In this document: piece by piece, positions 1 through 64,000 of the stretch | Layout: each line of letters opens with the position of its first letter | Position numbering within the stretch: position 1 is the first letter of the stretch | Assembly (NCBI GenBank): GCA_030018315.1 | Contig: JASEGA010000003.1 | Span: forward strand, 7,246-71,245 | Length of the DNA: 64,000 nucleotides | Reading direction: 5' to 3' | Source of the DNA: a bacterium | GTDB taxonomy: Bacteria; Hydrothermota; UBA3073; JACQXS01; JAGMCI01 | The notes under the pieces: model-generated | Databases searched by the model: none | Seen by the model: the letters and a program-made list of their open reading frames with translations, nothing else | What the model was told of the DNA's origin: nothing | Made by a program: the position numbers and the translations under genes

Positions 1-689
1 CTGCTTTAGGTCAATTTGTAGCTGGTGCTGCACATGAGATAAATAATCCGTTGAGTATAATAACTATGGCTACACAGAACTTACTCTCTAAGTTTAAAAA
101 GGCATCACCTGAAGCACTTACCCAAAAAGAGCTCAATAACTTGATAGAGCACTTGGAAATGATAAACAGGCAGTGTATGAGATGCAGTGACATAACTCAT
201 AGCTTACTCACTTTTGCAGGTAGAGGAGAACAGATAGAAAAAGTTCCTATGAGTGTAAATAAAGTTATAGGAGAAGCACTCCGTATAATGGGTCATCAGT
301 TACAACTCTCTAAAATTAAAATAATAGATAAAAGAAAGCCTCTGCCTAAGGTATTAGGTAATAGTTCACGATTAACTCAGGTTTTTATGAATTTAATCTT
401 GAATGCACGTCAGTCTATGCCTAAGGGAGGAAACCTAATTATCAGGACATTTAAGATAGGAGATAAAATAAGGATTGAAATTACTGATACTGGTGAAGGT
501 ATTTCTAAAGAAAACTTAGATAGAGTATTTGAGCCATTTTTTACTACAAGGAAGACAGGAGAGGGGACTGGCCTTGGTCTATCCATTGCCTATTCTATCA
601 TTAAAGAGCATGGCGGTGATATAGAGATAGAAAGTAAATTAGGGAAGGGGACTAAAGTTATCATCACCTTACCAGTAATTCAGCCATAA
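1..689 (+). CDS. Sensor histidine kinase, C-terminal part (5' end lies off-window)
   Basis: Frame 3 reads AHEINNPLS (H-box) from nt 3. G-boxes GEGTGLGLSIAY and the HATPase_c region follow. TAA stop at 687-689. Confidence 0.85.
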   Translation, partial: ALGQFVAGAAHEINNPLSIITMATQNLLSKFKKASPEALTQKELNNLIEHLEMINRQCMRCSDITHSLLTFAGRGEQIEKVPMSVNKVIGEALRIMGHQLQLSKIKIIDKRKPLPKVLGNSSRLTQVFMNLILNARQSMPKGGNLIIRTFKIGDKIRIEITDTGEGISKENLDRVFEPFFTTRKTGEGTGLGLSIAYSIIKEHGGDIEIESKLGKGTKVIITLPVIQP

Positions 690-738
690 AAATACGAATA
701 GGATATTAATAGTTGATGATGAAGTTGACATTTTAAAG

Positions 739-1053
739 ATGCTGTCTAACTACTTGAGAGATAAGGGCTATACAGTAACCACTTGTAGTAGTGGTCGTAA
801 AGCCATTAATAGGGTAAAGAATGAATCACCCGACCTTGTCCTGATAGATATAAGGATGATAGGTCTGAGTGGTGTAGATACAATTAAGCAAATTGAGCGC
901 ATCTGCCCTAAAACGCAATTTATCATTATAACTGGCTATGCAATTACTGAAGATGTTGCCTCTCTATTAGAACAAAATAAAAGAGTGCATGGGTATCTGT
1001 TTAAGCCATTTGATTTAAATGAGCTGCTAAGCAGAATAAAAAATATACTATAA
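739..1053 (+). CDS. Stand-alone response regulator receiver domain (CheY-like)
   Basis: DLVLIDIRM...GYA...FKPFD receiver motifs. The frame is open back to ~691 and encodes ILIVDDEVDIL, so the true start is probably upstream on a non-ATG codon. Confidence 0.8.
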   Translation: MLSNYLRDKGYTVTTCSSGRKAINRVKNESPDLVLIDIRMIGLSGVDTIKQIERICPKTQFIIITGYAITEDVASLLEQNKRVHGYLFKPFDLNELLSRIKNIL

Positions 1054-1071
1054 ATTTTTGGGAAACTCCAG
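1048..1071. repeat. Copy of a 24-30 nt motif TATACTATAAATTTT(T)GGG(G)AAACTCCAG, also found at 53324-53356
   Basis: Near-identical string at the response-regulator stop codon and inside the inverted repeat at 53.3 kb. Confidence 0.6.
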
Positions 1072-1132
1072 ACATTTTCTCATTGACAACTATTATTAAG
1101 TGGGCTAACATAGTAATGTGAGGTAAAAACAG

Positions 1133-1360
1133 ATGAATGAATTTACTGGTAAGGTACACAGTGACCCAAAGATTTGTAGTGGTAAGCCCTGTATTAAGGG
1201 GACACGCATTCCTGTCCATCTTATTCTTGACTTATTGGCTGCTGGTGAAAATTATGAAGGTATAAAGAGAGCATATCCTAATCTTAAAGATGATGACATT
1301 GAGGCCTGTATAAAATATGCTGCCTTCTTAGCCGATGAGGAAGCGGGTGTGATTGTATGA
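1133..1360 (+). CDS. DUF433 domain protein (antitoxin-like partner of DUF5615)
   Basis: GKPCIKGTRIPVHLILDLL...YPNLKDDDIEACIKYA is the DUF433 signature. ATGA overlap with the next gene. Confidence 0.75.
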   Translation: MNEFTGKVHSDPKICSGKPCIKGTRIPVHLILDLLAAGENYEGIKRAYPNLKDDDIEACIKYAAFLADEEAGVIV

Positions 1361-1723
1361 ATATTATCGCTAACAAGAATGTATTTGAACCAATTATTGA
1401 GTTTCTAAAAACTGAGGGTCATAATGTAATAAATGTCAGGGGTACATCTCTTTCAGGTGCTTCAGATGACGAGATATATAAATTAGCTGTCAAAGATAAG
1501 CTTATTATTCTCACTATGGATAAAGACTTTGAGCGCATTGTTAGATTTTCGCCTGAGTGCTGTGGTAATAGTAGTTAAGCTTTACAGGATGTTAGTAGAT
1601 AAAGCTACAGATATATTTAAACGATACTTTAAATCTATGAGTGAGGATGAGATAACTGGGCGGCTTGTGATTATAACCAAGGACGGTATACGATTTAGGA
1701 CTTTAAAAGAAATAACGGAATAA
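1357..1723 (+). pseudogene. DUF5615 (PIN-like, Mut7-C-like) toxin-family gene split by a frameshift near 1560-1570
   Basis: The N-terminal part MNIIANK...LTMDKDFERIVRFSPE is in frame 1. The C-terminal part VVIVVKLYRMLVDKATDIFKRYF is in frame 2. Together they make a full-length DUF5615. Confidence 0.6.
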
Positions 1724-1790
1724 GAACATAAATAGAATACAGGAAACAGAATCCTCTTGTCCACTGTATCTTAAATTTTGGGCTTCGAAC

Positions 1791-1819
1791 TTGACATTTG
1801 GATTTGTAGAATTTATTTA
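1791..1819 (+). promoter_or_regulatory. Candidate sigma70-like promoter TTGACA-N17-TATTTA upstream of gvpA
   Basis: TTGACA at 1791-1796 and TATTTA at 1814-1819. Found by eye only. It sits ~240 nt upstream of gvpA. Confidence 0.3.
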
Positions 1820-1930
1820 CAATTTTTGTCACTATTGTGAATAATACAAGATACTAATTACTACTTAAAACTACATCACACTGTCCCAATAATCCTATAA
1901 TTTACTGACAAAATTTGTCACTTTCAGGGT

Positions 1931-1958
1931 GTAGGGGTTTGATTAATCAGACCCATAC
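1931..1958. repeat. Palindromic element A (GTAGGGGTTTGATTAATCAGACCCATAC), intergenic, diverged right arm
   Basis: Matches the 28-bp palindrome found at 8942, 28983, 34791, 49253 and 8743. Confidence 0.8.
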
Positions 1959-2056
1959 AAAATTAAAATTTTTGTTTGTAGGAATAGAGTTACGAAATTT
2001 TCTAAACTTACTGACACAAGATTTGCTGTAATATTTGATAAAGGAGGTGAATAGAG

Positions 2057-2266
2057 ATGGCTGTAGAGAAGGCAATAGCGTCTTCGAGCTTAGTCGAGGT
2101 TGTCGACAGAATCCTGGATAAGGGTATAGTCATCGATGCCTGGGTCAGGATTTCATTAGTAGGTATCGAGCTACTTGCCATTGAAGCCAGGGTAGTAATA
2201 GCTTCTGTTGAGACCTGGCTAAAGTATGCTGAAGCAGTAGGTCTATTACCAGCAGAGGCAGCATAA
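2057..2266 (+). CDS. gvpA: Gas vesicle structural protein GvpA
   Basis: [63 protein letters not shown] is near-identical to canonical GvpA. Strong SD AGGAGGTG 7 nt upstream. Confidence 0.92.
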
Positions 2267-2279
2267 GAGGTATCACCTC
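2267..2279 (+). terminator. Short hairpin GAGGTATCACCTC directly after the gvpA stop
   Basis: 5-bp stem with a 3-nt loop and no U-tract. The stem resembles element E (GAGGTGCGACCTC). Confidence 0.25.
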
Positions 2280-2532
2280 AAGCTCGAGACAAGCGGAATT
2301 TGGCAACCTCTCTACTGACAGGTAGAGATGCCCTTTGAGTGTACAAAAGTGCTTGTGCCCTTTTGTAGACCCAAGTGTGGTAAGAGCTTAAAGTGCATCT
2401 TCTGCCAAATATATAATATAAGCTAAAGCAAATGAGAAAGATACTAAAAAGTTCCTCCGATGAATCGGAGGTAGGGGTTGGTCATCCGACCCGTATGGCC
2501 GAGGAAGGTATCCCTGCCATAAGGAGGTAAAA

Positions 2533-2928
2533 ATGGATAGGAGGGCGGATGATATAAGGAATCTTGCTTCAGAGATGGCGGCTTCATATGAGGAGCGAAA
2601 GAAGGGGGTTGCCGATCTTATACAGGGGTTTAGGGCTGATAATGAAGCAGCGGCTAAGGAGTGGAGGAATCTGAGAACTCTCATGGCAAGAACGAAAGCA
2701 GGTAAGGTTGTAGGGGTGAAGCCAAAGGTAGCGAAGCCACCTGTCCCGGAAGCTGTCGGGATAGAAGATAGGATTTTGGATGTAGTTAAAAATAGACCCG
2801 GAATAACACTCAAAGAGATAGGCGATGCTTTAGGATTACACTTTGTAAGGATAGCAGCTGATACTAAGTCACTTGTTGAATCAGGCAAGCTTAGGAAGGA
2901 AGGCAAGTTATACTATTTGAGGAAGTAA
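2533..2928 (+). CDS. Hypothetical protein with a C-terminal winged-helix-like segment (possible gvp-associated regulator)
   Basis: SD AAGGAGGT upstream. The C-terminus ILDVVKNRPGITLKEIGDALGL...GKLYYL looks like a wHTH. No confident family assignment. Confidence 0.4.
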   Translation: MDRRADDIRNLASEMAASYEERKKGVADLIQGFRADNEAAAKEWRNLRTLMARTKAGKVVGVKPKVAKPPVPEAVGIEDRILDVVKNRPGITLKEIGDALGLHFVRIAADTKSLVESGKLRKEGKLYYLRK

Positions 2929-2938
2929 AAAGATAATG

Positions 2939-2982
2939 GGGAGACAAAGATAAATTGGTCCGCTTTTATCTTTGTTTCCCCT
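2939..2982 (+). terminator. Long stem-loop (17-bp stem) after ORF 2533-2928
   Basis: GGGGAGACAAAGATAAA-ttggtccgct-TTTATCTTTGTTTCCCC followed by TATTT. Confidence 0.5.
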
Positions 2983-3081
2983 ATTTAGGCTAGGAGGAGT
3001 GTGTCCAAAAACTTAAAAATCACCGCCAGGAGGGTGTTTTCAGATAGTCGGCTAGTTAGATAGGTGGGGAGATAATTATTT

Positions 3082-3279
3082 ATGGCTCAAGACATACGCA
3101 GTGTAGTTGATGATATAATTACAACTTATGAACTAAGGATAAAGGAGATAGGTGATAAATTAAAAGAAAAGGGAACTCAACTTATTGACTACTTTAGAAA
3201 CGAGCGTACTAATCTAACTCATGAGTTAGAATCTATATTAGCAAAAAAAATCATTTACGTAAAAAAGACTTTAGATTAA
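3082..3279 (+). CDS. Hypothetical small coiled-coil protein
   Basis: ORF with TAATG stop/start coupling to the next ORF. No recognisable family. Confidence 0.35.
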   Translation: MAQDIRSVVDDIITTYELRIKEIGDKLKEKGTQLIDYFRNERTNLTHELESILAKKIIYVKKTLD

Positions 3280-3689
3280 TGATGCAAGATATTGAATCAT
3301 ATCAAATGGAGAGAGAAGCTAAACTAAAGCAACTTATTGGAAGCATTAAGGGAGATGAAGTTAGACGAATTCAACGTCTAAGGGAAGCGATTGCAATAAA
3401 CCCGAACCCTAAAGCTATTGATATAATAGCATCTCCAGGAAAAGAGAAGTTAGTTAAAGAGGAGCTTGGCGAGTTTGAGAAAGAGAGAGAAGAGCTTTGC
3501 CTTAATTTAAAGCGACTGTTAGAAAAGGCTGATTCCTTAAATATAAAGGATTTTAAAAAGACATTGAAGAAACTGAAAGCTAAAAAGAATGAAACTGAGT
3601 TTAAAGAAATGACCAAGAGCATTTTATTTGAACAGCAAAAATTGCAAAAAAAGGTATCTATTATTTTATTGATAAACCATTTGGGGTAG
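3279..3689 (+). CDS. Hypothetical coiled-coil protein
   Basis: Translationally coupled to the upstream ORF. Lys/Glu-rich. Confidence 0.35.
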   Translation: MMQDIESYQMEREAKLKQLIGSIKGDEVRRIQRLREAIAINPNPKAIDIIASPGKEKLVKEELGEFEKEREELCLNLKRLLEKADSLNIKDFKKTLKKLKAKKNETEFKEMTKSILFEQQKLQKKVSIILLINHLG

Positions 3690-3773
3690 AAAAAATAACA
3701 AAGGCTATAAAAAGGTACCTTAATAAGAGAGCAAGATTTTTTAGTTAACCCGCCTACGCAGGTAAATTGATAA

Positions 3774-4361
3774 GTGAGAAAACTAATCTATGTCCCTATC
3801 ATTCATAGTGAGGATGATATGGGCTCATTAGCTGAGTTTATGAAGAAAGAATATAAGAGAAAGTATAGCCGACAAAAATGGGAAGAACATACTAAAGCTA
3901 TAAAAGAGATATGGAATAAGATTAGAGAAAAAGTTATTGGGCTTGACTTAGAATGGCAGAAAGTTAGAATATATCAAGATGGTTTACCTGTGAATGGTAA
4001 AGAGCAGTTTATTGTTAAGACATTAGCTGAAAAGGGTAATCTGAACTACAAACTTATTTTGGAGTTAGTCAAAAAGGGTGCTAGAATAGAAGGGACAGAA
4101 GATATGGAGCTTCTTAAGGCTGAATACGCTAATATATTAAGAATTGCACAAGCTAAAAATATAACTGAGAGAGATAGATTAATTGAACAATGTAATCAGG
4201 TAGCTAGTGATTTACTGGTGAAGAGAGACAGATTTATTGCAAACAGGATAAACGAAACTTTAAAAGAAGGTGAGACAGGCATACTATTTTTGGGTATGAT
4301 GCATCAGGTGCATAAGTTAATTCCGAGAGACATTGTTCTTACATATCCATTAAGTGGATGA
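3774..4361 (+). CDS. Hypothetical protein (195 aa)
   Basis: Intact ORF downstream of gvpA. I cannot place it in a family from sequence alone. Confidence 0.35.
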   Translation: MRKLIYVPIIHSEDDMGSLAEFMKKEYKRKYSRQKWEEHTKAIKEIWNKIREKVIGLDLEWQKVRIYQDGLPVNGKEQFIVKTLAEKGNLNYKLILELVKKGARIEGTEDMELLKAEYANILRIAQAKNITERDRLIEQCNQVASDLLVKRDRFIANRINETLKEGETGILFLGMMHQVHKLIPRDIVLTYPLSG

Positions 4362-4374
4362 CAGAGATTTTTTC

Positions 4375-4449
4375 TGGCGGCACCGGGATTTGAACCCGGG
4401 TCTTATGGCTGAGAACCATATGTCCTAGACCGGACTAGACGATGCCGCC
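4375..4449 (-). tRNA. tRNA-Glu (anticodon CUC)
   Basis: The reverse complement folds as a cloverleaf. Acceptor GGCGGCA/TGCCGCC. Anticodon stem TATGG/CCATA with loop TTCTCAG. T-arm CCGGG-TTCAAAT-CCCGG. No encoded CCA. Confidence 0.8.
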
Positions 4450-4545
4450 GTTATCATTGATGTAAACTGAAATCAGTCTCAGCCAGATTCAGTCTATCTC
4501 AATGATTAAATATCAAAAATGGCCTCAACAAAGCCTAAATCTGTG

Positions 4546-5847
4546 TTAATCTGTGGCTCCACTCTTTTTTATTCTTTTCTTAATTTCCTGTTCAAAGCCT
4601 AAATCCCCAGGAGTGTAATATTTACTACCCTTAAGTTTTTCTGGTAAATAGCTTTCCTTAACCCAGTGATTTTTGTAACTATGTGGATACTTGTACCCTT
4701 TACCATAACCTATGTTACGCATAAGTTTGGTTACAGGATTCCTTAAATGTAAAGGAACTGGGAGTGAGCCGTATTTTTTCACATCCTCTAATGCATGTCT
4801 GTAGGCAATGAGTGCAGTATTGCTTTTTGGTGCAGTTGCAAGATAGATTGTTGACTGTGCCAAAGGTAAAAAGCCTTCTGGCATACCTACAAGTTCAATT
4901 GCTGACTTACATGAAGTAGCAACCACAAGTGCTTGCGGGTCTGCATTTCCTATGTCCTCAGATGCAAAAATTACTAACCTACGTACAATAAATATAGGGT
5001 CTTCACCGGACTCTATCATCCTTGCTAACCAGTAAAGGGCAGCGTCGGGATCACTACCACGTAAGCTTTTTATGAATGCAGATATTAAATTATAATGCTC
5101 TTCACCCTTTTTGTCATAAAGTAAAGGACATTCTTGGATAGCTCTCTTAATTGCAGATAAGGTTACATTCTTTTTTCCATTCTTTGGGGCAGTTGTGAGT
5201 GCGACAAATTCAAGAATGTTTAATGCAACACGTGTATCACCATCGGCTACACGAGATAAGTATTCTTTTGTTGATTCTTTAATTTCTAAGTTATGTTCTT
5301 TTAGCCCCTCATCAAGTTTAATAGCTCTATTAATAATTTTGATTATCTCATGCTCACTTAGCTTTTTAAATATGTATACAGTGGTACGGGATAGAAGTGG
5401 TGGTATTAGTTCAAATGATGGGTTCTCTGTAGTTGCCCCTATTAAAATGATTGTCCCATCCTCAACATATGGCAGGAAAGCATCTTGTTGCGCTTTATTG
5501 AAGCGATGTATCTCGTCAATAAATAATATTGTCCGCTTCCCCTGACCTCTATAAAGTTTTGCCTCACGTGATACTCTTCGCACATCGTCTATACCAGAGA
5601 GAACAGCGCTGAAGCTTACAAATCTGTAATCTCTCAATTTTGCAATAATTCGTGCAAGAGTAGTCTTGCCACTTCCGGGTGGACCCCAGAAAACCATACT
5701 CGGTATCTCACCTCTCTCAATTGCTTTTCTTATAGGACCATTTGGGCCTACAAGATGGGATTGACCAACAAATTCAGTTAGAGTCTGTGGTCTTACGCGG
5801 TCAGCTAATGGGGAGCCAACAGATTGGAATTTTTCAAAAAGGTTCAT
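4546..5847 (-). CDS. rarA: Replication-associated recombination protein A (AAA+ ATPase)
   Basis: Walker A GPPGSGKTT and the conserved RarA/MgsA C-terminal domain. Confidence 0.9.
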   Translation of the reverse strand: MNLFEKFQSVGSPLADRVRPQTLTEFVGQSHLVGPNGPIRKAIERGEIPSMVFWGPPGSGKTTLARIIAKLRDYRFVSFSAVLSGIDDVRRVSREAKLYRGQGKRTILFIDEIHRFNKAQQDAFLPYVEDGTIILIGATTENPSFELIPPLLSRTTVYIFKKLSEHEIIKIINRAIKLDEGLKEHNLEIKESTKEYLSRVADGDTRVALNILEFVALTTAPKNGKKNVTLSAIKRAIQECPLLYDKKGEEHYNLISAFIKSLRGSDPDAALYWLARMIESGEDPIFIVRRLVIFASEDIGNADPQALVVATSCKSAIELVGMPEGFLPLAQSTIYLATAPKSNTALIAYRHALEDVKKYGSLPVPLHLRNPVTKLMRNIGYGKGYKYPHSYKNHWVKESYLPEKLKGSKYYTPGDLGFEQEIKKRIKKSGATD

Positions 5848-5886
5848 TAGATTATTCGCTTAGCTCAGAATGACAGTGTATGTATT

Positions 5887-6705
5887 TTATACGAATGGCT
5901 CTCTTACATGCTTTATTTGGGACCAGGTCAAGACTGGCCCATCTTTACACACATATAGCTCACCTACACGACAGTGGTTACATTGACCTAATCCACATGA
6001 CATATTTCTTTCCATTGATAAATATAAATCAGCACCTGAAAAGCCAGCCTCAAGTAATCTTTTAGTTACAAATTTCATCATTATTGGTGGCCCGCATACT
6101 ATAGCAACTGAGTTATTAAAATCAACTGGTATCTCATCAAGAATTACGGTTACAACACCAACCCTACCATTCCAAGTTTCATCCCCTACATCCACTGTGA
6201 GTAAGATGTCAACATTTTCAAGTTTATCCCATTTGGGTAAAAATTGTTTATATACAATATCTTTAGGACTCCTCGCCCCATATCTTATATATATTTTTTT
6301 GTAGTCATTAATATTATGTACAAGTGCTAAAAATAGCGACCTTAGTGGCGCAAATCCTACACCACCACCTACAATAAATACTTCTTTTCCTCTAAACTTT
6401 TCAAGTGGATACCTTTTTCCATAAGGACCACGAATGCCAACTAAATCACCTGGTTTCAAGTTAAAAAGTGCAGTAGTTACCCTACCAACTTTCATAATAG
6501 TGAATTCCAATTTATCGTTATCAAATGGTGATGATGAAGGTGTAAACGGAGCCTCACCAACTCCAGGGACAGTGAGTTCAGCAAATTGACCTGCCTCAAA
6601 ATTTATCGGCTTCGGAGATATAGTAAAAGTTTTTATCCCCGGACTCTCTTCTACAATCTCAGTTAATCTACAGGGCAGTGATTCGTAAGGATTTATAATA
6701 GTCAT
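5887..6705 (-). CDS. FAD/NAD(P)-binding oxidoreductase with C-terminal [2Fe-2S] cluster (AsrB / sulfhydrogenase gamma / PyrK family)
   Basis: 272 aa. GGGVGFAPL nucleotide-binding motif and C-terminal CGLGQCNHC...C cluster. Confidence 0.8.
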   Translation of the reverse strand: MTIINPYESLPCRLTEIVEESPGIKTFTISPKPINFEAGQFAELTVPGVGEAPFTPSSSPFDNDKLEFTIMKVGRVTTALFNLKPGDLVGIRGPYGKRYPLEKFRGKEVFIVGGGVGFAPLRSLFLALVHNINDYKKIYIRYGARSPKDIVYKQFLPKWDKLENVDILLTVDVGDETWNGRVGVVTVILDEIPVDFNNSVAIVCGPPIMMKFVTKRLLEAGFSGADLYLSMERNMSCGLGQCNHCRVGELYVCKDGPVLTWSQIKHVREPFV

Positions 6706-6709
6706 AATT

Positions 6710-7705
6710 TTACAACTTTAATAGTATTTTCCTTATATCTATTTTCCCCATACAGCCTGAGATACATCTACCACACCCTGTGCAAGCAAAGAAGCCGTGA
6801 TACTTATAAAAATAATTAAATTTGCACTCAAATCTGTTCTTAAACCTTGAAGTAAAGTCTGGCATCGGATTAGCTCCACCTCCAACTCTTGCATAAGCAG
6901 CATAGTAGCAAGCATCCCAGATTCGGACACGCTCATTCGACGGTTCATCGTAAAGTAGGAAGCAGTAACAGGTAGGACAACACATTAAACAGCCACAACA
7001 TTCAACACAACCAGAAGCCTCAGATAGGCAGAATTTTTGCTCATTGACATTGACTCTTTCATATAAGTCTTCTTTAAACCTATCTGGATTAATTTCTTTC
7101 AACTTATCAAGTGCTTTTTTTCGAGAAGCTTCCCTTTGTTCCAAATCTTCAGGAGATGTGTTTTCAAACCATATTTTGTTTTCCTCTATAATGGCTTCAC
7201 CTTTTGGTGAAAGTGGTTCAATCACATATCCACTTCTAACAGGAGTTACGTTTAAATCAGCACCTTCATCAACCCATGGATTAAGTCCTAACAAGTTACA
7301 AAAACAAGTAGGCTCTGGTTGTGGGCAATCTGCTGAAATTAGGATTGTAGTTTCCCTCCTTTTCTTATAGAATGGGTCAACAAATTCAGAATCAAGGAAG
7401 ACTTTATCGTATACCTCAATAGCTTTCAAGTCGCAACGCTTAATTCCTACAATTGCCTGTGGCTTTATTCCCTTTTCCAATGGCTTATCAAATGAGGCTA
7501 CAGACTCTATTGGTTTAAATAGAAAGTGCTTCACTGGCTCTACTGTCCGAATATGCTCGAAGCTAATTGTAGAAGTATCCTCTGAACTAAACCTGTGAAA
7601 GTGTGGTCTTTCCTGTTCAATAGTAGGGATAAAGACTTCATACTTTTCTATAAGCCGCAAGAGGAGGGGTACAAATTTATCCAGAGGCAAGAAATACGTC
7701 TCCAT
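6710..7705 (-). CDS. Fe-S protein, AsrA / sulfhydrogenase beta-like
   Basis: Multiple Cys clusters (CVECCGCLMCCPTCYC, CTGCGRCISGC). Separated by 4 nt from the gamma-like gene. Confidence 0.65.
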   Translation of the reverse strand: METYFLPLDKFVPLLLRLIEKYEVFIPTIEQERPHFHRFSSEDTSTISFEHIRTVEPVKHFLFKPIESVASFDKPLEKGIKPQAIVGIKRCDLKAIEVYDKVFLDSEFVDPFYKKRRETTILISADCPQPEPTCFCNLLGLNPWVDEGADLNVTPVRSGYVIEPLSPKGEAIIEENKIWFENTSPEDLEQREASRKKALDKLKEINPDRFKEDLYERVNVNEQKFCLSEASGCVECCGCLMCCPTCYCFLLYDEPSNERVRIWDACYYAAYARVGGGANPMPDFTSRFKNRFECKFNYFYKYHGFFACTGCGRCISGCMGKIDIRKILLKL

Positions 7706-7720
7706 ATTATTTTAAATGCC

Positions 7721-8521
7721 TCATTTTAATTTGAGTGCAGGTGTGTTTAAAACAATTTCTTTTAGATTTTGTGCAAAGTTAGTCTTTGAAAGTTTACCTA
7801 CATTTCCTATTGAGGCTTCAAGTCCTTCATCAAAATCTATCTCACCAAGTAGAGGGATATTGAATTTTTTTATTTGTAGGGATAATTCATGAATTGTCCT
7901 TACAGGCTTCATGTTCTCAATAACCCCAATAATCTCGACCTGTCTTGCCTCTTTAAGCATTTTTATCACCTTTTTGACAGTCTCCATCGTCACTTTAGAC
8001 GGTGTAGCTATTATAATGAATTCAGCTCTTTTTATCAACCGAATTACATCTAATGTTGCATCCCCAATACCCGGTGGCATATCAATAATTAGAAAATCTA
8101 ATAAACCCCACCGTGTGATACTTAGCAATTCTATCATTGCATTTGAAATATCAATGCCTCTCAGTGGCGAAGGCTTATCAGCAGCATAATAAATGATAGA
8201 TATAAACTTAATGCCATAAATTTCAGGTGGTATAACTCCTTTATCTTCTTTTGGATAAATTCCTCTTATTCCTAATATTATATCAATAGATGGACTACAA
8301 AAATCCAAATCCAGTAGCCCAACTTTGTATCCTAATTCTGTCAAAGTCAATGCTAAAGTAGATGCAATTAAACTCTTACCAATACCACCTTTACCACCTG
8401 AGACAGCAATTAACCTCTTTATATTTCGTAATCTTTCATCAATTATATTTAAGCGCGGATCCATAATCATTATTGTATGGACACGGCACGCCGTGTCCAT
8501 ACAACTATTTTGTTCCTTCAA
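7721..8521 (-). CDS. Mrp/NBP35 (ApbC) family P-loop ATPase
   Basis: GKGGIGKS deviant Walker A. MinD/ParA-like fold. Confidence 0.8.
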   Translation of the reverse strand: MKEQNSCMDTACRVHTIMIMDPRLNIIDERLRNIKRLIAVSGGKGGIGKSLIASTLALTLTELGYKVGLLDLDFCSPSIDIILGIRGIYPKEDKGVIPPEIYGIKFISIIYYAADKPSPLRGIDISNAMIELLSITRWGLLDFLIIDMPPGIGDATLDVIRLIKRAEFIIIATPSKVTMETVKKVIKMLKEARQVEIIGVIENMKPVRTIHELSLQIKKFNIPLLGEIDFDEGLEASIGNVGKLSKTNFAQNLKEIVLNTPALKLK

Positions 8522-8930
8522 TAGACTCTATAAAGATACCTCGTCCTTTTATAAATTCAAAGTCAGGACTACCACATTTAGGGCACTTAATATAGGCATG
8601 TGCGACTTCGGGGACAAAATGTATTGATTCGGATTCTTCATCATTTAATTCCATATCACCAAAAGCCCAATTATGTTCACAGACTCTACATTTTAAAATA
8701 GCTTTTTCTGTTCCGATCTCTATTTTTGCTTTTCTAAGTGGAGTAGGAGTTTGATTAATCAAACCTCTACATTGGACAATTTCCTTTAGAGCAAATCTAA
8801 ATATCTCCGTATCTATTTGCTGTAATTCGCCCATCTTAATTTTAATCTTATCAATCCTTTTAAGTTTTTCTTTTTCTGCTACCCCAAGTGCAGTAGAAAC
8901 AACTGCCTCTGCTAATGCCCATTCATGCAT
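8505..8930 (-). CDS. hypA: Hydrogenase nickel-incorporation protein HypA carrying an in-frame palindromic-element insertion
   Basis: MHEWALAEAV... start and the CPKCGS zinc motif. Element A variant at 8743-8770 encodes CRGLINQTPTPL in a loop. Confidence 0.8.
   Translation of the reverse strand: MHEWALAEAVVSTALGVAEKEKLKRIDKIKIKMGELQQIDTEIFRFALKEIVQCRGLINQTPTPLRKAKIEIGTEKAILKCRVCEHNWAFGDMELNDEESESIHFVPEVAHAYIKCPKCGSPDFEFIKGRGIFIESIEGTK
8743..8770. repeat. Palindromic element A variant (GTAGGAGTTTGATTAATCAAACCTCTAC) inside hypA
   Basis: In-frame and encodes RGLINQTPT. Confidence 0.8.
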
Positions 8931-8941
8931 ATTGAGTCTTT

Positions 8942-8969
8942 GTAGGGGTTTGATTAATCAAACCCCTAC
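8942..8969. repeat. Palindromic element A, perfect 28-bp palindrome GTAGGGGTTTGATTAATCAAACCCCTAC, intergenic
   Basis: Perfect reverse-complement symmetry. Confidence 0.85.
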
Positions 8970-8988
8970 AATAATGATTCAGTCTACA

Positions 8989-10281
8989 TCAATGCTTATG
9001 TTTCTTAAGTGCTTCTTCTACCAATTTTATAGCACAGTATTTGCCACACATTGTACAGACATCAGGCTCCTTTGGGCTACGTTCTTTACGCACTTTGCGT
9101 AAGAACTCAGGGTCTATTGCAAGCTCTATTTGCTTCTTCCAGTCGAGCTTTTTCCTTGCCTTAGACATTTTGAGGTCCCATTCCATAGCTCCTTTTACTC
9201 CCTTCACAATATCACCTGCATGGCCGGCAATCCTCGTTGCTATCACACCACGCCTTACTTCATCAAGTATAGGCAGTCCAGCATGCTCAGCCGGTGTCAC
9301 ATAGCATAGAAAATCTGCCCCTGCAGCTGCTGCTATTGCACCACCTATTGCTGATGTTATCTCATCGTATCCGGGTGCTATATCTGTGACTACTGGACCC
9401 AGAACATAAAATGGGGCATTGTGACATAACTTTTTTTCAAGTAATACATTTGATTCAACTTCGTTGATAGGAATATGGCCAGGTCCCTCTATCATGACTT
9501 GTACTCCTTTGGAGTTAGCTCTCTCTTTAAGTTCACCAAGTGTAACCAGTTCATGAATTTGAGTTCTATCAGTAGAGTCAGCAATTGAACCCGGTCTAAA
9601 CCCATCCCCAAGCGATAAAGTGAGGTCATACTTGTATGCAATATTAAGCAATCTATCAAAATATTCGTAAAGTGGATTCTCTTTATTATTTGCCAGCATC
9701 CATGTTAATAGGAATGCACCTCCTCTTGAGACCACATCCATAACCCTGCCCTCATACTTTAGCTTCTCAAATGCAGATAGAGTAACACCACAGTGGACGG
9801 TAACGAAGTCAACTCCATCTCTTGCATGTCGTTCTATGGTATCAAATATATCATCCGGTGTCATAAATATTATTCCACCTTTCTTTTGGGCTGTCTCAAT
9901 AGCTGCTTCATATATAGGGACTGTACCAAGTGGTCCTTTGAAACTTTTTCTTATAAGTCTCCTGAATTCTTTAAGGTCGCCACCAGTTGACAAATCCATA
10001 ATTGTATCGGCACCCGCTTCCTCCGATATTTTTGCCTTCAGTTCTTCAAGCTTAAGGTCTGCACAATCTGGTGAGCTACCAATATTTGCGTTTACTTTTG
10101 TTCGTAACCCCTTGCCTATCCCGACAGGACGCGCTAATTGGTAGTTTGAATTACATGGGATAACAATTTCACCATTAGCTACACCATGAATTATCGCCTC
10201 TTTTGTAACACTCTCATCGAGTGCCACCTTTTCCATCTCAGGTGTAGTCTTACCAAGTCTTGCATGTTCAAATTGAGTCAT
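8989..10281 (-). CDS. thiC: Phosphomethylpyrimidine synthase ThiC
   Basis: Conserved ThiC core and C-terminal CTMCGKYC motif. Probable true start is MTQFEHARLG at 10281. Confidence 0.9.
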   Translation of the reverse strand: MTQFEHARLGKTTPEMEKVALDESVTKEAIIHGVANGEIVIPCNSNYQLARPVGIGKGLRTKVNANIGSSPDCADLKLEELKAKISEEAGADTIMDLSTGGDLKEFRRLIRKSFKGPLGTVPIYEAAIETAQKKGGIIFMTPDDIFDTIERHARDGVDFVTVHCGVTLSAFEKLKYEGRVMDVVSRGGAFLLTWMLANNKENPLYEYFDRLLNIAYKYDLTLSLGDGFRPGSIADSTDRTQIHELVTLGELKERANSKGVQVMIEGPGHIPINEVESNVLLEKKLCHNAPFYVLGPVVTDIAPGYDEITSAIGGAIAAAAGADFLCYVTPAEHAGLPILDEVRRGVIATRIAGHAGDIVKGVKGAMEWDLKMSKARKKLDWKKQIELAIDPEFLRKVRKERSPKEPDVCTMCGKYCAIKLVEEALKKHKH

Positions 10282-10288
10282 AATTAAA

Positions 10289-10909
10289 TTATAAATGAAA
10301 AAGTTGCATCCAAATACCAGATATAATGGGGACAGACAGATTATCGTCAATTTTAATTGAGATTAATTCAACTAAAGTAGCAACTACTGCACCGATAAAT
10401 ATGATTGTCAAATTAAGTGATACTCTTGGTGAATTTAATAGAATAAGTCCAATTATAAGGCAAGCAATAAAGAATGCTAAACTGCCTTCAACACTTTTTT
10501 TGCCACCAAAAAATTTAGTTCTACCATATTTCACTCCTACAATCCCTGATGCAGCATCTCCAAATGCATTAAAAAGTAAAGCAGCGATAGCAATACCACT
10601 GCTGAAGAAAACAATAGGAATAAGTGAACCTATCAGAAAACAAGACTCACCAAGAATCTTACCGGGCTGTTTCTTGAAAATCTTACCATACCACCTTGAT
10701 GTTATGTAGGGCCAGAGACCTGGGTGTTTGTGGCGTTCTACTTCAAGAATGATTATAAGGATAAGGAAAAAGATAATTATACCTATAGGAATAAATTTGA
10801 CACCCGGAAATTTACCCATAGGGATAGGGTTTCGTGAGACAAAGTAATAGACAACCGGAAATATGCAGCCCATCACTAATCTATACCCTTTTCTTATCAA
10901 AATAGACAT
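10289..10909 (-). CDS. CTP-dependent membrane phosphotransferase, CdsA/dolichol-kinase family
   Basis: Multi-TM protein with the C-terminal FGDAASGIVGVKYGRTKF...KSVEGS family signature. Confidence 0.55.
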   Translation of the reverse strand: MSILIRKGYRLVMGCIFPVVYYFVSRNPIPMGKFPGVKFIPIGIIIFFLILIIILEVERHKHPGLWPYITSRWYGKIFKKQPGKILGESCFLIGSLIPIVFFSSGIAIAALLFNAFGDAASGIVGVKYGRTKFFGGKKSVEGSLAFFIACLIIGLILLNSPRVSLNLTIIFIGAVVATLVELISIKIDDNLSVPIISGIWMQLFHL

Positions 10910-11541
10910 TATAAACTATTAGGCTTAAGTTTTCTCTTTTCTTGCATTTCCTTAATTGTTGGTATATTAGCAATTATAGCCACAATTAAAAATACAATGA
11001 TAAATGGAGTAAGCCATATTCTTTGGGCCCAGTATATCCACACTATTAAGCTAAACACAACTGCAAATGTGGTTATTATCACCTTCGGGTCTCGTGGTTT
11101 CCTTTGAACAAAAAAATAAGCAGCTACGGCAATAGGTAATATCTTGGGTATAAGGTAAAAGAATACACCACCAGAAGTAGATACTCCTCTCCCTCCTTTA
11201 AATTTATTGAAGAGCGGCCAACAGTGGCCACAAAATGCAGCTATCCCAGTAAGACCTACAAAAAATGAGTGTAGGGGCGAGGTAACCTCGCCCCTACTAA
11301 TTATAATCCATCTCCCTGTGAGCATTTTTGCACTTATAAGCATAGCAATAGCACCCTTAGCAGTATCAAGTAACCACACAAGAACTCCATAGGGCTTACC
11401 AACTTCACGAAGCACATTGGCAGCACCAGGATTTTTTGTCCCCACCTCCATGATATTAATTCCTTTTACAAGTTTACTTATGGGTATCGCAAATAGAATT
11501 GACCCAATAATATACCCAATTATAATGCTCAAAAATTCCAT
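10909..11541 (-). CDS. plsY: Glycerol-3-phosphate acyltransferase PlsY with in-frame palindromic insertion
   Basis: GTKNPGAANVLR motif. Element B at 11271-11297 encodes SRGEVTSPL. Confidence 0.85.
   Translation of the reverse strand: MEFLSIIIGYIIGSILFAIPISKLVKGINIMEVGTKNPGAANVLREVGKPYGVLVWLLDTAKGAIAMLISAKMLTGRWIIISRGEVTSPLHSFFVGLTGIAAFCGHCWPLFNKFKGGRGVSTSGGVFFYLIPKILPIAVAAYFFVQRKPRDPKVIITTFAVVFSLIVWIYWAQRIWLTPFIIVFLIVAIIANIPTIKEMQEKRKLKPNSL
11271..11297. repeat. Palindromic element B (GTAGGGGCGAGGTAACCTCGCCCCTAC) inside plsY
   Basis: 13-bp arms around a single central base. Shares GTAGGGG/CCCCTAC termini with element A. Confidence 0.8.
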
Positions 11542-11622
11542 CTAAAAAGCAAATGTAACAAGTGACAGCGAATAAGACGAATACTTTTCCGTAGGATTCT
11601 GCGAAAATCTCATTCCACCTAT

Positions 11623-12087
11623 TTATTTTTCTGCTTTGGGTAACATTCCCTCTGGAGACGGCTGACTCTTGGATTCGTGACTACGGGGTGTGAAAATAGG
11701 AGTAGTTGACTTTATTAGCTGTTTAGCTTCTGTAGCCGCCTTTTCACTCGAGGTATCGCCTCTCATTTTGCAGTTACCATCAAATATTACCCCTTCTTCT
11801 ATTACAAGTTGTTTACATCTCATATCTCCTATGAGGATTGAGCCAGATTTAAACTCAAGCCTCCCATTTGCAAAGAGGTTGCCATTTATTTTACCACCTA
11901 TTAAGCCATCTTTTGTATGTATTTCGCCATTGACTATGCCAGATTTACCTATGATGATGGACTCTGTAATCTCTATGTTGCCATCAACTATACCATCTAT
12001 ATGAATGCTGCCCTCCACTTTTAGCTTCCCGTTAATTGAAGTCCCCTTGCCTATAATATTTGTGATTACAGCTTTTGGTTCCCTCAT
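11623..12087 (-). CDS. Bactofilin (DUF583 polymer-forming cytoskeletal protein)
   Basis: Repetitive beta-helical G-rich motifs (IDGIVDGNI, IIGKSGIVNGEI). Confidence 0.8.
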   Translation of the reverse strand: MREPKAVITNIIGKGTSINGKLKVEGSIHIDGIVDGNIEITESIIIGKSGIVNGEIHTKDGLIGGKINGNLFANGRLEFKSGSILIGDMRCKQLVIEEGVIFDGNCKMRGDTSSEKAATEAKQLIKSTTPIFTPRSHESKSQPSPEGMLPKAEK

Positions 12088-12095
12088 ACGACCTC

Positions 12096-12929
12096 CTATT
12101 TAATTAAATAACGCTCAGGGTTCTGAGGTACCCTATTTAACTGCACCTCATAATGAAGATGAGGTGCAAAACTCTTCCCCGTTGTCCCCACAAATCCTAT
12201 TAAGTCACCACGGCTAATCTTACTACTATTTTCTACATTTACTCTTGCAAGATGTCCATATACTGTAGTAAATCCATTATCATTTGTAACCTCAACTAAA
12301 TTACCAAGCGATTCATCAAACCCAACAAATTCAACAACTCCATCCATTGTTGCAAATACTGGAGTCCCAAATGGAGCAGCAAAATCAATGCCAGGATGTT
12401 CAGGTGAAAATCTCCTTGTTATCCACCCCTTCACAGGATAAATTGACGGGATTAACCTTTGCTCTTTTGCAGCTTCTTCAAGAATAGTTTTAACTTCATC
12501 ATCCGCCTCAGATGAAGGGTTTGAATACAATTCCTGCCTATTAGCAGAGGGGTCTAACGTAAATTGGGCTGTTAGTCTTTCCTCAGTTAAGTTTTGAGTT
12601 GTTTCAGTATGCTCAATACCAAGCATATTTGCTATTTTAACAGTCTTAAGTTTGAACTCGTTAAACTCACGCTCAAATGCAATTAGTTTCTCATACTCTT
12701 TACGAAGTTTTTGGTTCTCATCCTTTAAAGCTTTTATTTCCAAACTCTTCTTGAGTATATTCCCATATTCAAAAATTAGCCACCCCGCACCACCAAATAT
12801 ACAAATAAATATACCACATAATATCCAAGCAACAAGCTGTGAAATCGTATAAGTTTTTGTCCTGCCACCAGAACTTGAAACTATAAGAATAGAAAATCGC
12901 CTACGCATCCGGAACTCCAGGTGGGCCAC
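12096..12929 (-). CDS. M23 (LytM) family metallopeptidase with N-terminal TM and coiled coil
   Basis: HxGxDF...GTTGKSFAPHLHYE motif set. Confidence 0.85.
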   Translation of the reverse strand: MAHLEFRMRRRFSILIVSSSGGRTKTYTISQLVAWILCGIFICIFGGAGWLIFEYGNILKKSLEIKALKDENQKLRKEYEKLIAFEREFNEFKLKTVKIANMLGIEHTETTQNLTEERLTAQFTLDPSANRQELYSNPSSEADDEVKTILEEAAKEQRLIPSIYPVKGWITRRFSPEHPGIDFAAPFGTPVFATMDGVVEFVGFDESLGNLVEVTNDNGFTTVYGHLARVNVENSSKISRGDLIGFVGTTGKSFAPHLHYEVQLNRVPQNPERYLIK

Positions 12930-13803
12930 GCATACACTCTGATAGGTTAACCAGCTTTTTTACATAATTAATTAACCTACCATTTGTACCCAATTCTTTT
13001 GCTATTTCACTTTCTTTTAACCCACCATTAAGCCCAACTAATATAAGGTCAAGCTTTTCATAACTTAACCCAAGTGCCAATTCATCTTCTATTCCAGGGA
13101 TAAGGTCAGGGACTGAAGGCTTCTCAATAACTAATTTAGGCACTCCTATAAATTCTGAAAGCCTTCTAATCTGTGTCTTGTAAAGATTTAAGATTGGCAT
13201 AATATCAGCTGCACTATCCCCATATTTAACAAAAAAACCTGTAAGGTTTTCTGTCCGATTTGCAGTCCCCATAACCAAGTAGTTTAATTGTTCACCATAA
13301 TAATAGAGGTAAACCATCCTTACCCTATGCTTTATTCTATAGTATGCTTGAATTTTACGTTGCCAATTGAACTTCGTTCCTTTTAACCCTCCTATAAATG
13401 GGGAGAAACTCTTTGGAAAAAGTGAATACCCAAATTTTACTAATTTAGCTACTTTATCACGTTTTGAGAAAGTATCTTTAGGAATGATATCGTATATCCC
13501 AAAAGCATCAAGCACAGGTGTTATATCAATAGTCTTTGTGCGTATCCCATAAGTTTGGGCAACAAGTTTAGCATCCTCTTCACTCTTTGGGTCGCTATCC
13601 TGGTCCGGCATAATAAGTCCAAATACATTTGAAGCACCAAGTGCCATCACCGAAAGCCCACAAACACAAGCTGAATCAATTCCACCAGAAAGCCCAATGA
13701 TAGCACCATTTGTTTGAAATCTGTTAGCACTCTCTTTCATAAATGAGGATATCTTATACGCAGCATATTCTGGGTCAAAATCAATTTGCTCCCTTAATCC
13801 CAT
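12901..13803 (-). CDS. nadE: NH3-dependent NAD+ synthetase
   Basis: GLSGGIDSA PP-loop motif. Confidence 0.85.
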   Translation of the reverse strand: MGLREQIDFDPEYAAYKISSFMKESANRFQTNGAIIGLSGGIDSACVCGLSVMALGASNVFGLIMPDQDSDPKSEEDAKLVAQTYGIRTKTIDITPVLDAFGIYDIIPKDTFSKRDKVAKLVKFGYSLFPKSFSPFIGGLKGTKFNWQRKIQAYYRIKHRVRMVYLYYYGEQLNYLVMGTANRTENLTGFFVKYGDSAADIMPILNLYKTQIRRLSEFIGVPKLVIEKPSVPDLIPGIEDELALGLSYEKLDLILVGLNGGLKESEIAKELGTNGRLINYVKKLVNLSECMRGPPGVPDA

Positions 13804-13844
13804 TATTTTATAATCATTGAGATAGACTGAATATCCATGATTAT

Positions 13845-13886
13845 CTGTCTACATCAATGACATATTCACTTCAGTTTACATCAATG
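13845..13886. repeat. Two tandem copies of the short motif YCAGTYTACATCAATG, with a reverse copy at 13815-13830
   Basis: The same 15-16 nt motif recurs at 4455-4470, 4489-4505, 8980-8994, 26063-26077 and 28432-28447. Confidence 0.6.
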
Positions 13887-13928
13887 CCATAAATTGTCAA
13901 GAAAATAAAAAACGCCACTCCTTTTAGA

Positions 13929-14669
13929 CTAATGTCTCATTGCGAGGATGAGTGCGATCGCCACTATCGCTGCTGTCTCTGTACGTAGCCTCCTTTTACC
14001 AAGTGATACTGGAATTACATTGTCCATTTTAGCAAGTCCTATCTCTTCTTCTGTAAACCCGCCTTCAGGTCCAATAAAGATTGCAATGCTATTTTCTTCT
14101 TTGCCGCTCCGGATGCGGCGCTTAATTACATCCTTTATATGAGTTATATTTTCCTTCTCATGTGCGATAAGTGATAAATCAAATTGGGTTAAGTTCTTTA
14201 CGGCTTCATCAAAGCTTATTATTCTATCTATTACTGGCAAAATTGTCCCCTTGGATTGCTTCATTGCACTTATTGCAATTTTATTCCAGCGACTTAGCTT
14301 TAATTTTTCACTCTTTGGTATAGATACGGAGTGTATTGTAGTTATAGGCACTATTCTGTAGATTCCTAATTCAGTTGTCTTTTCTACAATTATATCCATT
14401 CTTCTACCTTTTGGGATTGCTTGAAATAAAGTTACCTTGCATCGCGGGTCACAGCAGCCTTCTTTTTTATCTAATATAGAACAAATTATATCATTCTCCT
14501 TATAATCTTTTATAGCCACGATATACTCAAAGCCTACACCATCTACTACTTTTATCTTATCCCCTATCCTATAGCGTAACACATTTTTTATATGATGCGA
14601 TTCCTCATCAGATATTATCAAATGGGCGGCAAAAATATTTTGAGGCGGTGTATAAAAGTAATAATCCAT
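13929..14669 (-). CDS. rsmE: 16S rRNA (uracil1498-N3)-methyltransferase RsmE
   Basis: 246 aa with the PUA-like N-domain and C-terminal SPOUT motif (FIGPEGGFTEEE). Confidence 0.8.
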   Translation of the reverse strand: MDYYFYTPPQNIFAAHLIISDEESHHIKNVLRYRIGDKIKVVDGVGFEYIVAIKDYKENDIICSILDKKEGCCDPRCKVTLFQAIPKGRRMDIIVEKTTELGIYRIVPITTIHSVSIPKSEKLKLSRWNKIAISAMKQSKGTILPVIDRIISFDEAVKNLTQFDLSLIAHEKENITHIKDVIKRRIRSGKEENSIAIFIGPEGGFTEEEIGLAKMDNVIPVSLGKRRLRTETAAIVAIALILAMRH

Positions 14670-14699
14670 CCTGTTAGACTCTTAGACTTTTAGACTGTT

Positions 14700-15323
14700 T
14701 TAGTAGCCCCATATTTCATGCAGGTAAGTTGACCTCCTGCATCTCGGGCATAGTAATCTAAGATGACCTGACCTGTAAGGGGACACTTTCAGGTGAGATG
14801 GAGGAGCTTCCCCGATAAATCGGGGTTCAATTGTACCTAATTCTTTGCTTAGTATAAGCCATAGAGTTGGGTTATCATATGCCAACTCCCCTAACTTTTT
14901 AGCAATCCATTTGAGCTGTGTTTTTGGAGCTATGACCTCACCACACTCATCGCATAAAATAAGCTCAAACTCAGTTTTAGTTTCATACCCATCTTTTGTA
15001 AGCTGTGCAATGTCATATTCCTGAGTATGCTTAAGTGCATCAGTCGGACAGTAGTCAACACATTGACCACAATAAATGCAACGTTCCTGATGGTAGATTA
15101 GCGTACGTATTCTTTTATCTTTATCATCCTGTACTTCTCTTGCCTTTGATGGACAAACTTCAACACAGGCACTACAACCAATACACTTTACCTCATCAAT
15201 TGCCATTATGCCCCTAAACTTAGCGGCTGCCGGTGAAGGTGCATATGGAAATTTAACAGTATAGGGTCCTTTGACAAGCGCCCTTATCGCCTCACCTAAT
15301 TCCCTAATTTTAGGTCTTTTCAT
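14700..15323 (-). CDS. 2x[4Fe-4S] ferredoxin subunit (NuoI/EchF/HycF-like) with Cys-rich C-terminal extension
   Basis: CIGCSACVEVCP and CIYCGQCVDYCP motifs plus extra CDECGE...CPRCRR. Confidence 0.75.
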   Translation of the reverse strand: MKRPKIRELGEAIRALVKGPYTVKFPYAPSPAAAKFRGIMAIDEVKCIGCSACVEVCPSKAREVQDDKDKRIRTLIYHQERCIYCGQCVDYCPTDALKHTQEYDIAQLTKDGYETKTEFELILCDECGEVIAPKTQLKWIAKKLGELAYDNPTLWLILSKELGTIEPRFIGEAPPSHLKVSPYRSGHLRLLCPRCRRSTYLHEIWGY

Positions 15324-15339
15324 ATCACTCTTTACACAC

Positions 15340-16521
15340 TCAGACTTTTAGACTGTTTTTCCTCTTTAATTCTTCTGTTTTTTCCCATGATAGCTTTAAT
15401 AGCTCCTTGCCTGATAATTTTTTCCCTTTATAATAAGCAGTAGCCATCCGTTCTGTACAACAATAACATGGGTCAACTGATGCAAGCACCAATACAGCGT
15501 CTGAAATAGTATAGCCTTTGACAGCTACCTCATTAGATGGCACATTCATATAACTTGGGGCACGTACCTTATATCTAACTGGTATATTTGAACCATCTGA
15601 ACGTACATAATGAAATACCTCCCCTCTCGGCGCCTCTGCCCTGCCAATCCCTTCACCAGGAGGTATGTCTTCAACTCTTGTTTGTATCTCACCATGGGGC
15701 ATCCTTTTCAAGCATTCTCTTATTATCTTTATGGATTCAATGCATTCCAAAAGTCTGACCTTTGCCTTAGCAAGTAAATCGCCTTCTTCAAACACTATAA
15801 TATTCCATGGAATAAGGTCATAAGCTGCATATGGGTCATCTTTACGTACATCAATGGCAAGCCCAGAACCACGCGCTGTAGGACCTACAGCTCCGTATCT
15901 GATAGCCTCCTCTTTGGTTAGGACTCCTACTCCTTCAAGCCTACCTGCTATTACAGGGTCATCCAGAATAGCCTTTATAAACATATCAGTCTTAGATTCA
16001 AGCAGGTTCATAACCTTATCAATCTCCTGCATATCTTTATCCTCAATATCACGCCTTACCCCTCCTACTTTCATCATCGCATAATGGTTACGGTTACCTG
16101 TAATTAATTCAAACAGCTGTAGAATAGGCTCACGATAGCGCCAAAACCACATCCATACAGTATTGTAGCCCATAAAGTGGCCAGCCAAACCTACCCATAA
16201 GAAATGTGAATGAATACGCTCAAGTTCAGCAATTATTGTGCGTATATATTTAGCACGCTCAGGTATCTCAATATGGGCTAGGTCTTCTACTGCCTGAACA
16301 CATGCAATAGGATGAGAATTTGAACATATACCACATATCCTTTCTACAAGGAATGGGATTTGTTCATATGTCATCTTCTGTGCTAGGTATTCATGACCAC
16401 GATGATTGTATCCTATGTTTATCTCCAGTCCAGTTACTTTTTCACCTTCAACCTCAAGTTTGAAGAATTCAGGCTCATCTTGGAGTGGGTGATACGGACC
16501 TACAGGTATAATAGTCTTCAT
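15340..16521 (-). CDS. [NiFe] hydrogenase large subunit, group 4 (energy-converting type, NuoD-like)
   Basis: N-terminal RICGICSNSH (RxCGxCxxxH) and C-terminal DPCYCCTER (DPCxxCxxR) Ni-binding motifs. Confidence 0.85.
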   Translation of the reverse strand: MKTIIPVGPYHPLQDEPEFFKLEVEGEKVTGLEINIGYNHRGHEYLAQKMTYEQIPFLVERICGICSNSHPIACVQAVEDLAHIEIPERAKYIRTIIAELERIHSHFLWVGLAGHFMGYNTVWMWFWRYREPILQLFELITGNRNHYAMMKVGGVRRDIEDKDMQEIDKVMNLLESKTDMFIKAILDDPVIAGRLEGVGVLTKEEAIRYGAVGPTARGSGLAIDVRKDDPYAAYDLIPWNIIVFEEGDLLAKAKVRLLECIESIKIIRECLKRMPHGEIQTRVEDIPPGEGIGRAEAPRGEVFHYVRSDGSNIPVRYKVRAPSYMNVPSNEVAVKGYTISDAVLVLASVDPCYCCTERMATAYYKGKKLSGKELLKLSWEKTEELKRKNSLKV

Positions 16522-16946
16522 TCTCCTCTCCTCAACGGATATCTGCTACTTTGCCACTCTTCTGCAGTCAGTAACGGTTTCAAATTAGGATGACCTTCAA
16601 AATTGACCCCCAATAGCTCATGTATTTCACGCTCAATCCAATTAGCAGCCGGTAAGAATGTAGCAAGTGAGTCTATTTTTAACTCATCCTTTGGAACAAT
16701 TACACGTATCGAATAAATAACTCCAAAGGAATCAAGTGAAAAGTGGTACAAAAGCTCAACCCCCCTCCTTGTATCAGTTCCAGTTACTGTAGATAGGCGC
16801 ATCCCCTTTTCTTCATACAAAAAATGAGCCATATCAGTAATTTTCTTCCTATCAATCTCAATATAAACACGCCTGGGAGAATGGGGAAGCCAACTCAAGA
16901 CTTCAAATTTTCCTCTAATTTCCTTTTCTAACTCATCCATTATCAT
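16518..16946 (-). CDS. NuoC/EchD-like 30-kDa-type subunit
   Basis: Conserved NuoC fold motifs. 4-bp overlap with the large subunit gene. Confidence 0.7.
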   Translation of the reverse strand: MIMDELEKEIRGKFEVLSWLPHSPRRVYIEIDRKKITDMAHFLYEEKGMRLSTVTGTDTRRGVELLYHFSLDSFGVIYSIRVIVPKDELKIDSLATFLPAANWIEREIHELLGVNFEGHPNLKPLLTAEEWQSSRYPLRRGE

Positions 16947-16988
16947 TTAGACTTTTAGACTCTTAGACTTTTAGACTGTTTTTCCACT

Positions 16989-17393
16989 TCATAACTTACT
17001 CAACACTTTGACAATACCCATGATTATAGCCTCAGGTTTAGGTGGACATCCCGGAATATATGCGGCTACTGGCAAGTATTTGTCATATGGACCTACTATA
17101 TTATACGAACCACAAAATATACCACCAGAACAGGCGCAACTGCCAACTGCAATCACTAAACAAGGTTTAGGTGTTTGTTCGTAAATCCTTAAAACTCTCT
17201 CTTTTGCCTTTAGGTTAAGTGCCCCTACTACAAGCAACACATCTGCATGACGAGCTGAGCCAACAAGTCTTATCCCAAAACGCTCAAGGTCATATCTTGG
17301 AGTCAGTGCATCAAGTATCTCAATATCACAATTGTTGCATGAACCACTTGATACATGGAATACCCATATCGACTTCTTTAAAGCCCAGCTCAT
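16989..17393 (-). CDS. Hydrogenase small subunit, NuoB-like
   Basis: CNNCDIE, GSCACSGG and PGCPP cluster-binding motifs. Confidence 0.8.
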   Translation of the reverse strand: MSWALKKSIWVFHVSSGSCNNCDIEILDALTPRYDLERFGIRLVGSARHADVLLVVGALNLKAKERVLRIYEQTPKPCLVIAVGSCACSGGIFCGSYNIVGPYDKYLPVAAYIPGCPPKPEAIIMGIVKVLSKL

Positions 17394-17857
17394 CTTCTCC
17401 TCAAGAACGGGAGACGAGACACAAATTTTCTCCCAACCTCAATTTTTTCAATCTCCTCATCAGTCAAAAATTTCAATGCACCAGAGACACAGGTTGCAAC
17501 ACACCTAGGCCCATCTTCTCTATCTTTACATAGGTCGCACTTTTGTGCCAAGTGTCGTATAAGTGGTGAATCTAATACTCCGAACGGGCATGCATATATA
17601 CAAGAACCGCATCCTATACAAAGGAAGCTGGCACGCCTCACAATACCAGTTTTATCATCTTTTGTAATTGCTTCTTGAGGACAAGCTTTTGCACACAATG
17701 GGTCTTCACAGTGACGACAAGCTAAAGGGAGATAAGCCATAGTCTCTATCTCACTTATCCCAATACGACCTTCGCCTTTAAATGCTGACTGGCATGCTGC
17801 TACACAACTACGGCACCCAACACAATAGTCTAAATCAAGTACTATCCTTTTTTGCAT
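17390..17857 (-). CDS. Polyferredoxin, four [4Fe-4S] motifs (HycB-like electron transfer subunit)
   Basis: CVGCRSC..., CRHCEDPLC, CIGCGSCIYACP and CDLCKDRE. Confidence 0.75.
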   Translation of the reverse strand: MQKRIVLDLDYCVGCRSCVAACQSAFKGEGRIGISEIETMAYLPLACRHCEDPLCAKACPQEAITKDDKTGIVRRASFLCIGCGSCIYACPFGVLDSPLIRHLAQKCDLCKDREDGPRCVATCVSGALKFLTDEEIEKIEVGRKFVSRLPFLRRR

Positions 17858-17891
17858 AACTCAACCGCAAATGCACGCAGATAGACGCAAA

Positions 17892-17925
17892 TTTGTAATC
17901 TGTAATTTGTAATCTGTAATCTATG
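17892..17925. repeat. Tandem heptamer microsatellite (TGTAATC)n, intergenic
   Basis: TTTGTAATCTGTAATTTGTAATCTGTAATC. The same heptamer array appears inside the hdrA-like CDS at 62294-62326. Confidence 0.7.
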
Positions 17926-17926
17926 T

Positions 17927-19618
17927 TTATCTGTGTTCATCAGCGTTTATCTGTGGTTTCAACCTATCAAGAGTAACCTCAACTGGTGGGAAGCTACAAA
18001 TACCATCATCAACAATCAACTCAAAAATAGACCTCGTCTCAGGTAATTCTGTAGGAATAACGGAAACGCCGGTAGGCACTCTATTGCTTATATTTACTTT
18101 AAGAGGACCCATTTTTTTTGTATTAGATTTCAAAATTATTGTGTCTTTTTCCTTAACTCTTAACTTCTCCGCATTAACTGGGTTAACCTTAACTTGAGGT
18201 ATAACCTCTTGCGGTTCTTTCCAGTTGGATTCAAATAAACCTCTAAACCCATAAGCAGGCTTCTCACCAATAAGATATAATTTATCAGGTTTTTTGCGCT
18301 CTGAAAAAGGAGGTATCCTATTTAAACTATTTAAAATTTTGGAAACTTCAATCTCCTTTTTATATGGGTTTTGAGGCTCTCCGGTGAGCTTAATAGACAA
18401 TTCTGTAGCCAAGCTGTTAACAATGGATTCAACAGTTTTTGTCCCACTCATTGGCTCAATAACTGGGCATATTTTCCTATTACCCAATACAGTTGAGATT
18501 GTGCCGAATTTCTCAAGATTTAAAGCAGCTGGCAAGAATAAGCCGGGCAAGTCTTTAATATTTTTATCATCTGGGTAAAAAGTTGCTGTTGAGACAAGTA
18601 AGTTAAGTTTCTTTAAAGCAGGATAAACTTGAGGATAATAAAATGGGAATAGCTCACCAAAATTTAAAAGCACTTTAACTTCGTGGCCCTGAATTTTTTC
18701 CAAAATTTCACCAAATTCAAGTTTCCCACATCCGACTACTGATTCGCTAAGAGGTAAGAATCTCTTGTCATTTGAAAGTAGTGATATAAAGTATTGTAAC
18801 GCACCTGAAAACAGGAGTGGGTCAATAACTCTACCAAATGCTGTACCCGCAATGACTACACCCTTTTGTGCTTCATTCAACGATTTAGCTACAGATTCTA
18901 ATACTGAGTGAGAAACTCCAATCTTATCAAAAAGAGAAAGCTGATGAGAGAAGACTTCAACCTGCTTACCAGAAACAATATTTGACATCTCAAGTACAGC
19001 AATAGGCTCATCACCAGGTGCTACCTGTATAAATGTATCAGCAAAGCCAGCAGTATAAGTGCATACGGAATCAATTACAAAAATACGATTATTGCGGTCT
19101 TTATATCTTGCATCAAGAATAGGTTTAGAGATGATTGGAAACTGGCTGAATATATCGCCTACAATCAAAAATACCTGTGATTCACTCACATCATCAAGAG
19201 TTGCTGTTTTTACTCTATGTAGCAAATAATTAAAATAAAATTCAGGTTCAATGTAGCTTGATGCAAGATTTTCAATTCCTAACGCTTTGCCAAATTCAAA
19301 AACAAGTGAGTATTCTTCAAGTGTAAGATTTGTATCAAATGTAATCGCAATCGGAGGTACGTTTTTCCTTTTTAATACTTTAGCAATTTTCTTAAATGCT
19401 TCAGTCCACGAGATTTTTTTACCATCCTCTATTGGTGATGTAATCCGGTTTGGGTGGTCAAGATATAGGGCTGCCCCATTGCCACGAGGACATAATCTGC
19501 CATCATTAGGCTTACTCCCCTTAATATATTCAACTTTTATCCTTGTAGCATCAGCTACAATTCCAAGTTCACACCCAAGTACACAAAATGGGCAAATAGT
19601 CTTATTAACCACCATCAT
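17927..19618 (-). CDS. Molybdopterin oxidoreductase family protein, formate dehydrogenase alpha-like (563 aa)
   Basis: N-terminal CPFCVLGC...C [4Fe-4S] motif. The MGD-binding-like VIDSVCTYTAGFAD segment. Shorter than FdhH, and the catalytic Cys/Sec is not identified. Confidence 0.65.
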   Translation of the reverse strand: MMVVNKTICPFCVLGCELGIVADATRIKVEYIKGSKPNDGRLCPRGNGAALYLDHPNRITSPIEDGKKISWTEAFKKIAKVLKRKNVPPIAITFDTNLTLEEYSLVFEFGKALGIENLASSYIEPEFYFNYLLHRVKTATLDDVSESQVFLIVGDIFSQFPIISKPILDARYKDRNNRIFVIDSVCTYTAGFADTFIQVAPGDEPIAVLEMSNIVSGKQVEVFSHQLSLFDKIGVSHSVLESVAKSLNEAQKGVVIAGTAFGRVIDPLLFSGALQYFISLLSNDKRFLPLSESVVGCGKLEFGEILEKIQGHEVKVLLNFGELFPFYYPQVYPALKKLNLLVSTATFYPDDKNIKDLPGLFLPAALNLEKFGTISTVLGNRKICPVIEPMSGTKTVESIVNSLATELSIKLTGEPQNPYKKEIEVSKILNSLNRIPPFSERKKPDKLYLIGEKPAYGFRGLFESNWKEPQEVIPQVKVNPVNAEKLRVKEKDTIILKSNTKKMGPLKVNISNRVPTGVSVIPTELPETRSIFELIVDDGICSFPPVEVTLDRLKPQINADEHR

Positions 19619-19621
19619 TAG

Positions 19622-20520
19622 ATTTTATTGTGAATAGTTGTTTTTGTCAAATAAAAATGGTGGCAATAAATTGGGAAGCGATAGATCAAATGACTTTAGC
19701 CAGAACCTCTGATAAAATACCTGCCTGCCGTCGGGCATGGTTGGTAAAATGAGGGACTGGCGATGAACGAGAGCGATTTTATTTACCATATGAGAGTGAA
19801 AATATTTGAAGAAGCTGATAAACAGGAGACTTCTATAGTTTCTCTTTGTAGGAGGTATCATGTGAGTAGGAAATGGTTTTATCTGCAGAACTCGTGAGAA
19901 GAAATATCATTGTTGGGCATACTGGGATTTACAATGTTTTGCGAAGGAGGGGACTAAATACAGCAAAAAAGCGGTTGGAATGGGTAAGAAAATTAAATGG
20001 AGAAATTGTGACTCTTGATGAACTTGCCAGAGATAAAGAGAAATCTAAAACGAACCATATAGAAGCAACTTATCCGGGGCAGTTAGTGAGTGAGAATACT
20101 TTCTATATTGGTTGCTTGTGATTGTTTTTCTTCTTTTGGTGCTGCGAAGATTTATGCTAACAAGACCGCGGATACTTCCTGTGATTTTGTGGGAAACCAT
20201 CTTATCAAAAAATTCACAGGAGTGAGAATAGAAAGACTTCTTACAGACTGTGGGACAGAATATACAACTTGGCATGAGTCTGCAAAGCCAAACCATAAGT
20301 TTGAGAAAATGTGTCATAGGCTTGGGGTTCGGCATACTACTACCAAAGTGAGGCATCCATGGACCAACGGTTATGTTGAGAGGTTAAACAAAACTCTCTT
20401 AGATGAATTTATGGACGATTATAACTATAGAAGGACCCATCAGGGGTATAAGTTAAAGGAAAATGGCTACAATATACCAGCTGAGGCACATTTATCAAAA
20501 AACCTAAAAAAGACTTGACA
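19622..20520 (+). mobile_element. Decayed IS481-family insertion sequence (transposase split by frameshifts and stops)
   Basis: HTH fragment MNESDFIYHMRV..., then the rve integrase core LTDCGTEYTT...HPWTNGYVERLNKTL...YNYRRTHQG, spread across at least 3 frames. Confidence 0.55.
20090..20518 (+). pseudogene. IS481-like transposase, integrase-core fragment
   Basis: rve-domain DDE region without a cognate N-terminus in the same frame. Confidence 0.55.
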
Positions 20521-20715
20521 AAGGAGGTGAGAGGCGATAAAATAGGAACAGATAAGATGATTCGTGGAATGCTGTGCAGAAGTAGAGGGGAGGTGATAGA
20601 AAAAACAATCCTTAGAGGAGGGAATAATTTTACCGGAAGAGGAAGTGAAAAAGAGGAGGTTCTGGCATGTCAATTTGTAACCATATCTTAAAGCCAGGAC
20701 ATAGGGAGGTGTGGA

Positions 20716-23700
20716 ATGGAACGAAGGTTTTGGTTCATTTTAGCAGTATCAACAGTTATTGGGTCTAGTGTATACGGTCAGTTTGTATCGATTGATGGAT
20801 TTGATGACCCACCCGGTAATGGCTATTTTGTGAAGGATTCTGTATGGGTAACAGGGATTGCTGATTTCTCAGCTGTAGATAAAAATGTGCAATGGGTGAT
20901 GGTAAGATTCAGGAGGGTAGATAATTCCTGGCTTGGTGCATGGCGGCCTGCCTCTCCAACTGATGGTCATTTCGATGAAGAAGTTGAGAGCTGGTATATA
21001 AATCTACCTATGGATGATACACCATTTCCAAGTGATGGCACCGAATATGTGATAGATGCATGGGCATGGGCTGGAGGCTGGCCTGGTAGCTCTGCCTCAA
21101 CCACCTATCAGCCGAGTGGTAATCTCAAGTTAGACCGAACAGAGCCCTCTACAACTATCACTATACCACAAGATACGAGTTGGGTCAATCAAGCATTTAC
21201 TATACAGGGGACAGCCACCGATAATCTTTCAGGAATCTATTATATTGAAATAACTATTGTAAGAGTATCAGATGCTACAATCTTAGTAAATCACCAACTT
21301 GTCTCCTATAGTGGTACCCCCACGGCTCGTACCTGGAAGTATACCTGGATAGTCCCTACCGATGACCCAGACAGGACAAGATACAGGATTACCATTGAGG
21401 TATGGGATGATGCCCGCTTTGACCCTTATGGTAATACCTCATCTGAATACAGGTCTGCCAATTACGCAACCCATACCATAGTAGTAAATAAAGATGATAC
21501 GGCCCCGACTTCAACTATTCTAACCCCACCCAACGGAGATACAATTACAGGCACTATTCGGCTAACTGGAATATCCGATGACAATGATATGGCAGGTGTA
21601 GCCTTAGTTGAGATAAACACGAGCGATGGCACTGGTTGGAAAGTAGTTCACCCATTATCAACCCCTGGTCAATACACAAACTGGTATTATGACTGGAATG
21701 CTGGCTTTTTGACTGATGGCAATTATACAATTCAAACACGTGCCTACGATAATTCACTCCCGCCTAATATAGAATCTTTGGGGCCAGGTATGACTCTGCA
21801 TGTCGACAATACTGCACCCACCTGGGTAGCTTTAAAGGGTCAAGATGGGGATGTAGTCTATCACAATGGGGAAACTGTGACCCTCCTTGCAACATTAGAT
21901 GCACCCGGCTACTTGTTGACTTGTGACTTTAGCAAATTAGATAACCAATGGATAGAAGGCAGTGAACAATTTACTGATAATGGTGATAACACTTATACAA
22001 TTGTGTATAGGATTAGTGAATCTAACACCCAATTGAATGGAACTTATACAATAACTGCAACTGCAAAAGACTTTGCCGGTCGTGTAACTTCAAAAACAGT
22101 TAATCTTGAACTTAGCAACAGTGGCCCTAATATTCAAAATTGCTTAGTTGAGTATCCATTTGGTCAGACAGCCGTCCGTTTATCTCAAAATATAAAAATA
22201 ACTTCTTTAGTCACCGCTACCGATGCTCCTCTAAATCCTGACTCCATCTGGGTAGATGGCACAAGTCTTAATGATATGGCTTTCATAAGAATGTGGGATG
22301 ATGGCACCCATGGTGACGCTGTAGCTGGTGATAATGTATATACGAGTGACATAACAATCTTATCCGATTCCACTGGCGTTGTGGAGTTCACTCTTCATGC
22401 AGCTGATGTGATACCTAATTTTTCATCTAGGACTGGCAAAGTAGTTCTTGACAATACCTCTCCAAAGCATAGATTGACCTGGTGTGGAGATGCTGATAAG
22501 ATATACAAAAATACTGATAGAGTTACAATTGGCACAAAATGGGATGGAATAGATTATCTGGTAACCGCTAACTTCAGTAATCTTGATTCTAATTATGAGC
22601 CTGGAATGGAGCAGGTCACAAATAATGGTGATAGCACTTATACCATTGTGTATATCATAAGCTATTGGAATACAACAGCTGATGCCTCTTCCATTCTAAT
22701 ACCTGTAACTGCTTGGGATGCGGTTGGTAATGGACCTGTGATAGACTCTTCTTATACTGTAGCACTTTATAATTCATCTAAGCCTGTTACAGTTACTAAT
22801 CCTGAAGCTGGTGCCTATGTAAAGGAAGATGCTATGGTTGAGTGTACGTGTCCTGATGTAACCTGTGCTGTCCATTTTCAGGTATCTCCTGATTCAATCC
22901 ACTGGTATAACCTAAGTGGGACACCTGATACTTCTACAATAGATTCAGATGGTGGTAATGGGTGGAATGCAATCTGGCATACTCAATTATTTGAGGACGG
23001 TCCATATTATATTTTTGCTAAAGCATATGATGAAAATGGTTATCTAATTGCAACTGGTTCATTGTATGAGACCGTCATAGTGGACAACACTCCACCAACT
23101 CTAAAAATTAGTATATCACCATTACCTCAAAATGGTGACTCTACCAATGGCGAGGTATATGTAGACGAAATTCTACTTAAAGGAGTTCATTCAGACTTAA
23201 CAAGTGGTGTAGAGAAGCTAATAATCGAGGTTAAGAATGATAGTGGTGACAATATAAATAACAGTCCAATTTTAATTCCAGCCAGTGACAGTACATTCTC
23301 GAGGTGCATCAATCTAATTGAAGGCAACAATTATATAACAGTGACTGCTTTTGATAAGATTGAGAATACCTATACTGACTCATCCTTTCTCACTTACATC
23401 TCGCCCGCCGTATCAAAAGAGATTGGCCCCGAAGGTGGTACAATTGAAGCCCCTGATGGCGCAATGCTCATAATACCCCCAAATGCGCTCCTAAGGGATA
23501 CAAAAATATCTATAAAACCTGTTCCAGCCAATGAACTTACCCCATGTTCTGATCCTGCGGTTACATTACTCAGGGTAGCGCATAATTTTACCCCTGATGG
23601 TCTTATCTTTCATAAACCAGTAACAATGATTCTTCCTTATACTGAGGCTAACTTAGATTTAGATCAAGATGGTAAGCCCAACTATCCTGAAGACTCTTTA

Positions 23701-24138
23701 TCTGTCTTCTTCTTTGATGGTATAGAGTGGCTTAAGGTGGGCGAGCCTGATAGAGATCCAGTAAATAATACTCTTACTATAGATGTAAATCACTTTACTG
23801 TGTTTGATTTGGGGGTAGATAGGAAAATTTTACCTACAAGTCTTAAAGTAGGCTTGACCAAGAATCCATTTATTCCAAAAGAAGGTACCACCATCTGGTT
23901 TTCGCTCCCAGAGCCTGGCATTGTCACTTTGGAGATATACGATTTGGCAGGTGATATTGTGGCAACAATTGTAAGAGAAAAAGAGTTTAGGGCAGGTGAA
24001 AATTCTCTCAGGTGGGATGGGTTATCCGATTTTGGTAGATGGGTAGGGAGTGGAATTTATGTCTATGTGTTGGAATACAAGAGTATTAGTAGGAAGAATG
24101 ACGCTATCATAAAGAAACCAATTGGGGTGATGAAATAG
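20716..24138 (+). CDS. Large secreted Ig-like/beta-rich surface protein with T9SS C-terminal sorting domain
   Basis: Signal peptide. Repeated domains. C-terminal LEIYDLAGDIV...WDG...GIYVYVL resembles the Por secretion CTD. Confidence 0.75.
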   Translation: MERRFWFILAVSTVIGSSVYGQFVSIDGFDDPPGNGYFVKDSVWVTGIADFSAVDKNVQWVMVRFRRVDNSWLGAWRPASPTDGHFDEEVESWYINLPMDDTPFPSDGTEYVIDAWAWAGGWPGSSASTTYQPSGNLKLDRTEPSTTITIPQDTSWVNQAFTIQGTATDNLSGIYYIEITIVRVSDATILVNHQLVSYSGTPTARTWKYTWIVPTDDPDRTRYRITIEVWDDARFDPYGNTSSEYRSANYATHTIVVNKDDTAPTSTILTPPNGDTITGTIRLTGISDDNDMAGVALVEINTSDGTGWKVVHPLSTPGQYTNWYYDWNAGFLTDGNYTIQTRAYDNSLPPNIESLGPGMTLHVDNTAPTWVALKGQDGDVVYHNGETVTLLATLDAPGYLLTCDFSKLDNQWIEGSEQFTDNGDNTYTIVYRISESNTQLNGTYTITATAKDFAGRVTSKTVNLELSNSGPNIQNCLVEYPFGQTAVRLSQNIKITSLVTATDAPLNPDSIWVDGTSLNDMAFIRMWDDGTHGDAVAGDNVYTSDITILSDSTGVVEFTLHAADVIPNFSSRTGKVVLDNTSPKHRLTWCGDADKIYKNTDRVTIGTKWDGIDYLVTANFSNLDSNYEPGMEQVTNNGDSTYTIVYIISYWNTTADASSILIPVTAWDAVGNGPVIDSSYTVALYNSSKPVTVTNPEAGAYVKEDAMVECTCPDVTCAVHFQVSPDSIHWYNLSGTPDTSTIDSDGGNGWNAIWHTQLFEDGPYYIFAKAYDENGYLIATGSLYETVIVDNTPPTLKISISPLPQNGDSTNGEVYVDEILLKGVHSDLTSGVEKLIIEVKNDSGDNINNSPILIPASDSTFSRCINLIEGNNYITVTAFDKIENTYTDSSFLTYISPAVSKEIGPEGGTIEAPDGAMLIIPPNALLRDTKISIKPVPANELTPCSDPAVTLLRVAHNFTPDGLIFHKPVTMILPYTEANLDLDQDGKPNYPEDSLSVFFFDGIEWLKVGEPDRDPVNNTLTIDVNHFTVFDLGVDRKILPTSLKVGLTKNPFIPKEGTTIWFSLPEPGIVTLEIYDLAGDIVATIVREKEFRAGENSLRWDGLSDFGRWVGSGIYVYVLEYKSISRKNDAIIKKPIGVMK

Positions 24139-24163
24139 TAAACCTAATAACCAGGAGGTCAAG

Positions 24164-25015
24164 ATGTGTAGAATAATTTCGGTCTTTTTTTGTTTCTTTA
24201 CAGGTATGGTATCTCTCTTTGCAGCGCCTATCGAGATTGGTATTGGGGCCAAATCACAAGGTATGGGTGGTGCATTTGTAGGTATAGCAAATGATGCCAG
24301 TGCCACCTACTGGAATCCTGCTGGATTATTGTGGACAAAATCAGGTGAAGCCCGCTTTATGCACTGGATATTATCTGATGTTCCAGGCATAGGTGTAGAT
24401 TGGTTTTCATTAATCCATCCAGATGGTTGGGGTATAAGCTGGCTCCGAAAGGGGGCAACCCTTGAGCAAGGTAAAGATAATGTTATTAAAACCTCAATGG
24501 CAGAGAATACTTATTCCGTCTCTTATGGAGTTCGTCTTCTAAAGATATTGAGTATAGGGATAACAGCTAACAGATTTTCAATTAACTCTGATATTAGTGG
24601 TGCGTCTGGATTTGGCTGTAATGTAGGAATTTTGTATATCCCTATACCTCGCTATCCATTTCAGGCTGGCTTCCTTATACGAAACATAAGTGCAAATATT
24701 GGAGACGAAAATTTTCCCACCACTTACAGGATAGGGGTTTCCGGTAGAGTTATAGAGAATCTAACTTTAGCACTTGACTTAAGCACTAAACATGGAGTAA
24801 ATAGGGCAAATCGTACCATAATTCACTATTTTGGAGGACTTGAATGGCAAATTGTTCCCCAATTTGCACTCCGCGTTGGTAACAATGATAATAACCCCAT
24901 TAATGTAGGATTTGGCTTTGAGCTAGGTAAAGTGCTCCTTGACTACGCATACTCAAGTATGAAGGAAGGCGGTCTTACTAATTCTCACAGGATAGAACTT
25001 GGGTACAGGTTTTAA
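24164..25015 (+). CDS. Outer-membrane beta-barrel protein (FadL/PorV/PorP-like), probable partner of upstream T9SS cargo
   Basis: Signal peptide. GMGGAFVGIANDASATYWNPAGL motif. C-terminal ...LGYRF aromatic terminus. Confidence 0.5.
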   Translation: MCRIISVFFCFFTGMVSLFAAPIEIGIGAKSQGMGGAFVGIANDASATYWNPAGLLWTKSGEARFMHWILSDVPGIGVDWFSLIHPDGWGISWLRKGATLEQGKDNVIKTSMAENTYSVSYGVRLLKILSIGITANRFSINSDISGASGFGCNVGILYIPIPRYPFQAGFLIRNISANIGDENFPTTYRIGVSGRVIENLTLALDLSTKHGVNRANRTIIHYFGGLEWQIVPQFALRVGNNDNNPINVGFGFELGKVLLDYAYSSMKEGGLTNSHRIELGYRF

Positions 25016-25306
25016 CTTAATAAGAAAATAGGCAGTTGGATCTCATTGTAGGTATACCTTCTTTTTGTGAAGCTGACGCCATTGGCTTTAAAAGGTTATG
25101 TCAGTAATTTTGTGTAAACTTGTCCTGATGAAAGGTCAGGATTCAACATAACCTTCCTTTCCCATAAATTCAAAACCTTCTCTTTGCTAGGGTGGATTAG
25201 CCCTGAACTATAAGTCCCCGCTCTCTTATCCTACATCACCCCCTTTTTGCAAAATCCTTCCACCATAGACGAAACAACCTAAAACTGAAACTATCTTAAT
25301 AATAAA

Positions 25307-25738
25307 TTGAATCCTCTACCTGTCAAGAAAAAAATTGGGCTCTGTCCCATTGTCGTGTCCACAAATTTAAGGTGTGGAAATAAGAAAGTAGTAAAGTTTT
25401 ATAATAAATGGGGCACCTGTGAACAATGGATAAAAGAAGGCAAGTATGCGTTAAACTGGACGCAGTTATCATGCCAGAAGTTTGTGGAGAACGAGGGTAG
25501 GCTGAAGTTATTTATCCTGGCATATAATCTGGGTAATTTCTTAAGGACACTCGTGTTACCTGATGGGATAAAACATTGGTCGTTAAGAACAATTCAGTTA
25601 AAGCTGATAAAGCTCGGTGCGAGATTAATAAGGCATGCCCGATATTACTGTCTATTATTAGCTGAGTCTTGTATCAGTGAGAGGCTATTTTCTTGCTTGA
25701 TGCGTAATATCAAGCGACTTTGTCCTGCGACCGGGTGA
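25307..25738 (+). pseudogene. IS4/IS5-type DDE transposase C-terminal fragment
   Basis: ...WTQLSCQKFVENEGRLKLFILAYNLGNFLR... matches the conserved C-terminal region of DDE_Tnp_1 transposases. The N-terminus is missing. Confidence 0.5.
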
Positions 25739-25799
25739 ACTTGTTAGTTTCAGGAAAAGATGGTTGGTTAGTTTGACAAAAAACACGGAGGAGTATTGT

Positions 25800-26009
25800 C
25801 TAAAAAGGCTTACCTGCACCATATGAATAAGTGGAGCCTACAATGATATAACCGCCATCAGCTGTCTGTTTGATTAAGCGTCCTTCATCACTATAAGGGC
25901 CGCCAAATGTCCTTGTCCATAGTGTATCACCACCTGTGTCCGTCTTTATAAGCCATATATCCTTTATATATATATGAGCCCGGCAAAGAAATAACCTAAT
26001 AAAAGCCAA
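25800..26009 (-). pseudogene. Fragment of a beta-propeller repeat protein (paralog of 28772-29500)
   Basis: [39 protein letters not shown] repeats. No N- or C-terminus. Confidence 0.4.
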
Positions 26010-26104
26010 GGTGCCATCTCTAATAGTAAGCTCAAGGACTCAATTAAGATACCTTTTATTTCATTGATGTAGACAGAAAACTCATTTTATTTATAACGAC
26101 CATT

Positions 26105-27601
26105 TTAATAACGGATGTAAAAAGCTAATAAGCTAGCTAACCAGAAAAACAGAAGTGAAGTCACAAGTTTTATAGACACAGCATGCTTTCTCCAGAATAG
26201 GGTCAAATTTATAGATGTCGTCCCTCTATATGATGCAGTAAATACAATTGCTAATGGAAGGATAAATCCAAAGTTGTATAAAAATAAATAAGCTAATCCT
26301 TTTAGCTTGAGTGAAGACGACTTGACCACAAACAGGATAGTAGGTAGGTAAACTTGACCCGTACATACAAATTCACATATAGATATAAGAAAACCAATAA
26401 TTGCAGCTGATAGAATATAACTTCGCATCTCCATCTTTTGACGGATGATATCATCTATCCTTTTCTTAAAAAATTTAGGTAATTTCAGTTTGGCTTCTTC
26501 ATAGTTACCGGCTCTTAGTTTAAAGTAATCGTAGATACTTAACCCGCCAAATACTACAGCTAAAATTGCTGTTATAGAAAAAATTGCCTTCCGGAATATT
26601 GGGATAAACTCGCAATTTCTTATAAACTGAAATATTCCCATACCAATAAGAAAGTATGTAATAAACACAGAAGAAGTAAAAGTTATACCTGCTAATAGTA
26701 ACTCCTTGCCCTTTTTACCAATAAATGATAGAAATGATATGAATAGAACAACTGTAGCAATAGCACACGGATTTACTCCATCAATTAGACCTGCAAATAT
26801 AACAGTTAAAACACCCATCGTATTAAACCTGTCCCTGATATCTATTTCAGATTTATCTTTAACCTCTTTAGCTTCTTCCCAGGGTATTTTTGTCCCACTT
26901 ATTTTGTATTTTTCAATAAGGTCTATTATCTTTTTTCTGTTAATCTCTTTACCTATCAAAAATTCCTCTCCAATAAAAACTGCTGGAGTGACAAGTCTTC
27001 TCTTTTTTGGTACATTGTATAATTGGCACAAGGCTTCGTTTAGCTTTTTATTCTCTATGTCTCCAATATCAAACTTTTTAATTGTAAGATTGGTATACTT
27101 ACTCTCTAAGTATTTTAGTTCATAATTTATCCTATCGCATTCTCTACACATTTTTTTATAAAAGTAGGCTATATATATCATCTTTGCAGTTGTATCTTGA
27201 GTAGGAACAGCTCTTTTCATTTCTATCTCAGGGAACTCGCACCCCGTCTCTCTATACCGCTGAATTATCTTTTCTAAATTCTTCTTTATCTCCTTATCAC
27301 CACCAAGTATATATTCTCCAACAACTACAACAGGAATTTCATTATTTGTATCTTTGTACTTTTCTTCAAGTCTTACCAGCAGTTCATAGTTATTAGGTTC
27401 AGTGATTTCAAAAGATTTCATATTAAGATTATATTTTTGTTTAAGTGGTGTAATAATCTTTTTAATCACTTCTTGACAATACTTACAATCCTCTGAATAA
27501 AAGAAATAAAACTTTATCTCAGGGGACTGTCCCCGGATGGGGACTGTCCCCGTTGTAAAAATAAATGTAAATACTAAATACTTTCTCATCAGTATCTCCA
27601 T
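26105..27601 (-). CDS. Thioredoxin-like domains fused to a CcdA/DsbD-type membrane domain (thiol-disulfide transporter)
   Basis: CKYC and CRECDR motifs N-terminally. The NPCAIATVVLF... TM core is CcdA-like. Carries element D in-frame at 27522-27551. Confidence 0.6.
   Translation of the reverse strand: MEILMRKYLVFTFIFTTGTVPIRGQSPEIKFYFFYSEDCKYCQEVIKKIITPLKQKYNLNMKSFEITEPNNYELLVRLEEKYKDTNNEIPVVVVGEYILGGDKEIKKNLEKIIQRYRETGCEFPEIEMKRAVPTQDTTAKMIYIAYFYKKMCRECDRINYELKYLESKYTNLTIKKFDIGDIENKKLNEALCQLYNVPKKRRLVTPAVFIGEEFLIGKEINRKKIIDLIEKYKISGTKIPWEEAKEVKDKSEIDIRDRFNTMGVLTVIFAGLIDGVNPCAIATVVLFISFLSFIGKKGKELLLAGITFTSSVFITYFLIGMGIFQFIRNCEFIPIFRKAIFSITAILAVVFGGLSIYDYFKLRAGNYEEAKLKLPKFFKKRIDDIIRQKMEMRSYILSAAIIGFLISICEFVCTGQVYLPTILFVVKSSSLKLKGLAYLFLYNFGFILPLAIVFTASYRGTTSINLTLFWRKHAVSIKLVTSLLFFWLASLLAFYIRY
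27522..27551. repeat. Element D: tandem GGGGACTGTCCCC hairpins (GGGGACTGTCCCCGGATGGGGACTGTCCCC) inside a CDS
   Basis: Encodes TGTVPIRGQSP. A related triple copy at 37965-38006 encodes SGTVSIRGQSP. Confidence 0.7.
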
Positions 27602-28389
27602 CTAATTGCATTACGAGGACAGACTCGCTTACATTCTGCACATCTTATACAATCAATATGATTGAGCTCATCGTATGGCTTAATTCCTGTAGGGCATACA
27701 TTAACACATAGACCACAATCATCGCAAAGCTTCTTATCTATGCGTAGCCCAATTAAGCTTATTTTATTGAAAATAGAATATATAGCACCCAAAGGACAGG
27801 TAGTAATACAAAATGGTCGCTTTGAGATTACAAATAGAAACAAAAATATACATAGAATTGCTACTTTAATCACAAAAAGACTGCCTGAGGTCGCACCTCC
27901 AACTAAACTCCTTATCTTTTGACTTGCCAACACTAATGGGACACTAGCTTGCAACGTCCCCTGTGGACACAGTTTTGAAAACCAGTATTCACCAGTAAAA
28001 TAAGGAATAAGAATAGCTACACTAACAAGCCAAATATACTTGAGATATCGACTCCAATTTGGTAGTCTAATCTTAAACGACCTTATTTTATACATCAAAT
28101 CTTGCACTAACCCAAACGGACATATAAAGCCACAAGCCATCCTACCAACTAAAGTGCCAAGTAAACCAAGCCAGCCAATAAGATAGAATGGGAACTGTCT
28201 AATAACTACAAAGTGCTGTAAGGTCCCAATAGGACAGGCAAAGACTGCGAGGGGACAAGAGTAACAATTTAAACTCGGAACACAAAATCCTTTTAACACC
28301 CCTTGATATAGCAACTTACCAGTAAATGCCTGTACATAAGTGTTAGGAATAACAGCACCAAGTATTTGTATTATCCTCCTCTTACTCAT
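27589..28389 (-). CDS. Membrane-bound ferredoxin-type protein (NapH/MauN-like), 2x[4Fe-4S]
   Basis: N-terminal TM helices and C-terminal CDDCGLCVNVCP and CIRCAECKRVCP. Confidence 0.6.
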   Translation of the reverse strand: MSKRRIIQILGAVIPNTYVQAFTGKLLYQGVLKGFCVPSLNCYSCPLAVFACPIGTLQHFVVIRQFPFYLIGWLGLLGTLVGRMACGFICPFGLVQDLMYKIRSFKIRLPNWSRYLKYIWLVSVAILIPYFTGEYWFSKLCPQGTLQASVPLVLASQKIRSLVGGATSGSLFVIKVAILCIFLFLFVISKRPFCITTCPLGAIYSIFNKISLIGLRIDKKLCDDCGLCVNVCPTGIKPYDELNHIDCIRCAECKRVCPRNAIRWRY

Positions 28390-28403
28390 TGTCTCTCTCC
28401 ACT

Positions 28404-28430
28404 CTCATTCTGAGCGAAGCGAAGAATCTC
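28404..28430. repeat. Element CTCATTCTGAGCGAAGCGAAGAATCTC (the GTCATTCTGAGCGAAGCGAAGAATC family)
   Basis: Same family at 41604-41631, 41643-41668, 41682-41700 (reverse), 49451-49474 and 49506-49533 (reverse). Confidence 0.65.
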
Positions 28431-28771
28431 AATTGATGTAAACTGAGTTCTTTATTCACTGTATTCCAATACAAGCAAGACAAATTGTAATTGCATTATT
28501 TAAAACCTCACTAATCTCCTGCCTGAAAATACCAATGATAAACACTGCAAAGAATAAAAGTAGTAAAAAGAAAGAAAATCTCCTTAAGACATGTCTTATT
28601 CTCATACTCATCTCTTAATTACATATTAAAATGCAAAATTATAAACCACAAGATTAACACAAGATTAATTCTTTCTCTCTTGTAAAAATCTGTGCAATCT
28701 GTGGTTTCTATTTGAATTTTGATTTGTCATTTTTATTTTTGATTTTTGATATTTGATATTAATTCCTACAT

Positions 28772-29500
28772 TTACCTAATTACAATTATTTTCTTTGTTA
28801 TACTGTTATCACCAGCTATAAGCTTACAGAAATATACACCGGACTCAACCTCATTCCCGGCTAAATCTGTACCATCCCAGGAAACAGCAGTGATTAGTGA
28901 TAAGTGGTTATCCGAAGGATCCTGTGGAGTGATAAGTGAGAAAGACTTAACTAATCTGCCAGTTAGGTCATAAATTTGTAGTGTAGGGGTTTGATTAATC
29001 AAACCCCTACCTAATCCCTGAGCCCTAATAACAGTTTTCTTCCTGAATGGATTAGGATAGACTTCTAATACCTCGTCATCCGGTATTCGGATTTCGGATT
29101 TTATCGTCTCTTCTACTCCCTGAGCATCAACCTTTATTAGATAAACATCAAACCCTCCTGCACCATATGAATGAGTCGCTCCAGCTATAATGTAGCCACT
29201 ATCTTTCGTCTGTGCTACTGAGTTGCCATAGTCATCATCGGTTCCACTGTATGTCTTTGTCCAGATTGTGTCACCAGTTGAATTTACCTTTATTAGATAA
29301 ACATTACCAAATCCTGCACCGAATGAGTAAGTATATCCAGTTATAATATAGCCACCATCCAATGTTTGTGCTACTGAATAGCCACGGTCAGAATCAGGCC
29401 CACCATATGTCTTTTCCCAGCCCGCTACTGCTATCTTGGATAAAAGTGGCAACCAAATTATAGCCACCACTGTCATAGCCTTAGCCATTAGTTTATACAT
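28772..29500 (-). CDS. Secreted beta-propeller repeat protein with T9SS C-terminal domain, interrupted in-frame by palindrome A
   Basis: Signal peptide. GYIIAGATHSYGAG repeats. CTD ...SWDGTDLAGNEVESGVYFCKL. Element A at 28983-29010 encodes GRGLINQTPT. Confidence 0.7.
   Translation of the reverse strand: MYKLMAKAMTVVAIIWLPLLSKIAVAGWEKTYGGPDSDRGYSVAQTLDGGYIITGYTYSFGAGFGNVYLIKVNSTGDTIWTKTYSGTDDDYGNSVAQTKDSGYIIAGATHSYGAGGFDVYLIKVDAQGVEETIKSEIRIPDDEVLEVYPNPFRKKTVIRAQGLGRGLINQTPTLQIYDLTGRLVKSFSLITPQDPSDNHLSLITAVSWDGTDLAGNEVESGVYFCKLIAGDNSITKKIIVIR
28983..29010. repeat. Palindromic element A (perfect) inside a CDS
   Basis: GTAGGGGTTTGATTAATCAAACCCCTAC. Confidence 0.85.
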
Positions 29501-29643
29501 CGTATTACCTCCTTCAGCATGACATAAATCAGAAATCCTAATTTCTAAATTCTAAACAAATCCCAATATCTAAATTCAAAACCCATTTTCTTTCATCTTT
29601 TGTTTTGGTCATTCGATATTGTTTAGGATTTAGAATTTCGTGC

Positions 29644-30102
29644 TTAGGATTTTTCATATACTTTCAAAATCTCTGTAATAACAGGTTTAAACTTTGTATT
29701 CTTAGCTATCTTGGTATTAAGTGGTTTCAAGCACAGTAAATAAGCTATTAAAAACACAAATCCACCTATTACACCAAAAGTTTCAGTCCCTATTATTCCC
29801 TTTACTACTCCAAACCCTATCCCAAAAGCAACTAATGGAAGGATAAAAAGTAAGAATGCAGAAAGCAAGGTGCTTTTAGGACTCGTCTCTATTCTCACTA
29901 ACTCATTAACCTTTATAAGTAGGGACACGCCATGGCGTGTCCCTACAACTGCCTCAACTACCATCTTATTTCCGTGAGGATTACAAAACATCCGCGCCGT
30001 ACACTTCTCACAAAAACCCTTAGGCTCAATCTCTACCTTAGCTAATTTTTCGCCAGAGGTGCAACCTCCTGATATCTCTATAACTCTACCTACTTCTTCC
30101 AT
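29644..30102 (-). CDS. RseC/MucC-family membrane protein with in-frame element C and element E
   Basis: N-terminal Cys-containing soluble domain and two TM helices. Element C at 29919-29946 encodes GTRHGVSL. Element E lies at 30055-30069. Confidence 0.45.
   Translation of the reverse strand: MEEVGRVIEISGGCTSGEKLAKVEIEPKGFCEKCTARMFCNPHGNKMVVEAVVGTRHGVSLLIKVNELVRIETSPKSTLLSAFLLFILPLVAFGIGFGVVKGIIGTETFGVIGGFVFLIAYLLCLKPLNTKIAKNTKFKPVITEILKVYEKS
29919..29946. repeat. Palindromic element C (perfect 28-bp palindrome GTAGGGACACGCCATGGCGTGTCCCTAC)
   Basis: Copies also at 37570-37595 and 54583-54610, all inside CDSs. Confidence 0.85.
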
Positions 30103-30162
30103 ATCGTTGAGTTATTATTTGCTAAATTCGCTATCATTAGGGTAATTTGTTCATATATAATC

Positions 30163-31374
30163 TTACTTTAGTGCAGTTCTAAGGTCATTTATTAAATCAT
30201 TTATATTTTCAATCCCTACCGATAGTCTCAACAGTGTATCTGTAATCCCCATTTGTATACGCTTTTCTACTGGTATTACTGCATGGCTCATTGTTGATGG
30301 ATGCTCAACAAGTGACTCAACTCCACCAAGACTCTCAGCAAGTGTGAAAACCTTAATCCTTTTAAGAAAACTCTTTACTTCATCAAGTCCGCCGCTAATT
30401 TCAAATGATACCATACCACTCATCCCCCTCATTTGCTTTTTAGCAAGCTTATATTGGGGATGTGAGGTTGCACCCTTCGCAGATTTAAGATACGGGAAAT
30501 AAACCTTTTTAACCTTTGGATGTGAGTTGAGAAACTCAGCTACCTTCATTGCATTGTTAAAATGAGCTTTCATCCTTACTGCAAGCGTTTTAAGTCCCCT
30601 CAAAACAAGCCATGAATCAAATGCTCCAGGCACTCCACCAACAGTACCTTGACAGAATTTCAATCTTTTGTAATGCTTTTCATTATTTGTTGTTATTGCA
30701 CCCCCTATTACATCACTGTGGCCACCAAGATATTTTGTTGTACTATGAACTACAATATCTATACCAAAATCAACAGGTGTCTGAAAGTATGGGGTTGCAA
30801 ATGTGTTATCAACTACAGTAATTAAGCCATATTTTTTACCTATCTTTGCTACAGCTTCGAGGTCAACAAGCCTCAGCAACGGATTTGTAGGTGTCTCAAC
30901 CCATATCAACTTGGTATTGGGTCTTATTTCTTTCACAACATTATCTAAATCAGTCGTATCAACAAAACTGAACTCAAGTCCATACTGTCTGAAAATATAT
31001 TCAAAAATTCTGTATGTGCCTCCATAGATATCCCAGGTTGAAATCACATGGTCACTAGCTTTTAAAAGATTCATCACAGTATTTATAGCCGCCATCCCAG
31101 ACGCAAATGCAAGCCCATATTTACAGTTCTCAAGACTTGCAATACACTCCTCAAGTGCCTTTCTTGTTGGATTTTGTATTCTACTATATTCATACCCTTT
31201 GTGTTTTCCTATACTCTCTGCCAGAGGTGCGACCTCTTGTGCATATGTAGAAGTCTGATAAATTGGGACCACAACAGAGCCTGTTGCCGGCTCTGGCTCC
31301 TGTCCTACATGAATAGCTCTTGTCTCAAACTCCATCATTGATGAGGTGCGACCTCGAGTAGACCGAGAATTCAT
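30163..31374 (-). CDS. PLP-dependent Cys/Met-metabolism enzyme (O-acetylhomoserine sulfhydrylase / cystathionine gamma-synthase family)
   Basis: STTKYLGGHSDVIGG lysine motif. Start set at the ATG preceded by GGAGGT (MNSRSTRG...). Confidence 0.85.
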   Translation of the reverse strand: MNSRSTRGRTSSMMEFETRAIHVGQEPEPATGSVVVPIYQTSTYAQEVAPLAESIGKHKGYEYSRIQNPTRKALEECIASLENCKYGLAFASGMAAINTVMNLLKASDHVISTWDIYGGTYRIFEYIFRQYGLEFSFVDTTDLDNVVKEIRPNTKLIWVETPTNPLLRLVDLEAVAKIGKKYGLITVVDNTFATPYFQTPVDFGIDIVVHSTTKYLGGHSDVIGGAITTNNEKHYKRLKFCQGTVGGVPGAFDSWLVLRGLKTLAVRMKAHFNNAMKVAEFLNSHPKVKKVYFPYLKSAKGATSHPQYKLAKKQMRGMSGMVSFEISGGLDEVKSFLKRIKVFTLAESLGGVESLVEHPSTMSHAVIPVEKRIQMGITDTLLRLSVGIENINDLINDLRTALK

Positions 31375-31382
31375 TTTACCTC

Positions 31383-32366
31383 CTACATAAATCCTTGTGC
31401 TTTCATCCAATCATCGTTAAAGATTTTACTCAAATACTTATGCCCGCTATCCGGTAAAATAGCAACTACAATTTGAGGTGATACCTCTTTTTCTTTTTCC
31501 AATTTTTTCGCCACTTCAATAGCTGCCCACACTGCTGCACCACTGGAGCCACCTGCAAAAATACCTTCCTCTTTTAAAAGTCGTCTTGTCATAATAAAAG
31601 AATCCTTATCCGATACCTGAATCATATCATCAATATACTCAAACTTCATAGTCTCACACAACATCTCCATACCTATGCCTTCAACAAGGTAAACTTTTGG
31701 CTCAATAAGTCTTTTATACTTAAAATAGTCACAATATACTGACCCGATAGGGTCTACACCAATTACTTTAATTTCCGGATTTTTCTCCTTTAGAAATTTG
31801 CCAACCCCTGAAATTGTACCACCTGTCCCAGCTCCTATAACTACATAATTAACTTTGCCATCAGTCTGTTCCCAAATTTCTGGTCCCGTAGTTTTATAGT
31901 GTGCTTCAACATTCTTCTCGTTGTGATATTGATTTATCAAGTAAGAATTGGGTGTTTTCTCAGCAATACGTTTAGCTACCTCATGATAAGACTCAGGTGA
32001 GTCAGGTGCAACATCAGTAGGGCAGACTATTACCTCTGCCCCAAATACTTTAAGTAAATCAATTTTCTCTTTACTCATCTTATCCGGGATAGTAAAAACT
32101 GCCTTGTACCCCTTAACAGCTGCATACATAGCTAAGCCAACACCTGTGTTGCCACTTGTATTCTCAACAATTGTGCCACCAGGCTTCAATAGGCCACACT
32201 TTTCAGCCTCCTCTACCATATAAATTGCCATCCTATCTTTCAGTGAACCACCGGGATTAAAGAACTCAAGTTTTGCTAAAACAGTCGCTTTTATACCACG
32301 AGTTACTCTATTCAATTTTATAAGCGGAGTATTACCTACAGTTTCTAAAATATTATTATACCACAT
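31383..32366 (-). CDS. Cysteine synthase / cystathionine beta-synthase-like PLP enzyme (paralog 1)
   Basis: Fold-type II PLP motifs (SVKDR, GNTG, GTGGT). Start taken at MWYNNILE, matching its paralog. Confidence 0.85.
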   Translation of the reverse strand: MWYNNILETVGNTPLIKLNRVTRGIKATVLAKLEFFNPGGSLKDRMAIYMVEEAEKCGLLKPGGTIVENTSGNTGVGLAMYAAVKGYKAVFTIPDKMSKEKIDLLKVFGAEVIVCPTDVAPDSPESYHEVAKRIAEKTPNSYLINQYHNEKNVEAHYKTTGPEIWEQTDGKVNYVVIGAGTGGTISGVGKFLKEKNPEIKVIGVDPIGSVYCDYFKYKRLIEPKVYLVEGIGMEMLCETMKFEYIDDMIQVSDKDSFIMTRRLLKEEGIFAGGSSGAAVWAAIEVAKKLEKEKEVSPQIVVAILPDSGHKYLSKIFNDDWMKAQGFM

Positions 32367-33331
32367 TAAATGAATCCTTTCTCTCTCATCCACTCATCAT
32401 TGAAAATCTTACTGAGATATCTGCTTCCACTATCCGTAAAAATAGTGATAACGACCTTATCACGAGGCAACCCCTTCGCTACTTTAAGTGTAGCACATGC
32501 CGCTGCTCCTGAAGCGCCTCCGACAAAGATTCCTTCCTCTCGTAATAACCTTCTTGCCATAAGAAATGCATCCTTATCAGAAACTTGAATTACATCGTCA
32601 ATTAGCTCAAATTTTAAAGTCCCAGGTAGTAGATGTTCACCAATCCCTTCCATCAGATAAACTTTAGGTTCTATAAATTTTCTATGCTTAGCCCAGTCAT
32701 AATATATTGAGCCTACCGGGTCTACACCTATCACTTTAATCTTTGGGTTCTTCTCTTTTAAAAATTTACTTACTCCCGAAATTGTGCCACCAGAGCCCAT
32801 ACCAATAACTACATAGTCGACTTTCCCTTCAGTCTGTTCCCAAATCTCTGGCCCTGTGGTTCTGTAGTGGGATTCAATATTTTTCTGGTTGTAGAACTCA
32901 TCTACTAAAAAAGCATTCCTCTCCTTAGCAATCCGCTTAGCAACTTCAAAATATGAATTAGGTGAATCCGGAGGAGTATCGAGTGGGCAAGCTATTACCT
33001 CTGCTCCAAGTGCTTTAAGTAAACCAATTTTTTCCTTACGTGTTTCATCAGGTATTGTAAAGATTGTCTTGTATCCTTTAACAGCTGCATATATGCCTAT
33101 ACTAATTCCTGCATTACCTGATGTGCTCTCAACAATAGTATCCCCTTGCTTCAAAAAAACCAACTTCTCAGCATCTTTAAGTATATAAAATGCCATCCTA
33201 TCTTTTACTGAGCCACCAGGGTTGAAGAATTCAAGCTTCGCTAAGATAGTAGCTTCTATACCACGAGTCACTCGATTCAATTTTACAAGTGGAGTATTAC
33301 CTACAGTCTCTAAAATATTATCATACCACAT
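32367..33331 (-). CDS. Cysteine synthase / CBS-like PLP enzyme (paralog 2, tandem duplicate)
   Basis: Roughly 60% identical to the downstream paralog by eye. Same motif set. Confidence 0.85.
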
Positions 33332-33383
33332 TACTCCTCCAGCTTCTTTATCTGTTCCTCTAACTCATAAATAAGTTCATTTC

Positions 33384-33662
33384 TTAGAGTAATCTAAAAT
33401 ACAACTGGCAAGCCCAAATCTTGCATCCTGAAAGCGTGCATTCACTATTTACTACCACTGACGCAGTATAATCTGGTATATCTGTTAATGCGGACCAGCC
33501 AAACACATTATTCCTACTCAGCGTACTTGTTGTAATAACCCCTTTCCCTGGAACATCAATCTGGACTGCTAATTCTCCCTCAATACAAATAAAGAACTCA
33601 CCACAAGAGCTACCTTCATCAACAATCTTGGTGCCCGCCTTGCAGCTCCTTTCAATTGCCAA
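33384..33662 (-). CDS. Cyclic-nucleotide-binding domain protein (short, stand-alone)
   Basis: GEFFICIEGELAV... is the cNMP-binding beta-roll signature. Only ~92 aa. Confidence 0.45.
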   Translation of the reverse strand: MAIERSCKAGTKIVDEGSSCGEFFICIEGELAVQIDVPGKGVITTSTLSRNNVFGWSALTDIPDYTASVVVNSECTLSGCKIWACQLYFRLL

Positions 33663-33741
33663 CTTTTCTACAGAATTTATCTCCTCAATAGATAGTTTTC
33701 AAATACTCTTGTCTTTTTAAGTAAGTCTGCTTATTTCATAT

Positions 33742-34776
33742 TTACCCTCCTTGCCATAGCTCCTCTTTTATTCTCAAAATATCATCTTTTTCAGGTTTGA
33801 ATGGAAAGTTTCTAATCTCATCCCCCGGTATTTCATTTGCATACGGTCTGTTGCAAGCAACCTGACCATCATTACCAGGGCAGCCAGCTGTCATAAATGG
33901 AATACCTGAATCAATAATCCTTGACAACTTATCCACAGGAAGTCCAAAATCTCTAACCCTTTCATCTTCATCAAACCCCATTTTCCAAAATGAAGAAATG
34001 CCCTCATCTATCAAATACCTTGCAATCTGTACTCGTCTGTATTGTCCAATTGGTGGTTGTGGAAAATTTGATAGCATAGAGTCTTTTTCTGGAAAGAATG
34101 AGAACAAGTGAGTCAGACCACCAATGTCATATACCTTTTGAATAGTAGCTACCATTTCTTTTTCAGTTTCACCTAATCCAACAATTAAATGCGACCCAAC
34201 CATGCGTTCCCCAAAGATTTCTACTGCCATATCAAAGCATTCCCAGTATCTATCCCACCTATGCGGTCCTTTGACATATTTACCTCTCAATCTTTCAAAT
34301 AGCATAGGTGTAGCCGCATCTATAGATATTCCAATACGGTCTGCACCACTATCTTTAAACGCTTTAAGGTCATCTTTGTTTAGTATAGTAGGTGCAATAA
34401 GTAAAGATATTGGAATATCCACTCTATTCTTGATAATTCCTGTAATCTTTACAATATCATTCTTTGCTCTTATATTTGTGACCATTGAGATACATATCCT
34501 CTTAACCCTTTCCTTTTTTTCTAATATACGCTCTATTATCTCATCTACTTTATAAGTAGGCCATTCTACTCTTATAAAACTTTTATTTTCATATTTGCCG
34601 TATCTACCCATAGAAAGGCCACAATAAGCACAGTTCCCTATGCAGCCTTCTTTATAGGTTAATAACAAGTTGATACAGTATAACTTTGCAGCCCGATAAA
34701 ACAGACCCGGCTTTAAATCTAAAGTTATCGCCGCCGCTGAACTCATCCTCAAGTATTCGGGACTCTCATTAATCAT
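33742..34776 (-). CDS. Radical SAM protein, biotin-synthase-related (LipS-type lipoyl synthase candidate)
   Basis: CIGNCAYC CxxxCxxC motif. BioB-like TIM-barrel length. Confidence 0.6.
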   Translation of the reverse strand: MINESPEYLRMSSAAAITLDLKPGLFYRAAKLYCINLLLTYKEGCIGNCAYCGLSMGRYGKYENKSFIRVEWPTYKVDEIIERILEKKERVKRICISMVTNIRAKNDIVKITGIIKNRVDIPISLLIAPTILNKDDLKAFKDSGADRIGISIDAATPMLFERLRGKYVKGPHRWDRYWECFDMAVEIFGERMVGSHLIVGLGETEKEMVATIQKVYDIGGLTHLFSFFPEKDSMLSNFPQPPIGQYRRVQIARYLIDEGISSFWKMGFDEDERVRDFGLPVDKLSRIIDSGIPFMTAGCPGNDGQVACNRPYANEIPGDEIRNFPFKPEKDDILRIKEELWQGG

Positions 34777-34780
34777 TGAT

Positions 34781-35773
34781 TTAGACTAATGTAGGGGTTT
34801 GATTAATCAAACCCACAATGAATGGGACTGAGCAACAAGTCTTTTGATATTGTATTTCTAATTCATACTCCTTTGCTTTTCTTATTGCTGCTTCTGACAC
34901 TAATGCGATTCTATTAAATCCATGCTCCACAGCTAATACATCAATCTTAGGGTTATTCCTTGGACGCGCACAGCCCAAAGCTATAGGAGTATTGGGCATT
35001 TTTATTCTAAGCGTTGCCATAATTTTAGCTATAGAGTTAAGGCTTGGTAACGCTATATTTTCCATAGGAGTTCCTAAAAGTGGCATCAACACAACTACAA
35101 CTACACAGGCTACCTTATATTTACTAACTATATTAATAGCTCTGTATTCACCTTTAATTTTGCCATAATGTAAACCAATTATGATATGAGGCACAATAGG
35201 AAGCCCAGCATTTTGTAATGCATCCAATGACTCTATTATCTTGTTTATGCCAAAATCCACATGATAGACCTTTTGCAATGTCTCATCGTCCCCTATTACA
35301 TCAATAAGGGCTTGGTCTACACCTGCATCTTTTAGTTGCACTGCTATCCCAGTGTCTATTATTCCACTATGTATTGAGATAAGTAGACTCGTTTTTTCTT
35401 TTATTTCTTTTATAGCAGGGATAAAATTAGCCCAAGGTAAACTGCCATCTTTTTGGCTTCCACCAGTAATCAGACACCCTATGTTACCATTTCTTTCTAA
35501 CTCTATGCATTTTCTTATTAGTTCAGCTGGTGTAGTCGCAAATATCATTGACTTAAGCATCTTTGAATTACAGTGGTCACAGGTAAGCTCACATTTATCA
35601 CCAGTTATTGATATAGCAGGATATTTACCCCATTCACTATCACATCTGAACATACCAGGGTGATAGAAAGTTATATTCTTGCCAAAGTTATGCCAAGATA
35701 GTTCTCTTGCTTTATTAAGCAAATCCGTTATTTCTACCTCGCCGTCGGGTAGGCGGATTTCGTCATTCGTCAT
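34781..35773 (-). CDS. Radical SAM protein, biotin-synthase-related (second LipS-type candidate) with C-terminal element A fusion
   Basis: CELTCDHC motif. Start taken at MTNDEIRL. The C-terminus ...FIVGLINQTPTLV* is supplied by element A at 34791-34815. Confidence 0.6.
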   Translation of the reverse strand: MTNDEIRLPDGEVEITDLLNKARELSWHNFGKNITFYHPGMFRCDSEWGKYPAISITGDKCELTCDHCNSKMLKSMIFATTPAELIRKCIELERNGNIGCLITGGSQKDGSLPWANFIPAIKEIKEKTSLLISIHSGIIDTGIAVQLKDAGVDQALIDVIGDDETLQKVYHVDFGINKIIESLDALQNAGLPIVPHIIIGLHYGKIKGEYRAINIVSKYKVACVVVVVLMPLLGTPMENIALPSLNSIAKIMATLRIKMPNTPIALGCARPRNNPKIDVLAVEHGFNRIALVSEAAIRKAKEYELEIQYQKTCCSVPFIVGLINQTPTLV

Positions 35774-36977
35774 TATAATACTCTTTAAATGCAACCCAGC
35801 ATTTCCTGACCACACTCCAAAAGTCATTGCGAGTCCCGACAAAGGGTGGGACGAAGCAATCTTCCATAAACTTCCTTTTTACACATGCACGTGTAAGTTC
35901 AGCACCGAATATTTTACGCCATTCGTGTTCATATTCTGATAGTATATCAAGATTACCTTCTCTTATTGACTTGGCAGCTACTCGACCTGCAATTTTGCCA
36001 CATATAACAGCTTGAGGTATTCCACCACCAGTTATAGGATGAGTCTGACCTGCAGCATCACCTACTAAAATTGTATTCTCCTTATATGTCCTCTTCAAAG
36101 GACCACCTACTGGAATTAATCCACCTGTAACTGAAAGTTGGCTACCCTTAAGTTTACCACCGCTCTTTAACTTATCAACAAAATATTCCAATAACTCACT
36201 CAATCTCTCTTGATTGCTAAGTTCAAGGCTAAAACCTTGAGTTACATCTTTTAAATTTGGAATTTGGAATTTGTAATTTGTATTTTGTTTTATTCCTATT
36301 CCTACATTTGCAATCTTACCTTTTGGAAACAGCCATCCATAACCACCAACAAATTTATGGTCAAAGTAGACTTCAGTCCAATCCATCACAGTTGTGAGTG
36401 GCATTTCATATTGCAAAGCAGTAACAAAAGTTGTATTAGTTTCACCTACCCAACTCCCAACTGTAGATTGTGGCCCATCAGCTCCAATTATCACTTTTGC
36501 ATAGAGTTCTAAGTTTTTACCGTTTTTCTTACCTGTCGGCAGACAAGTATTTACAATTATTCCATTCTTTGTTTTAGAAATACACAATGTATTAAGTAAT
36601 ACATCTACTCCAATATTTTGTGCCCTTTGTACTAATTCTTTATCAAAAATAGCTCTATTTAATATATACCCGGGGGATTGTGTCTCAAAACATTTTCCCA
36701 AAATGTCATTGCGAGTCACGACCTTTGTCGGGACGAAGCAATCGCCATCCACTATGTAAGTTTTCATTGAATTTATTTCCTGTGCAATACTATCAGCTGT
36801 AAATTTTACCTCTTGTGATAGTAATTTAGGTACAAACTCAGCACACTGGACAGGCTCACCTACAACCTTCCTCTTTTCAAGCAATAATACTTTTGTACCT
36901 AATTTAGATGCTTCATACGCAGCAGATGCTCCTGCAGGACCAGCACCTACAACCACTATATCATATCGTTTCGTCAT
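35763..36977 (-). CDS. FAD-dependent oxidoreductase, geranylgeranyl reductase family, with three in-frame repeat insertions
   Basis: VVVGAGPAGASAA Rossmann motif. V-family elements at 36705-36743 (GDCFVPTKVVTRND) and 35823-35861 (EDCFVPPFVGTRND). A hexamer repeat at 36256-36290. Confidence 0.8.
   Translation of the reverse strand: MTKRYDIVVVGAGPAGASAAYEASKLGTKVLLLEKRKVVGEPVQCAEFVPKLLSQEVKFTADSIAQEINSMKTYIVDGDCFVPTKVVTRNDILGKCFETQSPGYILNRAIFDKELVQRAQNIGVDVLLNTLCISKTKNGIIVNTCLPTGKKNGKNLELYAKVIIGADGPQSTVGSWVGETNTTFVTALQYEMPLTTVMDWTEVYFDHKFVGGYGWLFPKGKIANVGIGIKQNTNYKFQIPNLKDVTQGFSLELSNQERLSELLEYFVDKLKSGGKLKGSQLSVTGGLIPVGGPLKRTYKENTILVGDAAGQTHPITGGGIPQAVICGKIAGRVAAKSIREGNLDILSEYEHEWRKIFGAELTRACVKRKFMEDCFVPPFVGTRNDFWSVVRKCWVAFKEYYNDE
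35823..35861. repeat. V-family element GTCATTGCGAG-[hairpin]-CGAAGCAATC
   Basis: Copies at 35823-35861, 36705-36743, 38615-38656, 56234-56269 (reverse) and 61483-61508 (reverse). Confidence 0.75.
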
Positions 36978-36994
36978 TCGGCATTTGGATTTCG

Positions 36995-38605
36995 TTATTG
37001 AATTGCATCCATAACCTCTTTTAACAACCCAATGTTTAGCTCAGTTTGACTCTCAAACCTGCCTTTATATGCTTCTTCAACCTTACCTAATTCGTAACAA
37101 GTAGTGTTATCTATATCAATCAATATTCCACCTAACCCTATATCCTCAAGTTCTTCTCTATGCTTTGCATAAAATGGCTCACAACAGCACCCAATATAAG
37201 AGGTGATACCGTCTCTTTTATACCTTTTAAGGGTTGACATTAGATGCTCAAAACTTACTATTGTTGTGACCATCATAGACCGCTCTCTCCCAATCCTATA
37301 TGCCTCACCAACACTACATTTGCCACACTCAGTGCAGAAATCTTTATATCTAAACTTGCAAACTTTCAGTTTTGCACAATATGGAAGAAGTAGGGGCAAT
37401 TCATGAATTGCCCCTACATGCTGAAGAATAATTTTAGAGAATGTCCCATTAACAGTGAATACTCTATTCCCCAATGGAAGCGGGATACCAAATTTTACGA
37501 GTTCAATTTTTTCCAATGCCTCATTAATTGCGGAGATAAAATCAGACGGCTTGATTCCAGGTATCTTGGGTAGGGACACGCCATGGCGTGTCCCTTTGAA
37601 AAATTGATTGATTTTATTTTGGACAGTTATTTTATCTGCCCTTATATCTTTGAGAATAGCTTCCAAGTCAAATATTGCCCTCTTTGGATACGCAAAGAAA
37701 TCGCCTGTTATGAGTGCACTCTCTATCTGATTACGCTTCGTATTAACTACAAGTGAAGTCCTAATCAATCCACCTTCTGCTTTATAAACTGAATGTGCAA
37801 CTTGGCGAGTATACGCTGGCTCTTTAACTTTATTAATCCATTTATTTGACTTAAATTTATTTAGTTTTTGGTAAAACAGCAACTCTTCATCTTTTGTCAA
37901 CCCACCCTTAATCAATTCAATCCCAAATTCTTTTTCAAACCCCTGTTTTAGTATTTGTTTTATAGGGGACTGTCCCCGAATGGAGACTGTCCCCGAATGG
38001 GGACACCCAAGTTCCCATTTTAGACAAGTAACTCGTTCTTTAACAGAGTCAATCTCTTTATCTTTGAGCTTTTCTATAGGAATACGAAGTGCTCTAAGCA
38101 TTGTATTAACATCAAAGTCTACAAGGAGCGTACCTTGAAATAAAAATGCCTCTCCTTCTTCTGTGCCACCTGTGCCAGAAATCTTTCTACCATTGACTTC
38201 AATATCATTTCTAGGCCGAAATTTTGCATTTATCCCTAATCTCTTGAGCGCATAAATAACAGGTTGACATAAATCCTTAAAGAAAGATTCGTTTACAATA
38301 CTGGTTTTAAAAAATGACTTCTCACAGATAATCTCCCAGCCAAGCTGTGACTCATCAAAATAAATTGCACCACCACCTGTAATTCTTCTGTTCACATCTA
38401 TACCATTTTTATTGCAGAAGTCAAGTCTAACCTCTTGTTCTACGGTCTGATGATAACCAACTAATACTGCAGGTGGATAAAATTGTAAGAACCTAACAGT
38501 ATTTGGAGAAAGCTTTTTACTTTTAGTCTCAAGCAATGTCTCATCCATTGCCATATTTTCAGCCGCTGTCCTCACCCCTGTATCAAGTAACCGCCACTTA
38601 CTCAT
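36995..38605 (-). CDS. Lipoate-protein ligase A-like protein with Cys-rich C-terminal extension, carrying elements C and D in-frame
   Basis: The N-terminus matches LplA (RRITGGGAIYFDESQLGWEII...). Extra C-terminal CxxC pairs. Element C at 37570-37595 (KGTRHGVSL). Element D triple copy at 37965-38006. Confidence 0.7.
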   Translation of the reverse strand: MSKWRLLDTGVRTAAENMAMDETLLETKSKKLSPNTVRFLQFYPPAVLVGYHQTVEQEVRLDFCNKNGIDVNRRITGGGAIYFDESQLGWEIICEKSFFKTSIVNESFFKDLCQPVIYALKRLGINAKFRPRNDIEVNGRKISGTGGTEEGEAFLFQGTLLVDFDVNTMLRALRIPIEKLKDKEIDSVKERVTCLKWELGCPHSGTVSIRGQSPIKQILKQGFEKEFGIELIKGGLTKDEELLFYQKLNKFKSNKWINKVKEPAYTRQVAHSVYKAEGGLIRTSLVVNTKRNQIESALITGDFFAYPKRAIFDLEAILKDIRADKITVQNKINQFFKGTRHGVSLPKIPGIKPSDFISAINEALEKIELVKFGIPLPLGNRVFTVNGTFSKIILQHVGAIHELPLLLPYCAKLKVCKFRYKDFCTECGKCSVGEAYRIGRERSMMVTTIVSFEHLMSTLKRYKRDGITSYIGCCCEPFYAKHREELEDIGLGGILIDIDNTTCYELGKVEEAYKGRFESQTELNIGLLKEVMDAIQ

Positions 38606-38663
38606 TTCTAAAATGTCATTGCGAGCGACCCTGAACTTGTTTCAGGGGAAGCAATCTCATTTT

Positions 38664-39584
38664 TTATTGAAAAAGCCCAGTTGATAAATACCGCTCTCCA
38701 GTATCAGGTAAAATCACTACTATTAGCTTACCTTTGTTTGCATCTCTTTTTGCAACTTGTAGTGCTCCCCAAACTGCAGTACCTGATGAGATTCCTACGA
38801 GCAAGCCTTCATCCTTTGCTAACTTTCGTGTCATATTCATTGCCTCTTCATTTGTTACTTGTATTATCTCGTCAATGATATCAGTGTTTAAAACAGCTGG
38901 CACAAACCCTGCCCTTATTCCCTGGATTTTATGAGGACAGAGCTGTCCACCAGATAGGACAGGAGAGTCCTTTGGCTCAACAGCTATTGCTTTAAATTCA
39001 GGTTTTCTATTTTTAATCACTTCAGCAACCCCGGTAATAGTGCCACCAGTCCCTACACCAGCAACCAAAATATCTACTTTACCATCTGTATCTCTCAAAA
39101 TCTCCTCTGCAGTCGTCTTTCTGTGTATTTCTGGGTTAGCTGGATTCTTAAACTGTTGTGGGATGAAGTATTTTGGGTCAGAGAAAGCAAGTTCATCTGC
39201 CTTCTCAACTGCACCTTTCATTCCTCTCTCTCCTGGTGTTAAAATAAGGTCTGCCCCAAATGCCTTGAGTAAAGCCCTTCATTCAACACTCATTGTATCA
39301 GGCATTGTAAGACATAACTTATAGCCTTTAACAGCGCACACAAATGCTAATGCTATACCTGTATTACCACTTGTAGGCTCAAGAATAACAGTATCTTCTT
39401 TTATAAGGCCAGCTTTTTCGGCTGCCTCAATCATTGCTACACCTATTCTATCCTTTACTGATGACAACGGATTAAAAGACTCTAACTTTGCTACCGCTTT
39501 CGCTTTTACCCCTTTAGTTATTTTATTCAACATCACCAAAGGAGTATTGCCAACTAACTCAGTCACATCCTTAGCAATCTTCAT
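38664..39584 (-). pseudogene. Cysteine synthase (cysK-like) interrupted by an in-frame TGA at 39280-39282
   Basis: The two ORFs (39279-39584 and 38664-39221) are collinear in one frame. They read ...[23 protein letters not shown], and Arg is expected at the stop position. Confidence 0.7.
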
Positions 39585-39602
39585 TTCATTCTAATTAAAA
39601 CT

Positions 39603-41120
39603 TTACAAACTAATATTTAATTTTAATTTAAAGCCCTCAAATGGTGTAAGGTAATGGCAGACACCAGCAGAACAAACATAGCCACCCTTCTCTTTACCAT
39701 ACCAGCTATCAAAAGATACTTTATCAAGCTCAGCTCTTATTCCTATTCCATACCATTCTATACCAGGTGATTCTTCAATTACTTCTTTAGAGCGGCGTGT
39801 ATAATTTGAATACACTGTTAAAATGTCAAAGACTGGAATTCCTACAGTTAACCCAATATCAAAGAAAGGTATAGTATCCCTAAATGTTACACCTTCTATT
39901 TTTTTCATAGAAAAAGTAGCTTCAATATTTTTAAAATTGCTATAAAGTTCAGTGTCTAACTCTCTACGTTTATTAAAATGTGGGGCAACGTCACCACTTA
40001 ATGATAAAAATTTTAACGACCCATTAAAGTTTCTAAAATCAGCCCCTAAATAATATTCAAGTATTTTCTTATCTTTCTCAATTTCAGTAGTGTCTTTAGT
40101 ATCTATCTCTGAATATGAGCCCTCAAACACAACTTCTCCTATTGCCTTATTAACATTAAGCTGAAAACCAATCTCATCCCGTCCATTATTTATTGAGTAG
40201 CCACTCCTATTAAGAATAGGCATCAAGTTATATCTGTATGCCATATCACCTATCCCTAATTTATTATAATTTATGAACTGAATATTTATACCATATGGGT
40301 ATATATCTAAACTTGAATACACTCCACTACCACTTTGGGGCTCAAAATCTATCCTATCCCAGCCACTTTTTTTAGCCAATTCCAAGTAAAAGGAAAACCA
40401 ATCCTGTGAATTAAATTCAAAATCTGTCCCCCACAAGTTTGTATATAAAGTATCACCAGTCTTAAGTCGCATTCCTCTACCAGATATTAAAAATACCTCT
40501 CTCAATAATAAATTGGTTGAAACATTGACCCCAAATATAGCATCAGAAGTGTCGTTTAAAATCTTATAGTTCTTCTGTAATCTATCAATTTCATAAGGAG
40601 TCCCATAAATTTCTGATAATTTAATCCATGGTAGTTTTGTCTCAATCTTTATACCCTCAATGTAACGCTCTCTACCCATTGCTTTAATAGGTTCCATACC
40701 AAGAATAAGCCCGTGACCTAAACTACAATAAAAATCACCTATATCCACAGAAATTAAGCGGCTATCAAACCCAACATCTTTCCATACTATAGCTAATCTA
40801 CTTGTATCTTTAATATGAAATTTTTTGTCCCAATAAGTGTTATATAAGAGCCCTATTTCGCCCCTTAAATTATAGCCAGCTACTCCTATACCTGTCTGCC
40901 GACAGGCAAGATAAGTCTCAGCTTCAGTAATAGCACTGGTATCTACTTTTCCACTTATTTGCTCATACCAAGCCCCATACCAAGTATCAAGTGTCTTCCT
41001 AACTGTAACCTCAAAAGCTGAACTAAATGCTGGAATCATTGAAATTAACAGAAAAAAATTAATCCAAGCCTTCCGGCTTTTCAATAACTGACTGTATCTC
41101 TTTATAAAGTAATTCTTCAT
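39603..41120 (-). CDS. Hypothetical secreted protein (signal peptide; start probably MKNYFIKR...)
   Basis: Long ORF with N-terminal n/h/c signal-peptide regions. No family recognised. Confidence 0.4.
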   Translation of the reverse strand: MKNYFIKRYSQLLKSRKAWINFFLLISMIPAFSSAFEVTVRKTLDTWYGAWYEQISGKVDTSAITEAETYLACRQTGIGVAGYNLRGEIGLLYNTYWDKKFHIKDTSRLAIVWKDVGFDSRLISVDIGDFYCSLGHGLILGMEPIKAMGRERYIEGIKIETKLPWIKLSEIYGTPYEIDRLQKNYKILNDTSDAIFGVNVSTNLLLREVFLISGRGMRLKTGDTLYTNLWGTDFEFNSQDWFSFYLELAKKSGWDRIDFEPQSGSGVYSSLDIYPYGINIQFINYNKLGIGDMAYRYNLMPILNRSGYSINNGRDEIGFQLNVNKAIGEVVFEGSYSEIDTKDTTEIEKDKKILEYYLGADFRNFNGSLKFLSLSGDVAPHFNKRRELDTELYSNFKNIEATFSMKKIEGVTFRDTIPFFDIGLTVGIPVFDILTVYSNYTRRSKEVIEESPGIEWYGIGIRAELDKVSFDSWYGKEKGGYVCSAGVCHYLTPFEGFKLKLNISL

Positions 41121-41553
41121 CTCCCTTTCTAAACCCGATACAATGATACAAAATTTCTCTATTTTTACCAATAATAAAAGTACACGGTATTACTTGCACT
41201 TGAAAAAGTTTTGCCACTTTTTGGTCATCATCATAAAGGATTAAGAAATCCCATCCACGCGATTTAACCATTAGAGGGACATTCCTCCTGGTACGAGTTT
41301 CATCTATATTAATACCAACAAAAGTTACATCTTGAGGTGATACCTCTTTGTTTAACTTCTTAAAAGTATCAAGCTCCCTTATACACGGCTTACACCAGGT
41401 AGCCCAAAATTCAATAACTACCAGTCCTCTATTAACAAGTGAGTCAAGCACTACCTCGTTTTTATCTAAGTCATTGAGAGTAAAATTAGGGGCAACTCGA
41501 GTCCCGACAAGTTGGGACTCTGGAGCAAGTATTAATAATAAAAAAATTATAAT
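41059..41553 (-). CDS. TlpA-like periplasmic thioredoxin (WCxxC) with no canonical start codon
   Basis: WATWCKPC active site. The frame is open upstream through a signal-peptide-like IIIFLLLILAP. Only ATT/ATA codons lie behind an AGGAG SD. Confidence 0.6.
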   Translation of the reverse strand: MIIFLLLILAPESQLVGTRVAPNFTLNDLDKNEVVLDSLVNRGLVVIEFWATWCKPCIRELDTFKKLNKEVSPQDVTFVGINIDETRTRRNVPLMVKSRGWDFLILYDDDQKVAKLFQVQVIPCTFIIGKNREILYHCIGFRKGDEELLYKEIQSVIEKPEGLD

Positions 41554-41642
41554 ATGACTCCTATCTCAAATGTTAAGTTTTATGTGTTTTGTTGTTCTCC
41601 TCCTGAATGAAGTGAAGAATCGCATTCTGAGTTTTCCTTCTT

Positions 41643-41668
41643 GTCATTCTGAGCGAAGCGAAGAATCT
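41643..41668. repeat. GTCATTCTGAGCGAAGCGAAGAATCT element, one of 3 copies in this intergenic region
   Basis: Forward copies at 41604-41631 and 41643-41668. Reverse copy at 41682-41700. Confidence 0.65.
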
Positions 41669-41713
41669 ACTTTTGGAGGGGCTTCACTATGCTCAGCATG
41701 ATATTTTGAGGTA

Positions 41714-42757
41714 TCATCTCATCACAATCATCTTCTTTATTATACTTCTGTCACCTACTATAAGCTGACAAAAGTATACACCTGATTCAACAAATTTGCC
41801 AGTCCCATCTTTACAATCCCAAGTCACAGTAGTTGAGTTTGTTGAGCTCATTGAGTTTATTGAGTTAACTAATCTACCGGTAATGTCATAAATTCTAAGC
41901 AAGTAATTTGAGTCTTCAGCTAAATGCAAAATGCTAAATACTATATGCGTCTCCTTGCTGAATGGATTAGGATAGATTTCAAGTCCACAGGATTCTACGA
42001 ATTTTGAGTTTTGAGCTTTGAGGTTTGAGTTCTCTTCTATACCCAAATCCATGATATGCGATTTAGCTCCTTGATATATTTCTTTAGAACCAGCCTGAAC
42101 AAATACAACAATGTCACAGTTGTCAGCATCCCAGCCCGGATTTACTGTAAAATTCCTCGATTTATCAATTGATTCGCCTGCCTCTATTGAGATTGCCTCA
42201 CCACTTGCGTTTGGTATCATATCTCTTACAACATCAAACAAGCTATCCTCATTTTGCCAATGATATTGGATATTAGTCTCAGTAAGCACAAATTGTAGTG
42301 TCCCACTTACCTGATTTTCACTTGTATTAGTGATGTGCGCATCAACTGTACCTTGCATTGTTGCCTGATTGTAGGAGCCACTGAGTGCAATTAAGAGCGG
42401 TGATGGTATGGTTTTGCGGGTATTGAACGCATTCCGATACTGGTTATAGTTGCCTGAACCTCCACCTACATAATTGAGAACGCCATCAAACCACATGTGA
42501 GGAATACTGGAGATATTGTAATAATTTGCTCTTGCCGAAGTCTCACTTGTTGAAAACGGATCATTAAGGTGATACTCCATCACAGCCATAGAGTCGCCTA
42601 CTTCCTTTGATAACCTATGAATTGCCCTTGCTGAATAAGGACAACATCCACACCAAGTCGCAGTGAACCCTTCTGCTACTACCACTCTTTGCTCACCTCT
42701 CACATTTATAGTAAAACACAAAAAGATTGCCATCAATAAAATTTTGCCAACTTTCAT
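41714..42757 (-). CDS. Secreted protein with T9SS C-terminal sorting domain and in-frame hexamer repeats
   Basis: Signal peptide. CTD ...YDITGRLV...TWDCKDGTGKFVESGVYFCQL. TTTGAG-type repeats at 42006-42040 and 41815-41875. Confidence 0.65.
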   Translation of the reverse strand: MKVGKILLMAIFLCFTINVRGEQRVVVAEGFTATWCGCCPYSARAIHRLSKEVGDSMAVMEYHLNDPFSTSETSARANYYNISSIPHMWFDGVLNYVGGGSGNYNQYRNAFNTRKTIPSPLLIALSGSYNQATMQGTVDAHITNTSENQVSGTLQFVLTETNIQYHWQNEDSLFDVVRDMIPNASGEAISIEAGESIDKSRNFTVNPGWDADNCDIVVFVQAGSKEIYQGAKSHIMDLGIEENSNLKAQNSKFVESCGLEIYPNPFSKETHIVFSILHLAEDSNYLLRIYDITGRLVNSINSMSSTNSTTVTWDCKDGTGKFVESGVYFCQLIVGDRSIIKKMIVMR

Positions 42758-42853
42758 CTCTCCTTCCTAGTTAAAATGCTTACCATATCAGCATTACCTA
42801 CCTCCCCTCAGTCTCTATTCACCCTCATAAGCCCCACCTCCTTATCATCTTAA

Positions 42854-43948
42854 TCATCTTATCCAACCCCCTCCAATCACTGTATCATTGGTATAAAATA
42901 CAGCTAATTGACCCGGTGTTATAGCTCTTTGTGGGGTTTTGAATTTTACCAAGATTTCGTTTCCTTTATTTTGGATTATTTTAGCTTCTGCTGGCTTATG
43001 ATTATATCTTATTTTTACATAAACATCCATCTCTTTGAAGTGATACCTCTTATCAAGCTTTCTAACACTTATCCAATTCAAGTCTGTAGCAACCAAGTGA
43101 CTTGAATATAAATCAGCTTCATCTCCCACAGTAACTGTATTTGATTTAGAGTCTATCCGTGTAACATAAAACGGCTTATCACTCGGCTTCCTAATTCCTC
43201 TACGCTGTCCAATTGTATAGCCTATAATCCCATTGTGTTTACCTATAACTTTACCAGTTTTGTCAATGATAGCACCTTCCTTTAATCCCGACTTCACGGG
43301 AAAAGAAACTCTATTGCATATAAACTTAGCGTAGTCATTATCCGGAATAAAGCAAACTTCTTGTGATTCATTCTTTTCTGCTACTTTAAGTTGTAGTTGA
43401 GCAGCCATTTTTCTTACTTCCTCTTTTGTATAATTACCAAGAGGAAATAATGCCTTGCTTAAACTCTCTTGTGACAGCATAGCAAGAAAATACGATTGCT
43501 CTTTACTCTTGTCTTCACCTTTCTTCAAAATATACCTTTCAATTCTTGAATCCCATTCTACTTTTGCATAGTGGCCTGTAGCTATGAAATCTGCTCCAAT
43601 AGATTTTGCCTTCCCAAGAAGTAATCCAAACTTAATCTTCTGGTTACATACAACACAAGGATTAGGTGTCCGTCCATTTAGGTATTCATTTACAAAGTAG
43701 TCGACTACTTCTTTTTTAAAAGCCTCCTTCATATTTATCACATAATGTGGTATACCCAGTTGGGCTGCTATCCTTTTAGCATCATACACATCTTCAACTG
43801 AACAGCAGAGGTGCGACCTCAACCTTGAGCCACCATCATCCCACAGTTTCATAGTAAATCCGATAACTTCATAGCCCATCTGTTTCAAGATAGCAGCAGT
43901 AGTAGATGAATCTACTCCGCCACTCATTGCAACTACTACCCTTGGCAT
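42854..43948 (-). CDS. mnmA: tRNA-specific 2-thiouridylase MnmA
   Basis: AMSGGVDSS PP-loop and conserved catalytic cysteines. Element E inside at 43807-43820. Confidence 0.9.
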   Translation of the reverse strand: MPRVVVAMSGGVDSSTTAAILKQMGYEVIGFTMKLWDDGGSRLRSHLCCSVEDVYDAKRIAAQLGIPHYVINMKEAFKKEVVDYFVNEYLNGRTPNPCVVCNQKIKFGLLLGKAKSIGADFIATGHYAKVEWDSRIERYILKKGEDKSKEQSYFLAMLSQESLSKALFPLGNYTKEEVRKMAAQLQLKVAEKNESQEVCFIPDNDYAKFICNRVSFPVKSGLKEGAIIDKTGKVIGKHNGIIGYTIGQRRGIRKPSDKPFYVTRIDSKSNTVTVGDEADLYSSHLVATDLNWISVRKLDKRYHFKEMDVYVKIRYNHKPAEAKIIQNKGNEILVKFKTPQRAITPGQLAVFYTNDTVIGGGWIR

Positions 43949-43974
43949 AATTTTAGACTAAATCGTAAAGAGAC

Positions 43975-44196
43975 CTATACTGACTCCACTCTCTTTACCT
44001 CTGGTATCTTCTCTTTAAGCTTTGTCTCAACAACCTTAGTGAGAGTCAGCTGAGCCATAGGACAACCACCACATGCTCCTGTAAGCCTTACTTCCACTAT
44101 TCCATCCTTTACCTCAATAAGCTCAATGCTCCCACCATCCATGGCAAGCATTGGTTTTATATCCTCATTTAGCACCTTTTCTATCTTTTCTCGCAT
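43975..44196 (-). CDS. NifU-like C-terminal domain protein (Nfu-type Fe-S carrier)
   Basis: GACGGCP motif. Confidence 0.75.
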   Translation of the reverse strand: MREKIEKVLNEDIKPMLAMDGGSIELIEVKDGIVEVRLTGACGGCPMAQLTLTKVVETKLKEKIPEVKRVESV

Positions 44197-44257
44197 CTTT
44201 TCCTCCCGACCGCCTCTTTTTTAAATTATAGAAAAATATACCCTAACCCCAAAGCCA

Positions 44258-44584
44258 TTAAGAAATAACTAATAAGTAAATGCATAGAATTTTAAGCCCG
44301 AATTCCTTCCTTAAAGCCAGAATAGTTGCATAGCTTGTGACAGGGCCTGCAATAAGTAATACCATGCCTGCCCCTATATTCATTCCTTGTGAAACAAATG
44401 CATGAACTAATGGAACACTTCCAGTGGAGCACATATACATAATAAGTCCAAATATAAGTGCAAATAAATAGCCAATACCGCCGGGTAGCCAATGTTTGAT
44501 AAAATACACAACCGGTGTAATTGTGGATATAAGGGCAGCCAGTAGAATTCCTATGATTAATTCGAGCCCAATTTCTTTTGGCAT
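44258..44584 (-). CDS. Permease, C-terminal half of a split DUF318/YraQ-type transporter
   Basis: Polytopic membrane protein. Sits 1 nt downstream of its partner half. Confidence 0.5.
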   Translation of the reverse strand: MPKEIGLELIIGILLAALISTITPVVYFIKHWLPGGIGYLFALIFGLIMYMCSTGSVPLVHAFVSQGMNIGAGMVLLIAGPVTSYATILALRKEFGLKILCIYLLVIS

Positions 44585-44585
44585 A

Positions 44586-45158
44586 TCAATATTTTACTGG
44601 CTCTTTTATAAATGTAGCTTTACAGTGTGGAGAACAAAAATAGTAGCTTTTGCCATTGTACTCTGTAGTTGTAGCAGTAGCCTCTACTATATTCATTCTG
44701 CAAACTGGGTCATTCACTAACCCTTCTTTAAAAGCTGTTCTTTCTGGATTAATATTTAGAAAGTTGCCAATTGTGCCAATAACTATTCCAAGAAGAATGA
44801 CCGAGAAGAAAAGAAAACCTGTAAACCTTATACCAAGAAGACTATAGGTTACGAGTAACGCTGTTATTGAAGTAGCTGGTGTTGCTACTAAAAATGCAAG
44901 AACTGGCCCAAGTTTTGCCCCCCTTTTATATAAACCTAGTCCTATGGGAAGAGTACCTATACAACAGAGAGGGAGTAAAGTACCAACAAAAGTTGAGTAA
45001 AGAATTGGAACTATCCCACCACTACCCAAATATTTTTTTATCTGACCAATAGGGACAAACTCATGTATCAACCCACTAAGAAAGAACCCGATTACTAAAG
45101 CAGGCAGTACTTCAATAATATACTGCTTAAGAACAAGTAAAAATTGAATTCCTATCAC
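44586..45158 (-). CDS. Permease half with C-terminal YHS/TRASH metal-binding domain
   Basis: TM core plus DPVCRMNI...YYFCSPHCK. Confidence 0.55.
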   Translation of the reverse strand: MIGIQFLLVLKQYIIEVLPALVIGFFLSGLIHEFVPIGQIKKYLGSGGIVPILYSTFVGTLLPLCCIGTLPIGLGLYKRGAKLGPVLAFLVATPATSITALLVTYSLLGIRFTGFLFFSVILLGIVIGTIGNFLNINPERTAFKEGLVNDPVCRMNIVEATATTTEYNGKSYYFCSPHCKATFIKEPVKY

Positions 45159-45291
45159 TTTTTACCTATTTTCCTTCAATACTTTAGCTAGTACTTTGCT
45201 TTTTAGATAATCTTCAATTGTTGATTTCTCACTCTACCATTCATTGCACAAACTACCCTCATAGTAAAATCAAATATCAAAATTTAATTTT

Positions 45292-45684
45292 CTATTTTGC
45301 ACTTCGCATTTTGCATTTCTTCTGGTAATCTTCAATTGCTGACTTAACACCATCCTCTGCTAATACTGAGCAATGGACCTTCTCTTTAGGTAAGCCACCC
45401 AAAGCTTCTGCTATTCTCTCATTAGTTATTTTTAGCGCCTCCTCAACAGTTTTACCTTTTATCATTTCAGTCAAAATGGATGATGAAGCCACTGCTGCTG
45501 CACACCCAAAAGTCTGAAATTTAGCATCCTCAATCCTGTCATCTTTCACTTTTATATAAAGCTCCATTATATCACCACAAACTGGTGATGTAACCTTACC
45601 TACACCATCAGGGTTTTCTATCACACCCACATTTCTTGGATTCCTGAAGTGTTCTAAAACTTTCTTAGTATATTCAAAAGCCAT
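45292..45684 (-). CDS. iscU: Fe-S cluster assembly scaffold IscU/NifU-N
   Basis: Conserved Cys triad context (SPVCGD, FGCAAA, HCSVLAEDG). Confidence 0.85.
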   Translation of the reverse strand: MAFEYTKKVLEHFRNPRNVGVIENPDGVGKVTSPVCGDIMELYIKVKDDRIEDAKFQTFGCAAAVASSSILTEMIKGKTVEEALKITNERIAEALGGLPKEKVHCSVLAEDGVKSAIEDYQKKCKMRSAK

Positions 45685-45687
45685 AAA

Positions 45688-46614
45688 TTAAATATATTCT
45701 AACATCCTATCAAGTGATATCTTTGCTTTCTCTCTTATTGGCTTAGGTATTTCCACCTTATACCTCTCCTCTTTCAGTGCAAGATATACATCAAAAAGTG
45801 TAATAAACTTCATACTGCGACACATACGAGCAGGTCCTGCTGTATAAAATGTTTTACTCGGGTTCTCTTTCTTTAACCTATAAAGGATACCTTCTTCAGT
45901 CCCTACTATAATCTTATTAGCACCAGAATTCTTCGCAAACTTAACCATCCCATTAGTACTTAATACCTCATCTGCTAAATCAATAACTTGTCTCCTACAC
46001 TCTGGGTGGACAATAAGCTTTGCATCCGGATGCCACTCTTTTGCCTCTTTAACAAACATAGGTTCTATCAGCTCATGCACATAACAAAAGCCATTCCATG
46101 GTATAATCTCTTTATCTGTAAACCTTTGTACCCAGCTTGCAAGATTCCTATCAGGGACAAATATTATCTTTTTTGCATTAACATTTTTAACCACATTAAC
46201 TGCATTAGCAGATGTACAACAAACATCAGTCTCTGCCTTCACATCTGCATTTGTGTTTACATACGAGACTACTATAGCATCTGGGTGCTCTGCTTTAAGT
46301 TCCTTTAGTTCAGCTACTCCTACCATATCAGCCATAGGACAGCTGACATCACTTCTCGGAATTAAGACAGTCTTCTCCGGTGCAAGTATTTTAGCACTCT
46401 CAGCCATAAATTTGACACCACAAAAGACGATAATTTTACACTTTACACTTGCCGCCTGTCTTGACAGATCAAGTGAGTCCCCTATGTAATCAGCAATCTC
46501 CTGTATCTCGGCTCGCTGATAATTGTGGACAAGTAAAACAGCATCATTTTTTTCTTTTAACTTTATTATTTCACTTTTTATGTCCATCTTGTATAATCTA
46601 CCCTCGCCGTTCAT
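45688..46614 (-). CDS. nadA: Quinolinate synthase
   Basis: NadA three-domain pattern. Conserved cysteines and HNYQ...EIQEIADYIGDSL N-terminus. Confidence 0.85.
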   Translation of the reverse strand: MNGEGRLYKMDIKSEIIKLKEKNDAVLLVHNYQRAEIQEIADYIGDSLDLSRQAASVKCKIIVFCGVKFMAESAKILAPEKTVLIPRSDVSCPMADMVGVAELKELKAEHPDAIVVSYVNTNADVKAETDVCCTSANAVNVVKNVNAKKIIFVPDRNLASWVQRFTDKEIIPWNGFCYVHELIEPMFVKEAKEWHPDAKLIVHPECRRQVIDLADEVLSTNGMVKFAKNSGANKIIVGTEEGILYRLKKENPSKTFYTAGPARMCRSMKFITLFDVYLALKEERYKVEIPKPIREKAKISLDRMLEYI

Positions 46615-46632
46615 CGTGGAAAAGCGAGTGTT

Positions 46633-46692
46633 TTATTCTTGCTTGTCTTTTTTGTTGGGCTTAAAGAAGTCGCAATCCCTGCAAGTAGCCAT
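46633..46692 (-). CDS. Possible 19-aa Cys-containing leader peptide (MATCRDCDFFKPNKKDKQE) upstream of nadA
   Basis: Near-consensus SD GGAGGTG 7 nt before the ATG. Stop lies 18 nt before the nadA start. Confidence 0.3.
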   Translation of the reverse strand: MATCRDCDFFKPNKKDKQE

Positions 46693-46861
46693 AATTAATC
46701 ACCTCCTTTCCTTAGCTCCAGATTGCACAGATTTTTAACCACGAATATACACGAATACACACTAAATTCATAAGACTATTCTTTCCTTTATTTATGTCCA
46801 TTCGTGGTTTCATCATTTATCCGTGAAATCTGTGGCTTCATTTCTAAACATATCCTTTATA

Positions 46862-47338
46862 TTATGAGAAAAAAGTCTTAGCTAAAAGCCCTGCTATTGG
46901 TGGCAAAATGAATGTAGATGCCACCCTTATTAGCACAAATTTAGGTCCTAATATACTTATTTCAAGTGGCAGCCTACTAACAGTCCCCATTCCCCATGCT
47001 GCTATAAGGGTGACAAGACAGGACGCACTCGCCCCTATCTTATAAAAAGAAGCAAGTATCGGGAATAGTGCATAAGGACTTAGAGGAATAAGAAAGCCAA
47101 TCAACCACCCAATCATAATCCCCTTAAAGCCAGCTTCTTTACCTAACCATTTAGCAATAATATCTTTAGGAATCAAAACCTGCACCATTCCTGCAACGGC
47201 AAATGAAGCAATGAGAAGTGGTAAAACACCAAGAAAAGTTTTACCACTAAATTTAAGTCCCTCAATATATACGCCACGAGAATAAGCAAATACTGTTAGA
47301 ACTACAGCTATCCCAAACATTATAATAGTTGTAAGCAT
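46862..47338 (-). CDS. Predicted permease (polytopic membrane protein)
   Basis: Five hydrophobic segments. No soluble domain. Confidence 0.45.
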   Translation of the reverse strand: MLTTIIMFGIAVVLTVFAYSRGVYIEGLKFSGKTFLGVLPLLIASFAVAGMVQVLIPKDIIAKWLGKEAGFKGIMIGWLIGFLIPLSPYALFPILASFYKIGASASCLVTLIAAWGMGTVSRLPLEISILGPKFVLIRVASTFILPPIAGLLAKTFFS

Positions 47339-47382
47339 TTTCCCCTATTAGCGAGGCTGAAGCCTCACGCTACATATTTATC

Positions 47383-47613
47383 TTATGATTTCAATTCTTT
47401 TACGAACTTTCTCGTCTTATCACCTTCGCTGGTGATAAGGGCTTTTGTTTCTTCTCTTGTCTCCTTTATAAGTTCACTTATCTTCTCTATAAGTTCCCTC
47501 GTTTTCTTACCTTCTTCCAATATAGCTCTACCATTTTGTATAAGGAATTTGGTGAACACAATTGAAAGAAAAGCACCAAATATTACAAATATTATCGGGA
47601 TAGCTAAATTCAT
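47383..47613 (-). CDS. Small single-TM coiled-coil protein
   Basis: N-terminal TM helix then a Glu/Lys-rich helix. Confidence 0.3.
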   Translation of the reverse strand: MNLAIPIIFVIFGAFLSIVFTKFLIQNGRAILEEGKKTRELIEKISELIKETREETKALITSEGDKTRKFVKELKS

Positions 47614-47729
47614 CGCCCATCCCTTTTATAATTTAGATACATCTTATCACCTCCAGATGTACTATGCCTTCATTATATCTCCTTTATTTCTTTGATGTTC
47701 ATCCTACCTCAATGTTTACCCAGCTCATA

Positions 47730-48899
47730 TTATGGCCTGGGTTTACCAAAAGGTGATATTTCTCTAAGCCTATTAACAACACCAGGAAATACATCAATCA
47801 CTCGCTCTATATCCGCATCTGTATTATCTCTGCCAAGACTGAATCTTAAAGATGAGTGTGCAACTTGAGGTGGTATTCCCATAGATAGTAGGACATGGGA
47901 AGGCTCAAGTGACCCAGAAGTACAGGCAGACCCTGAAGATGCAGATATACCTTCATAATCCAAATTCAATAACATAGATTCACCCTCCACATATTTTACA
48001 CAAATTGATAGCGTCCCACTAAGCCTATTTTCTGGATGTCCTGTTAGAATAACATCCGGTATCTTATTCATTATACCATTATACAACTTATCCCTTAATC
48101 TTTTAAGCCTCGTATCTTCTTCGCTCATTTCACTCCCTGCTATTTCACACGCTTTACCTAGCCCTACAATGCCTGGAACATTTTCAGTACCAGCCCTACG
48201 ATTGAATTCATGATGACCACCATGGATGAGTGGGTCAACCTTTGTCCCTCTTTTAATATAAAGTGCACCTACTCCTTTGGGACCGTAAAATTTGTGTCCT
48301 GATAAAGAAAGTAAATCTACACCAAGCTTGTTAACATCTATAGGAATCTTACCCGCTGTCTGCACTGCATCTGTATGGAAATATATACCACGCTCTTTTG
48401 CAAACTTTGCAATCTCCTGGATTGGCTCAATTGTGCCGACTTCGTTGTTAGCATGCATAATAGTGATTAAAATTGTTTTATTAGTAATTGCAGCCTTGAG
48501 TTCGTCCAAATCAACAACCCCATATTTATCTACACCAACATAACTTACATTAAATCCCTGCCGCTCAAGCCACCTGCATGGGTTAATTACTGCATGATGC
48601 TCAATCTTTGATGTAATTATATGATTGCCCTTATCCTTATTTGCATAAGCAATTCCTTTAATTGCAAAATTATTTGCTTCAGTCCCACTTGCTGTGAACA
48701 CAATTTCCTTTGAATCCGCACATAAAAGTTTAGCTACTTTATCTCTTGCATCTTCAATGGCTTCACGCGCCTCACTTCCAAATTTATATATGCTTGATGG
48801 ATTACTGTATAACTCATTAAAATATGGACGCATCGCATCAATCACTCTTGGGTCAGTAGGTGTAGTAGCATTATGGTCAAGATAGATAAACTTAGCCAT
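47730..48899 (-). CDS. iscS: Cysteine desulfurase (IscS/NifS)
   Basis: SGHKFYGPKG PLP lysine motif and SSGSACTS active-site Cys loop. Confidence 0.9.
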   Translation of the reverse strand: MAKFIYLDHNATTPTDPRVIDAMRPYFNELYSNPSSIYKFGSEAREAIEDARDKVAKLLCADSKEIVFTASGTEANNFAIKGIAYANKDKGNHIITSKIEHHAVINPCRWLERQGFNVSYVGVDKYGVVDLDELKAAITNKTILITIMHANNEVGTIEPIQEIAKFAKERGIYFHTDAVQTAGKIPIDVNKLGVDLLSLSGHKFYGPKGVGALYIKRGTKVDPLIHGGHHEFNRRAGTENVPGIVGLGKACEIAGSEMSEEDTRLKRLRDKLYNGIMNKIPDVILTGHPENRLSGTLSICVKYVEGESMLLNLDYEGISASSGSACTSGSLEPSHVLLSMGIPPQVAHSSLRFSLGRDNTDADIERVIDVFPGVVNRLREISPFGKPRP

Positions 48900-49371
48900 C
48901 CTTCCCCCTCTGTTTGTATTCGTCCAAAATATCTTGCAAGCTCATATCATTAAGAATCTTGCTAAATTCCTTACTTAACCTATTCCATACAACTCTTGCT
49001 ACACAGTTATTTATTCTATCACACTCTCCGGTTGAGGTTTCACCTCTTGGCACACAGTTTGAAAGCTTAATAGGACCCTCAAGTGCATATAAAATATCGC
49101 CTACCTTTATTTTCTTAAGTGGCTTTTTAAGTTTATACCCACCACCAGGTCCTCGCACAGATTCAACCAATCCCGCTATATTAAGGTCGTGAAAAATTCT
49201 CTCCAAGTAAGCCATAGGAATACACTGTTTTTCAGATACACTCTTAACCGAAGTAGGGGCTTGATTAATCAAACCCCTACCTTGCCCATTTTTAGCTTGC
49301 CTCGCCAAGTCAAGGCGGGCAAGCTCAATCATTGCCCGTAGCCCATATCTACCTTTACTTGAAATCCTCAT
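48892..49371 (-). CDS. Rrf2-family regulator (IscR-like) with in-frame palindrome A insertion
   Basis: MRISSKGRYGLRAM... Rrf2 N-terminus and CVPRGETSTGECDRINNC ligand cysteines. Element A at 49253-49280 encodes GRGLINQAPTS just upstream of the HTH. Confidence 0.8.
   Translation of the reverse strand: MRISSKGRYGLRAMIELARLDLARQAKNGQGRGLINQAPTSVKSVSEKQCIPMAYLERIFHDLNIAGLVESVRGPGGGYKLKKPLKKIKVGDILYALEGPIKLSNCVPRGETSTGECDRINNCVARVVWNRLSKEFSKILNDMSLQDILDEYKQRGKDG
49253..49280. repeat. Palindromic element A variant (GTAGGGGCTTGATTAATCAAACCCCTAC) inside the iscR-like gene
   Basis: In-frame insertion. Confidence 0.8.
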
Positions 49372-49599
49372 ATTTTAATATTATAAAATACTCTACCATT
49401 TTTGTCAAGTATTTTTAAAAAAGGAGTGTACTGAAAAAAGTATAAAAATTGTCACTCTGAACGAAGTGAAGAGTTTCCGGATTCCGCATATTTATTTAGT
49501 AATAGAGATTCTTCGCTACGCTCAGAATGACAGTTTAATGGTATTTTTCAGCACGCTCTTGAAAAAGTACCAAAGTTTGATACCCTCATTGATAGCAAC

Positions 49600-50175
49600 T
49601 TACCTAATCAATATGAGTCCTTTAGCTGCCCTGTAACCATTGGATTCAAGATGGCAAAAATAGATACCAGCTGGTAGCATTTTACCCTCGTTATCCTTGC
49701 TATCTCAGTTTATGGTATAATAGCCGGCGAGTTGCATTGCAGATGCTAATCTTCTCACTACTCTACCCGTAATATCGTATATTCTGATGTCTACATAGCT
49801 ATCATTTGGAAGCCCGTATCTAATACTTGTCAGCCCAGTTGTAAGATTAGGATAGTTTTGTGATAGACTGTAGACAGATGGTAACAAAGAGTGTAGTAGT
49901 TGAGATTCATCAAGCCCGACAATTGGAATCATATCAAAAAATAGTAAACCACCCGATTCTATATAATTAGCACTTGCCGCTATCCCTGTCACAGATTGAC
50001 CTACAATATCGTATAACAAGAAAGAACTTGAACCCGCCTTACCACCAGCAGAAAATCCATTCTCTCGCATAATATAGTTCTGTGCTAAAATAGGAGTGGT
50101 AAGAACGAGAGATAAAAAGATAAATAAACTTGCTATTTGAGGTGCTACCTCTTTAGTCTGATTCAGTTTTTGCAC
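49600..50175 (-). pseudogene. Small T9SS cargo gene with in-frame TGA at the conserved CTD tryptophan codon
   Basis: One frame reads ...GYYTIN*DSKDNEGKMLPAGIYFCHLESNGYRAAKGLILIR*. TGA sits where paralogs have W (xxWDGxD). Confidence 0.55.
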
Positions 50176-51054
50176 CCCATACGGACTACATTTTACTATT
50201 TTACACTCTACGGCAACGGCTTAACAATCTTGTAAGTAATCCGTACAGAATGAATCCGATGACTCCCGTCATCGCTGTTAAGATAGCACCACACAAAATA
50301 TTTGTAGAGCGAGTTGCCAATGAGATAGCATTGTCCAAATTGCCGCGTAAAAGAGTTGCATTTATATTATTAGCATTGTTATCCATCACCCTTACTTCAA
50401 ATTCTGTTACCTTTGCTCCATCAGGCAGATTTACTGGAGCATACCACTCGGAATTGAGCGAATAACTGGCTAAGTAAAGGCCCCCAGTTGTTCCATAAGC
50501 ATAACTATTGGTACCTGGCATAAATGCACACGGTGGAATAGTGTAATATCTTACCACTGTATCCATCGTGATTGTGCCCTTGATAATAATCCCTCAGTTC
50601 ACTTCGAGTTTTTCCCCGGGTTACTCGTTCCGATGCCGACGTTACCGCCTCCATATGCCAATATGACCTCTCCAGAAGAAGCGTAATTGATATAAGGCTA
50701 TTTAGCATTTGTAGAGTCTTGCCAGCAAAGAATCTATTTTGACCCCCCTACTAATTTATTTCTATGTTCAAATACTCTACACTCAAGATTATTTGTGACT
50801 CCAATATAAAGAACTTTGTTAGACTTATTTGTGAGAATATACACGTAATATTGCTCGTTCATAATGTCATGCTGAATTTATTTCAGCATCTCTTTTTTTA
50901 AGATTCCGAAACAAGCCTGCCCTAAGGAGATTCTGAACCAAGTTCAGAATGACACTTTCAGGGTTCGGAATGACATTTCTAAATAGCCTCAGTCTAAATC
51001 AAAAATATCCAAAGTCAGTATAATTAATTTATAAAGATTTTGGGTGTCAACATT

Positions 51055-51978
51055 TTACTTAATTTGTTGTAGCCAGCCCCTATTTAGACCAAGTTTTGCC
51101 ATAAACTTAGTTGCTTTCTCATACTCTTTATCAGTCAATTCTCTTGCAATTTTTTTAAATTCATTTGCTCTATGTGCAGGAAAATACTGTGCCATCAAGC
51201 TTATATATGTATTTTTAGGCAACTCTTTATTGATGAACTCTAAAACTTTATAAGTAGAAGATAGGTTATTTGGTAAGATTAGGTGTCTTATAAGAAGCCC
51301 TCTTTTAGCAATCCCATTTTCTACTACAAGGTCGCCAACCTGTGAATGCATCTCCTTTACAGCAAGTTTCATTACATTAACATAGTTGCTTGCATCTGAA
51401 TATTTAGATGCAATTTTGGAGTCTCCGTACTTTGCATCCGGCATATATATATATATATCAATAATACCATCAAGTAGTCGCATGGTCTCAACCGAATCAT
51501 AGCCTCCAGTGTTATAAACAATAGGTATGTTTAACCCTTTCCCTCTTGCAATATAAATTGATTTAATTATAGGAGGTACAAAATGTGTCGGTGTGACAAG
51601 GTTTATGTTATGTGCACCCATATTCTGTAACTCTATCATCATATTTGAGAGAGCCTCTTCGTCAGTCTCATTTCCGACCCCTAACTGGCTTATTGGATAG
51701 TTCTGACAAAACACACAACGTAGTGAGCATTGTGTGAAGAATATTGTGCCTGACCCCATCGTCCCAGATATTGGGGGCTCTTCACCAAAGTGTAGATTAT
51801 AACTTGATACACAGGGTTTAGCTTTACTCCTACATATCCCATACTCTCCAATTAATCTATTTACTTTACAGTTCCTGCCACAAAGGGTACATTCTTTAAT
51901 GATTTCGTACCCAATTTCTATCTTTTCTTTAAATTTTTTTATCAGAAATTGTAAGATAAAGAGGTCGCACCTCTCGCA
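51055..51978 (-). CDS. AmmeMemoRadiSam-system-type radical SAM enzyme (AmrS-like); 5' end uncertain, no canonical start
   Basis: HFGEEPPISGTMGSGTIFFTQCSLRCVFCQNY plus an upstream CTLCGRNC...GIC Cys motif. The frame is open to 52005 with no ATG/GTG/TTG. Element E at 51960-51974. Confidence 0.65.
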   Translation of the reverse strand, partial: CERCDLFILQFLIKKFKEKIEIGYEIIKECTLCGRNCKVNRLIGEYGICRSKAKPCVSSYNLHFGEEPPISGTMGSGTIFFTQCSLRCVFCQNYPISQLGVGNETDEEALSNMMIELQNMGAHNINLVTPTHFVPPIIKSIYIARGKGLNIPIVYNTGGYDSVETMRLLDGIIDIYIYMPDAKYGDSKIASKYSDASNYVNVMKLAVKEMHSQVGDLVVENGIAKRGLLIRHLILPNNLSSTYKVLEFINKELPKNTYISLMAQYFPAHRANEFKKIARELTDKEYEKATKFMAKLGLNRGWLQQIK

Positions 51979-51988
51979 AATGGAAACT

Positions 51989-53269
51989 CTAACTAATTTT
52001 TGGTCCTACTTTTGATATTGAATAAATTTCAGGTCTAAGATAATTTTGGGCAACAGATAAGATATCTTCTTCACTCACTTTTTCAATATTTTCTGTTATT
52101 TCATCAGGTGGCACATATCTGCCAAGATGTATCTCATTTTCTAATAGGCTGACCATTCTTGCAGTTGTAGACTCAAGCCCCAACATTAAACAGCCCTTAA
52201 GGTGCTCTTTAGTGCGACTCAACTCGTCCGGCTCTAACCCATTTTTACGTAGTTTATCAAATTCATCCCATACACAATCAATTGCTTTCTCCATATTTGA
52301 TGGGTCAGTAGCGAGGTAGACACCAAAAATTCCTATGTCAGTTAGTAGTTCAAGTAAAGAAGCCACCTCATAAACAATGCCCTCTTTTTCTCGTAGCCGC
52401 TGAAACAGTCTTGAACTCATCCCACCACCTATTAGAGTGTTTAAGATAAGCCATAAATATCTATCTTTATTTTTATACTCAATAGTCCTTGTCCCAAGAG
52501 CTATATGGACTTGTAATATATCGTTTTTATGCAATTTTTTAGTAGTCGGTCCACTTACAAAAAGTGATTTCTCTCTCCCCTTTACCACCTCTTTTTCAAA
52601 ATCCAGCGATTTATGTACAAGGCCTACAAGTCTTTCATGCTTAAGGTTACCGGATGCAACCACAATTAAATTTGGGCCACGATAATGTACAGATTTAAAT
52701 TTTAAAATATCACTTATAGTAAACTTCTTAACATTTTCACTTGGTCCCATAATTGGGTAAGAAAGTGGATGCGGCTCAAACAATGCCTGTGTCAAAAGAT
52801 AAATTGACTGGTCAGCCGGTGAGTCTTCAAAACTCTTTATTTCCTCAAGTATAACACCTCTCTCTCTTTCAATTTCAGCTTTGTCAAATTTAGAATTCTT
52901 TAAAATATCTGCAATTAAATCCCACACCTTATCAAGATGCTCATCAAGAAATCTTGCATAAAAGTATGTAAACTCTTTTGCTGTAAAGCCGTTAAGTTCA
53001 CCTCCTATTGAATCTATCTCAGTTGCTATATCTTTTGCTGACCTGCGTTCAGTGCCTTTAAAAAACAGGTGCTCAATAAAATGTGAAATACCATTCTCAT
53101 TCTTATTTTCATCCCTTGCCCCTCTTGTCAAACATACTCCAAGTGATACTGAACGCACATTTTTGACACTCTCTGTTACTACCCGTATCCCATTATTAAG
53201 TATGGTCTTAGAATAAGATTTAGAATTTATCATTGTTTCTAATAATACTGTATAAAAATTGGAAGTCAA
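51989..53269 (-). CDS. M16-family zinc peptidase (insulinase-like)
   Basis: HFIEHLFFKGT (HxxEH) motif. Confidence 0.8.
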   Translation of the reverse strand: MTSNFYTVLLETMINSKSYSKTILNNGIRVVTESVKNVRSVSLGVCLTRGARDENKNENGISHFIEHLFFKGTERRSAKDIATEIDSIGGELNGFTAKEFTYFYARFLDEHLDKVWDLIADILKNSKFDKAEIERERGVILEEIKSFEDSPADQSIYLLTQALFEPHPLSYPIMGPSENVKKFTISDILKFKSVHYRGPNLIVVASGNLKHERLVGLVHKSLDFEKEVVKGREKSLFVSGPTTKKLHKNDILQVHIALGTRTIEYKNKDRYLWLILNTLIGGGMSSRLFQRLREKEGIVYEVASLLELLTDIGIFGVYLATDPSNMEKAIDCVWDEFDKLRKNGLEPDELSRTKEHLKGCLMLGLESTTARMVSLLENEIHLGRYVPPDEITENIEKVSEEDILSVAQNYLRPEIYSISKVGPKIS

Positions 53270-53276
53270 GTTTTAT

Positions 53277-53361
53277 ATATACTGGAGTTTCCCCATTTTT
53301 TGTTTTTTTTCTTAAATTATGAAATTTATACTATAAATTTTGGGGAAACTCCAGTTATATA
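53277..53361. promoter_or_regulatory. 19-bp inverted repeat (ATATACTGGAGTTTCCCC ... GGGGAAACTCCAGTTATAT) flanking a 48-nt AT-rich spacer between divergent genes
   Basis: Arms at 53277-53294 and 53343-53361. The right arm plus flank repeats the motif at 1048-1071. Confidence 0.5.
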
Positions 53362-53556
53362 CTAATAATATTATTTGTTAGAGTCGAGTATTGAGCAGTG
53401 AGAATTGGGAATCCCCGCTTCTCGCTACTCGCTTCTCCATTTAGGATTTGGTCCACCTCAGGCAGATTGACATTTGAGCTTTGGATGTGTAGTTTAGTAA
53501 ATATTTTATTTGACAAACAGGGTAATCCCTGTTATTTTACAAATCAAGGAGGTAAA

Positions 53557-54552
53557 ATGAAAAGGTGTTTACTTATTGTAGTTTTATTCCTTATTGGGTG
53601 TGCCAGTCAATATATGACTGCTGGTAAAGTTTACATGCAACAAGAGGAATATAAGAAGGCAGAGGAGCAATTTAAGCAACAACTAAGTCAAAATCCACTT
53701 GACCCTGATGCTTGGTGGTGGCTTGGCACAGCTTATGTTTACGAGAAAGAGTATGAGGAGGCATGTAAATGTTTTGATAAGATAGCAGAGATAGTACCAG
53801 AAAAAAAGGAGTTAAAAAAGGACAAGCCTTTTTTGTGGTCAGTGTATTACGATGCAGGACTACAGGCGCAACGTAATGAAGACTGGGGACTTGCCAAAAA
53901 ACGATTTAAAAAGGCTACTGAATTTGAGCCCGACTCTTCAATCGCATATGTAAACTTAGCATGGATATTCTCAAAATTAGGTGAAGAAGATACAATGATA
54001 GCATATTATAATAAAGCAATTGAACTTAATCCTAATAATTTAGAACCGTATCGGAATTTGGGTATTTATTATATAAAAGCCGAAAAATACAACCAAGCTA
54101 TTGATTATTTTAAGCAAGGTTTAGCTATAGATTCCACAGATGCGCATCTCCTGTATAGATTAGGTGTTTGTTATTTCTACAAAGAGGATTATCCAAATGC
54201 TAAGAATGCATTTGAGCGTGTAATTAGAGCTGACTCTACATTAGAGGATGCATATTTTAATCTCGGTGCTATCTTAATAAAAGAGAAAAAGTATAACGAA
54301 GCAGTTAAGGTTTTAAGTAGAGCAGTTACATTAAGACCGGACGATATCGAAGCCCTATCTCATTTAGGTGGTGTCTATCTTATTATGGGCGAATACAAAA
54401 ATGCAGTAGATACTTATACTAAAATTATCGACCTTAATCCTACAAATGTAGATGCTTATGAGGGCAGAGCCAACGCTTATTGGAAGCTTGGGATGAAGAA
54501 GGAGGCAGATGCTGATTTGAATAAGGCAAAAGAGTTACACAAAGAGAAATAG
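53557..54552 (+). CDS. TPR-repeat lipoprotein
   Basis: SD AAGGAGGT then MKRCLLIVVLFLIGC lipobox. Multiple TPR units. Confidence 0.75.
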   Translation: MKRCLLIVVLFLIGCASQYMTAGKVYMQQEEYKKAEEQFKQQLSQNPLDPDAWWWLGTAYVYEKEYEEACKCFDKIAEIVPEKKELKKDKPFLWSVYYDAGLQAQRNEDWGLAKKRFKKATEFEPDSSIAYVNLAWIFSKLGEEDTMIAYYNKAIELNPNNLEPYRNLGIYYIKAEKYNQAIDYFKQGLAIDSTDAHLLYRLGVCYFYKEDYPNAKNAFERVIRADSTLEDAYFNLGAILIKEKKYNEAVKVLSRAVTLRPDDIEALSHLGGVYLIMGEYKNAVDTYTKIIDLNPTNVDAYEGRANAYWKLGMKKEADADLNKAKELHKEK

Positions 54553-54558
54553 GAGACT

Positions 54559-55173
54559 GTGTTATCCGATAACACTATCCATGTAGGGACACGCCATGGC
54601 GTGTCCCTACTCGTAATATTATTTTGCTCTTCATCACTTTCACATTGTTTGCATAGATTGGACTTTAGGCTTTGGATTTATAGAAATATGGGTATCCGTT
54701 ATATGAATGAAAGACAATACGATAAAGCTATTAATTATTTTAAGCGTGGTTTAAGCATAGATTCAACAGATGCGAAGATTTGGCATCAGCTTGGTGTTTG
54801 TTATTTCTATAAAGGTGATTGCATAAATGCTAAAGAGGCGTTTGAGTATACAATTAAGTATGACTCTACATTAGAGGACACTTACTTCAATCTCGGTGTT
54901 CTCTTAATAAAGGATAAAAGATATGACAAAGCAGTAAAAGTTCTAAATAAGTTAGTTAAACTTAAACCGGACGATATTTCTGCACTTTTACATTTAGGTA
55001 GTGTTTATCTAATTATTGGAGAATATAAAAAGGCAGTTGATATTTATACTAAAATCATAAAATTTAATCCTGATAATTTAGAGGCTTATGAAGGTAGGGC
55101 TACTGCTTACTGGAAGCTTGGGCTTGATAATAATGCAAAAGCTGATTTAATACGAGCAAAAGAGTTACATTAA
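54559..55173 (+). CDS. TPR-repeat protein, diverged tandem duplicate of the 3' half of the upstream gene, beginning with element C
   Basis: Residues after ~50 align with the C-terminal ~160 aa of the upstream gene. The N-terminus MLSDNTIHVGTRHGVSLL is encoded by palindrome C at 54583-54610. Confidence 0.55.
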   Translation: MLSDNTIHVGTRHGVSLLVILFCSSSLSHCLHRLDFRLWIYRNMGIRYMNERQYDKAINYFKRGLSIDSTDAKIWHQLGVCYFYKGDCINAKEAFEYTIKYDSTLEDTYFNLGVLLIKDKRYDKAVKVLNKLVKLKPDDISALLHLGSVYLIIGEYKKAVDIYTKIIKFNPDNLEAYEGRATAYWKLGLDNNAKADLIRAKELH

Positions 55174-55176
55174 TTT

Positions 55177-56148
55177 TCATATTTTGAATGTATCACAAAT
55201 TAGTTCAAGTTGTTGTATCCATTTCCACTTCTTTTCACCTGGTGCAAATATATGCATATCTATCACATAAAGCTCACCCCCACTCCATAAAATATATGTC
55301 CTGAAAGGTCCGCCCATCACTTTTTTGTCATTTTGCCATATTCCGTCAAGTTTAGCAGCTTGCATATTATGAAAGCTAACCCAGTAAAATTTTGTCCTTA
55401 GAGTATCAACCTTGTCTCCCTCGTAATACTTATAACCAATCTTATCCCTTATAGCTATTGCCTTCTCTTTATTTAATTTCTCCTTTGGGCAAGTCTCCCA
55501 GTATATTGATATGATTCTATCCGGGAAATGGCGTATAAAGCTTACAAATCCAAATTCATCGCTTGCTACAACCCAGCCGCGAGGGATAGAGATTGAGAAT
55601 CCATACTTAGCTTGTAGGTTATCAGCTATCTCCTTTTGGTAGCCTCCTTTATACAAAGCTTCTTTAATTGATTTTCTCACCCCTTCTGCAAAGTAGTTAA
55701 ATATAAGGTCAGCATTACTCTCTACTACTTCAATTAGTTTATATACAGTAGGAGCAGCTATAACAAGAACACACTGGTCATCGATAAAAAGGTTAGGTGC
55801 CCCAAAAATATAGTCTTCACCTGCCATTACCTTCTTAATCGCATCTGGTGCCAGTGTGGAGTCAATGACTGGTTCACCAATAAGCCCAAAAATGAGAATG
55901 TTACGCCGATACCTAAACTCGGGTAGTTTTTTAGCTGTTATCTTTTTAGTCTCAAAAATATTCTCTGTAGTAGGAGTATATATGACATGCTCAAGTGCAG
56001 CTTTGATAATGCTATCAACTGCAGAATAATCAACATCTTCACTAACTACAACAACCTCTGTCTGCTTCCCTACAGCGTGTGGCGGTTTATACTGCTGTAC
56101 ACAGTTAGCTAATATAAGAAAAGGCAGTATTGCAAATACTTTTACCAT
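55177..56148 (-). CDS. Hypothetical lipoprotein
   Basis: Signal peptide with ...LANC lipobox-like motif. No family recognised. Confidence 0.4.
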   Translation of the reverse strand: MVKVFAILPFLILANCVQQYKPPHAVGKQTEVVVVSEDVDYSAVDSIIKAALEHVIYTPTTENIFETKKITAKKLPEFRYRRNILIFGLIGEPVIDSTLAPDAIKKVMAGEDYIFGAPNLFIDDQCVLVIAAPTVYKLIEVVESNADLIFNYFAEGVRKSIKEALYKGGYQKEIADNLQAKYGFSISIPRGWVVASDEFGFVSFIRHFPDRIISIYWETCPKEKLNKEKAIAIRDKIGYKYYEGDKVDTLRTKFYWVSFHNMQAAKLDGIWQNDKKVMGGPFRTYILWSGGELYVIDMHIFAPGEKKWKWIQQLELICDTFKI

Positions 56149-56281
56149 CCACTCACATTATACTCTGCTATATTTTAGCTTGTCAAATAAAAACCTTGAT
56201 TTTTATAGTAAACTATGATAAATTTTTACTAAGATTGCTTCGTCCCGATAAATCAGGACTCGCAATGACGGTAAAAAAGAT

Positions 56282-57091
56282 ATGAAGGCGATTGTTACCA
56301 TTCTAACAGATTTTGGCCTATCTGATTCCTATGTTGGAGTTATGAAGGGGGTTATGCTTAAGATAAATCCTGAGCTTAAATTTGTAGATATTACTCACTC
56401 AATTCCTCAAGGTAATATAAAGAAAGCCGCCTTTCAGCTTTTTACTGCCTACAAATACTTCCCAAAATCGACAATCCACCTTGTAGTAGTAGACCCGGGA
56501 GTAGGGACTAAAAGAAACCCTATAATTGTTGAGACAAACGATTATCACTTCGTAGGTCCTGATAATGGTGTTTTTAGCTGGATATATGAGAATGAGGATT
56601 TTAAAGTCTACAAAATCATGGAAATCTCATCTTTAATAAGTAATACATTTCATGGTAGGGATGTCTTTGCCCCAATAGCAGCAAAACTAAGTTTAAGGAT
56701 TAAGCCTTCAGAGTTGGGCAATTTGTTAAATCAATGGGTAAAATTCAAGCCACCTAAGCCAATAATAAAAAGTAATACAATTAGGGGTGAAGTTTTGGAC
56801 ATAGACGGATTTGGTAATATTATAACAAATGTACCCAAATCCGTATTTGAGGCTATTGCAAAAACAAACTTTAAAATTAAAATAAAAAACTGTGTAATAA
56901 AGGAGATAAAGACTTCTTACATGCAAAATCACCGATTTTGTACTCCAAAACTGGGTAAATCTCCAATTGCAATATTTGGTAGTGCTGGATTTTTGGAAAT
57001 CTCTTTACCCAGTGGAAACTGTGCAAAATTACTTAATTCAAAGGCAGGAACAAAGATTTCTATCAAATATAATCTGTATAAGAAAACTTAA
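56282..57091 (+). CDS. SAM hydroxide adenosyltransferase (DUF62, SalL/fluorinase-like SAM hydrolase)
   Basis: TDFG..DSYVGVMKGV...VVDPGVGT...FVGPDNGV motif series. Confidence 0.8.
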   Translation: MKAIVTILTDFGLSDSYVGVMKGVMLKINPELKFVDITHSIPQGNIKKAAFQLFTAYKYFPKSTIHLVVVDPGVGTKRNPIIVETNDYHFVGPDNGVFSWIYENEDFKVYKIMEISSLISNTFHGRDVFAPIAAKLSLRIKPSELGNLLNQWVKFKPPKPIIKSNTIRGEVLDIDGFGNIITNVPKSVFEAIAKTNFKIKIKNCVIKEIKTSYMQNHRFCTPKLGKSPIAIFGSAGFLEISLPSGNCAKLLNSKAGTKISIKYNLYKKT

Positions 57092-57539
57092 GGACTCTTA
57101 TTACTTCGTCACCTAAAAGATTTTTAAAGCTAAGTTCAAGTGTTATCCGGTCCTCAAATGCCCATCTTATACCAGTATTGAGTATAAAACTATCGTGTTT
57201 CACATAGCCCTCAAGTAGCAATTTTGCTTCCTTTGAAAGTCCTGTCTCTACTCCATAAAATGCTTCTAACCATTTGTAATAATTAACTCCAAAGTAAGGG
57301 ATGAATTTTCCACCCAAATCTCCACCAAATACCCCATATATCCCTTTAGATGAGTCATCGTATGGCTCTGAGTCAAATCCAACTGCAAATGAGACTCGTG
57401 GTGCTGTAATTCCAACTTTTGCCTGTACTCCTGGTGATTTATGCCAATTAGGAGTCCCAGTCCCAATGACCTTCTCTCCTCCATAGGAGATTCCAAATGT
57501 AAATCTCTCAAATGGCGAAATTCCAACCTGTCCAATCAT
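57063..57539 (-). CDS. Hypothetical beta-rich outer-membrane-like protein; N-terminus probably extends to ~57653 with ATT/ATA start
   Basis: The frame is open upstream through a hydrophobic ILIIFFLFNFGYLIDS behind GGGAGGTG. Gly/aromatic-rich body. Confidence 0.35.
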   Translation of the reverse strand: MIGQVGISPFERFTFGISYGGEKVIGTGTPNWHKSPGVQAKVGITAPRVSFAVGFDSEPYDDSSKGIYGVFGGDLGGKFIPYFGVNYYKWLEAFYGVETGLSKEAKLLLEGYVKHDSFILNTGIRWAFEDRITLELSFKNLLGDEVIRVLKFSYTDYI

Positions 57540-57646
57540 TCCACCATTTGCTACAAATCTGAATTCAATGTCGTAACTCCCTTGCGGGATAACATAAGTT
57601 GTTGGTGAATCTATAAGATAGCCAAAATTAAATAAGAAAAAGATTA

Positions 57647-60600
57647 TTAAAATGGCACACCTCCCAATTTAACTGCCCCTTCCCCAAATAATTTTTTAAT
57701 CTTTGAGCAGAGGCTTTTTTTTGGGGTTATTTTAACTCCAGTTTTCAAAGTTATTTTGTCTTGATTCTCACCTAAGAGATGTAAGAACACTTCGCAGTCT
57801 CCTGGAGCTGAATCCAAAGTTTGACGTAAATCTATTAAAGGCTTTTCATCTAATCCCAAAATTCTCACATAAATATCTATCCATTTGACAAATTCGTCCC
57901 TTACCTTTGATAACGGGATTATCTTTAAAGCTCTAACAGAAACTCTATCATCTCTTCGTGCTACTTCACCTTTAACTAAAATTCCTTCCTCAGGCTCGAT
58001 AGAGTTTGCATTGAACACATTATCAAATACCATAACTTCAGAACTGCCATCAAAATCTTCAATTGTTAGAAATGCAATATGCTTATCTCTAATCACCTTT
58101 TTCCTAACTACTATTCCTCCAACAATTACCTCTTTCTTAGTAGGCTCAGCTGCTATATCACGTGTCTTGACAGTAGTAAAGGCTTCAAGCTCATCCTTAT
58201 ATCTCTCAAGTGGATGCCCTGAGAAATAAAACCCAAATGCCTCTTTTTCCCATGAGAGTAACTCAGCTTTCGACCACTCCCCTTTTTTAACTGGCTCATC
58301 CCTAATGAACAGGCTAAGTTGAGCTGTCTCTTTTTGATTTAGGGTATCTAAAAGCTTCTCCCGATTTGGGTCAATAGAATCAAATGCACCTGCTTTTATT
58401 AAGCTTTCACATGCTTTACGATTAAGAGTTACACGATTTAAGAAGTCAGAAAACGATTTAAACGGTCTTTTATTTATGCACTCATCGGCGGCACTCTTAC
58501 CGAGATTCTTTATAGCAGCAAGTCCAAACCTTATTCCTCTATTCTCAGGTTTAAAATAAGAGTCTGCGCAATTTATATCTGGTGGCAATACCTCTATCCT
58601 CATCCTACGGCATTCATCTATAAGCAACTTTATCCGGTCTGTATCCTGTAATTCAGATGTCAAGTTACTTGCCATAAACTCTACCGGATAATGAGCTTTA
58701 AGCCATGCAGTCTGGTAAGAAAGTAGTGAATAGCCAGCAGAATGTGATTTGTTAAATCCATAACCTGCAAATGGTATCATTAAATCAAATATTTGATTAG
58801 CTAAACTTTCTGGTATCTCATTCTTTTTAGCCCCTTCAATGAATGATTTTCTTCTTTCATCCATAACCACTGGGTTCTTTTTACCCATCGCTCTCCTTAA
58901 GATATCGGCTTCACCGAGACTAAATCCAGCTATAACAGATGCTATTTGCATTACCTGGTCCTGATACAGTATTATTCCATAGGTATCACGTAGAATTGGC
59001 TCAAGTTTAGGATGCGGATAAGTTATTTTTTCCTCACCATGCTTACGATGTATAAATCTATCTTTTGTAAGCCCACCAATTGGGCCCGGTCTATATAGAG
59101 CGAGGACTGCCATTATATCATTAAACGATTCAGGAGCTAACTTTCTTAATATGTCTCTCATTCCATCTGATTCAAGCTGGAACACTCCTACAGTATCACC
59201 TTTTTTAAGTAAGTTAAAGACACGAGCATCATTTTCTGGTATCTCTCTTACTCCCTTTTCTTTGAGCATCTCTAATGTGTTATGAATGACTGTAAGGGTG
59301 CGTAGCCCAAGTATATCTATTTTAAGCAACCCTATATCTTCAAGCGACTTCATTGAATATTGAGTTGATAAAGTGCCTTCCTCAGATTTAAACAGTGGTG
59401 TAAAGTCAGTTAAATTTCCGGGCGCAATAACTATTCCAGCTGCATGTGTAGAAGCATGACGTGCTATACCTTCAAGTTTTCCTGCTATTTCAACTACTTT
59501 TTTAAGCTGTGCGTCAGCTTCTACAGCTTCTTTGAATTCATGTATCTCAACTGCTTCATTAATTGATGCTCCAAGTGGTATAAGCTTAGCTATCCTATCA
59601 ACAACTGGGTATGGTACCTTAAGAACCCTACCTACATCTCTTATTGCAGCTCTTGCTGCCATTGTCCCAAAAGTTATTATCTGACAAACATTTTGCTTCC
59701 CGTATCGCTCAGTAATATAGCGTATAACCTCGTCCCTTCGTTCATCACCAAAGTCTATATCAACATCAGGTGGTGATACCCGTTCAGGATTTAAGAATCT
59801 CTCAAAGATGAGGTTATAACGTAGAGGGTCAATTTGAGTTACTCCAAGACAATAACAAACAAGACTACCTACTGTAGAGCCCCTACCGGGCCCGATTGGT
59901 ATTTTTTTCTCTTTTGCAAAGTCTATTAAGTCCTTAATTATCAGGAAGTAACCAGAAAATCCCATCCGTTTTATAGTGTCAAGTTCATATTCAAATCTTT
60001 CACGCACCTCCTTTGATGGCTTTTTGTACCGTTCATTTAACCCTTTCTCTGCAATAGCTTGCAGATATTCATCACTTGAATCATAACCTTCAGGAAGAGG
60101 ATAAGATGGGAAGTATACTTTTGTTGGGTCAAGCTCAAGTCTTAAGTTGCACTGTTCAGCAATCTGTACAGTATTTTCTATAGCTTCAGGATGGTCAGAA
60201 AAAAGGGCTGTCATCTCATCCGGTGATTTAAAATAAAGTTCTTGTGACTCAAATCGTAGCCTTTTATCATCTTCCAAGTCTTTGCGAGTCTGTAAGCATA
60301 ATAGCACATCATGGGCTTCTGCATCTTCTGGTCTAAGATAATGGCAATCATTTGTAGCAACTAATGGGATTCCAAGTTCATCTGCAATTTTTACAAGTTC
60401 ACCATTAACAAGGTCGTTATCTTTTAAACCGAGCCTCATAAGTTCGAGGTAAAAATTACCTTCTCCAAAGATTGATAGGTATTCACTTGCTACCTTTGTT
60501 GCATGGTTAAAATTTCCCTTTTTAATCCAGTACGGGATTTCGCCCCTTAAACAGCCAGATAATGCAATAAGACCTTCAGAGTATTCTTTTAATATAGTTT

Positions 60601-60970
60601 TATCAATTCTCGGTTTATAGTAGAAACCTTCTGTATAAGCAAGGGTTGATAATTTCATAAGATTCTTGTAGCCACATTCATTCTTAACAAGCAACGTCAA
60701 GTGGAAAGCCGGTACCCCATCTACAGTTTGATGTCCAAATCTTGACCCCGGAGCTACATACACTTCTTCACCTATAATTGGCTTAATTCCAAAGTTTTCC
60801 ATAGTTTTATAGAATTCAATGACTCCAAACATATTGCCATGGTCTGTTATTGCAAGTGCTGGCAGTAAATATTGTTTAGCGAGCTCACCAAGTTTTTCTA
60901 TTTTACAGGCTCCATCAAGTAGGCTATAATCTGTATGGATATGGAGGTGAACAAATTTAGCGTGTGCCAT
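57647..60970 (-). CDS. dnaE: DNA polymerase III alpha subunit
   Basis: N-terminal PHP domain HLHIHTDYSLLDGA, a polymerase core, and an OB-fold C-terminus. Confidence 0.9.
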   Translation of the reverse strand: MAHAKFVHLHIHTDYSLLDGACKIEKLGELAKQYLLPALAITDHGNMFGVIEFYKTMENFGIKPIIGEEVYVAPGSRFGHQTVDGVPAFHLTLLVKNECGYKNLMKLSTLAYTEGFYYKPRIDKTILKEYSEGLIALSGCLRGEIPYWIKKGNFNHATKVASEYLSIFGEGNFYLELMRLGLKDNDLVNGELVKIADELGIPLVATNDCHYLRPEDAEAHDVLLCLQTRKDLEDDKRLRFESQELYFKSPDEMTALFSDHPEAIENTVQIAEQCNLRLELDPTKVYFPSYPLPEGYDSSDEYLQAIAEKGLNERYKKPSKEVRERFEYELDTIKRMGFSGYFLIIKDLIDFAKEKKIPIGPGRGSTVGSLVCYCLGVTQIDPLRYNLIFERFLNPERVSPPDVDIDFGDERRDEVIRYITERYGKQNVCQIITFGTMAARAAIRDVGRVLKVPYPVVDRIAKLIPLGASINEAVEIHEFKEAVEADAQLKKVVEIAGKLEGIARHASTHAAGIVIAPGNLTDFTPLFKSEEGTLSTQYSMKSLEDIGLLKIDILGLRTLTVIHNTLEMLKEKGVREIPENDARVFNLLKKGDTVGVFQLESDGMRDILRKLAPESFNDIMAVLALYRPGPIGGLTKDRFIHRKHGEEKITYPHPKLEPILRDTYGIILYQDQVMQIASVIAGFSLGEADILRRAMGKKNPVVMDERRKSFIEGAKKNEIPESLANQIFDLMIPFAGYGFNKSHSAGYSLLSYQTAWLKAHYPVEFMASNLTSELQDTDRIKLLIDECRRMRIEVLPPDINCADSYFKPENRGIRFGLAAIKNLGKSAADECINKRPFKSFSDFLNRVTLNRKACESLIKAGAFDSIDPNREKLLDTLNQKETAQLSLFIRDEPVKKGEWSKAELLSWEKEAFGFYFSGHPLERYKDELEAFTTVKTRDIAAEPTKKEVIVGGIVVRKKVIRDKHIAFLTIEDFDGSSEVMVFDNVFNANSIEPEEGILVKGEVARRDDRVSVRALKIIPLSKVRDEFVKWIDIYVRILGLDEKPLIDLRQTLDSAPGDCEVFLHLLGENQDKITLKTGVKITPKKSLCSKIKKLFGEGAVKLGGVPF

Positions 60971-61060
60971 TTTGTTTATTCTGTGTATTTCTGTAGCCTA
61001 AACTTAATTTTATTTAATAGTGACAAAATTGCAAGTAAAAAATATAAAAAAGTGATTTTG

Positions 61061-61470
61061 TTATGTGGTCGAAAGAGGTCCTAAGGCTATTACTTCGGTG
61101 ATAAAATCATTTACAACTTGGCAAAATTTGTTACCTTCTCCTGCTGATACCCATTCAAGTTTGAGTCTTTTAGGGTCTATACCAAGCTGTTGCATCATAT
61201 TTTTAAGTAGAAAATATCCCTTCGTGTCTTATAATTTCCATTTATATAGTGACAGTCACCAGGATGACAGCCAGCCACCATCACACCATCTACCCCCATT
61301 TTGAAGGCTGTCATGATAAATTCTGGGTCAATTCTACCTGAGCACATAGTTCTTATTATCCTAAAATACGGCTTTATCTGTAACCTTGATACTCCTGCCA
61401 GGTCAGCTCCTGCATATGCACACCAGTTGCAGCAAAAGACTATAATCTTTGGGTTAAAATCCTTATTCAT
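61061..61470 (-). pseudogene. mvhD: MvhD-type hydrogenase/heterodisulfide reductase-associated [2Fe-2S] subunit, frameshifted in an A5 run near 61197-61201
   Basis: N-terminal part [17 protein letters not shown]...CSGRIDPEF...GCHPGDCHY is in one frame. The C-terminal part [25 protein letters not shown]... is in the -1 frame. Confidence 0.7.
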
Positions 61471-61478
61471 TCAATTTG

Positions 61479-64000
61479 TTAGATTGCTTCGCTTACACTC
61501 GCAATGACCATTGCTGACAACTGCTCACTCCTAAACCCTTGTTGTTGCATGGCTCCAGATGGACAGGCAGAAGCACAGGAGCCACACCCTTTACATAGCG
61601 CCTCATTTACCTTTGAACTTCTCTTACCCTCTTTAACTACCATTTCAATCGCCTCATACGGGCATAATCCACTGCAAACACCACAACCGGCACATAGTTC
61701 TTCATTCACTTGTGAGATCGCAGCCTCAGCGGAATATTTTTTATTTGCAATGATTGTAGAAGCTCTGGCTGCAGCAGCTTCAGCCTGATTTATTGTCTCA
61801 TCAATACATTTTGGACTATGTGCCATACCAGCAACAAAGATGCCTTCAGTAGCAAAGTCAACTGGTCGCAGTTTGACATGCGCTTCAAGGAAAAAGCCTT
61901 CACTATTCAAAGGCACCTTTAACAGCTTTGCCAGTTTTTCATTCTCTTTCTCTGGCTCAACCCCATTTGAAAGGACCACAAGGTCTGGTACAATTTCGAG
62001 TTTCTCATTAAGAATCGGCTCAAATACAGAAATCATTAGTTTACCATTAGCTCTCCGCAACTCCGGTTTTGACTCATCGTCATATCTAATGAAGACAACA
62101 CCCGCCTCTCTTGCCTTTCTATAGAAATCTTCTTTCAACCCGTACGTCCTTACATCCCGATATAGGACATAGATACTTGCATCAGGGTTTATCTCCAAAA
62201 GCCTTAATGAGTTTTTCACAGCCTGAGAGCAGCAAATTCTGCTACAGTATTGATGGCTATCATCTCTAGAACCAACACACTGAATCATCACTACAGATGA
62301 TAGATTACAGATTACAGATGACAGATTTTTATCTTGTGTCTTGTTTCTGATTTCTTGCTTCTGATTTTTTGCTTCTTCAAGCAATCCTTCTAACTCTTTC
62401 TGTGTGATTACTCGTTTATCTTGACCATATAGATATTCAGTAGGCTGATACTCTTGTGCACCTGTAGCAACAATCACCACACCATGTTTAAATTTTTCCA
62501 TAGTCCCGTCTTTAAGTATAACTTCAGTCTCATAATTTCCAATATAACCTGAAATTGATTCAATCTTTGCCTCATTGAACACTTTTATCAATCTGTTAGT
62601 TTTCACCTTTTCAATAGTTCTTATCAAGAAATTTTGTACATCCCTGCCTTCAATTGTATAATAGGTATGCCTTAAATTGCCACCAAGTTCATTCTCTTTT
62701 TCAACCATGAAGACCTCAAACCCTTGCTCAGCCAGCGAGATGCTTGAAATCATTCCCGCAATTCCACCTCCAATGACCAACGCTTTCTGAGTAACATCAA
62801 TCTCAACCTGTTTTAGCGGTGCAATTAATCGTGCCTTAGCAACTGCCATTCTCACCAAATCTTTTGCCTTTTCAGTTGCTTCTTTTGGCTCTTTCATATG
62901 AATCCAACTGCATTGGTCACGAATATTTGCCATCTCAAACAAATAAGGGTTTAATCCCGCTTCCCTAATTGTGTCACGGAAAAGTGGCTCATGTGTCCTC
63001 GGTGTACAGGAAGCAACTATGACACGATTTAATTTGTGTTCTTTAATCAGCTCTACAATTCTCTTTTGTGTATCCTGTGAACAAGTATATAGATTATCTT
63101 CAGCATATACAACATTTGGTAGTGTTTTTGCATACTCTACTACAGAGGGCACATCTACATAACCGCCGATATTTATTCCACAGTGGCAGATAAATGCACC
63201 AATGCGTGGCTCTTGACCCAAGACATCCAACTCTGGTGGATATTCTTTTTTTGTGATTAATGTATTTCTAGCCTCAGTTAGAAGACACATCGCCTTAACT
63301 GCGGCAGCTGATGCCTGTGTTACAGTCTCAGGTATATCCTTTGGACCAGCAGATGTGCCACAGACATAGATGCCATCTTGAATTGTATCAACTGGCATAA
63401 ACTCAGAAGTTCGACAGAACCCGTATTCGTTAAGGGTAACACGTAATCTTTTTGCCAATTGAGCCATACCAGCTTTGGGTAAAAGACCAACTGATAGGAC
63501 AACCAGAGAAAACTCTTCATTTCTTATTTCACCAGCCTCACTTTCATAATGCACCATTAAATTCTTAGTATTTGAATCTTCATCAATCCTTGAAACACCA
63601 GCCCGAATAAATTTCACTCCATACTCATTCTTTGCCCGTTCATAATAGGATTCAAACCCTTTACCAAAAGTCCTGATGTCCATAAAAAATATTGTCGTCT
63701 CAAGTCCATTCTTTTCCACAGGATTCTGCGAAGAATGCTCCTTGGCAATGATTGCCTCTTTGATGGCATAGGTGCAACAGACTGATGAACAATAGCTTTT
63801 TCCAGACTGTGTATCCCTTGACCCAACACATTGTATAAATGCAATCCTTTTAGGTGGCTTACCATCTGATAATCTCTGAATATGGCCGCCAAACGGACCT
63901 GATGCTGAAAGTATTCTTTCAAATTCTATTGAGGTAACAACATTCTTATACCTTCCGTACCCATATTCACTCTTCTTTTTTGCATCAAATTCATCAAACC
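61479..64000 (-). CDS. HdrA-like FAD/Fe-S flavoprotein (large, multi-domain; 5' end beyond window) with in-frame heptamer array and V-element C-terminus
   Basis: The frame is open from the window edge. Repeated HdrA motifs (GAFICHCGINIGG, GVVIVATGAQEY, C-terminal CAGCGVCSGLCP and CKGCGSCASACP). The ORF-track start at 63719 is an internal GTG. Confidence 0.85.
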   Translation of the reverse strand, partial: FDEFDAKKKSEYGYGRYKNVVTSIEFERILSASGPFGGHIQRLSDGKPPKRIAFIQCVGSRDTQSGKSYCSSVCCTYAIKEAIIAKEHSSQNPVEKNGLETTIFFMDIRTFGKGFESYYERAKNEYGVKFIRAGVSRIDEDSNTKNLMVHYESEAGEIRNEEFSLVVLSVGLLPKAGMAQLAKRLRVTLNEYGFCRTSEFMPVDTIQDGIYVCGTSAGPKDIPETVTQASAAAVKAMCLLTEARNTLITKKEYPPELDVLGQEPRIGAFICHCGINIGGYVDVPSVVEYAKTLPNVVYAEDNLYTCSQDTQKRIVELIKEHKLNRVIVASCTPRTHEPLFRDTIREAGLNPYLFEMANIRDQCSWIHMKEPKEATEKAKDLVRMAVAKARLIAPLKQVEIDVTQKALVIGGGIAGMISSISLAEQGFEVFMVEKENELGGNLRHTYYTIEGRDVQNFLIRTIEKVKTNRLIKVFNEAKIESISGYIGNYETEVILKDGTMEKFKHGVVIVATGAQEYQPTEYLYGQDKRVITQKELEGLLEEAKNQKQEIRNKTQDKNLSSVICNLSSVVMIQCVGSRDDSHQYCSRICCSQAVKNSLRLLEINPDASIYVLYRDVRTYGLKEDFYRKAREAGVVFIRYDDESKPELRRANGKLMISVFEPILNEKLEIVPDLVVLSNGVEPEKENEKLAKLLKVPLNSEGFFLEAHVKLRPVDFATEGIFVAGMAHSPKCIDETINQAEAAAARASTIIANKKYSAEAAISQVNEELCAGCGVCSGLCPYEAIEMVVKEGKRSSKVNEALCKGCGSCASACPSGAMQQQGFRSEQLSAMVIASVSEAI
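62294..62326. repeat. (GATTACA/TGTAATC)n heptamer array inside the hdrA-like CDS
   Basis: Encodes NLSSVICNLSSVV between conserved domains. Confidence 0.7.

Follow-up and report, generated by a model that had tools for sequence, protein, structure and literature searches.

A group-4 [NiFe] hydrogenase operon without membrane-arm genes, possibly encoding an anchor-less, NAD(P)H-linked enzyme

The window analysed here, a stretch of 64 kb of DNA, carries six minus-strand ORFs between positions 14700 and 19618, all co-directional and located where the original prediction had placed them, and a second cluster headed by hypA (5887-8930). The ORFs were assigned using Pfam and NCBIfam profiles, and the features are as follows.

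5887..6705, minus strand: sulfhydrogenase gamma / AsrB-like subunit, 272 aa (NCBIfam HydG/AsrB)
6710..7705, minus strand: sulfhydrogenase beta / AsrA-like Fe-S subunit, 331 aa, 19 Cys (Fer4_22; NCBIfam ShyB/HydB)
7721..8521, minus strand: Mrp/NBP35 (MrpORP/ApbC-like) P-loop Fe-S carrier ATPase (profile matches)
8505..8930, minus strand: HypA nickel-insertion chaperone (Pfam HypA)
13929..14669, minus strand: rsmE, 16S rRNA methyltransferase (Pfam/NCBIfam), the downstream boundary, outside the system
14700..15323, minus strand: HycF/NuoI-like 2x[4Fe-4S] subunit, 207 aa (Pfam; best NCBIfam match, formate hydrogenlyase iron-sulfur subunit)
15340..16521, minus strand: [NiFe] large subunit, 393 aa (Complex1_49kDa and NiFeSe_Hases)
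16518..16946, minus strand: NuoC-like subunit, 142 aa (Complex1_30kDa)
16989..17393, minus strand: NuoB/HycG-like small subunit, 134 aa (Oxidored_q6, E=4e-31)
17390..17857, minus strand: HycB-like ferredoxin (polyferredoxin), 155 aa, 16 Cys (Fer4_11)
17927..19618, minus strand: FdhF-like protein of Mo-bisPGD fold, 563 aa (Molybdop_Fe4S4)
19873..20518, plus strand: degenerate rve-type IS remnant, split into two ORFs (Pfam rve, rve_3)

The boundaries proposed earlier, rsmE on one side and the IS remnant on the other, are thus recovered by profile matching; another transposase fragment lies at 25307-25738. By its gene content, the six-gene operon encodes everything on the cytoplasmic side of a membrane-bound [NiFe] hydrogenase of complex-I-like type, and its likeness in composition to formate hydrogenlyase (FHL), as originally suggested, holds in that the subunit set is that of the FHL soluble arm.

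The large subunit contains both Ni-site motifs intact, as had been predicted (R61-I-C63-G-I-C66-S-N-S-H70 and D350-P-C352-Y-C-C355-T-E-R358, corresponding to RxCGxCxxxH and DPCxxCxxR), with all four Ni/Fe-ligating cysteines, and the two stretches (RICGICSNSH, 61-70, and DPCYCCTER, 350-358) are invariant among the large subunits of relatives. In phmmer searches against the PDB, it scored highest with Pyrococcus furiosus MbhL (288 bits) and Escherichia coli HycE (270 bits), against about 200 bits for NuoD/Nqo4 and about 60 for FrhA/MvhA; these scores and both CxxC pairs place it with group 4, in line with the predicted class of the catalytic module. A 35-residue C-terminal extension past DPCYCCTER also resembles that of HycE. 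The scores rule out NuoD and the four cysteines rule out an Ehr-type protein, so that the grouping with NuoD or non-catalytic Ehr proteins that had been envisaged does not hold. The NuoB-like subunit shows the conserved cysteines of a single proximal [4Fe-4S] cluster (C19, C22, C86/C88 and C116), and the NuoC-like ORF is separate from the large subunit, with no fusion. As for the Cys-rich tail of the NuoI-like subunit, which had been described as an extra feature, the tail does exist (C124, C127, C192 and C195) but is not unusual, a HycF-type quartet being found in all relatives. Its C124/C127 pair is offset-consistent with HycF, the metal site of which has been described for E. coli FHL (PMC9474812), whereas the correspondence of C192/C195 to HycF C155/C158 is suggested from the pattern only.

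The HycB-like ferredoxin finds its best solved matches in HycB3 of HDCR (7qv7_A) and HycB of FHL (7z0s_B), and its 16 cysteines would suffice for four [4Fe-4S] clusters. The FdhF-like protein, named FdhA-like in the original prediction, retains the N-terminal [4Fe-4S] motif (C9, C12, C16 and C43) and is indeed short, its 563-residue ORF being free of in-frame stops. It has no Sec codon, and hence no SECIS is expected for the gene. A catalytic Cys/Sec is likewise absent: in alignments with PDB sequences and profiles, Tyr122-Ile123 fall on U140-H141 of FdhF and on the equivalents in three other formate dehydrogenases, and Tyr-Ile/Leu occupy this position in all 30 aligned members of the family, within a nearly invariant motif (ASSY[LI]EPE). 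With the Sec/Cys-His pair replaced family-wide, the formate coupling implied by the earlier formate-hydrogen lyase-type reading is not borne out, and the subunit probably works without a Mo/W cofactor.

The AsrA/AsrB-like proteins at 5887-7705 were overlooked in the original prediction and, judged from sequence, appear to be the true electron-input partners of the hydrogenase. They lie in the order hypA, Mrp/NBP35-type ATPase, asrA-like and asrB-like in the window, whereas in relatives they are contiguous with the hydrogenase operon, of which the asrA-like gene is the first; the IS remnant occupies the spot where, in relatives, asrA-asrB immediately precede the FdhF-like gene. This synteny suggests that both are physically associated with the hydrogenase core. 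Their best PDB matches are the beta and gamma subunits of P. furiosus sulfhydrogenase (9nez_B, E=6e-40, and 9nez_C, E=1e-51), so that NAD(P)H is the likely substrate, and the AsrB-like subunit carries the features of an FAD-, NAD(P)- and [2Fe-2S]-binding protein (a GGGVGFAP motif and C-terminal 2Fe-2S cysteines).

The absence of membrane subunits from the operon, noted originally, extends to the whole window: it holds no multi-TM NuoH/NuoL-like ORF and no NuoH- or Mrp-like membrane gene, and tblastn with ten membrane subunits of one relative against the full 64 kb gave no match with E<0.1. Approximately 70 genomes of WOR-3, TA06 and Latescibacterota carry an 18-gene operon (AsrA-AsrB-FdhF-like-HycB-like-NuoH-NuoB-NuoC-Large-nine Mrp genes-NuoI), an order that recurs in about 70 of the best 80 loci, each representing a species, and is also seen in outgroup loci from Omnitrophota, Clostridia and Planctomycetales. 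In a complete WOR-3 genome, nuoH separates the HycB-like gene from that for NuoB, and nine Mrp-type genes separate the large subunit from NuoI. The window corresponds to this operon minus nuoH and minus the Mrp block, with tight junctions at both spots, the start of the NuoB-like gene overlapping the stop of the HycB-like gene (ATGA) and the NuoI-like gene beginning 16 nt after the large subunit. Relatives keep their membrane genes inside the operon and not beyond its ends, and nothing is hidden behind the IS junction, where the original prediction had considered that membrane genes might turn up. Reduced arms are also found among relatives, comprising eight-gene membrane arms and, in one locus (L010), NuoH with a single antiporter-like subunit. 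On this comparison, the arrangement arose when an 18-gene ancestor lost nuoH and mrp, an origin that the original prediction did not see.

The membrane-less form is found with identical junction architecture in at least nine independent assemblies of related uncultured bacteria, drawn from NCBI, ENA, JGI and Logan (loci L004, L087/L088, L089, L092, L005 and L006 and one JGI contig; in GCA_028716385.1 it is split over two contigs, L090 and L008). Carriers include the QMD71 MAG, GCA_028716385.1 and GCA_028688815.1. All eight soluble-subunit ORFs are intact in the window, and the genes of the membrane-less operon are under purifying selection, with saturated synonymous sites and dN/dS of 0.03-0.19 where computable. 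Divergence of the membrane-less lineages from the outgroup is no greater than that of the membrane-bound ones, with no rate acceleration. Of the 184 large-subunit sites that membrane-bound relatives conserve, 163 stay the same in every one of the seven membrane-less sequences, and only 2 fixed differences separate the two forms. The membrane-less lineages group as a single clade only with low support (bootstrap 11-23%).

The membrane-bound parent is already known: Matheus Carnevali et al. (2019, PMC6349859) described from Saganbacteria RX5A a group-4 [NiFe] hydrogenase that they called "enigmatic", which has relatives in Zixibacteria and Omnitrophica, and the same parts list is found in the membrane-bound relatives of the window. 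The RX6A case was left unresolved in that study because its large subunit is truncated; unlike RX6A, the form in the window is complete, lacks NuoH and Mrp, occurs in at least nine assemblies and is under purifying selection. In E. coli FHL (Hyc, group 4a; 7Z0S), the soluble arm corresponds one-to-one (FdhF, HycB, HycG, HycE as NuoC plus large subunit, and HycF), including the HycF-type C-terminal Cys quartet and the large-subunit extension past DPCxxCxxR; however, the window has no equivalents of HycC/HycD among its ORFs or by tblastn over 64 kb, its FdhF-like protein lacks Sec-His, its NuoC and large subunits are separate genes and it has a further module, of beta/gamma NAD(P)H type. The membrane-bound hydrogenase of P. 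furiosus (MBH) and the Mrp-linked hydrogenases of Thermococcus (groups 4d/4b; 6CFW), which include MbhL as the best solved match, share an Mrp-type arm with the relatives, but the window has neither the MbhM anchor nor Mrp genes, and MBH takes its electrons from ferredoxin, without an FdhF-like/HycB-like wire or beta/gamma module. P. furiosus sulfhydrogenase I (group 3b; 9NEZ) resembles the window's enzyme in its beta and gamma subunits and in the predicted role as a cytoplasmic NAD(P)-linked hydrogenase, although its alpha/delta catalytic pair belongs to group 3 and that of the window to group 4 (NuoD/NuoB-type). NuoG/NDUFS1 of complex I is likewise a formate-dehydrogenase-derived domain that has kept its [4Fe-4S] cluster and fold and lost catalytic residues, and both it and the FdhF-like protein have an NAD(P)H module on one side and a NuoI-NuoB-NuoD core on the other; this module is of PyrK/AsrB type and not NuoEF in the window, where the terminal site is that of a Ni-Fe hydrogenase and not a quinone pocket. 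Ehr complexes share the NuoBCD-like core, but have membrane subunits and no Ni/Fe-binding cysteines, the opposite of the window on both counts.

Considering the gene content, motifs, synteny, membrane-gene loss, recurrence and selection observed at the locus, we favour, at a probability of roughly 0.55, a group-4 hydrogenase that is functional, anchor-less and NAD(P)H-linked, derived by loss of the membrane arm from a family widespread in WOR-3 and related candidate phyla. The parent enzyme combines a group-4 [NiFe] core (NuoB, NuoC, large subunit and HycF-like), an FHL-type wire (HycB-like and catalytically degenerate FdhF-like) with a FAD/NAD(P)H module of sulfhydrogenase beta/gamma type, and a NuoH anchor with an Mrp-type ion-translocating arm; in the window lineage, nuoH and the Mrp block were deleted and the eight soluble subunits, which probably form a complex, were kept under purifying selection. 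The flavin of the gamma subunit would oxidise NAD(P)H, and electrons would pass through the beta-subunit clusters to the FdhF-like [4Fe-4S] cluster and/or the four HycB-like clusters, and from there, by way of the two clusters of the HycF-like subunit and the proximal one of the NuoB-like subunit, to the Ni-Fe site, which would reduce protons to H2; the reverse, H2 reducing NAD(P)+, may also occur. Since there is no membrane arm, the reaction would be uncoupled from an ion gradient, and the enzyme would therefore resemble a bidirectional NAD(P)-linked hydrogenase with a group-4 core, located in the cytoplasm or peripherally at the membrane. Linkage of hypA to the asrAB-like genes counts in favour of retained function. 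However, uncoupled electron flow from NAD(P)H to H2 is endergonic at standard conditions, which counts against the anchor-less reading, as do the retention of conserved residues of membrane-bound type and of the NuoI helix that lies at the membrane surface, the lack of rate acceleration and the low support for a single membrane-less clade. Hydrogenase activity without any NuoH-type partner would also have to be reconciled with the soluble domain of E. coli FHL, which assembles without HycC/HycD with its hydrogenase largely inactive (PMC5061711).

Alternatively, the soluble module may still dock on an anchor of NuoH type and on antiporter-like subunits whose genes lie elsewhere in the genome, either relocated copies or parts shared with another complex-I-like enzyme; it would then remain membrane-bound and ion-coupled. 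The candidate interface residues show no relaxation, which keeps this explanation in play, and the NuoI N-terminal amphipathic helix, which all solved structures of complex-I type place at the membrane surface, is as conserved in the membrane-less form as in membrane-bound relatives. The operon also fragments readily in this clade, asrAB having been relocated in the window and the GCA_028716385.1 cluster being split between NuoB and NuoC. Nevertheless we regard this explanation as rather unlikely: the operon would have had to give up two blocks at different positions while eight soluble genes stayed tightly coupled in at least four genomes, neither the 64 kb of the window nor the 10 kb around each membrane-less locus holds a membrane subunit, the 80 best loci include no second paralogue of membrane-bound type from the two membrane-less GTDB genomes, and graded reductions of the arm are seen in relatives.

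Less probable still is a soluble hydrogen-lyase in which the FdhF-like protein acts as a genuine Mo/W enzyme, oxidising formate or another substrate and feeding the hydrogenase. Its AlphaFold2 (AF2) model predicts a complete four-domain Mo-bisPGD fold with high confidence (pLDDT 90.5), and formate dehydrogenases head the Foldseek matches (FdhF TMq 0.79, at 15-16% identity); the mirroring of the FHL soluble arm, down to the HycF Cys quartet, which in E. coli faces FdhF, and the retention of Y-[LI]-E-P-E at the active-site position are also in keeping with it. Against these stand the replacement of the Sec/Cys140-His141 pair in 30/30 members, matches to Pfam Molybdopterin and Molydop_binding that are weak and below cut-offs, and cofactor-contact motifs of DPR and N-x-x-x-HP type that, on our reading of the profile alignment, are apparently degenerate. 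The protein also evolves much faster than the core (30-53% identity against 72-87%), its gene is absent from the outgroup operons of Omnitrophota, Clostridia and Planctomycetales, and a homologue could not be classified as a formate dehydrogenase in an earlier study (PMC6349859). The adjoining IS remnant and the second transposase fragment might suggest that the locus is a membrane-bound hydrogenase operon in decay, or a product of faulty assembly or binning, but this is effectively refuted by recurrence and selection, all eight genes being intact, dN/dS far below 1 with saturated dS, and the junctions identical across the nine or more assemblies.

Recurrence of the same stripped-down form in at least nine relatives means that this may be a hydrogenase of its class working without a membrane anchor. 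That a group-4 lineage shed its NuoH-type anchor and antiporter arm and still works as an NAD(P)H:H+ oxidoreductase, either free or peripheral, is proposed tentatively, at somewhat less than even odds. If true, a membrane anchor would not be intrinsically needed for catalysis in this superfamily, and the membrane-less form and its membrane-bound sisters would together make up a natural gradation, with 10, 8, 2 and 0 membrane genes; the sisters also offer a parallel to the step from FdhF to NuoG in the evolution of complex I.

Between positions 14700 and 19618 of the window, ORF calling together with Pfam and NCBIfam searches recovered six co-directional ORFs, all on the minus strand. The group-4 hydrogenase module of the original prediction is real and anchor-less in cis.

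Genes of the operon (coordinates in the window, strand, identity)
17927-19618, minus: Mo-bisPGD-family protein of 563 aa (FdhF-like); Molybdop_Fe4S4 significant, Molybdopterin and Molydop_binding below cut-offs
17390-17857, minus: 16-Cys ferredoxin (HycB-like); Fer4_11
16989-17393, minus: NuoB-like; Pfam/NCBIfam
16518-16946, minus: NuoC-like; Pfam/NCBIfam
15340-16521, minus: [NiFe] large subunit; Complex1_49kDa/NiFeSe_Hases
14700-15323, minus: 2x[4Fe-4S] protein (NuoI-like); top NCBIfam match is formate hydrogenlyase iron-sulfur subunit

The operon is flanked by rsmE on one side and a degenerate rve-type IS on the other. That membrane subunits are missing from it, as had been predicted, is borne out across the 64-kb window, where a hydropathy scan of all ORFs revealed no membrane partner and tblastn with the ten membrane subunits of one relative gave no match. 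On the minus strand, a sigma-70-like site at 19622-19650 agrees, as a consensus match only, at 11/12 positions (TTGACA-17-TAAAAT) and stops 4 nt short of the FdhF-like ATG; if used, it would imply a leaderless transcript or a true start at the second Met. Another mobile-element remnant lies close to the operon at 25307-25738 (plus strand), a 143-aa C-terminal fragment of a DDE_Tnp_1_4 transposase corresponding to profile positions 303-433 of 435.

The large subunit contains both nickel-site motifs, RICGICSNSH and DPCYCCTER, and among solved structures it scores best against MbhL of P. furiosus (288 bits) and HycE of E. coli (270 bits), with NuoD well behind at about 200 bits. Motifs and match scores point to a cysteine-complete group-4-type catalytic subunit that is neither NuoD nor Ehr, in agreement with the original prediction. 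Homologues at 64-87% identity are abundant in MAGs of candidate division WOR-3, Stahlbacteria, TA06 and Latescibacterota; in a GTDB scan, which covered genomes other than the window's own, the best identity among the matches listed was 75%. Two other proteins in the window carry T9SS-type C-terminal domains, consistent with a host of the FCB group (WOR-3-like): a large protein with Ig domains that ends in FlgD_ig (20716-24138, plus strand) and an Omp28 protein with a Por_Secre_tail (41714-42757, minus strand).

Comparison with the complete WOR-3 chromosome CP070686.1 places the operon in context. There, an 18-gene operon runs AsrA-like, AsrB-like, FdhF-like, HycB-like, NuoH, NuoB, NuoC, large subunit, two antiporter-like genes, MbhD/E, MnhB, NuoK, a third antiporter-like gene, MnhE, MrpF, MnhG and NuoI-like, an order seen by tblastn mapping in essentially all (about 70/80) of the best 80 species-representative loci. 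Outgroup loci from Omnitrophota, Clostridia and Planctomycetales have the same order but without the FdhF-like gene; in these loci (L073, L076, L077, L078, L084 and L085, around 5600-8300 in local coordinates) the HycB-like gene directly follows asrB. Relative to the 18-gene operon, the one in the window lacks nuoH and the nine Mrp-type genes: the start codon of NuoB and the HycB-like stop share an ATGA overlap, and only 16 nt separate the end of the large subunit from the start of NuoI. Misassembly at the IS junction was rejected as the cause of the absence, because the membrane genes are internal to the operon of relatives and the internal junctions in the window are tight. The asrA/asrB genes, missing upstream of the operon, were found on the same strand at 5887-7705, where they are closely clustered with hypA (8505-8930) and an ATPase of the Mrp/NBP35 type. 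The IS remnant occupies the exact spot where asrA-asrB of relatives adjoins the FdhF-like gene, and the pair was probably split from the operon by an IS-mediated rearrangement. Two of the three antiporter-like genes are absent from some membrane-bound relatives, and in L010, a WOR-3 locus, only NuoH and one antiporter-like gene remain of the arm, placed between large subunit and NuoI (8130-13352), as in an Ech/FHL-type minimal arm; the size of the membrane arm thus varies widely across the family.

Operons of the membrane-less type also occur in other genomes. They were found in L004, where the eight genes are contiguous, in L087/L088, L089, L092 and one JGI contig, in L005 and L006, which carry NuoC-Large-NuoI, and in GCA_028716385.1, where FdhF-like-HycB-like-NuoB lie on one contig and NuoC-Large-NuoI on another (L008). 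Both junctions at which the membrane genes would be expected are closed in every recurring locus. In pairwise comparisons of these operons amino-acid identity is 51-87% and synonymous sites are saturated; dN/dS, computable for only a few ratios because dS is saturated in most pairs, is 0.03-0.19. The genes are kept by selection; they are not relics, nor are they artefacts of assembly. In phylogenetic position, the membrane-less sequences are intermediate between the outgroup and the main WOR-3 radiation of membrane-bound forms. An initial NJ tree indicated a single membrane-less clade; with bootstrapping and corrected distances, monophyly received 11-23% and L092 fell at the base of the membrane-bound clade. 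A monophyletic origin was therefore dropped, and we conclude only that a membrane-bound ancestor gave rise to the membrane-less form through one or a few losses. In L087 the operon is followed (14849-17702) by an oxidative-stress cluster of Fur, flavin reductase, rubredoxin, hybrid-cluster protein and desulfoferrodoxin.

Of the formate-hydrogen-lyase-type reading proposed originally, the anchor-less module stands and the link to formate does not. The FdhF-like protein is predicted to adopt the full four-domain fold (AF2 pLDDT 90.5), and the top structural matches of the model are formate dehydrogenases, at only 15-16% identity. At the position searched for the catalytic Cys/Sec, single-sequence and profile alignments against four formate dehydrogenases place Tyr122-Ile123 instead of Sec/Cys-His, within an ASSY[LI]EPE motif nearly invariant among 30 FdhF-like homologues; the ORF has no in-frame stop and therefore no selenocysteine. 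Its evolution is much faster than that of the core subunits, and the outgroup operons do without it. It is read here as a [4Fe-4S] subunit derived from FdhF and probably free of cofactor, analogous to the C-terminal domain of NuoG. The HycB-like protein best matches HDCR HycB3 and FHL HycB. The Cys-rich tail of the NuoI-like subunit, described originally as extra, carries C124, C127, C192 and C195, which are conserved in all relatives and are thus a family trait rather than a peculiarity of this locus. In an offset-consistent alignment the set matches the HycF Cys quartet of FHL, with the second pair equated from pattern only and polyferredoxins ranked above HycF; in the FHL structure this quartet binds a metal ion at the FdhF/HycB interface (PMC9474812).

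The AsrA/AsrB-like pair at 5887-7705 appears to be an NAD(P)H-type partner module that the original prediction overlooked. Its members best match the P. furiosus sulfhydrogenase I beta (E=6e-40) and gamma (E=1e-51) subunits, with NCBIfam in agreement, and the gamma-like protein retains the cysteines of a C-terminal [2Fe-2S] cluster as well as GGGVGFAP, a dinucleotide-binding motif. In the proposed mechanism, NAD(P)H would donate electrons at the gamma flavin; these would cross the beta clusters and then the FdhF-like and/or HycB-like clusters, and pass via two HycF-like clusters and the NuoB cluster to Ni-Fe, and the opposite direction may also operate. NuoH and Mrp would tie this flow to ion translocation in the membrane-bound relatives, whereas in the window's lineage it would be uncoupled, making the proposed function comparable to that of cytoplasmic NAD(P)-linked hydrogenases, although built on a group-4 core. 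In L004 (2832-5263) and L089 (4731-7162), asrA-asrB directly follows the genes of a group-3 [NiFe] hydrogenase pair (small subunit of 324 aa, HoxH-type large subunit of 486 aa), so the beta/gamma-like module might be shared by group-3 and group-4 catalytic cores.

Other minus-strand genes in the window include a further cytoplasmic redox enzyme, a putatively HdrA-like protein of 746 aa and 22 Cys with Pyr_redox_2 and 2x[4Fe-4S] (61479-63719). Four genes follow one another at 33742-38605: two encode radical-SAM proteins, one a flavoprotein resembling geranylgeranyl reductase, and one a protein in which DUF116 is fused to a lipoate-protein-ligase catalytic domain. The adjacent, overlapping ORFs at 31383-32393 and 32366-33331 (336 and 321 aa) have near-identical N-termini, MWYNNILETVGNTPLIKLNRVTRGI and MWYDNILETVGNTPLVKLNRVTRGI, and are apparently tandem paralogues.

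Relaxed constraint at the lost membrane interface was sought by comparing variation and fixed differences at positions where the membrane-bound relatives are 95% or more conserved. The membrane-less proteins retain almost all of these residues and the large subunit is nearly unchanged; the sole local cluster of changes is at NuoB residues 47-65, where L64K and P65D/E are specific to the membrane-less form against both membrane-bound and outgroup sequences. A relative-rate comparison to the outgroup detected no acceleration in the membrane-less proteins. These results neither prove nor disprove docking. The N-terminal amphipathic helix of NuoI, which is positioned at the membrane surface in all the structures solved, is fully conserved, and in E. 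coli without HycC/HycD the FHL soluble domain assembles with its hydrogenase largely inactive (PMC5061711). An anchor encoded in trans, elsewhere in the genome, fits the retained residues, the helix, the unelevated rates and the inactivity of the E. coli domain, and we consider it rather unlikely. Peripheral membrane association fits the same residue, helix, rate and E. coli facts, as do strong intrinsic constraints alone.

The membrane-bound architecture has been described in Saganbacteria RX5A as an "enigmatic" group-4 hydrogenase with Mrp subunits, an unclassifiable molybdopterin oxidoreductase, cooF, asrA and asrB, and with relatives in Zixibacteria and Omnitrophica; the RX6A case was not resolved there, owing to a truncated large subunit (PMC6349859). 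An FDH-like sequence in a WOR-3 MAG could not be placed in a Lost City study. Reviews regard conservation of the membrane-anchored peripheral module as universal (PMC8165549), and on a soluble or anchor-less group-4 enzyme, or a conserved clade of them, the only literature found was the RX6A remark. What is new here is a conserved form, anchor-less in cis, of a known, little-studied membrane-bound hydrogenase. For metagenome annotation, a "group 4 / Mbh" large-subunit call alone does not imply ion-pumping energy conservation. With all soluble subunits under selection and no cis anchor, such a clade is a natural test of anchor dependence and could offer a tractable model of the hydrogenase/Q-module in soluble form. 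In the wider family, an Mrp-type hydrogenase is linked both to a degenerate FdhF-like subunit and to an NAD(P)H module, which makes the proposed FHL-to-complex-I transition experimentally approachable.

Follow-up and report, generated by a model that had tools for sequence, protein, structure and literature searches.

The window analyzed here, a 64-kb stretch of DNA, contains four co-directional and tightly packed minus-strand genes at positions 33742-38605 that encode a ligase, a GGR-family flavoprotein, LipS1 and LipS2. The ligase gene lpl(AB)-DUF116 (36995..38605, minus strand, stop included in the coordinates; 536 aa) was assigned by Pfam and NCBIfam matches, and lipT (35763..36977, minus strand; 404 aa), a GGR-family FAD oxidoreductase gene, by TIGR02032 and PDB 3oz2. 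The radical SAM lipoyl synthase subunits lipS1 (34781..35773, minus strand; 330 aa) and lipS2 (33742..34776, minus strand; 344 aa) were assigned by NF053742 and NF053743, respectively. The lipS1 ORF extends over 34781-35842, with a likely ATG start at 35773 that overlaps the lipT stop by 11 nt. All four frames are open, and of 274 columns in which 58-84 homologues show at least 97% conservation, 270 are retained by the window's proteins. Genes for lipoyl acceptor proteins (GcvH, E2 or LbpA) were not encoded within the window. The operon is bordered by pseudogenes on both sides; cysK is the neighbor beyond the ligase gene, with an intergenic repeat between the two.

Radical SAM subunits and the LipT flavoprotein

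A first-pass annotation of this DNA had read the LplA-like gene and two BioB-like genes as a LipS1/LipS2-type lipoyl synthesis arrangement, and HMM comparison favored that assignment. LipS1 scored 236.9 bits against NF053742 (cut-off 230), and LipS2 scored 232.4 bits against NF053743 over model positions 2-292 of 292, which is below the cut-off of 270, as were the scores of all five tested relatives of the cassette type (225-250 bits). These were the only strong NCBIfam matches of the two proteins; a BATS domain match in LipS1 was weak. The possibility that the genes encode HydE, PylB or BioB proper was rejected by the same comparison, as BioB (49 and 29 bits, cut-off 225) and PylB (30 and 25 bits, cut-off 348) scored far under their cut-offs and no HydE model in the NCBIfam scan reached E 0.01. 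HmdB also scored far below its cut-off.

LipS1 carries C61x3C65x2C68 together with the motifs GCAR, KTCCS and PHI, which do not vary among six aligned sequences, and LipS2, which is free of insertions, carries C45x3C49x2C52 and invariant C95, C299 and C308. The CX3CX2C motif is shared with LipS1 and LipS2 of T. kodakarensis, compared here by published ligands, in which C230, C276, C277 and H159 are the auxiliary-cluster ligands of LipS1 (Neti et al. 2022, PMC9585515). Like that protein, the window LipS1 has the GCAR cysteine, two adjacent TCCS cysteines and a conserved histidine, and the window LipS2, like its T. kodakarensis counterpart, has three conserved cysteines outside the motif. The conserved non-motif cysteines are thus equal in number to the experimentally identified auxiliary-cluster ligands. 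The last two LipS2 cysteines are spaced Cx8C in the window, whereas they form Cx2C (C276, C279) in T. kodakarensis, where the lip genes are also dispersed rather than clustered. E. coli LipA likewise relies on radical SAM chemistry and sacrificial clusters for sulfur insertion, but two synthase subunits are present here and its Cx4Cx5C or RSSY motifs are not expected.

The flavoprotein matched TIGR02032 at 215 bits (cut-off 159) and PDB 3oz2, a GGR, with E 2.9e-37, and an invariant cysteine (VQCAEF), GGYGWLFPK and the FAD motifs were found in all six aligned sequences. The GGR active site is marked by the cysteine and a YxWxFP motif, and the Methanosarcina GGR has ferredoxin as its partner. 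With the GGR cysteine and YGWLFP retained, LipT could reduce a substrate rather than merely pass electrons. The first-pass annotation was right that a GGR-family flavoprotein is present in the cluster, but not in calling it an unexplained extra, as its counterpart is LipT, which has been described in lipS1-lpl(AB)-lipT-lipS2 clusters (Tanabe et al. 2023, PMC10332631), the supply of reducing equivalents by this flavoprotein being a proposal only in that work.

A DUF116-type domain on the ligase

The LplA/B catalytic domain of the ligase (38000..38566, minus strand; aa 14-202) was identified by Pfam LplA-B_cat (PF21948, E 8e-51), by PDB LplA chains (E down to 1e-29) and by K141, the lysine of GRKISGTGG, which is invariant in 55 sequences. 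An LplB-type accessory domain (37514..37786, minus strand; aa 274-364) was recognized by NCBIfam LplB (49.8 bits, E 2.9e-13, below the cut-off of 65) and PDB 3r07_C, an LplA subunit 2 (E 3.8e-6), with a weak Pfam Lip_prot_lig_C match in the same region. The catalytic fold, the catalytic lysine and the accessory domain are held in common with canonical LplA and the E. coli LipB/LipA system; the ligase is below NCBIfam equivalog cut-offs. Its AF2 model had a pLDDT of 85.9 and a pTM of 0.77 at full length, and the NCBI entry (MDI6839671.1) reads 'DUF116 domain-containing protein'. Full-length homologues of ~520 aa are spread over many phyla, and the Lpl(AB) family, to which the window ligase belongs, is of archaeal-type origin and frequently transferred horizontally (PMC10332631).

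The C-terminal part of the ligase is a DUF116-like tail (36998..37453, minus strand; aa 385-536). The Cys-rich extension of ~150 aa that had been claimed to be missing from canonical LplA was confirmed: the alignment of PDB LplA chains to the ligase is confined to aa 12-360, and canonical LplA therefore lacks the tail region. Pfam DUF116 (PF01976) matched aa 401-505 at 34.9 bits (E 1.3e-8, cut-off 25). The tail contains a C424-x2-C427-x2-C430 motif, and eight of its cysteines (C410, C416, C424, C427, C430, C474, C475 and C503) are invariant in 55 homologues. Its AF2 model (pLDDT 88.2, pTM 0.85) is a flavodoxin-like alpha/beta domain with four parallel strands, and the Cys-rich loop is without zinc-ribbon-like hairpins. 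Conservation in homologues and the confident fold ruled out a missed stop as the origin of the tail, and a zinc ribbon, the other idea raised for it, gave way to the DUF116-type alpha/beta domain on the strength of the Pfam match and the predicted structure. Foldseek of the tail model against PDB returned no match with E below 0.001, and neither Pfam nor Foldseek against PDB linked the tail to Nfu, IscU, SufA or another known carrier.

An exhaustive phmmer search with the tail retrieved 184 relatives, nearly all at positions ~380-520 of ligases, which identifies the tail as a separate DUF116 subfamily. For arCOG02078, a flavodoxin-like fold, a CxxCxxC motif and an electron-transfer role have been predicted (Makarova et al. 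2015, PMC5898192), and the modeled fold of the tail agrees with this prediction. Additionally, the tail shares PF01976, CxxCxxC and further conserved cysteines with DUF116/arCOG02078/COG1852, and for both it is context that points to electron transfer. Stand-alone DUF116 proteins have two N-terminal transmembrane helices, whereas the tail forms a soluble part of a ligase. Neither the main texts of PMC6067878 and PMC10332631 nor the supplement text of the latter mentions the domain. The tail is a conserved and real DUF116-type domain.

The same gene order was found in Thermoplasmatota, WOR-3, Desulfobacterota and Actinomycetota, the commonest form being [Lpl(AB)-DUF116]-LipT-LipS1-LipS2, with LipT directly after the ligase. 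The first-pass annotation had called for a co-occurrence analysis of the GGR gene, and in a survey of 50 well-flanked related genome loci LipT was present at 47 and the fused ligase at 45, all 45 of which also had LipT. A fusion without LipT occurred at none of these loci, and the three that lacked LipT lacked the fusion too. The window copy is a member of a cassette subtype that is widespread and has a DUF116-tailed ligase. As the cassettes are phylogenetically related, the co-occurrence of DUF116 and LipT may reflect shared ancestry and not functional coupling. Rosetta-stone hints were provided by one ligase-DUF116-LipT fusion and by three fusions of ligase/DUF116 to a CdhB-like (PF02552) domain. 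The contig of the lone LipT fusion has low coverage and shows signs of a frameshift.

The published sLpl(AB)-LipS1/LipS2-LipT clusters (Cao et al. 2018, PMC6067878; PMC10332631) of sulfur oxidizers and other prokaryotes unite the same four functions, and their genes overlap or abut as they do here. In contrast to those clusters, the window ligase has a third domain, the operon is without sHdr or LbpA genes nearby, and LipS2 is below the NCBIfam cut-off, as in the five other cassette members. LipT of sulfur oxidizers occurs alongside ligases without DUF116 (PMC6067878, PMC10332631), and thus the tail is not generally required for LipT function.

REP-like repeats within the operon

Palindromic or hairpin elements, of which the first-pass annotation had counted four in the cluster, are indeed present but exceed that number. 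In the ligase gene, a doubled GGGGACAGTC hairpin repeat (37964..38005; -26.8 kcal/mol, z -4.1) encodes CPHSGTVSIRGQSP (aa 201-214). The resulting insertion, net 7 aa, is found only in the window in the homologue alignment; residues 203-207 have a pLDDT below 50, and a second locus of the repeat lies at 27522-27551. A 24-nt perfect palindrome, AGGGACACGCCATGGCGTGTCCCT (37572..37595; -19.3 kcal/mol, z -5.9), encodes GTRHGVSL (aa 338-345, net 5-aa insertion), and its full 28-mer form occurs twice elsewhere in the window (29919 and 54583) and was found in more than 120 contigs from metagenomes. The third element, the 28-nt perfect palindrome GTAGGGGCAATTCATGAATTGCCCCTAC (37390..37417; -19.7 kcal/mol, z -4.7), encodes VGAIHELPL (aa 397-405) and adds a net 5 aa where the DUF116 domain starts. 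The first two insertions are in loops of low or reduced pLDDT and the third is in a more confident linker.

In lipT, a GATTGCTTC-[hairpin]-CTCGCAATGAC element (36693..36743) produces a 16-aa in-frame insertion (CFVPTKVVTRNDILGK) in the DCFV...ILGK stretch (aa 79-95) that is missing from five homologues. A 7-aa CLPTGKK insertion (36525..36545), unassigned as to origin and repeat family, is missing from four of five homologues, and an AT-rich direct-repeat insertion (ACAAATTACAAATTCCAAATTCCAAAT, 36231..36287), which encodes QNTNYKFQIPNLKDVTQGF and is also missing from homologues, is not a hairpin (minimum free energy 0 kcal/mol). A second GATTGCTTC...CGCAATGAC element (35820..35861) lies near the LipT C-terminus (DCFVPPFVGTRNDF, aa 373-386), and a third copy (38615..38656) is intergenic between cysK and the ligase gene, just upstream of the latter. 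At the lipS1 3' end, a GTGGGTTTGATTAATCAAACCCCTAC palindrome (34790..34817, with a 20-nt perfect core at 34795-34814) extends the C-terminus (PFIVGLINQTPTLV); perfect copies are found at 8942 and 28983 and a near-perfect one at 49253.

Folding energies of the perfect palindromes and of the doubled hairpin range from -10.9 to -26.8 kcal/mol (z -2.8 to -5.9); GATTGC-family copies fold more weakly (z -1.0 to -1.9). Perfect stems of at least 10 bp occupy 23 positions in the window versus 0-1 in five mononucleotide shuffles, so the palindromes exceed chance. At least nine insertions lie inside operon genes, all with lengths that are multiples of three, and no frame or conserved residue is broken; those of the ligase fall in model loops or linkers, and those of LipT and LipS1 at homologue gaps or gene ends. 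Over 29918-37418 the window is 100% identical to a Logan contig that was assembled separately, quite possibly out of the same reads, and that terminates exactly at the 37390-37417 palindrome. The identity indicates that the insertions are not one assembler's artefact.

Copies of these REP-like palindromes are scattered across the whole genome and recur in many metagenomes. Three of the four genes have received them in frame, in surface loops and at gene ends, with apparently no loss of function. Like REPs, they are short, GC-rich palindromes with GTAG at the start and with many copies per genome, and like the Rickettsia palindromic elements (RPEs), some of them lie in frame within coding sequences that tolerate them. 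The window repeats (20-50 nt) are much shorter than RPEs, and they differ from both groups in that several families have common GTAGGG...CCCTAC ends and an identical 28-mer occurs in contigs of widely ranging GC (32-66%). A RAYT-type transposase was absent among the window ORFs scanned.

Proposed route and possible role of the tail

The region is probably a functional operon that makes protein-bound lipoate de novo, using the Lpl(AB)-LipS1/LipS2-LipT route. As published for the family, free octanoate (or lipoate) is activated by the ligase at the expense of ATP and loaded onto a lipoyl-domain lysine, after which sulfur is inserted at C8 by LipS2 and at C6 by LipS1. Both enzymes use SAM, a [4Fe-4S] cluster bound by CX3CX2C and a second, auxiliary [4Fe-4S] cluster that is sacrificed. 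The window ligase would accordingly attach octanoate, and LipS2 and LipS1 would insert sulfur to yield protein-bound lipoate. Work on LipS1/LipS2 of T. kodakarensis utilized dithionite as the reductant (PMC9585515). In the window, electrons may pass from the LipT FAD through a DUF116 Fe-S center to the radical SAM clusters, and LipT and DUF116 would then take the role of flavodoxin reductase and flavodoxin for E. coli LipA and BioB, a dedicated flavoprotein and a Cys-rich domain presumably replacing the general pair. We hold only tentatively that the tail binds one or more Fe-S clusters and relays electrons from LipT to the radical SAM proteins, a reading for which sequence alone cannot separate Fe-S from Zn.

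LipS1 and LipS2 use up the auxiliary [4Fe-4S] cluster as sulfur source, and multiple turnovers need its regeneration (PMC9585515). The tail might therefore be a supply module for Fe-S or sulfur that rebuilds these clusters, as NfuA/IscU do for LipA, with the tether to the ligase placing it where the octanoylated substrate forms. Eight invariant cysteines, including a CC pair, exceed the need of a single relay cluster, and at one related locus (L210) the sulfur-transfer genes for TusA and DsrE lie directly downstream. This appears unlikely, however, given the lack of similarity to known carriers, the tight link of the tail to the LipT flavoprotein and to another putative dinucleotide-binding domain, and the earlier connection of DUF116 relatives with redox enzymes (PMC5898192).

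Two of the CdhB fusions (L208 and L209) have no lipS or lipT gene nearby, which suggests that the tail follows the ligase and not the synthases, and the full-length pTM points to a fixed placement of the tail relative to the ligase body. Both observations would suit a non-catalytic structural or regulatory metal domain (Zn or a sensing Fe-S cluster) for docking to LipS1/LipS2 or the acceptor protein, or for redox or iron gating of the ligase. We consider such a role quite unlikely, since the modeled loop is without zinc-ribbon-like hairpins, CxxCxxC plus five more invariant cysteines on a flavodoxin-like fold are typical of cofactor sites, and no fusion was without LipT in the 50 loci.

A GGR-type reductase acting on an unsaturated C8 chain or the dithiolane, with electrons from DUF116 Fe-S, would mirror the archaeal GGR fed by a dedicated ferredoxin and would make LipT something other than the radical SAM donor. 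The retained GGR motifs and the match to the GGR structure are consistent with this, as are the fusions of DUF116 to polyprenyl synthetase in some bacteria (PMC5898192), but the known chemistry from octanoate to lipoate needs no such reduction and the published proposal is electron supply (PMC10332631), making this role improbable. That the radical SAM genes are of BioB, HydE or PylB type proper, or that the cluster is a decaying, repeat-invaded relic with no working lipoate pathway, as the weak BATS match, the LipS2 score, the insertions and the flanking pseudogenes might suggest, is hardly credible against the HMM scores, the intact frames and conserved columns, and the placement and lengths of the insertions.

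The lipoate pathway of this operon is already known, and it occurs here in an undescribed yet widespread domain variant.

Gene content of the probable lipoate operon

The LplA-like gene, the two BioB-like radical SAM genes and the GGR-family gene described in the first-pass annotation were confirmed as four co-directional minus-strand ORFs at 33742-38605. The ligase (36995-38605, 536 aa) is separated by a spacer of 17 nt from the flavoprotein LipT (35763-36977, 404 aa). The first radical SAM gene, lipS1, lies in an ORF at 34781-35842, with homologues aligning from an ATG at 35773 that overlaps the flavoprotein TGA by 11 nt, and after a spacer of 4 nt it is followed by the second, lipS2 (33742-34776). 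This four-gene arrangement looks like an operon; a pattern scan for sigma-70 promoters and terminators returned counts no higher than those of shuffled sequences and was uninformative on this point. Ligase and lipT overlap in four of the five homologous loci, in contrast to the spacing seen here. Additionally, the start codons of lipT and lipS1 (36970-36984 and 35759-35773) both fall inside short copies of a ATGACGAA-type motif (CGAATGACGAAA), both proteins start with MT, and 'NDE' is read twice at the lipT/lipS1 overlap.

The proposed LipS1/LipS2 identity of the radical SAM pair was supported by an HMM comparison against NCBIfam, in which these families were the only strong matches. LipS1 scored 236.9 bits against NF053742 as the long ORF and 237.2 bits when read from the ATG at 35773, reaching the cut-off of 230 and spanning model positions 5-268 of 268. 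LipS2 scored 232.4 bits against NF053743 (model positions 2-292 of 292), its only strong match, which is below the cut-off of 270. Five relatives from cassettes of the same type reach 225-250 bits with the LipS2 model (and 231-249 bits with that for LipS1), so the shortfall of LipS2 appears to lie with the cassette type and not with this copy. Identity as BioB (49 and 29 bits versus a cut-off of 225) and as PylB (30 and 25 bits versus 348) was rejected, as was HmdB on its NCBIfam scores, and no HydE model reached an E-value of 0.01 in the scan of both proteins. A PDB sequence search with LipS2 gave no match.

Both proteins carry the CX3CX2C motif. The LipS1 motifs CELTCDHC, LGCAR, KTCCS and PHI are invariant across six aligned sequences, and counterparts of the auxiliary-cluster ligands of the Thermococcus kodakarensis enzyme (C230, C276, C277 and H159; PMC9585515) were matched by motif order as the GCAR Cys, the two adjacent KTCCS Cys and a His. 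LipS2 has C45x3C49x2C52 plus the invariant non-motif residues C95, C299 and C308, the further Cys ligands of the T. kodakarensis protein being C85, C276 and C279 (PMC9585515). The numbers of these conserved residues equal those of the auxiliary-cluster ligands mapped by mutagenesis in that archaeon (PMC9585515), with the difference that the last Cys pair of LipS2 is Cx8C in the window protein and Cx2C in T. kodakarensis. The adjacency of lipS1 and lipS2, and their clustering with a lipoate-protein ligase, was observed in the window and in most of 85 related loci.

The ligase body contains the LplA/B catalytic domain PF21948 (aa 14-202, 173 bits, E 8e-51), with K141 in the motif GRKISGTGG invariant in a 55-sequence alignment, and it is matched by PDB LplA chains and by 3r07_C (E 3.8e-6). 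Matches to other models were lower, namely a weak Pfam match to the LplA C-terminal domain, 173.5 bits against TIGR00545 (equivalog cut-off 280) and 49.8 bits against the LplB accessory domain (cut-off 65, E 2.9e-13).

The flavoprotein belongs to the GGR superfamily (TIGR02032, 215 bits versus 158.8; PDB 3oz2, E 2.9e-37) and has the FAD-binding motifs GAGPAG and GDAAG. Its presence had been regarded as an unexplained extra, a view that does not hold, as the gene has already been named in published clusters (PMC10332631). The ligase and radical SAM genes of such clusters were described by Cao et al. in 2018 (PMC6067878). Tanabe et al. in 2023 gave the name LipT to the FAD oxidoreductase encoded in lipS1-lpl(AB)-lipT-lipS2 clusters and proposed that sulfur insertion draws its electrons from this protein (PMC10332631). 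In that survey, 91% of bacterial lipT genes were found in genomes with lipS1/S2, and LipT was present in ~53% of LipS1/S2 bacteria (PMC10332631).

The DUF116 tail and its association with LipT

As first noted, the ligase carries a ~150-aa Cys-rich extension (aa 385-536) that is absent from canonical LplA; alignments with PDB LplA chains are limited to aa 12-360, and the PDB sequence search gave no match to the ligase beyond aa 360. The extension, or tail, matches DUF116 (PF01976) at aa 401-505 (model positions 39-143 of 155, E 1.3e-8) with 34.9 bits, above the gathering threshold of 25 bits. Eight tail cysteines are invariant in the 55-sequence alignment, three of them forming a CxxCxxC motif (C424xxC427xxC430) and the other five being C410, C416, C474, C475 and C503. 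That the tail is an artefact of a missed stop or a frameshift was rejected, because the ORF is continuous, the structure model is confident and the architecture is shared by ~100 clusters at 50% identity.

Each of the 120 top-ranking ligase homologues is 510-574 aa long, and most carry PF21948 plus PF01976; their sources include Thermoplasmatota, Actinomycetota, Desulfobacterota and WOR-3. An exhaustive HMMER pass over 1.84 billion representatives identified 184 relatives of the tail at E 0.001 or better, nearly all of them at positions ~380-520 of proteins of ~500-570 aa, or in fragments. This DUF116 subfamily is almost confined to ligases. A word-indexed search with the tail alone likewise retrieved only fused-ligase fragments and no stand-alone DUF116 proteins.

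The AlphaFold2 model of the tail (pLDDT 88.2, pTM 0.85) is a four-stranded parallel alpha/beta domain in which the first five cysteines lie in an irregular loop, and it gives no support to the zinc ribbon that had been suggested. Foldseek against the PDB returned nothing below E 0.026, the weak matches being flavodoxin-like folds (B12-binding, receiver and type II dehydroquinase). The modelled fold agrees with Makarova et al. (2015), who predicted DUF116/arCOG02078 to be a flavodoxin-fold CxxCxxC metal protein in electron transfer (PMC5898192). Stand-alone arCOG02078 members have two N-terminal transmembrane helices (PMC5898192), whereas the tail is without these helices and directly follows the putative LplB domain of the ligase. 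A literature search on DUF116, PF01976 or COG1852 with lipoate retrieved just Makarova et al. and an unrelated preprint, in neither of which the domain is connected with lipoate, and DUF116 is absent from the main text of PMC6067878 and PMC10332631 and from the supplement text of the latter. The tail is an undescribed domain variant that occurs widely, and its role can be tested.

The first-pass annotation had also called for a co-occurrence analysis of the GGR gene with the cluster. The order [Lpl(AB)-DUF116]-LipT-LipS1-LipS2 is shared by five loci that were retrieved by way of ligase homologues; their sources are a probable archaeon, WOR-3, Desulfobacterium, Actinomycetota and Thermoplasmatales. 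Additionally, a LipS2 profile found 503 relatives in GTDB representative genomes, and the best 80 loci were scored with HMMs built from our own alignments; the counts rest on the 50 loci with enough flank, a sample skewed to close relatives (55-65% LipS2 identity) and not phylogenetically independent. LipT was present in 47 of these 50 and the fused ligase in 45, all 45 together with LipT, so that no locus had the fusion without LipT, two had LipT without a nearby fused ligase and three had neither. The order ligase-LipT-LipS1-LipS2 occurs in 36 loci; ligase-LipS2-LipT-LipS1, ligase-LipT-LipS2-LipS1 and LipS2-LipT-LipS1-ligase were also seen, with the fusion kept in all. In sulfur oxidisers LipT occurs alongside short ligases without such a tail (PMC6067878), and hence LipT does not in general require the tail.

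Two kinds of further fusion hint at the function of the tail as Rosetta-stone pointers drawn from sequence. In one (P0203, at locus L210), ligase, DUF116 and LipT form a single 825-aa product, with a radical SAM gene, TusA and DsrE downstream; the contig has low coverage and a probable frameshift at its 5' end. In the other, three representatives (proteins P0266, P0276 and P0264; loci L208 and L209) have the tail fused to a CdhB-like PF02552 domain, which we take to be dinucleotide-binding-like; two are full ligase fusions and one is a fragment with a tail-internal start, and one such ligase-DUF116-CdhB-like locus is without nearby lipS or lipT.

A GcvH-like gene was found within 8 kb in 26 of the 50 well-flanked loci. 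In two of the fetched loci (L004 and L005), genes for a GcvH-like lipoyl protein, a GlcD-like FAD oxidase and an HdrD/GlcF-like Fer4/CCG protein precede the cassette, and in L004 further Fer4 and CCG genes separate lipS1 from lipS2. This upstream three-gene set occurs in Desulfobacterota and Actinomycetota, in 18-28 of ~85 related loci, and is absent from the window; it may be an uncharacterised lipoate-dependent redox module. As for lipoyl acceptors or partner enzymes, no GcvH-like, GlcD-like or CCG genes were found within the 64-kb window.

Palindromic repeats and the genomic setting

The palindromes embedded in the operon are a genome-wide repeat phenomenon and no feature of the pathway. 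At least 12 copies of GTAGGG...CCCTAC-type palindromes, perfect or near-perfect and with varied cores, are present in the 64 kb, at 1931, 7876, 8473, 8942, 11271, 28983, 29919, 49253 and 54583 in addition to the operon copies, and shuffled sequences contain 0-1 long perfect stems. Several copies lie inside ORFs, namely those for PlsY, an Mrp/NUBPL ATPase, RseC, an Rrf2 regulator and a T9SS protein. HypA (8505-8930) is ~27 aa longer than its Pfam model. A second family, GATTGC...GCAATGAC, has five copies (35820-35861, 36693-36743, 38615-38656, 56233-56269 and 61482-61508) with conserved outer arms and a variable, self-complementary inner hairpin, and in frame it reads DCFV...RND; a GGGGACTGTCCCC doublet occurs at two loci of the window. 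By a post hoc count of pattern matches, the operon holds ~6 of the ~20 repeat copies in 7.6% of the window.

Insertions, defined as stretches absent from aligned homologues, are found in three of the four operon proteins, LipS2 having none. The ligase has a 7-aa insertion from a doubled GGGGACAGTC hairpin (37964-38005) and two of 5 aa, from a 24-nt palindrome (37572-37595) and a 28-nt palindrome (37390-37417). The first two map to loops of low or reduced pLDDT in the structure model (below 50 at residues 203-207; 67 in the block 341-350), and the third to a more confident linker (blocks at 73 and 88). LipT has four: 16-aa and ~7-aa insertions that are two copies of a GATTGCTTC-[hairpin]-CTCGCAATGAC element, an insertion of ~18 aa from an AT-rich direct repeat, and one of 7 aa that belongs to no assigned repeat and is absent from four of five LipT homologues. 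LipS1 has a 10-aa N-terminal addition and a C-terminal tail encoded by a GGGTTTGATTAATCAAACCCCTAC palindrome. Despite these insertions all four frames are intact, and the window proteins keep 270 of 274 alignment columns with conservation of at least 97% among 58-84 homologues. REP-like repeats can thus invade essential-cofactor genes without destroying them. Close relatives without the insertions, by which these could be dated, were not found in the searched collections, where the best non-self ligase is 63% identical.

REP elements are imperfect or perfect palindromes with a 5' GTAG, extragenic, present in many genome copies and associated with a cognate RAYT transposase. The repeats described here resemble them in being palindromes with a 5' GTAG in many copies but differ in that several copies lie inside ORFs, and in their in-frame copies within genes they resemble Rickettsia palindromic elements. 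No RAYT-type/Y1 transposase was found among the 30 neighbouring ORFs scanned in the window.

More than 120 metagenome contigs contain the exact 28-mer GTAGGGACACGCCATGGCGTGTCCCTAC. Eighty of them were retrieved (L087-L166), with GC contents of 32-66%, and sister variants such as GTAGGGTCATGCCATGGCATGACCCTAC are found alongside it there, so the element appears to cross taxonomic boundaries. These copies are mostly intergenic, 15 of 89 being spanned by long open frames, and in one contig (L133) three copies are spaced exactly 489 nt apart. Additionally, the independently assembled Logan contig L207 (SRR23186779), probably from the same sample, is 100% identical to window positions 29918-37418 and ends one base past a 28-nt palindrome at either end, which indicates that these repeats break short-read assemblies.

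Sulfur amino-acid genes adjoin the operon. Two tandem CBS/CysK-like PLP paralogues and a Cys/Met-metabolism PLP enzyme of the cystathionine gamma-lyase/synthase type form a transsulfuration-type block at 30163-33331 (minus strand), and cysK (38664-39584, minus strand, model positions 2-298) lies directly upstream of the ligase, so that four such genes surround a sulfur-inserting pathway. The cysK frame is split by a single in-frame TGA (39279-39281), presumably at the position of a conserved Arg of CysK sequences, and is otherwise intact; it could be a pseudogene, a sequencing error or a case of read-through. Directly downstream of lipS2 is the remnant of a gene for a cNMP-binding domain (33384-33740, minus strand), with stops and frameshifts in its N-terminal part and only a 92-aa fragment still open. 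Amongst the other neighbours are RseC, a thioredoxin-like protein, MnmA, NadA, NifU and a T9SS cargo protein, the T9SS sorting domain being matched at 28772-29500; this domain suggests that the source belongs to the FCB group. Fragments of an rve-type integrase and a DDE_Tnp_1_4 transposase (20090-20518 and 25307-25738, plus strand) flank a 1140-aa ORF on the only mid-window plus-strand island.

The closest cassette homologues are 63-65% identical and include Thermoplasmata MAGs, which fits the frequent inter-domain transfers reported for the Lpl(AB) ligase family (PMC10332631).

A possible role for the tail in lipoyl synthesis

Sulfur is inserted at C8 by LipS2 and then at C6 by LipS1, with sacrificial auxiliary [4Fe-4S] clusters as the source (PMC9585515). 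By family membership, Lpl(AB) of the window would carry out ATP-dependent octanoyl or lipoyl transfer onto protein, and LipS2 followed by LipS1 would insert sulfur into the octanoyl-lysyl substrate. LipT may act as an NAD(P)H-dependent electron source for both, as proposed (PMC10332631). We tentatively suggest, at slightly below even confidence, that the DUF116 tail binds one or more Fe-S clusters and relays electrons from the FAD of LipT to the radical SAM clusters, in which case LipT and the tail would form a dedicated counterpart to flavodoxin reductase and flavodoxin. With the same reserve, the tail may be an unrecognised fifth component of the system, that is, a ligase-tethered Fe-S module passing electrons (or sulfur) from LipT to both radical SAM subunits.

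Three other readings are less probable. The tail could be a supply module providing clusters or sulfur for the auxiliary clusters that are sacrificed during the reaction, or it could hold a structural or regulatory metal site. Alternatively, the tail could feed LipT as a genuine substrate reductase of the GGR type, a reading favoured by LipT's retention of the invariant Cys and the YGWLFP motif of the GGR type.

Dithionite served as reductant in the in vitro work on LipS1/LipS2 (PMC9585515). The tail, which is always accompanied by LipT in the sampled loci, is a concrete and testable candidate for the link that provides reductant to, or services the clusters of, LipS1 and LipS2. This cassette subtype is common in anaerobes (MAGs of Desulfobacterota, Thermoplasmatota, WOR-3, Caldisericia and Actinomycetota) in which lipoate metabolism is poorly studied. 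The NCBI names of its products are 'DUF116 domain-containing protein', 'radical SAM protein' and 'NAD(P)/FAD-dependent oxidoreductase', and the lipoate pathway is thus currently invisible in such genomes. If the tail is indeed a fifth component, the cassette would be self-contained, leading from NAD(P)H and octanoate to lipoyl-protein, and the DUF116 family would gain its first functional assignment.

Follow-up and report, generated by a model that had tools for sequence, protein, structure and literature searches.

How does one short nested hairpin come to lie twice within a single reductase gene, at the very end of a second gene and directly in front of two others, and does the constraint on it act on peptide, RNA or DNA? 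The question arose from an initial annotation of a 64,000-nucleotide stretch of DNA (the window) from an uncultured WOR-3-like bacterium, which listed five copies of a V-family element. All five were found, with the exact form GTCATTGCGAG-[hairpin]-(C)GAAGCAATC. Searching the window for ATTGCGAG-N(0-30)-GAAGCAAT yielded five matches (35826-35860, 36708-36742 and 38618-38655 on the plus strand, 56234-56266 and 61483-61505 on the minus strand), and none of 100 dinucleotide-preserving shuffles of the window contained a match. Including tag and tail the copies are 27-42 bp long. Copy 1 (35823-35861, plus strand; GTCATTGCGAG-TCCCGACAAAGGGTGGGA-CGAAGCAATC) and copy 2 (36705-36743, plus strand; GTCATTGCGAG-TCACGACCTTTGTCGGGA-CGAAGCAATC) lie antisense within a GGR-like ORF. 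Copy 3 (38615-38656, plus strand; GTCATTGCGAG-CGACCCTGAACTTGTTTCAGGG-GAAGCAATC), which carries GGAAGCAATC in place of CGAAGCAATC, is intergenic and antisense to the operon, copy 4 (56233-56269, minus strand; (C)GTCATTGCGAG-TCCTGATTTATCGGGA-CGAAGCAATC) is located in a divergent intergenic region, and copy 5 (61482-61508, minus strand; GTCATTGCGAG-TGTAAG-CGAAGCAATC) represents a minimal form in sense orientation within an HdrA-like ORF. The base preceding GTC is A, T, T, C and G in copies 1 to 5, respectively. A covariance model (R1) trained on 70 copies from other organisms, with zero sequence from the window, detected exactly these five copies at 29.9-32.8 bits (E about 1e-5; 32.0, 29.9, 30.2, 32.8 and 31.0 bits in the above order), followed by four sister-type copies at 11.7-16.4 bits. 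The five V copies are singletons in or beside genes, the 20-nt clamp is perfect (20/20) in each of them, and decayed copies of the ATTGC type were not detectable in the window.

The GGR-like ORF (35763-36977, minus strand) reads through both copies in frame as predicted, copy 2 encoding DCFVPTKVVTRND (aa 79-91) and copy 1 encoding DCFVPPFVGTRND (aa 373-385). Alignment with 13 homologs of 344-353 aa, which share 49-61% identity with the 404-aa window protein, demonstrated that all 13 lack the 16-aa segment at copy 2, where the inserted block comprises 48 nt with ILGK included, and that all 13 are net 8 aa shorter at the site of copy 1. In the AF2 model, pLDDT falls below 50 precisely at residues 78-92 (copy 2), and copy 1 is placed between helices 343-375 and 383-392 with pLDDT 64-69. 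The HdrA-like ORF (61479-63719, minus strand) closes in VIASVSEAI*, so that copy 5, as proposed, makes up its final nine codons, with the stop codon directly after it and an mvhD-like ATG 8 nt past the stop. HdrA homologs and solved HdrA structures end in ...AM-IEAxxE, a different tail of 6-8 residues, whereas the window protein ends in ...AM-VIASVSEAI*. The two intergenic positions were also borne out: copy 3 lies upstream of the lplA-like ATG (38605) at a distance of 9 nt, and copy 4 is 12 nt upstream of the ATG of the DUF62 (SAM_HAT) gene at 56282 on the opposite strand. The region upstream of DUF62 in the WOR-3 relative L202 is empty and contains no V element. Since the GGR and HdrA homologs lack the segments, the same peptides are not a feature of the orthologs, and the intragenic copies are insertions as the initial annotation had implied; the five V-family hairpins are real insertions. 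The opposite reading, that the segments are native coding sequence forming a conserved peptide motif with incidental hairpin potential, agrees with their being in frame in intact ORFs but has virtually no chance of being right and was rejected, as it is refuted by the alignments to the 13 GGR homologs and to the HdrA homologs with inspected C-termini, this nucleotide string is found between genes in many phyla as well as in every reading frame, and the inserted stretch has a pLDDT below 50.

Read antisense, copies 1 and 2 are each open in only one of the three frames, stop codons interrupting the other two. As this open frame is exactly the one in use, the in-frame state of both copies is best read as a survivorship filter: copies in ORFs would survive when the bases they add are a multiple of three, the used frame contains no stop and the site is a loop or a C-terminus. 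The V copies in the window are shorter than RPE-1 of Rickettsia, which measures 100-150 bp. Rickettsia palindromic elements (RPE) were reportedly found by Ogata et al. in 2000 to be inserted in frame in protein-coding genes. Like RPE, V palindromes are translated as extra segments in otherwise conserved proteins, in surface loops and apparently tolerated, and they share a superfamily with the small RPE-4 and RPE-6, although the bacterium here is free-living and from a candidate phylum, unlike the obligate intracellular Rickettsia. The flagged sequences are selfish or domesticated hairpin repeats in proteins of this bacterium, neither a conserved peptide motif nor a new RNA.

Each element starts with an unpaired tag, (C/T)GTC, followed by a 5-bp outer stem (ATTGC/GCAAT), a purine-rich internal loop in which GA faces GAA, a closing G-C pair and an inner hairpin that is free in sequence and length; an unpaired C and a short tail, typically CCAG or CTC, form the 3′ end. 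Within the internal loop, tandem sheared G.A pairs can form, leaving one A bulged. The core varies from 5 to 35 nt, with an inner hairpin of 3 to more than 30 nt, is hairpin-like in every case and most commonly reads CGAAGC. Pairing of the flanks around the inner hairpin was confirmed for four of the five copies in the window (ATTGC/GCAAT clamp, z = -2.2 to -3.0) but not for the short copy 5, which folded no better than shuffles. The compensatory changes claimed for the inner stem were recovered across the 70 foreign copies, in which the inner helix reached a covariation score of 0.174 compared to 0.055 in shuffles; none of 500 shuffles attained 0.174, and the score dropped to 0.05 or less once the partners were slid. 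The structural constraint deduced from the window is thus upheld by other genomes. In 170 foreign copies from 120 genome stretches the GTC of the tag is invariant by search design, and the base before it (position -1) is C in 63% and T in 33%. In the tail of these copies C is invariant, followed by C (64%) or T (33%), A (54%) or C (37%) and G (50%).

At least 120 genome stretches, spread over about 15-20 bacterial phyla, contain the same 20-nt clamp, as do at least 120 predicted viral contigs. Hosts include Alpha-, Gamma- and Deltaproteobacteria, Chloroflexota, Patescibacteria, Bacteroidota, Cyanobacteria, Zixibacteria, Planctomycetota, Firmicutes and Campylobacterota, among others. The V-family is not confined to this genome; it belongs to an already described, cross-phylum repeat class and is seen here as a new subfamily in a new host. 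Among 76 close V pairs in other genomes, 60 are arranged tail-to-tail, 8 have the opposite polarity and 8 are direct repeats. Spacers of the doublets are mostly 20-32 nt long with the form CAG...CTG, and target-site duplications were not found at the doublet ends.

Such doublets are reminiscent of REPINs, likewise short hairpin repeats with inverted doublets as the replicating unit, a repeat-flanked single-copy gene as presumed mobiliser and no target duplication (Bertels and Rainey 2011, PMC3116915). However, V carries a GTC tag instead of GTAG, the gene it flanks encodes a GIY-YIG protein instead of a Y1 HUH transposase, and its clamp is identical across phyla, unlike the lineage-specific REPIN sequences. 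It is improbable that V represents a classical REP/REPIN moved by a RAYT (IS200-like Y1 HUH transposase) with the tag in the role of GTAG, even though the doublet architecture, the missing target-site duplication and the GTAG-tagged palindromes of classical REP type in the same window would fit. No Y1 transposase was matched in the window or at 120 V loci using phmmer with IS200 TnpA and the E. coli RAYT (E<=10), approximate queries of limited sensitivity. All-against-all clustering of the ORFs at these 120 loci returned housekeeping families only and no transposase family, and CGTC repeats flank no transposase gene according to Di Nocera et al. (PMC3733652). Mobilisation of the V copies by a RAYT is disfavoured.

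V fits the CGTC-tagged REPs (Di Nocera, De Gregorio, Rocco 2013), whose families CGTC-1 to -4 include Neisseria dRS3 and Rickettsia conorii RPE-4/RPE-6 and which are defined by a CGTC/TGTC (also CCTC) tag, a stem opening with A-T then T-A, a CCA tail, dimers, intragenic copies and the absence of a transposase (PMC3733652). V shares the terminal, unpaired (C/T)GTC tag, the first stem pairs A-T and T-A, and an unpaired tail of C followed by C/T, A/C and G, compared to the published consensus CCA. In both, inverted dimers of one polarity predominate (CGTC-tagged REP spacers are 20-100 nt), copies occur at C-termini and inside genes, uvrA included (for V at locus L109), no transposase is linked, and GTAG REPs are found beside them in one genome. 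The difference lies in the stem, which is continuous over 8-9 bp with a 4-5-nt loop in CGTC-1 to -4 (PMC3733652), whereas V combines a 5-bp stem, the GA/GAA internal loop and a variable inner hairpin; bulged members may have been missed in the published search, as its authors state (PMC3733652). The host range of about 15-20 phyla, WOR-3 among them, also exceeds the 5 phyla reported for CGTC repeats (PMC3733652). None of the published CGTC intragenic peptides (VIPAKAGI, DSRFRGND, VIAGLDPAIH and others) is a V translation, and strings of the V-translation type were not found in the supplements of that paper (PMC3733652).

Linkage to a gene was observed at locus L063, where a 96-aa GIY-YIG ORF has V copies on both sides. 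At 80 metagenomic loci with relatives of this protein, a V copy in the expected orientation lies within 150 nt in 70 cases, and V copies flank the gene on both sides in 45. V density is 8.9/kb within 150 nt of these ssn-like genes compared to 0.73/kb beyond, a 12-fold enrichment, and 257 of the 297 tagged hairpins at the 80 loci contain the ATTGC stem. The nearest V copy has the expected sense relative to ssn only at about 2:1, and an ssn-like ORF lies within 8 kb at just 3 of 120 V loci sampled at random. The V-linked clade was typed by the Pfam GIY-YIG profile (PF01541); NCBIfam profiles gave no hits above cut-offs.

The window itself retains a truncated GIY-YIG (Ssn-like) gene (50734-50862, minus strand) of 42 codons, MNEQYYVYILTNKSNKVLYIGVTNNLECRVFEHRNKLVGGSK*, which comprises the N-terminal half of the domain only (PF01541 37.4 bits, cut-off 22.6, profile positions 1-36 of 78) and matches the V-flanked 96-aa protein of L063 with a phmmer E = 1e-10. 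The window contains no complete ssn gene, only this remnant. Located 39 nt upstream on the same strand is a nested V-like pair (50902-50974, minus strand) with an outer GTCATTCCGAA...TTCGGAATC around GTCATTCTGAAC-TTG-GTTCAGAATC (50929-50953; inner CM 11.7 bits). The sole dimer in the window is a sister-type tail-to-tail doublet (49451-49531, both strands) consisting of GTCACTCTGAACGAAGTGAAGAGT (plus, 49451-49474), a 32-nt spacer and GTCATTCTGAGCGTAGCGAAGAATC (minus, 49507-49531; CM 16.4 bits), with the architecture of the 60 doublets of other genomes. A further sister-type copy (41643-41667, plus strand; GTCATTCTGAG-CGAAGC-GAAGAATC; CM 15.4 bits) has an outer stem ATTCT/AGAAT that differs from ATTGC/GCAAT by two compensatory pairs and is followed downstream by a degenerate inverted partner, and a degenerate copy, GTCATTCTGAGCTAAGCGAATAATC, is found at 5850-5874 (minus strand; CM 14.5 bits). 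GTAG-tagged palindromes of the classical REP type are also present in the window.

In Neisseria, the repeat NTS, CGTCATTCCCGCGMAVGCGGGAATCYRG, is bound by Ssn as folded top-strand ssDNA and cut directly 5′ of the tag (Nat Commun 2025;16:2388, PMC11893778). Cleavage is confined to ssDNA and requires three bases ahead of the palindrome and a C behind it, the loop being dispensable and extendable; the published gene arrangement is NTS-ssnA-NTS, and the enzyme restricts incoming ssDNA in transformation (PMC11893778). V has the same tag, the same AT stem start and the same C behind the palindrome as NTS, its repeats lie on both sides of a single-GIY-YIG gene of ~95 aa as in NTS/SRM, and its variable core matches the irrelevance of the loop for Ssn. 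The V clamp, ATTGCGAG...CGAAGCAAT, is nevertheless unlike the published SRM pattern HGTCWYN(0-2)YYVSBRHN(0-5)WNVSBRGN(0-2)RNCYNB, which matches NTS but not V26, V32, the window copies or the sister-type copies, with zero matches in the whole window.

We therefore consider the V-family, at a probability of roughly 70%, to be a subfamily of hairpins related to the CGTC-tagged REPs and to Ssn, with the clamp as likely target of small GIY-YIG enzymes of the Ssn family and V-ssn-V as the gene-carrying form. Most likely, the invariant clamp is what directs recognition and cleavage by a small single-domain GIY-YIG endonuclease of this family. A requirement of Ssn for the tag side and the C, but not for the loop, would account for a clamp that is identical across phyla and a core that drifts under the pairing constraint alone. 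The constraint most likely acts on single-stranded DNA recognised by the nuclease, not on RNA. V - ssn - inverted V appears to be the gene-carrying form, and the common tail-to-tail doublets appear to be its gene-less miniatures.

An effect mainly at the level of RNA, as mRNA stabiliser, terminator, protein-binding motif or translation modulator with tandem G.A pairs that would keep the clamp, is unlikely. The folds are stable under RNA parameters, both REP superfamilies occur mostly at gene 3′ ends and are presumed to be transcribed (PMC3733652), start codons lie directly beside copies 3 and 4, and the hdrA/mvhD junction is occupied by copy 5. However, the GA/GAA loop exists on one strand only, and for three of the five window copies, which run antisense to the host transcript, the mRNA carries the strand with pyrimidine mismatches. 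V corresponds to no Rfam family at gathering or permissive threshold: with Rfam 15 only a tRNA reached the gathering score in the window, without a match over the V copies at E<=10, and five V-rich loci gave no match. Moreover, the RNA form of NTS is not bound by SsnA (PMC11893778). A local RNA effect at single sites could exist alongside recognition by an Ssn-type nuclease.

We infer that Ssn or another enzyme may move the repeats and that the V copies in the window may still be substrates. It is conceivable, though rather doubtful, that V - ssn - inverted V constitutes an autonomous mobile element of a new transposon class, in which a GIY-YIG single-strand nuclease of roughly 95 aa replaces the DDE/HUH transposase, doublets and singletons being non-autonomous miniatures in ongoing horizontal spread. 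Clamp identity across some 15-20 phyla and viral contigs would then reflect this spread and not ancient inheritance, and the in-frame copies in the window would be recent hits, given five perfect clamps and no decayed ATTGC-type copy. The tight V-ssn-V units, the gene-less doublets and the cross-phylum identical clamp now make it possible to test if Ssn nucleases mobilise their repeats and which role such repeats have outside naturally transformable pathogens.

As the V subfamily falls outside both published search patterns, present counts of CGTC REPs and SRMs are too low. The repeats also matter for annotation and structure prediction, since real proteins are lengthened by them, and they give rise to recurrent spurious peptides in metagenomic protein sets, namely VIAS...EAI, DCF...RND and SLRG...RRSNL.

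The pattern ATTGCGAG-N(0-30)-GAAGCAAT matched the window five times and was absent from 100 dinucleotide-preserving shuffles, and a covariance model built from foreign V copies (R1) retrieved exactly these five copies with 29.9-32.8 bits. Including flanking bases, V copies 1 to 3 occupy positions 35823-35861, 36705-36743 and 38615-38656 on the plus strand, and copies 4 and 5 positions 56233-56269 and 61482-61508 on the minus strand, which also encodes the genes that contain or follow copies 1-3 and 5. Copies 1 and 2 lie antisense within the GGR-like ORF (35763..36977), where they are read in frame as DCFVPPFVGTRND and DCFVPTKVVTRND. Copy 3 precedes the start codon of the lplA-like gene by 9 nt, and copy 4, on the opposite strand, precedes that of DUF62 by 12 nt. 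The final nine codons of the HdrA-like ORF (VIASVSEAI), immediately followed by the stop codon, are provided by copy 5 in sense orientation. The five-copy element of the initial annotation, with three copies in frame, was thus recovered at the sites it had named. The nested hairpin proposed there holds for four copies, in which the outer 5-bp stem with the inner hairpin folds better than shuffles (z = -2.2 to -3.0), but not for the minimal copy 5, which folds no better than shuffles. The next R1 matches were four copies of a sister type, in which the outer stem is compensated (ATTCT/AGAAT), at 49504-49533, 41641-41670, 5847-5876 and 50926-50955.

Homologs of the host proteins demonstrated that the intragenic copies are insertions, as had been suggested. 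The GGR-like protein comprises 404 residues compared to about 350 in its homologs, and in an alignment with 13 of these (49-61% identity to the window protein) the 16-residue block at copy 2 is missing from all, while at copy 1 all 13 are a net 8 residues shorter. The AlphaFold2 model of the protein (mean pLDDT 80) drops below 50 in two stretches only, residues 78-92, which correspond to copy 2, and 234-253, a different insertion; the copy 1 segment lies in the coil between two C-terminal helices. For the HdrA-like protein, the alignment with HdrA proteins of solved structures holds up to ...QLSAM and the sequence diverges thereafter. Since 17 close homologs end in ...AM-IEAxxE or similar, a native tail of 6-8 residues has been replaced by an element-encoded one. 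The element-encoded peptides, whose presence in orthologs would have argued against insertion, were looked for in GGR and HdrA homologs and are missing there; the initial interpretation was essentially right and the finding is real. According to DnaE, the window organism adjoins candidate division WOR-3 / Stahlbacteria (best named match 76% identical). A 17-kb contig of a relative from this group contains no V copy, and upstream of its DUF62 gene the element is absent and the purine-rich stretch before the ATG is kept. A search for the GGR gene in near relatives of the window organism yielded none (best match 53% identical), and a search for filled and empty sites among the 120 V loci listed gave none, as no two of these loci are orthologous.

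The in-frame position of copies 1 and 2 requires no special targeting. Both measure 39 nt and, read antisense, carry a TGA stop in two of three frames each, the remaining open frame being the one used, so that a survivorship filter is enough to explain the frame.

Several further features were observed around these genes. Directly 5' of the GTC tag, copies 1-3 share the A-rich bases CYAAAA(T) (35817-35822, 36697-36704 and 38607-38614), which encode native Phe-Trp of GGR at copy 1 and belong to the inserted block at copy 2; they may stem from a preferred target or may be flanking bases that move together with the element as part of the unit. A third GGR insertion, TCLPTGK (residues 144-150), is encoded by the 21-nt mini-hairpin ACTTGTCTGCCGACAGGTAAG at about 36527-36547 and is absent from all 13 homologs. 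In-frame heptanucleotide tandem repeats are located at 36255-36285 and 62300-62331. ACAAATT/CCAAATT occurs four times within the ~20-residue GGR insertion missing in homologs (residues 234-253, pLDDT <50), and AGATTAC-like repeats occur within the HdrA-like ORF. Just upstream of copy 3, a cysK-like (PALP) gene appears to be divided into two minus-strand ORFs (38664..39221 and 39279..39584) and may be frameshifted or interrupted.

Across 170 copies, GTC is preceded by C in 63% and by T in 33%, and the final C is followed by C/T, then A/C, then G. The core is hairpin-like in every case; its most frequent form, CGAAGC, results in the 26-nt unit GTCATTGCGAGCGAAGCGAAGCAATC with GCGAAGC in the centre. 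As had been claimed for the window, pairing of the inner hairpin is kept by compensatory changes in foreign copies: among 70 copies with cores of 12-14 nt, the inner helix reached a covariation score of 0.174 compared to 0.055 in shuffles (none of 500 reached it) and at most 0.05 when the partners were slid, with pairs 14:26 and 15:25 switching among C-G, G-C and a second tandem G.A/A.G. Only one strand of the GA/GAA internal loop is rich in purines, so the conserved features make sense for one folded strand only. Neighbouring V copies are oriented tail to tail in 60 of 76 pairs, separated by spacers of mostly 20-32 nt with the typical form CAG...CTG, and the outer ends of these doublets carry no direct repeats. 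Within the window, the core of copy 2 (36716-36734) is the inverse complement of that of copy 1 (35834-35852), with 12 bases (TCCCGACAAAGG) identical and the loop AAAG changed to CTTT inside the same clamp, and a related hairpin, GAGTCCCGACAAGTTGGGACTC, stands alone without the clamp at 41499-41520. The comparison of these sequences points to flipping of the hairpin or to an insertion nested in another.

The exact pattern GTCATTGCGAG-N(5-35)-GAAGCAATC was detected in at least 120 stretches of the one-genome-per-species collection, in the whole of which about 34 chance matches are estimated. Hosts among the matches listed include Alpha-, Gamma- and Deltaproteobacteria, Chloroflexota, Patescibacteria, Bacteroidota, Cyanobacteria, Zixibacteria, Planctomycetota, Firmicutes, Campylobacterota, Ignavibacteriota, Armatimonadota, Omnitrophota, Latescibacterota, Spirochaetota and others; there were no archaea among the 120 stretches listed. 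V-rich lineages include Bradyrhizobium, Sphingomonadales and WOR-3. Conserved genes elsewhere also carry an in-frame copy, namely uvrA (genome stretch L109), guaA (L085) and an AddB-like gene (L069). At least 120 predicted viral contigs (IMG/VR, L204-L323) contain the exact pattern, some with several copies or doublets, and may represent prophage regions or misclassified host DNA. Phage contigs were dismissed as nuclease carriers, as an ssn-like ORF was found in only one of the 120 V-positive viral contigs listed (L292).

The V-family is assigned to an already described repeat class, in which it forms a new subfamily from a host lineage that is also new. CGTC-tagged REPs, defined by Di Nocera, De Gregorio and Rocco in 2013 (PMC3733652), possess CGTC or TGTC as an unpaired tag, a stem starting with A-T, T-A and a CCA tail; inverted dimers predominate, a dedicated transposase is absent, and Neisseria dRS3 as well as Rickettsia RPE-4/-6 are placed among them. 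Copies inside genes, including DNA-repair genes, are already part of the published description, and so are in-frame copies. The V stem is interrupted, whereas that of CGTC-tagged REPs is continuous over 8-9 bp. A 2025 study (PMC11893778) showed that SsnA, a 94-residue GIY-YIG protein, binds and cuts the Neisseria NTS CGTCATTCCCGCGMAVGCGGGAATCYRG exclusively as ssDNA, that cleavage needs three bases upstream of the palindrome, that the C directly after it matters most for binding, that removal or extension of the loop is tolerated, and that such repeats typically lie on the flanks of ssn genes. For SRM and Ssn, a strong association across genomes is reported (81% of SRM-rich genomes). The SRM search pattern of that study matches NTS but no V or sister copy. 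In Neisseria, Ssn acts in restriction of repeat-bearing ssDNA during transformation.

Other assignments were less compatible. The conserved outer stem, unpaired spacer and variable terminal structure resemble integron attC sites, but R-boxes (GTTRRRY/RYYYAAC) and cassette arrays were not found. A linked transposase was not supported by ORF clustering over 120 loci, in which the families obtained were confined to ABC ATPases, SDR dehydrogenases, kinases, EF-G/EF-Tu and RND pumps, nor was a Y1 transposase by phmmer with IS200 and RAYT queries (limited sensitivity); no recurrent neighbour gene, Y1 transposase or other, was found across the 120 V loci listed. A loop-E reading of the GA-rich loop, considered by inspection, lacked Rfam support, as did a kink-turn and a hammerhead: the conserved residues are unlike a standard K-turn with a 3-nt bulge and do not fit the hammerhead core. 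No Rfam family matches the V copies, and searching the literature for the clamp on either strand, for its typical translations and for the other palindromes yielded primer coincidences or nothing.

In the planctomycetal locus L063, one of the 120 V loci listed, a 96-residue single-domain GIY-YIG ORF (Pfam PF01541, 65 bits) has a V copy 13 nt ahead of the start codon and an inverted copy just past the stop codon. Querying metagenome contigs with this protein, a homolog and the GIY-YIG fragment of the window resulted in 576 confirmed relatives, from which 80 loci were kept. There, the ATTGC stem is present in 257 of 297 tagged hairpins, and a V copy lies within 150 nt of the GIY-YIG gene in the expected orientation at 70 loci and on both sides at 45; at twelve loci the inverted copy begins 3 nt past the stop codon. 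Up to 150 nt from the gene, V density amounts to 8.9 per kb compared to 0.73 per kb beyond, and the nearest copy favours the expected orientation by only about 2:1. Units of V, gene and inverted V have the polarity of gene-less doublets. Beyond the published description, the V-family adds a clamp with GA-rich internal loop and free inner hairpin outside existing search patterns, the identity of this clamp across some 15-20 phyla (among the matches listed), its tight linkage to one GIY-YIG clade and a formal resemblance of the gene-carrying units to the gene-less doublets. As to how V repeats spread, a role of Ssn proteins in moving them is inferred.

The window contains no intact ssn gene. A GIY-YIG remnant of 42 codons (50734-50862, minus strand; Pfam positions 1-36 of 78; match to the L063 protein with E = 1e-10) is located 39 nt downstream of a nested V-like pair on the same strand. 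It ends in ...AAATTAGTAGGGGGGTCAAAATAG (50734-50760), where the homology break coincides with GTAGGGG, the start of GTAG-type repeats, so that an element of this type may have truncated the gene. Three or four families of perfect GTAG...CTAC palindromes, e.g., GTAGGGGTTTGATTAATCAAACCCCTAC, GTAGGGACACGCCATGGCGTGTCCCTAC and GTAGGGGCAATTCATGAATTGCCCCTAC, occur at 8473-8504, 8940-8971, 11271-11297, 28983-29010, 29919-29946, 37390-37417, 37572-37595 and 54583-54610 and represent GTAG-tagged REPs of the classical type, present alongside the CGTC-type copies. Two are in frame within the lplA-like ORF (36995..38605), encoding VGAIHELPL and GTRHGVSL, and others in an Rrf2-like ORF (48892..49371) and a TPR ORF starting at 54559. 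The k-mer inventory further revealed a dispersed short repeat, GATTCAGTCTA(C/T)ATCAATGA, and variants at 4454-4520, 8975-8994, 13811-13890 and 15847-15856, one group of which adjoins the tRNA at 4375-4449.
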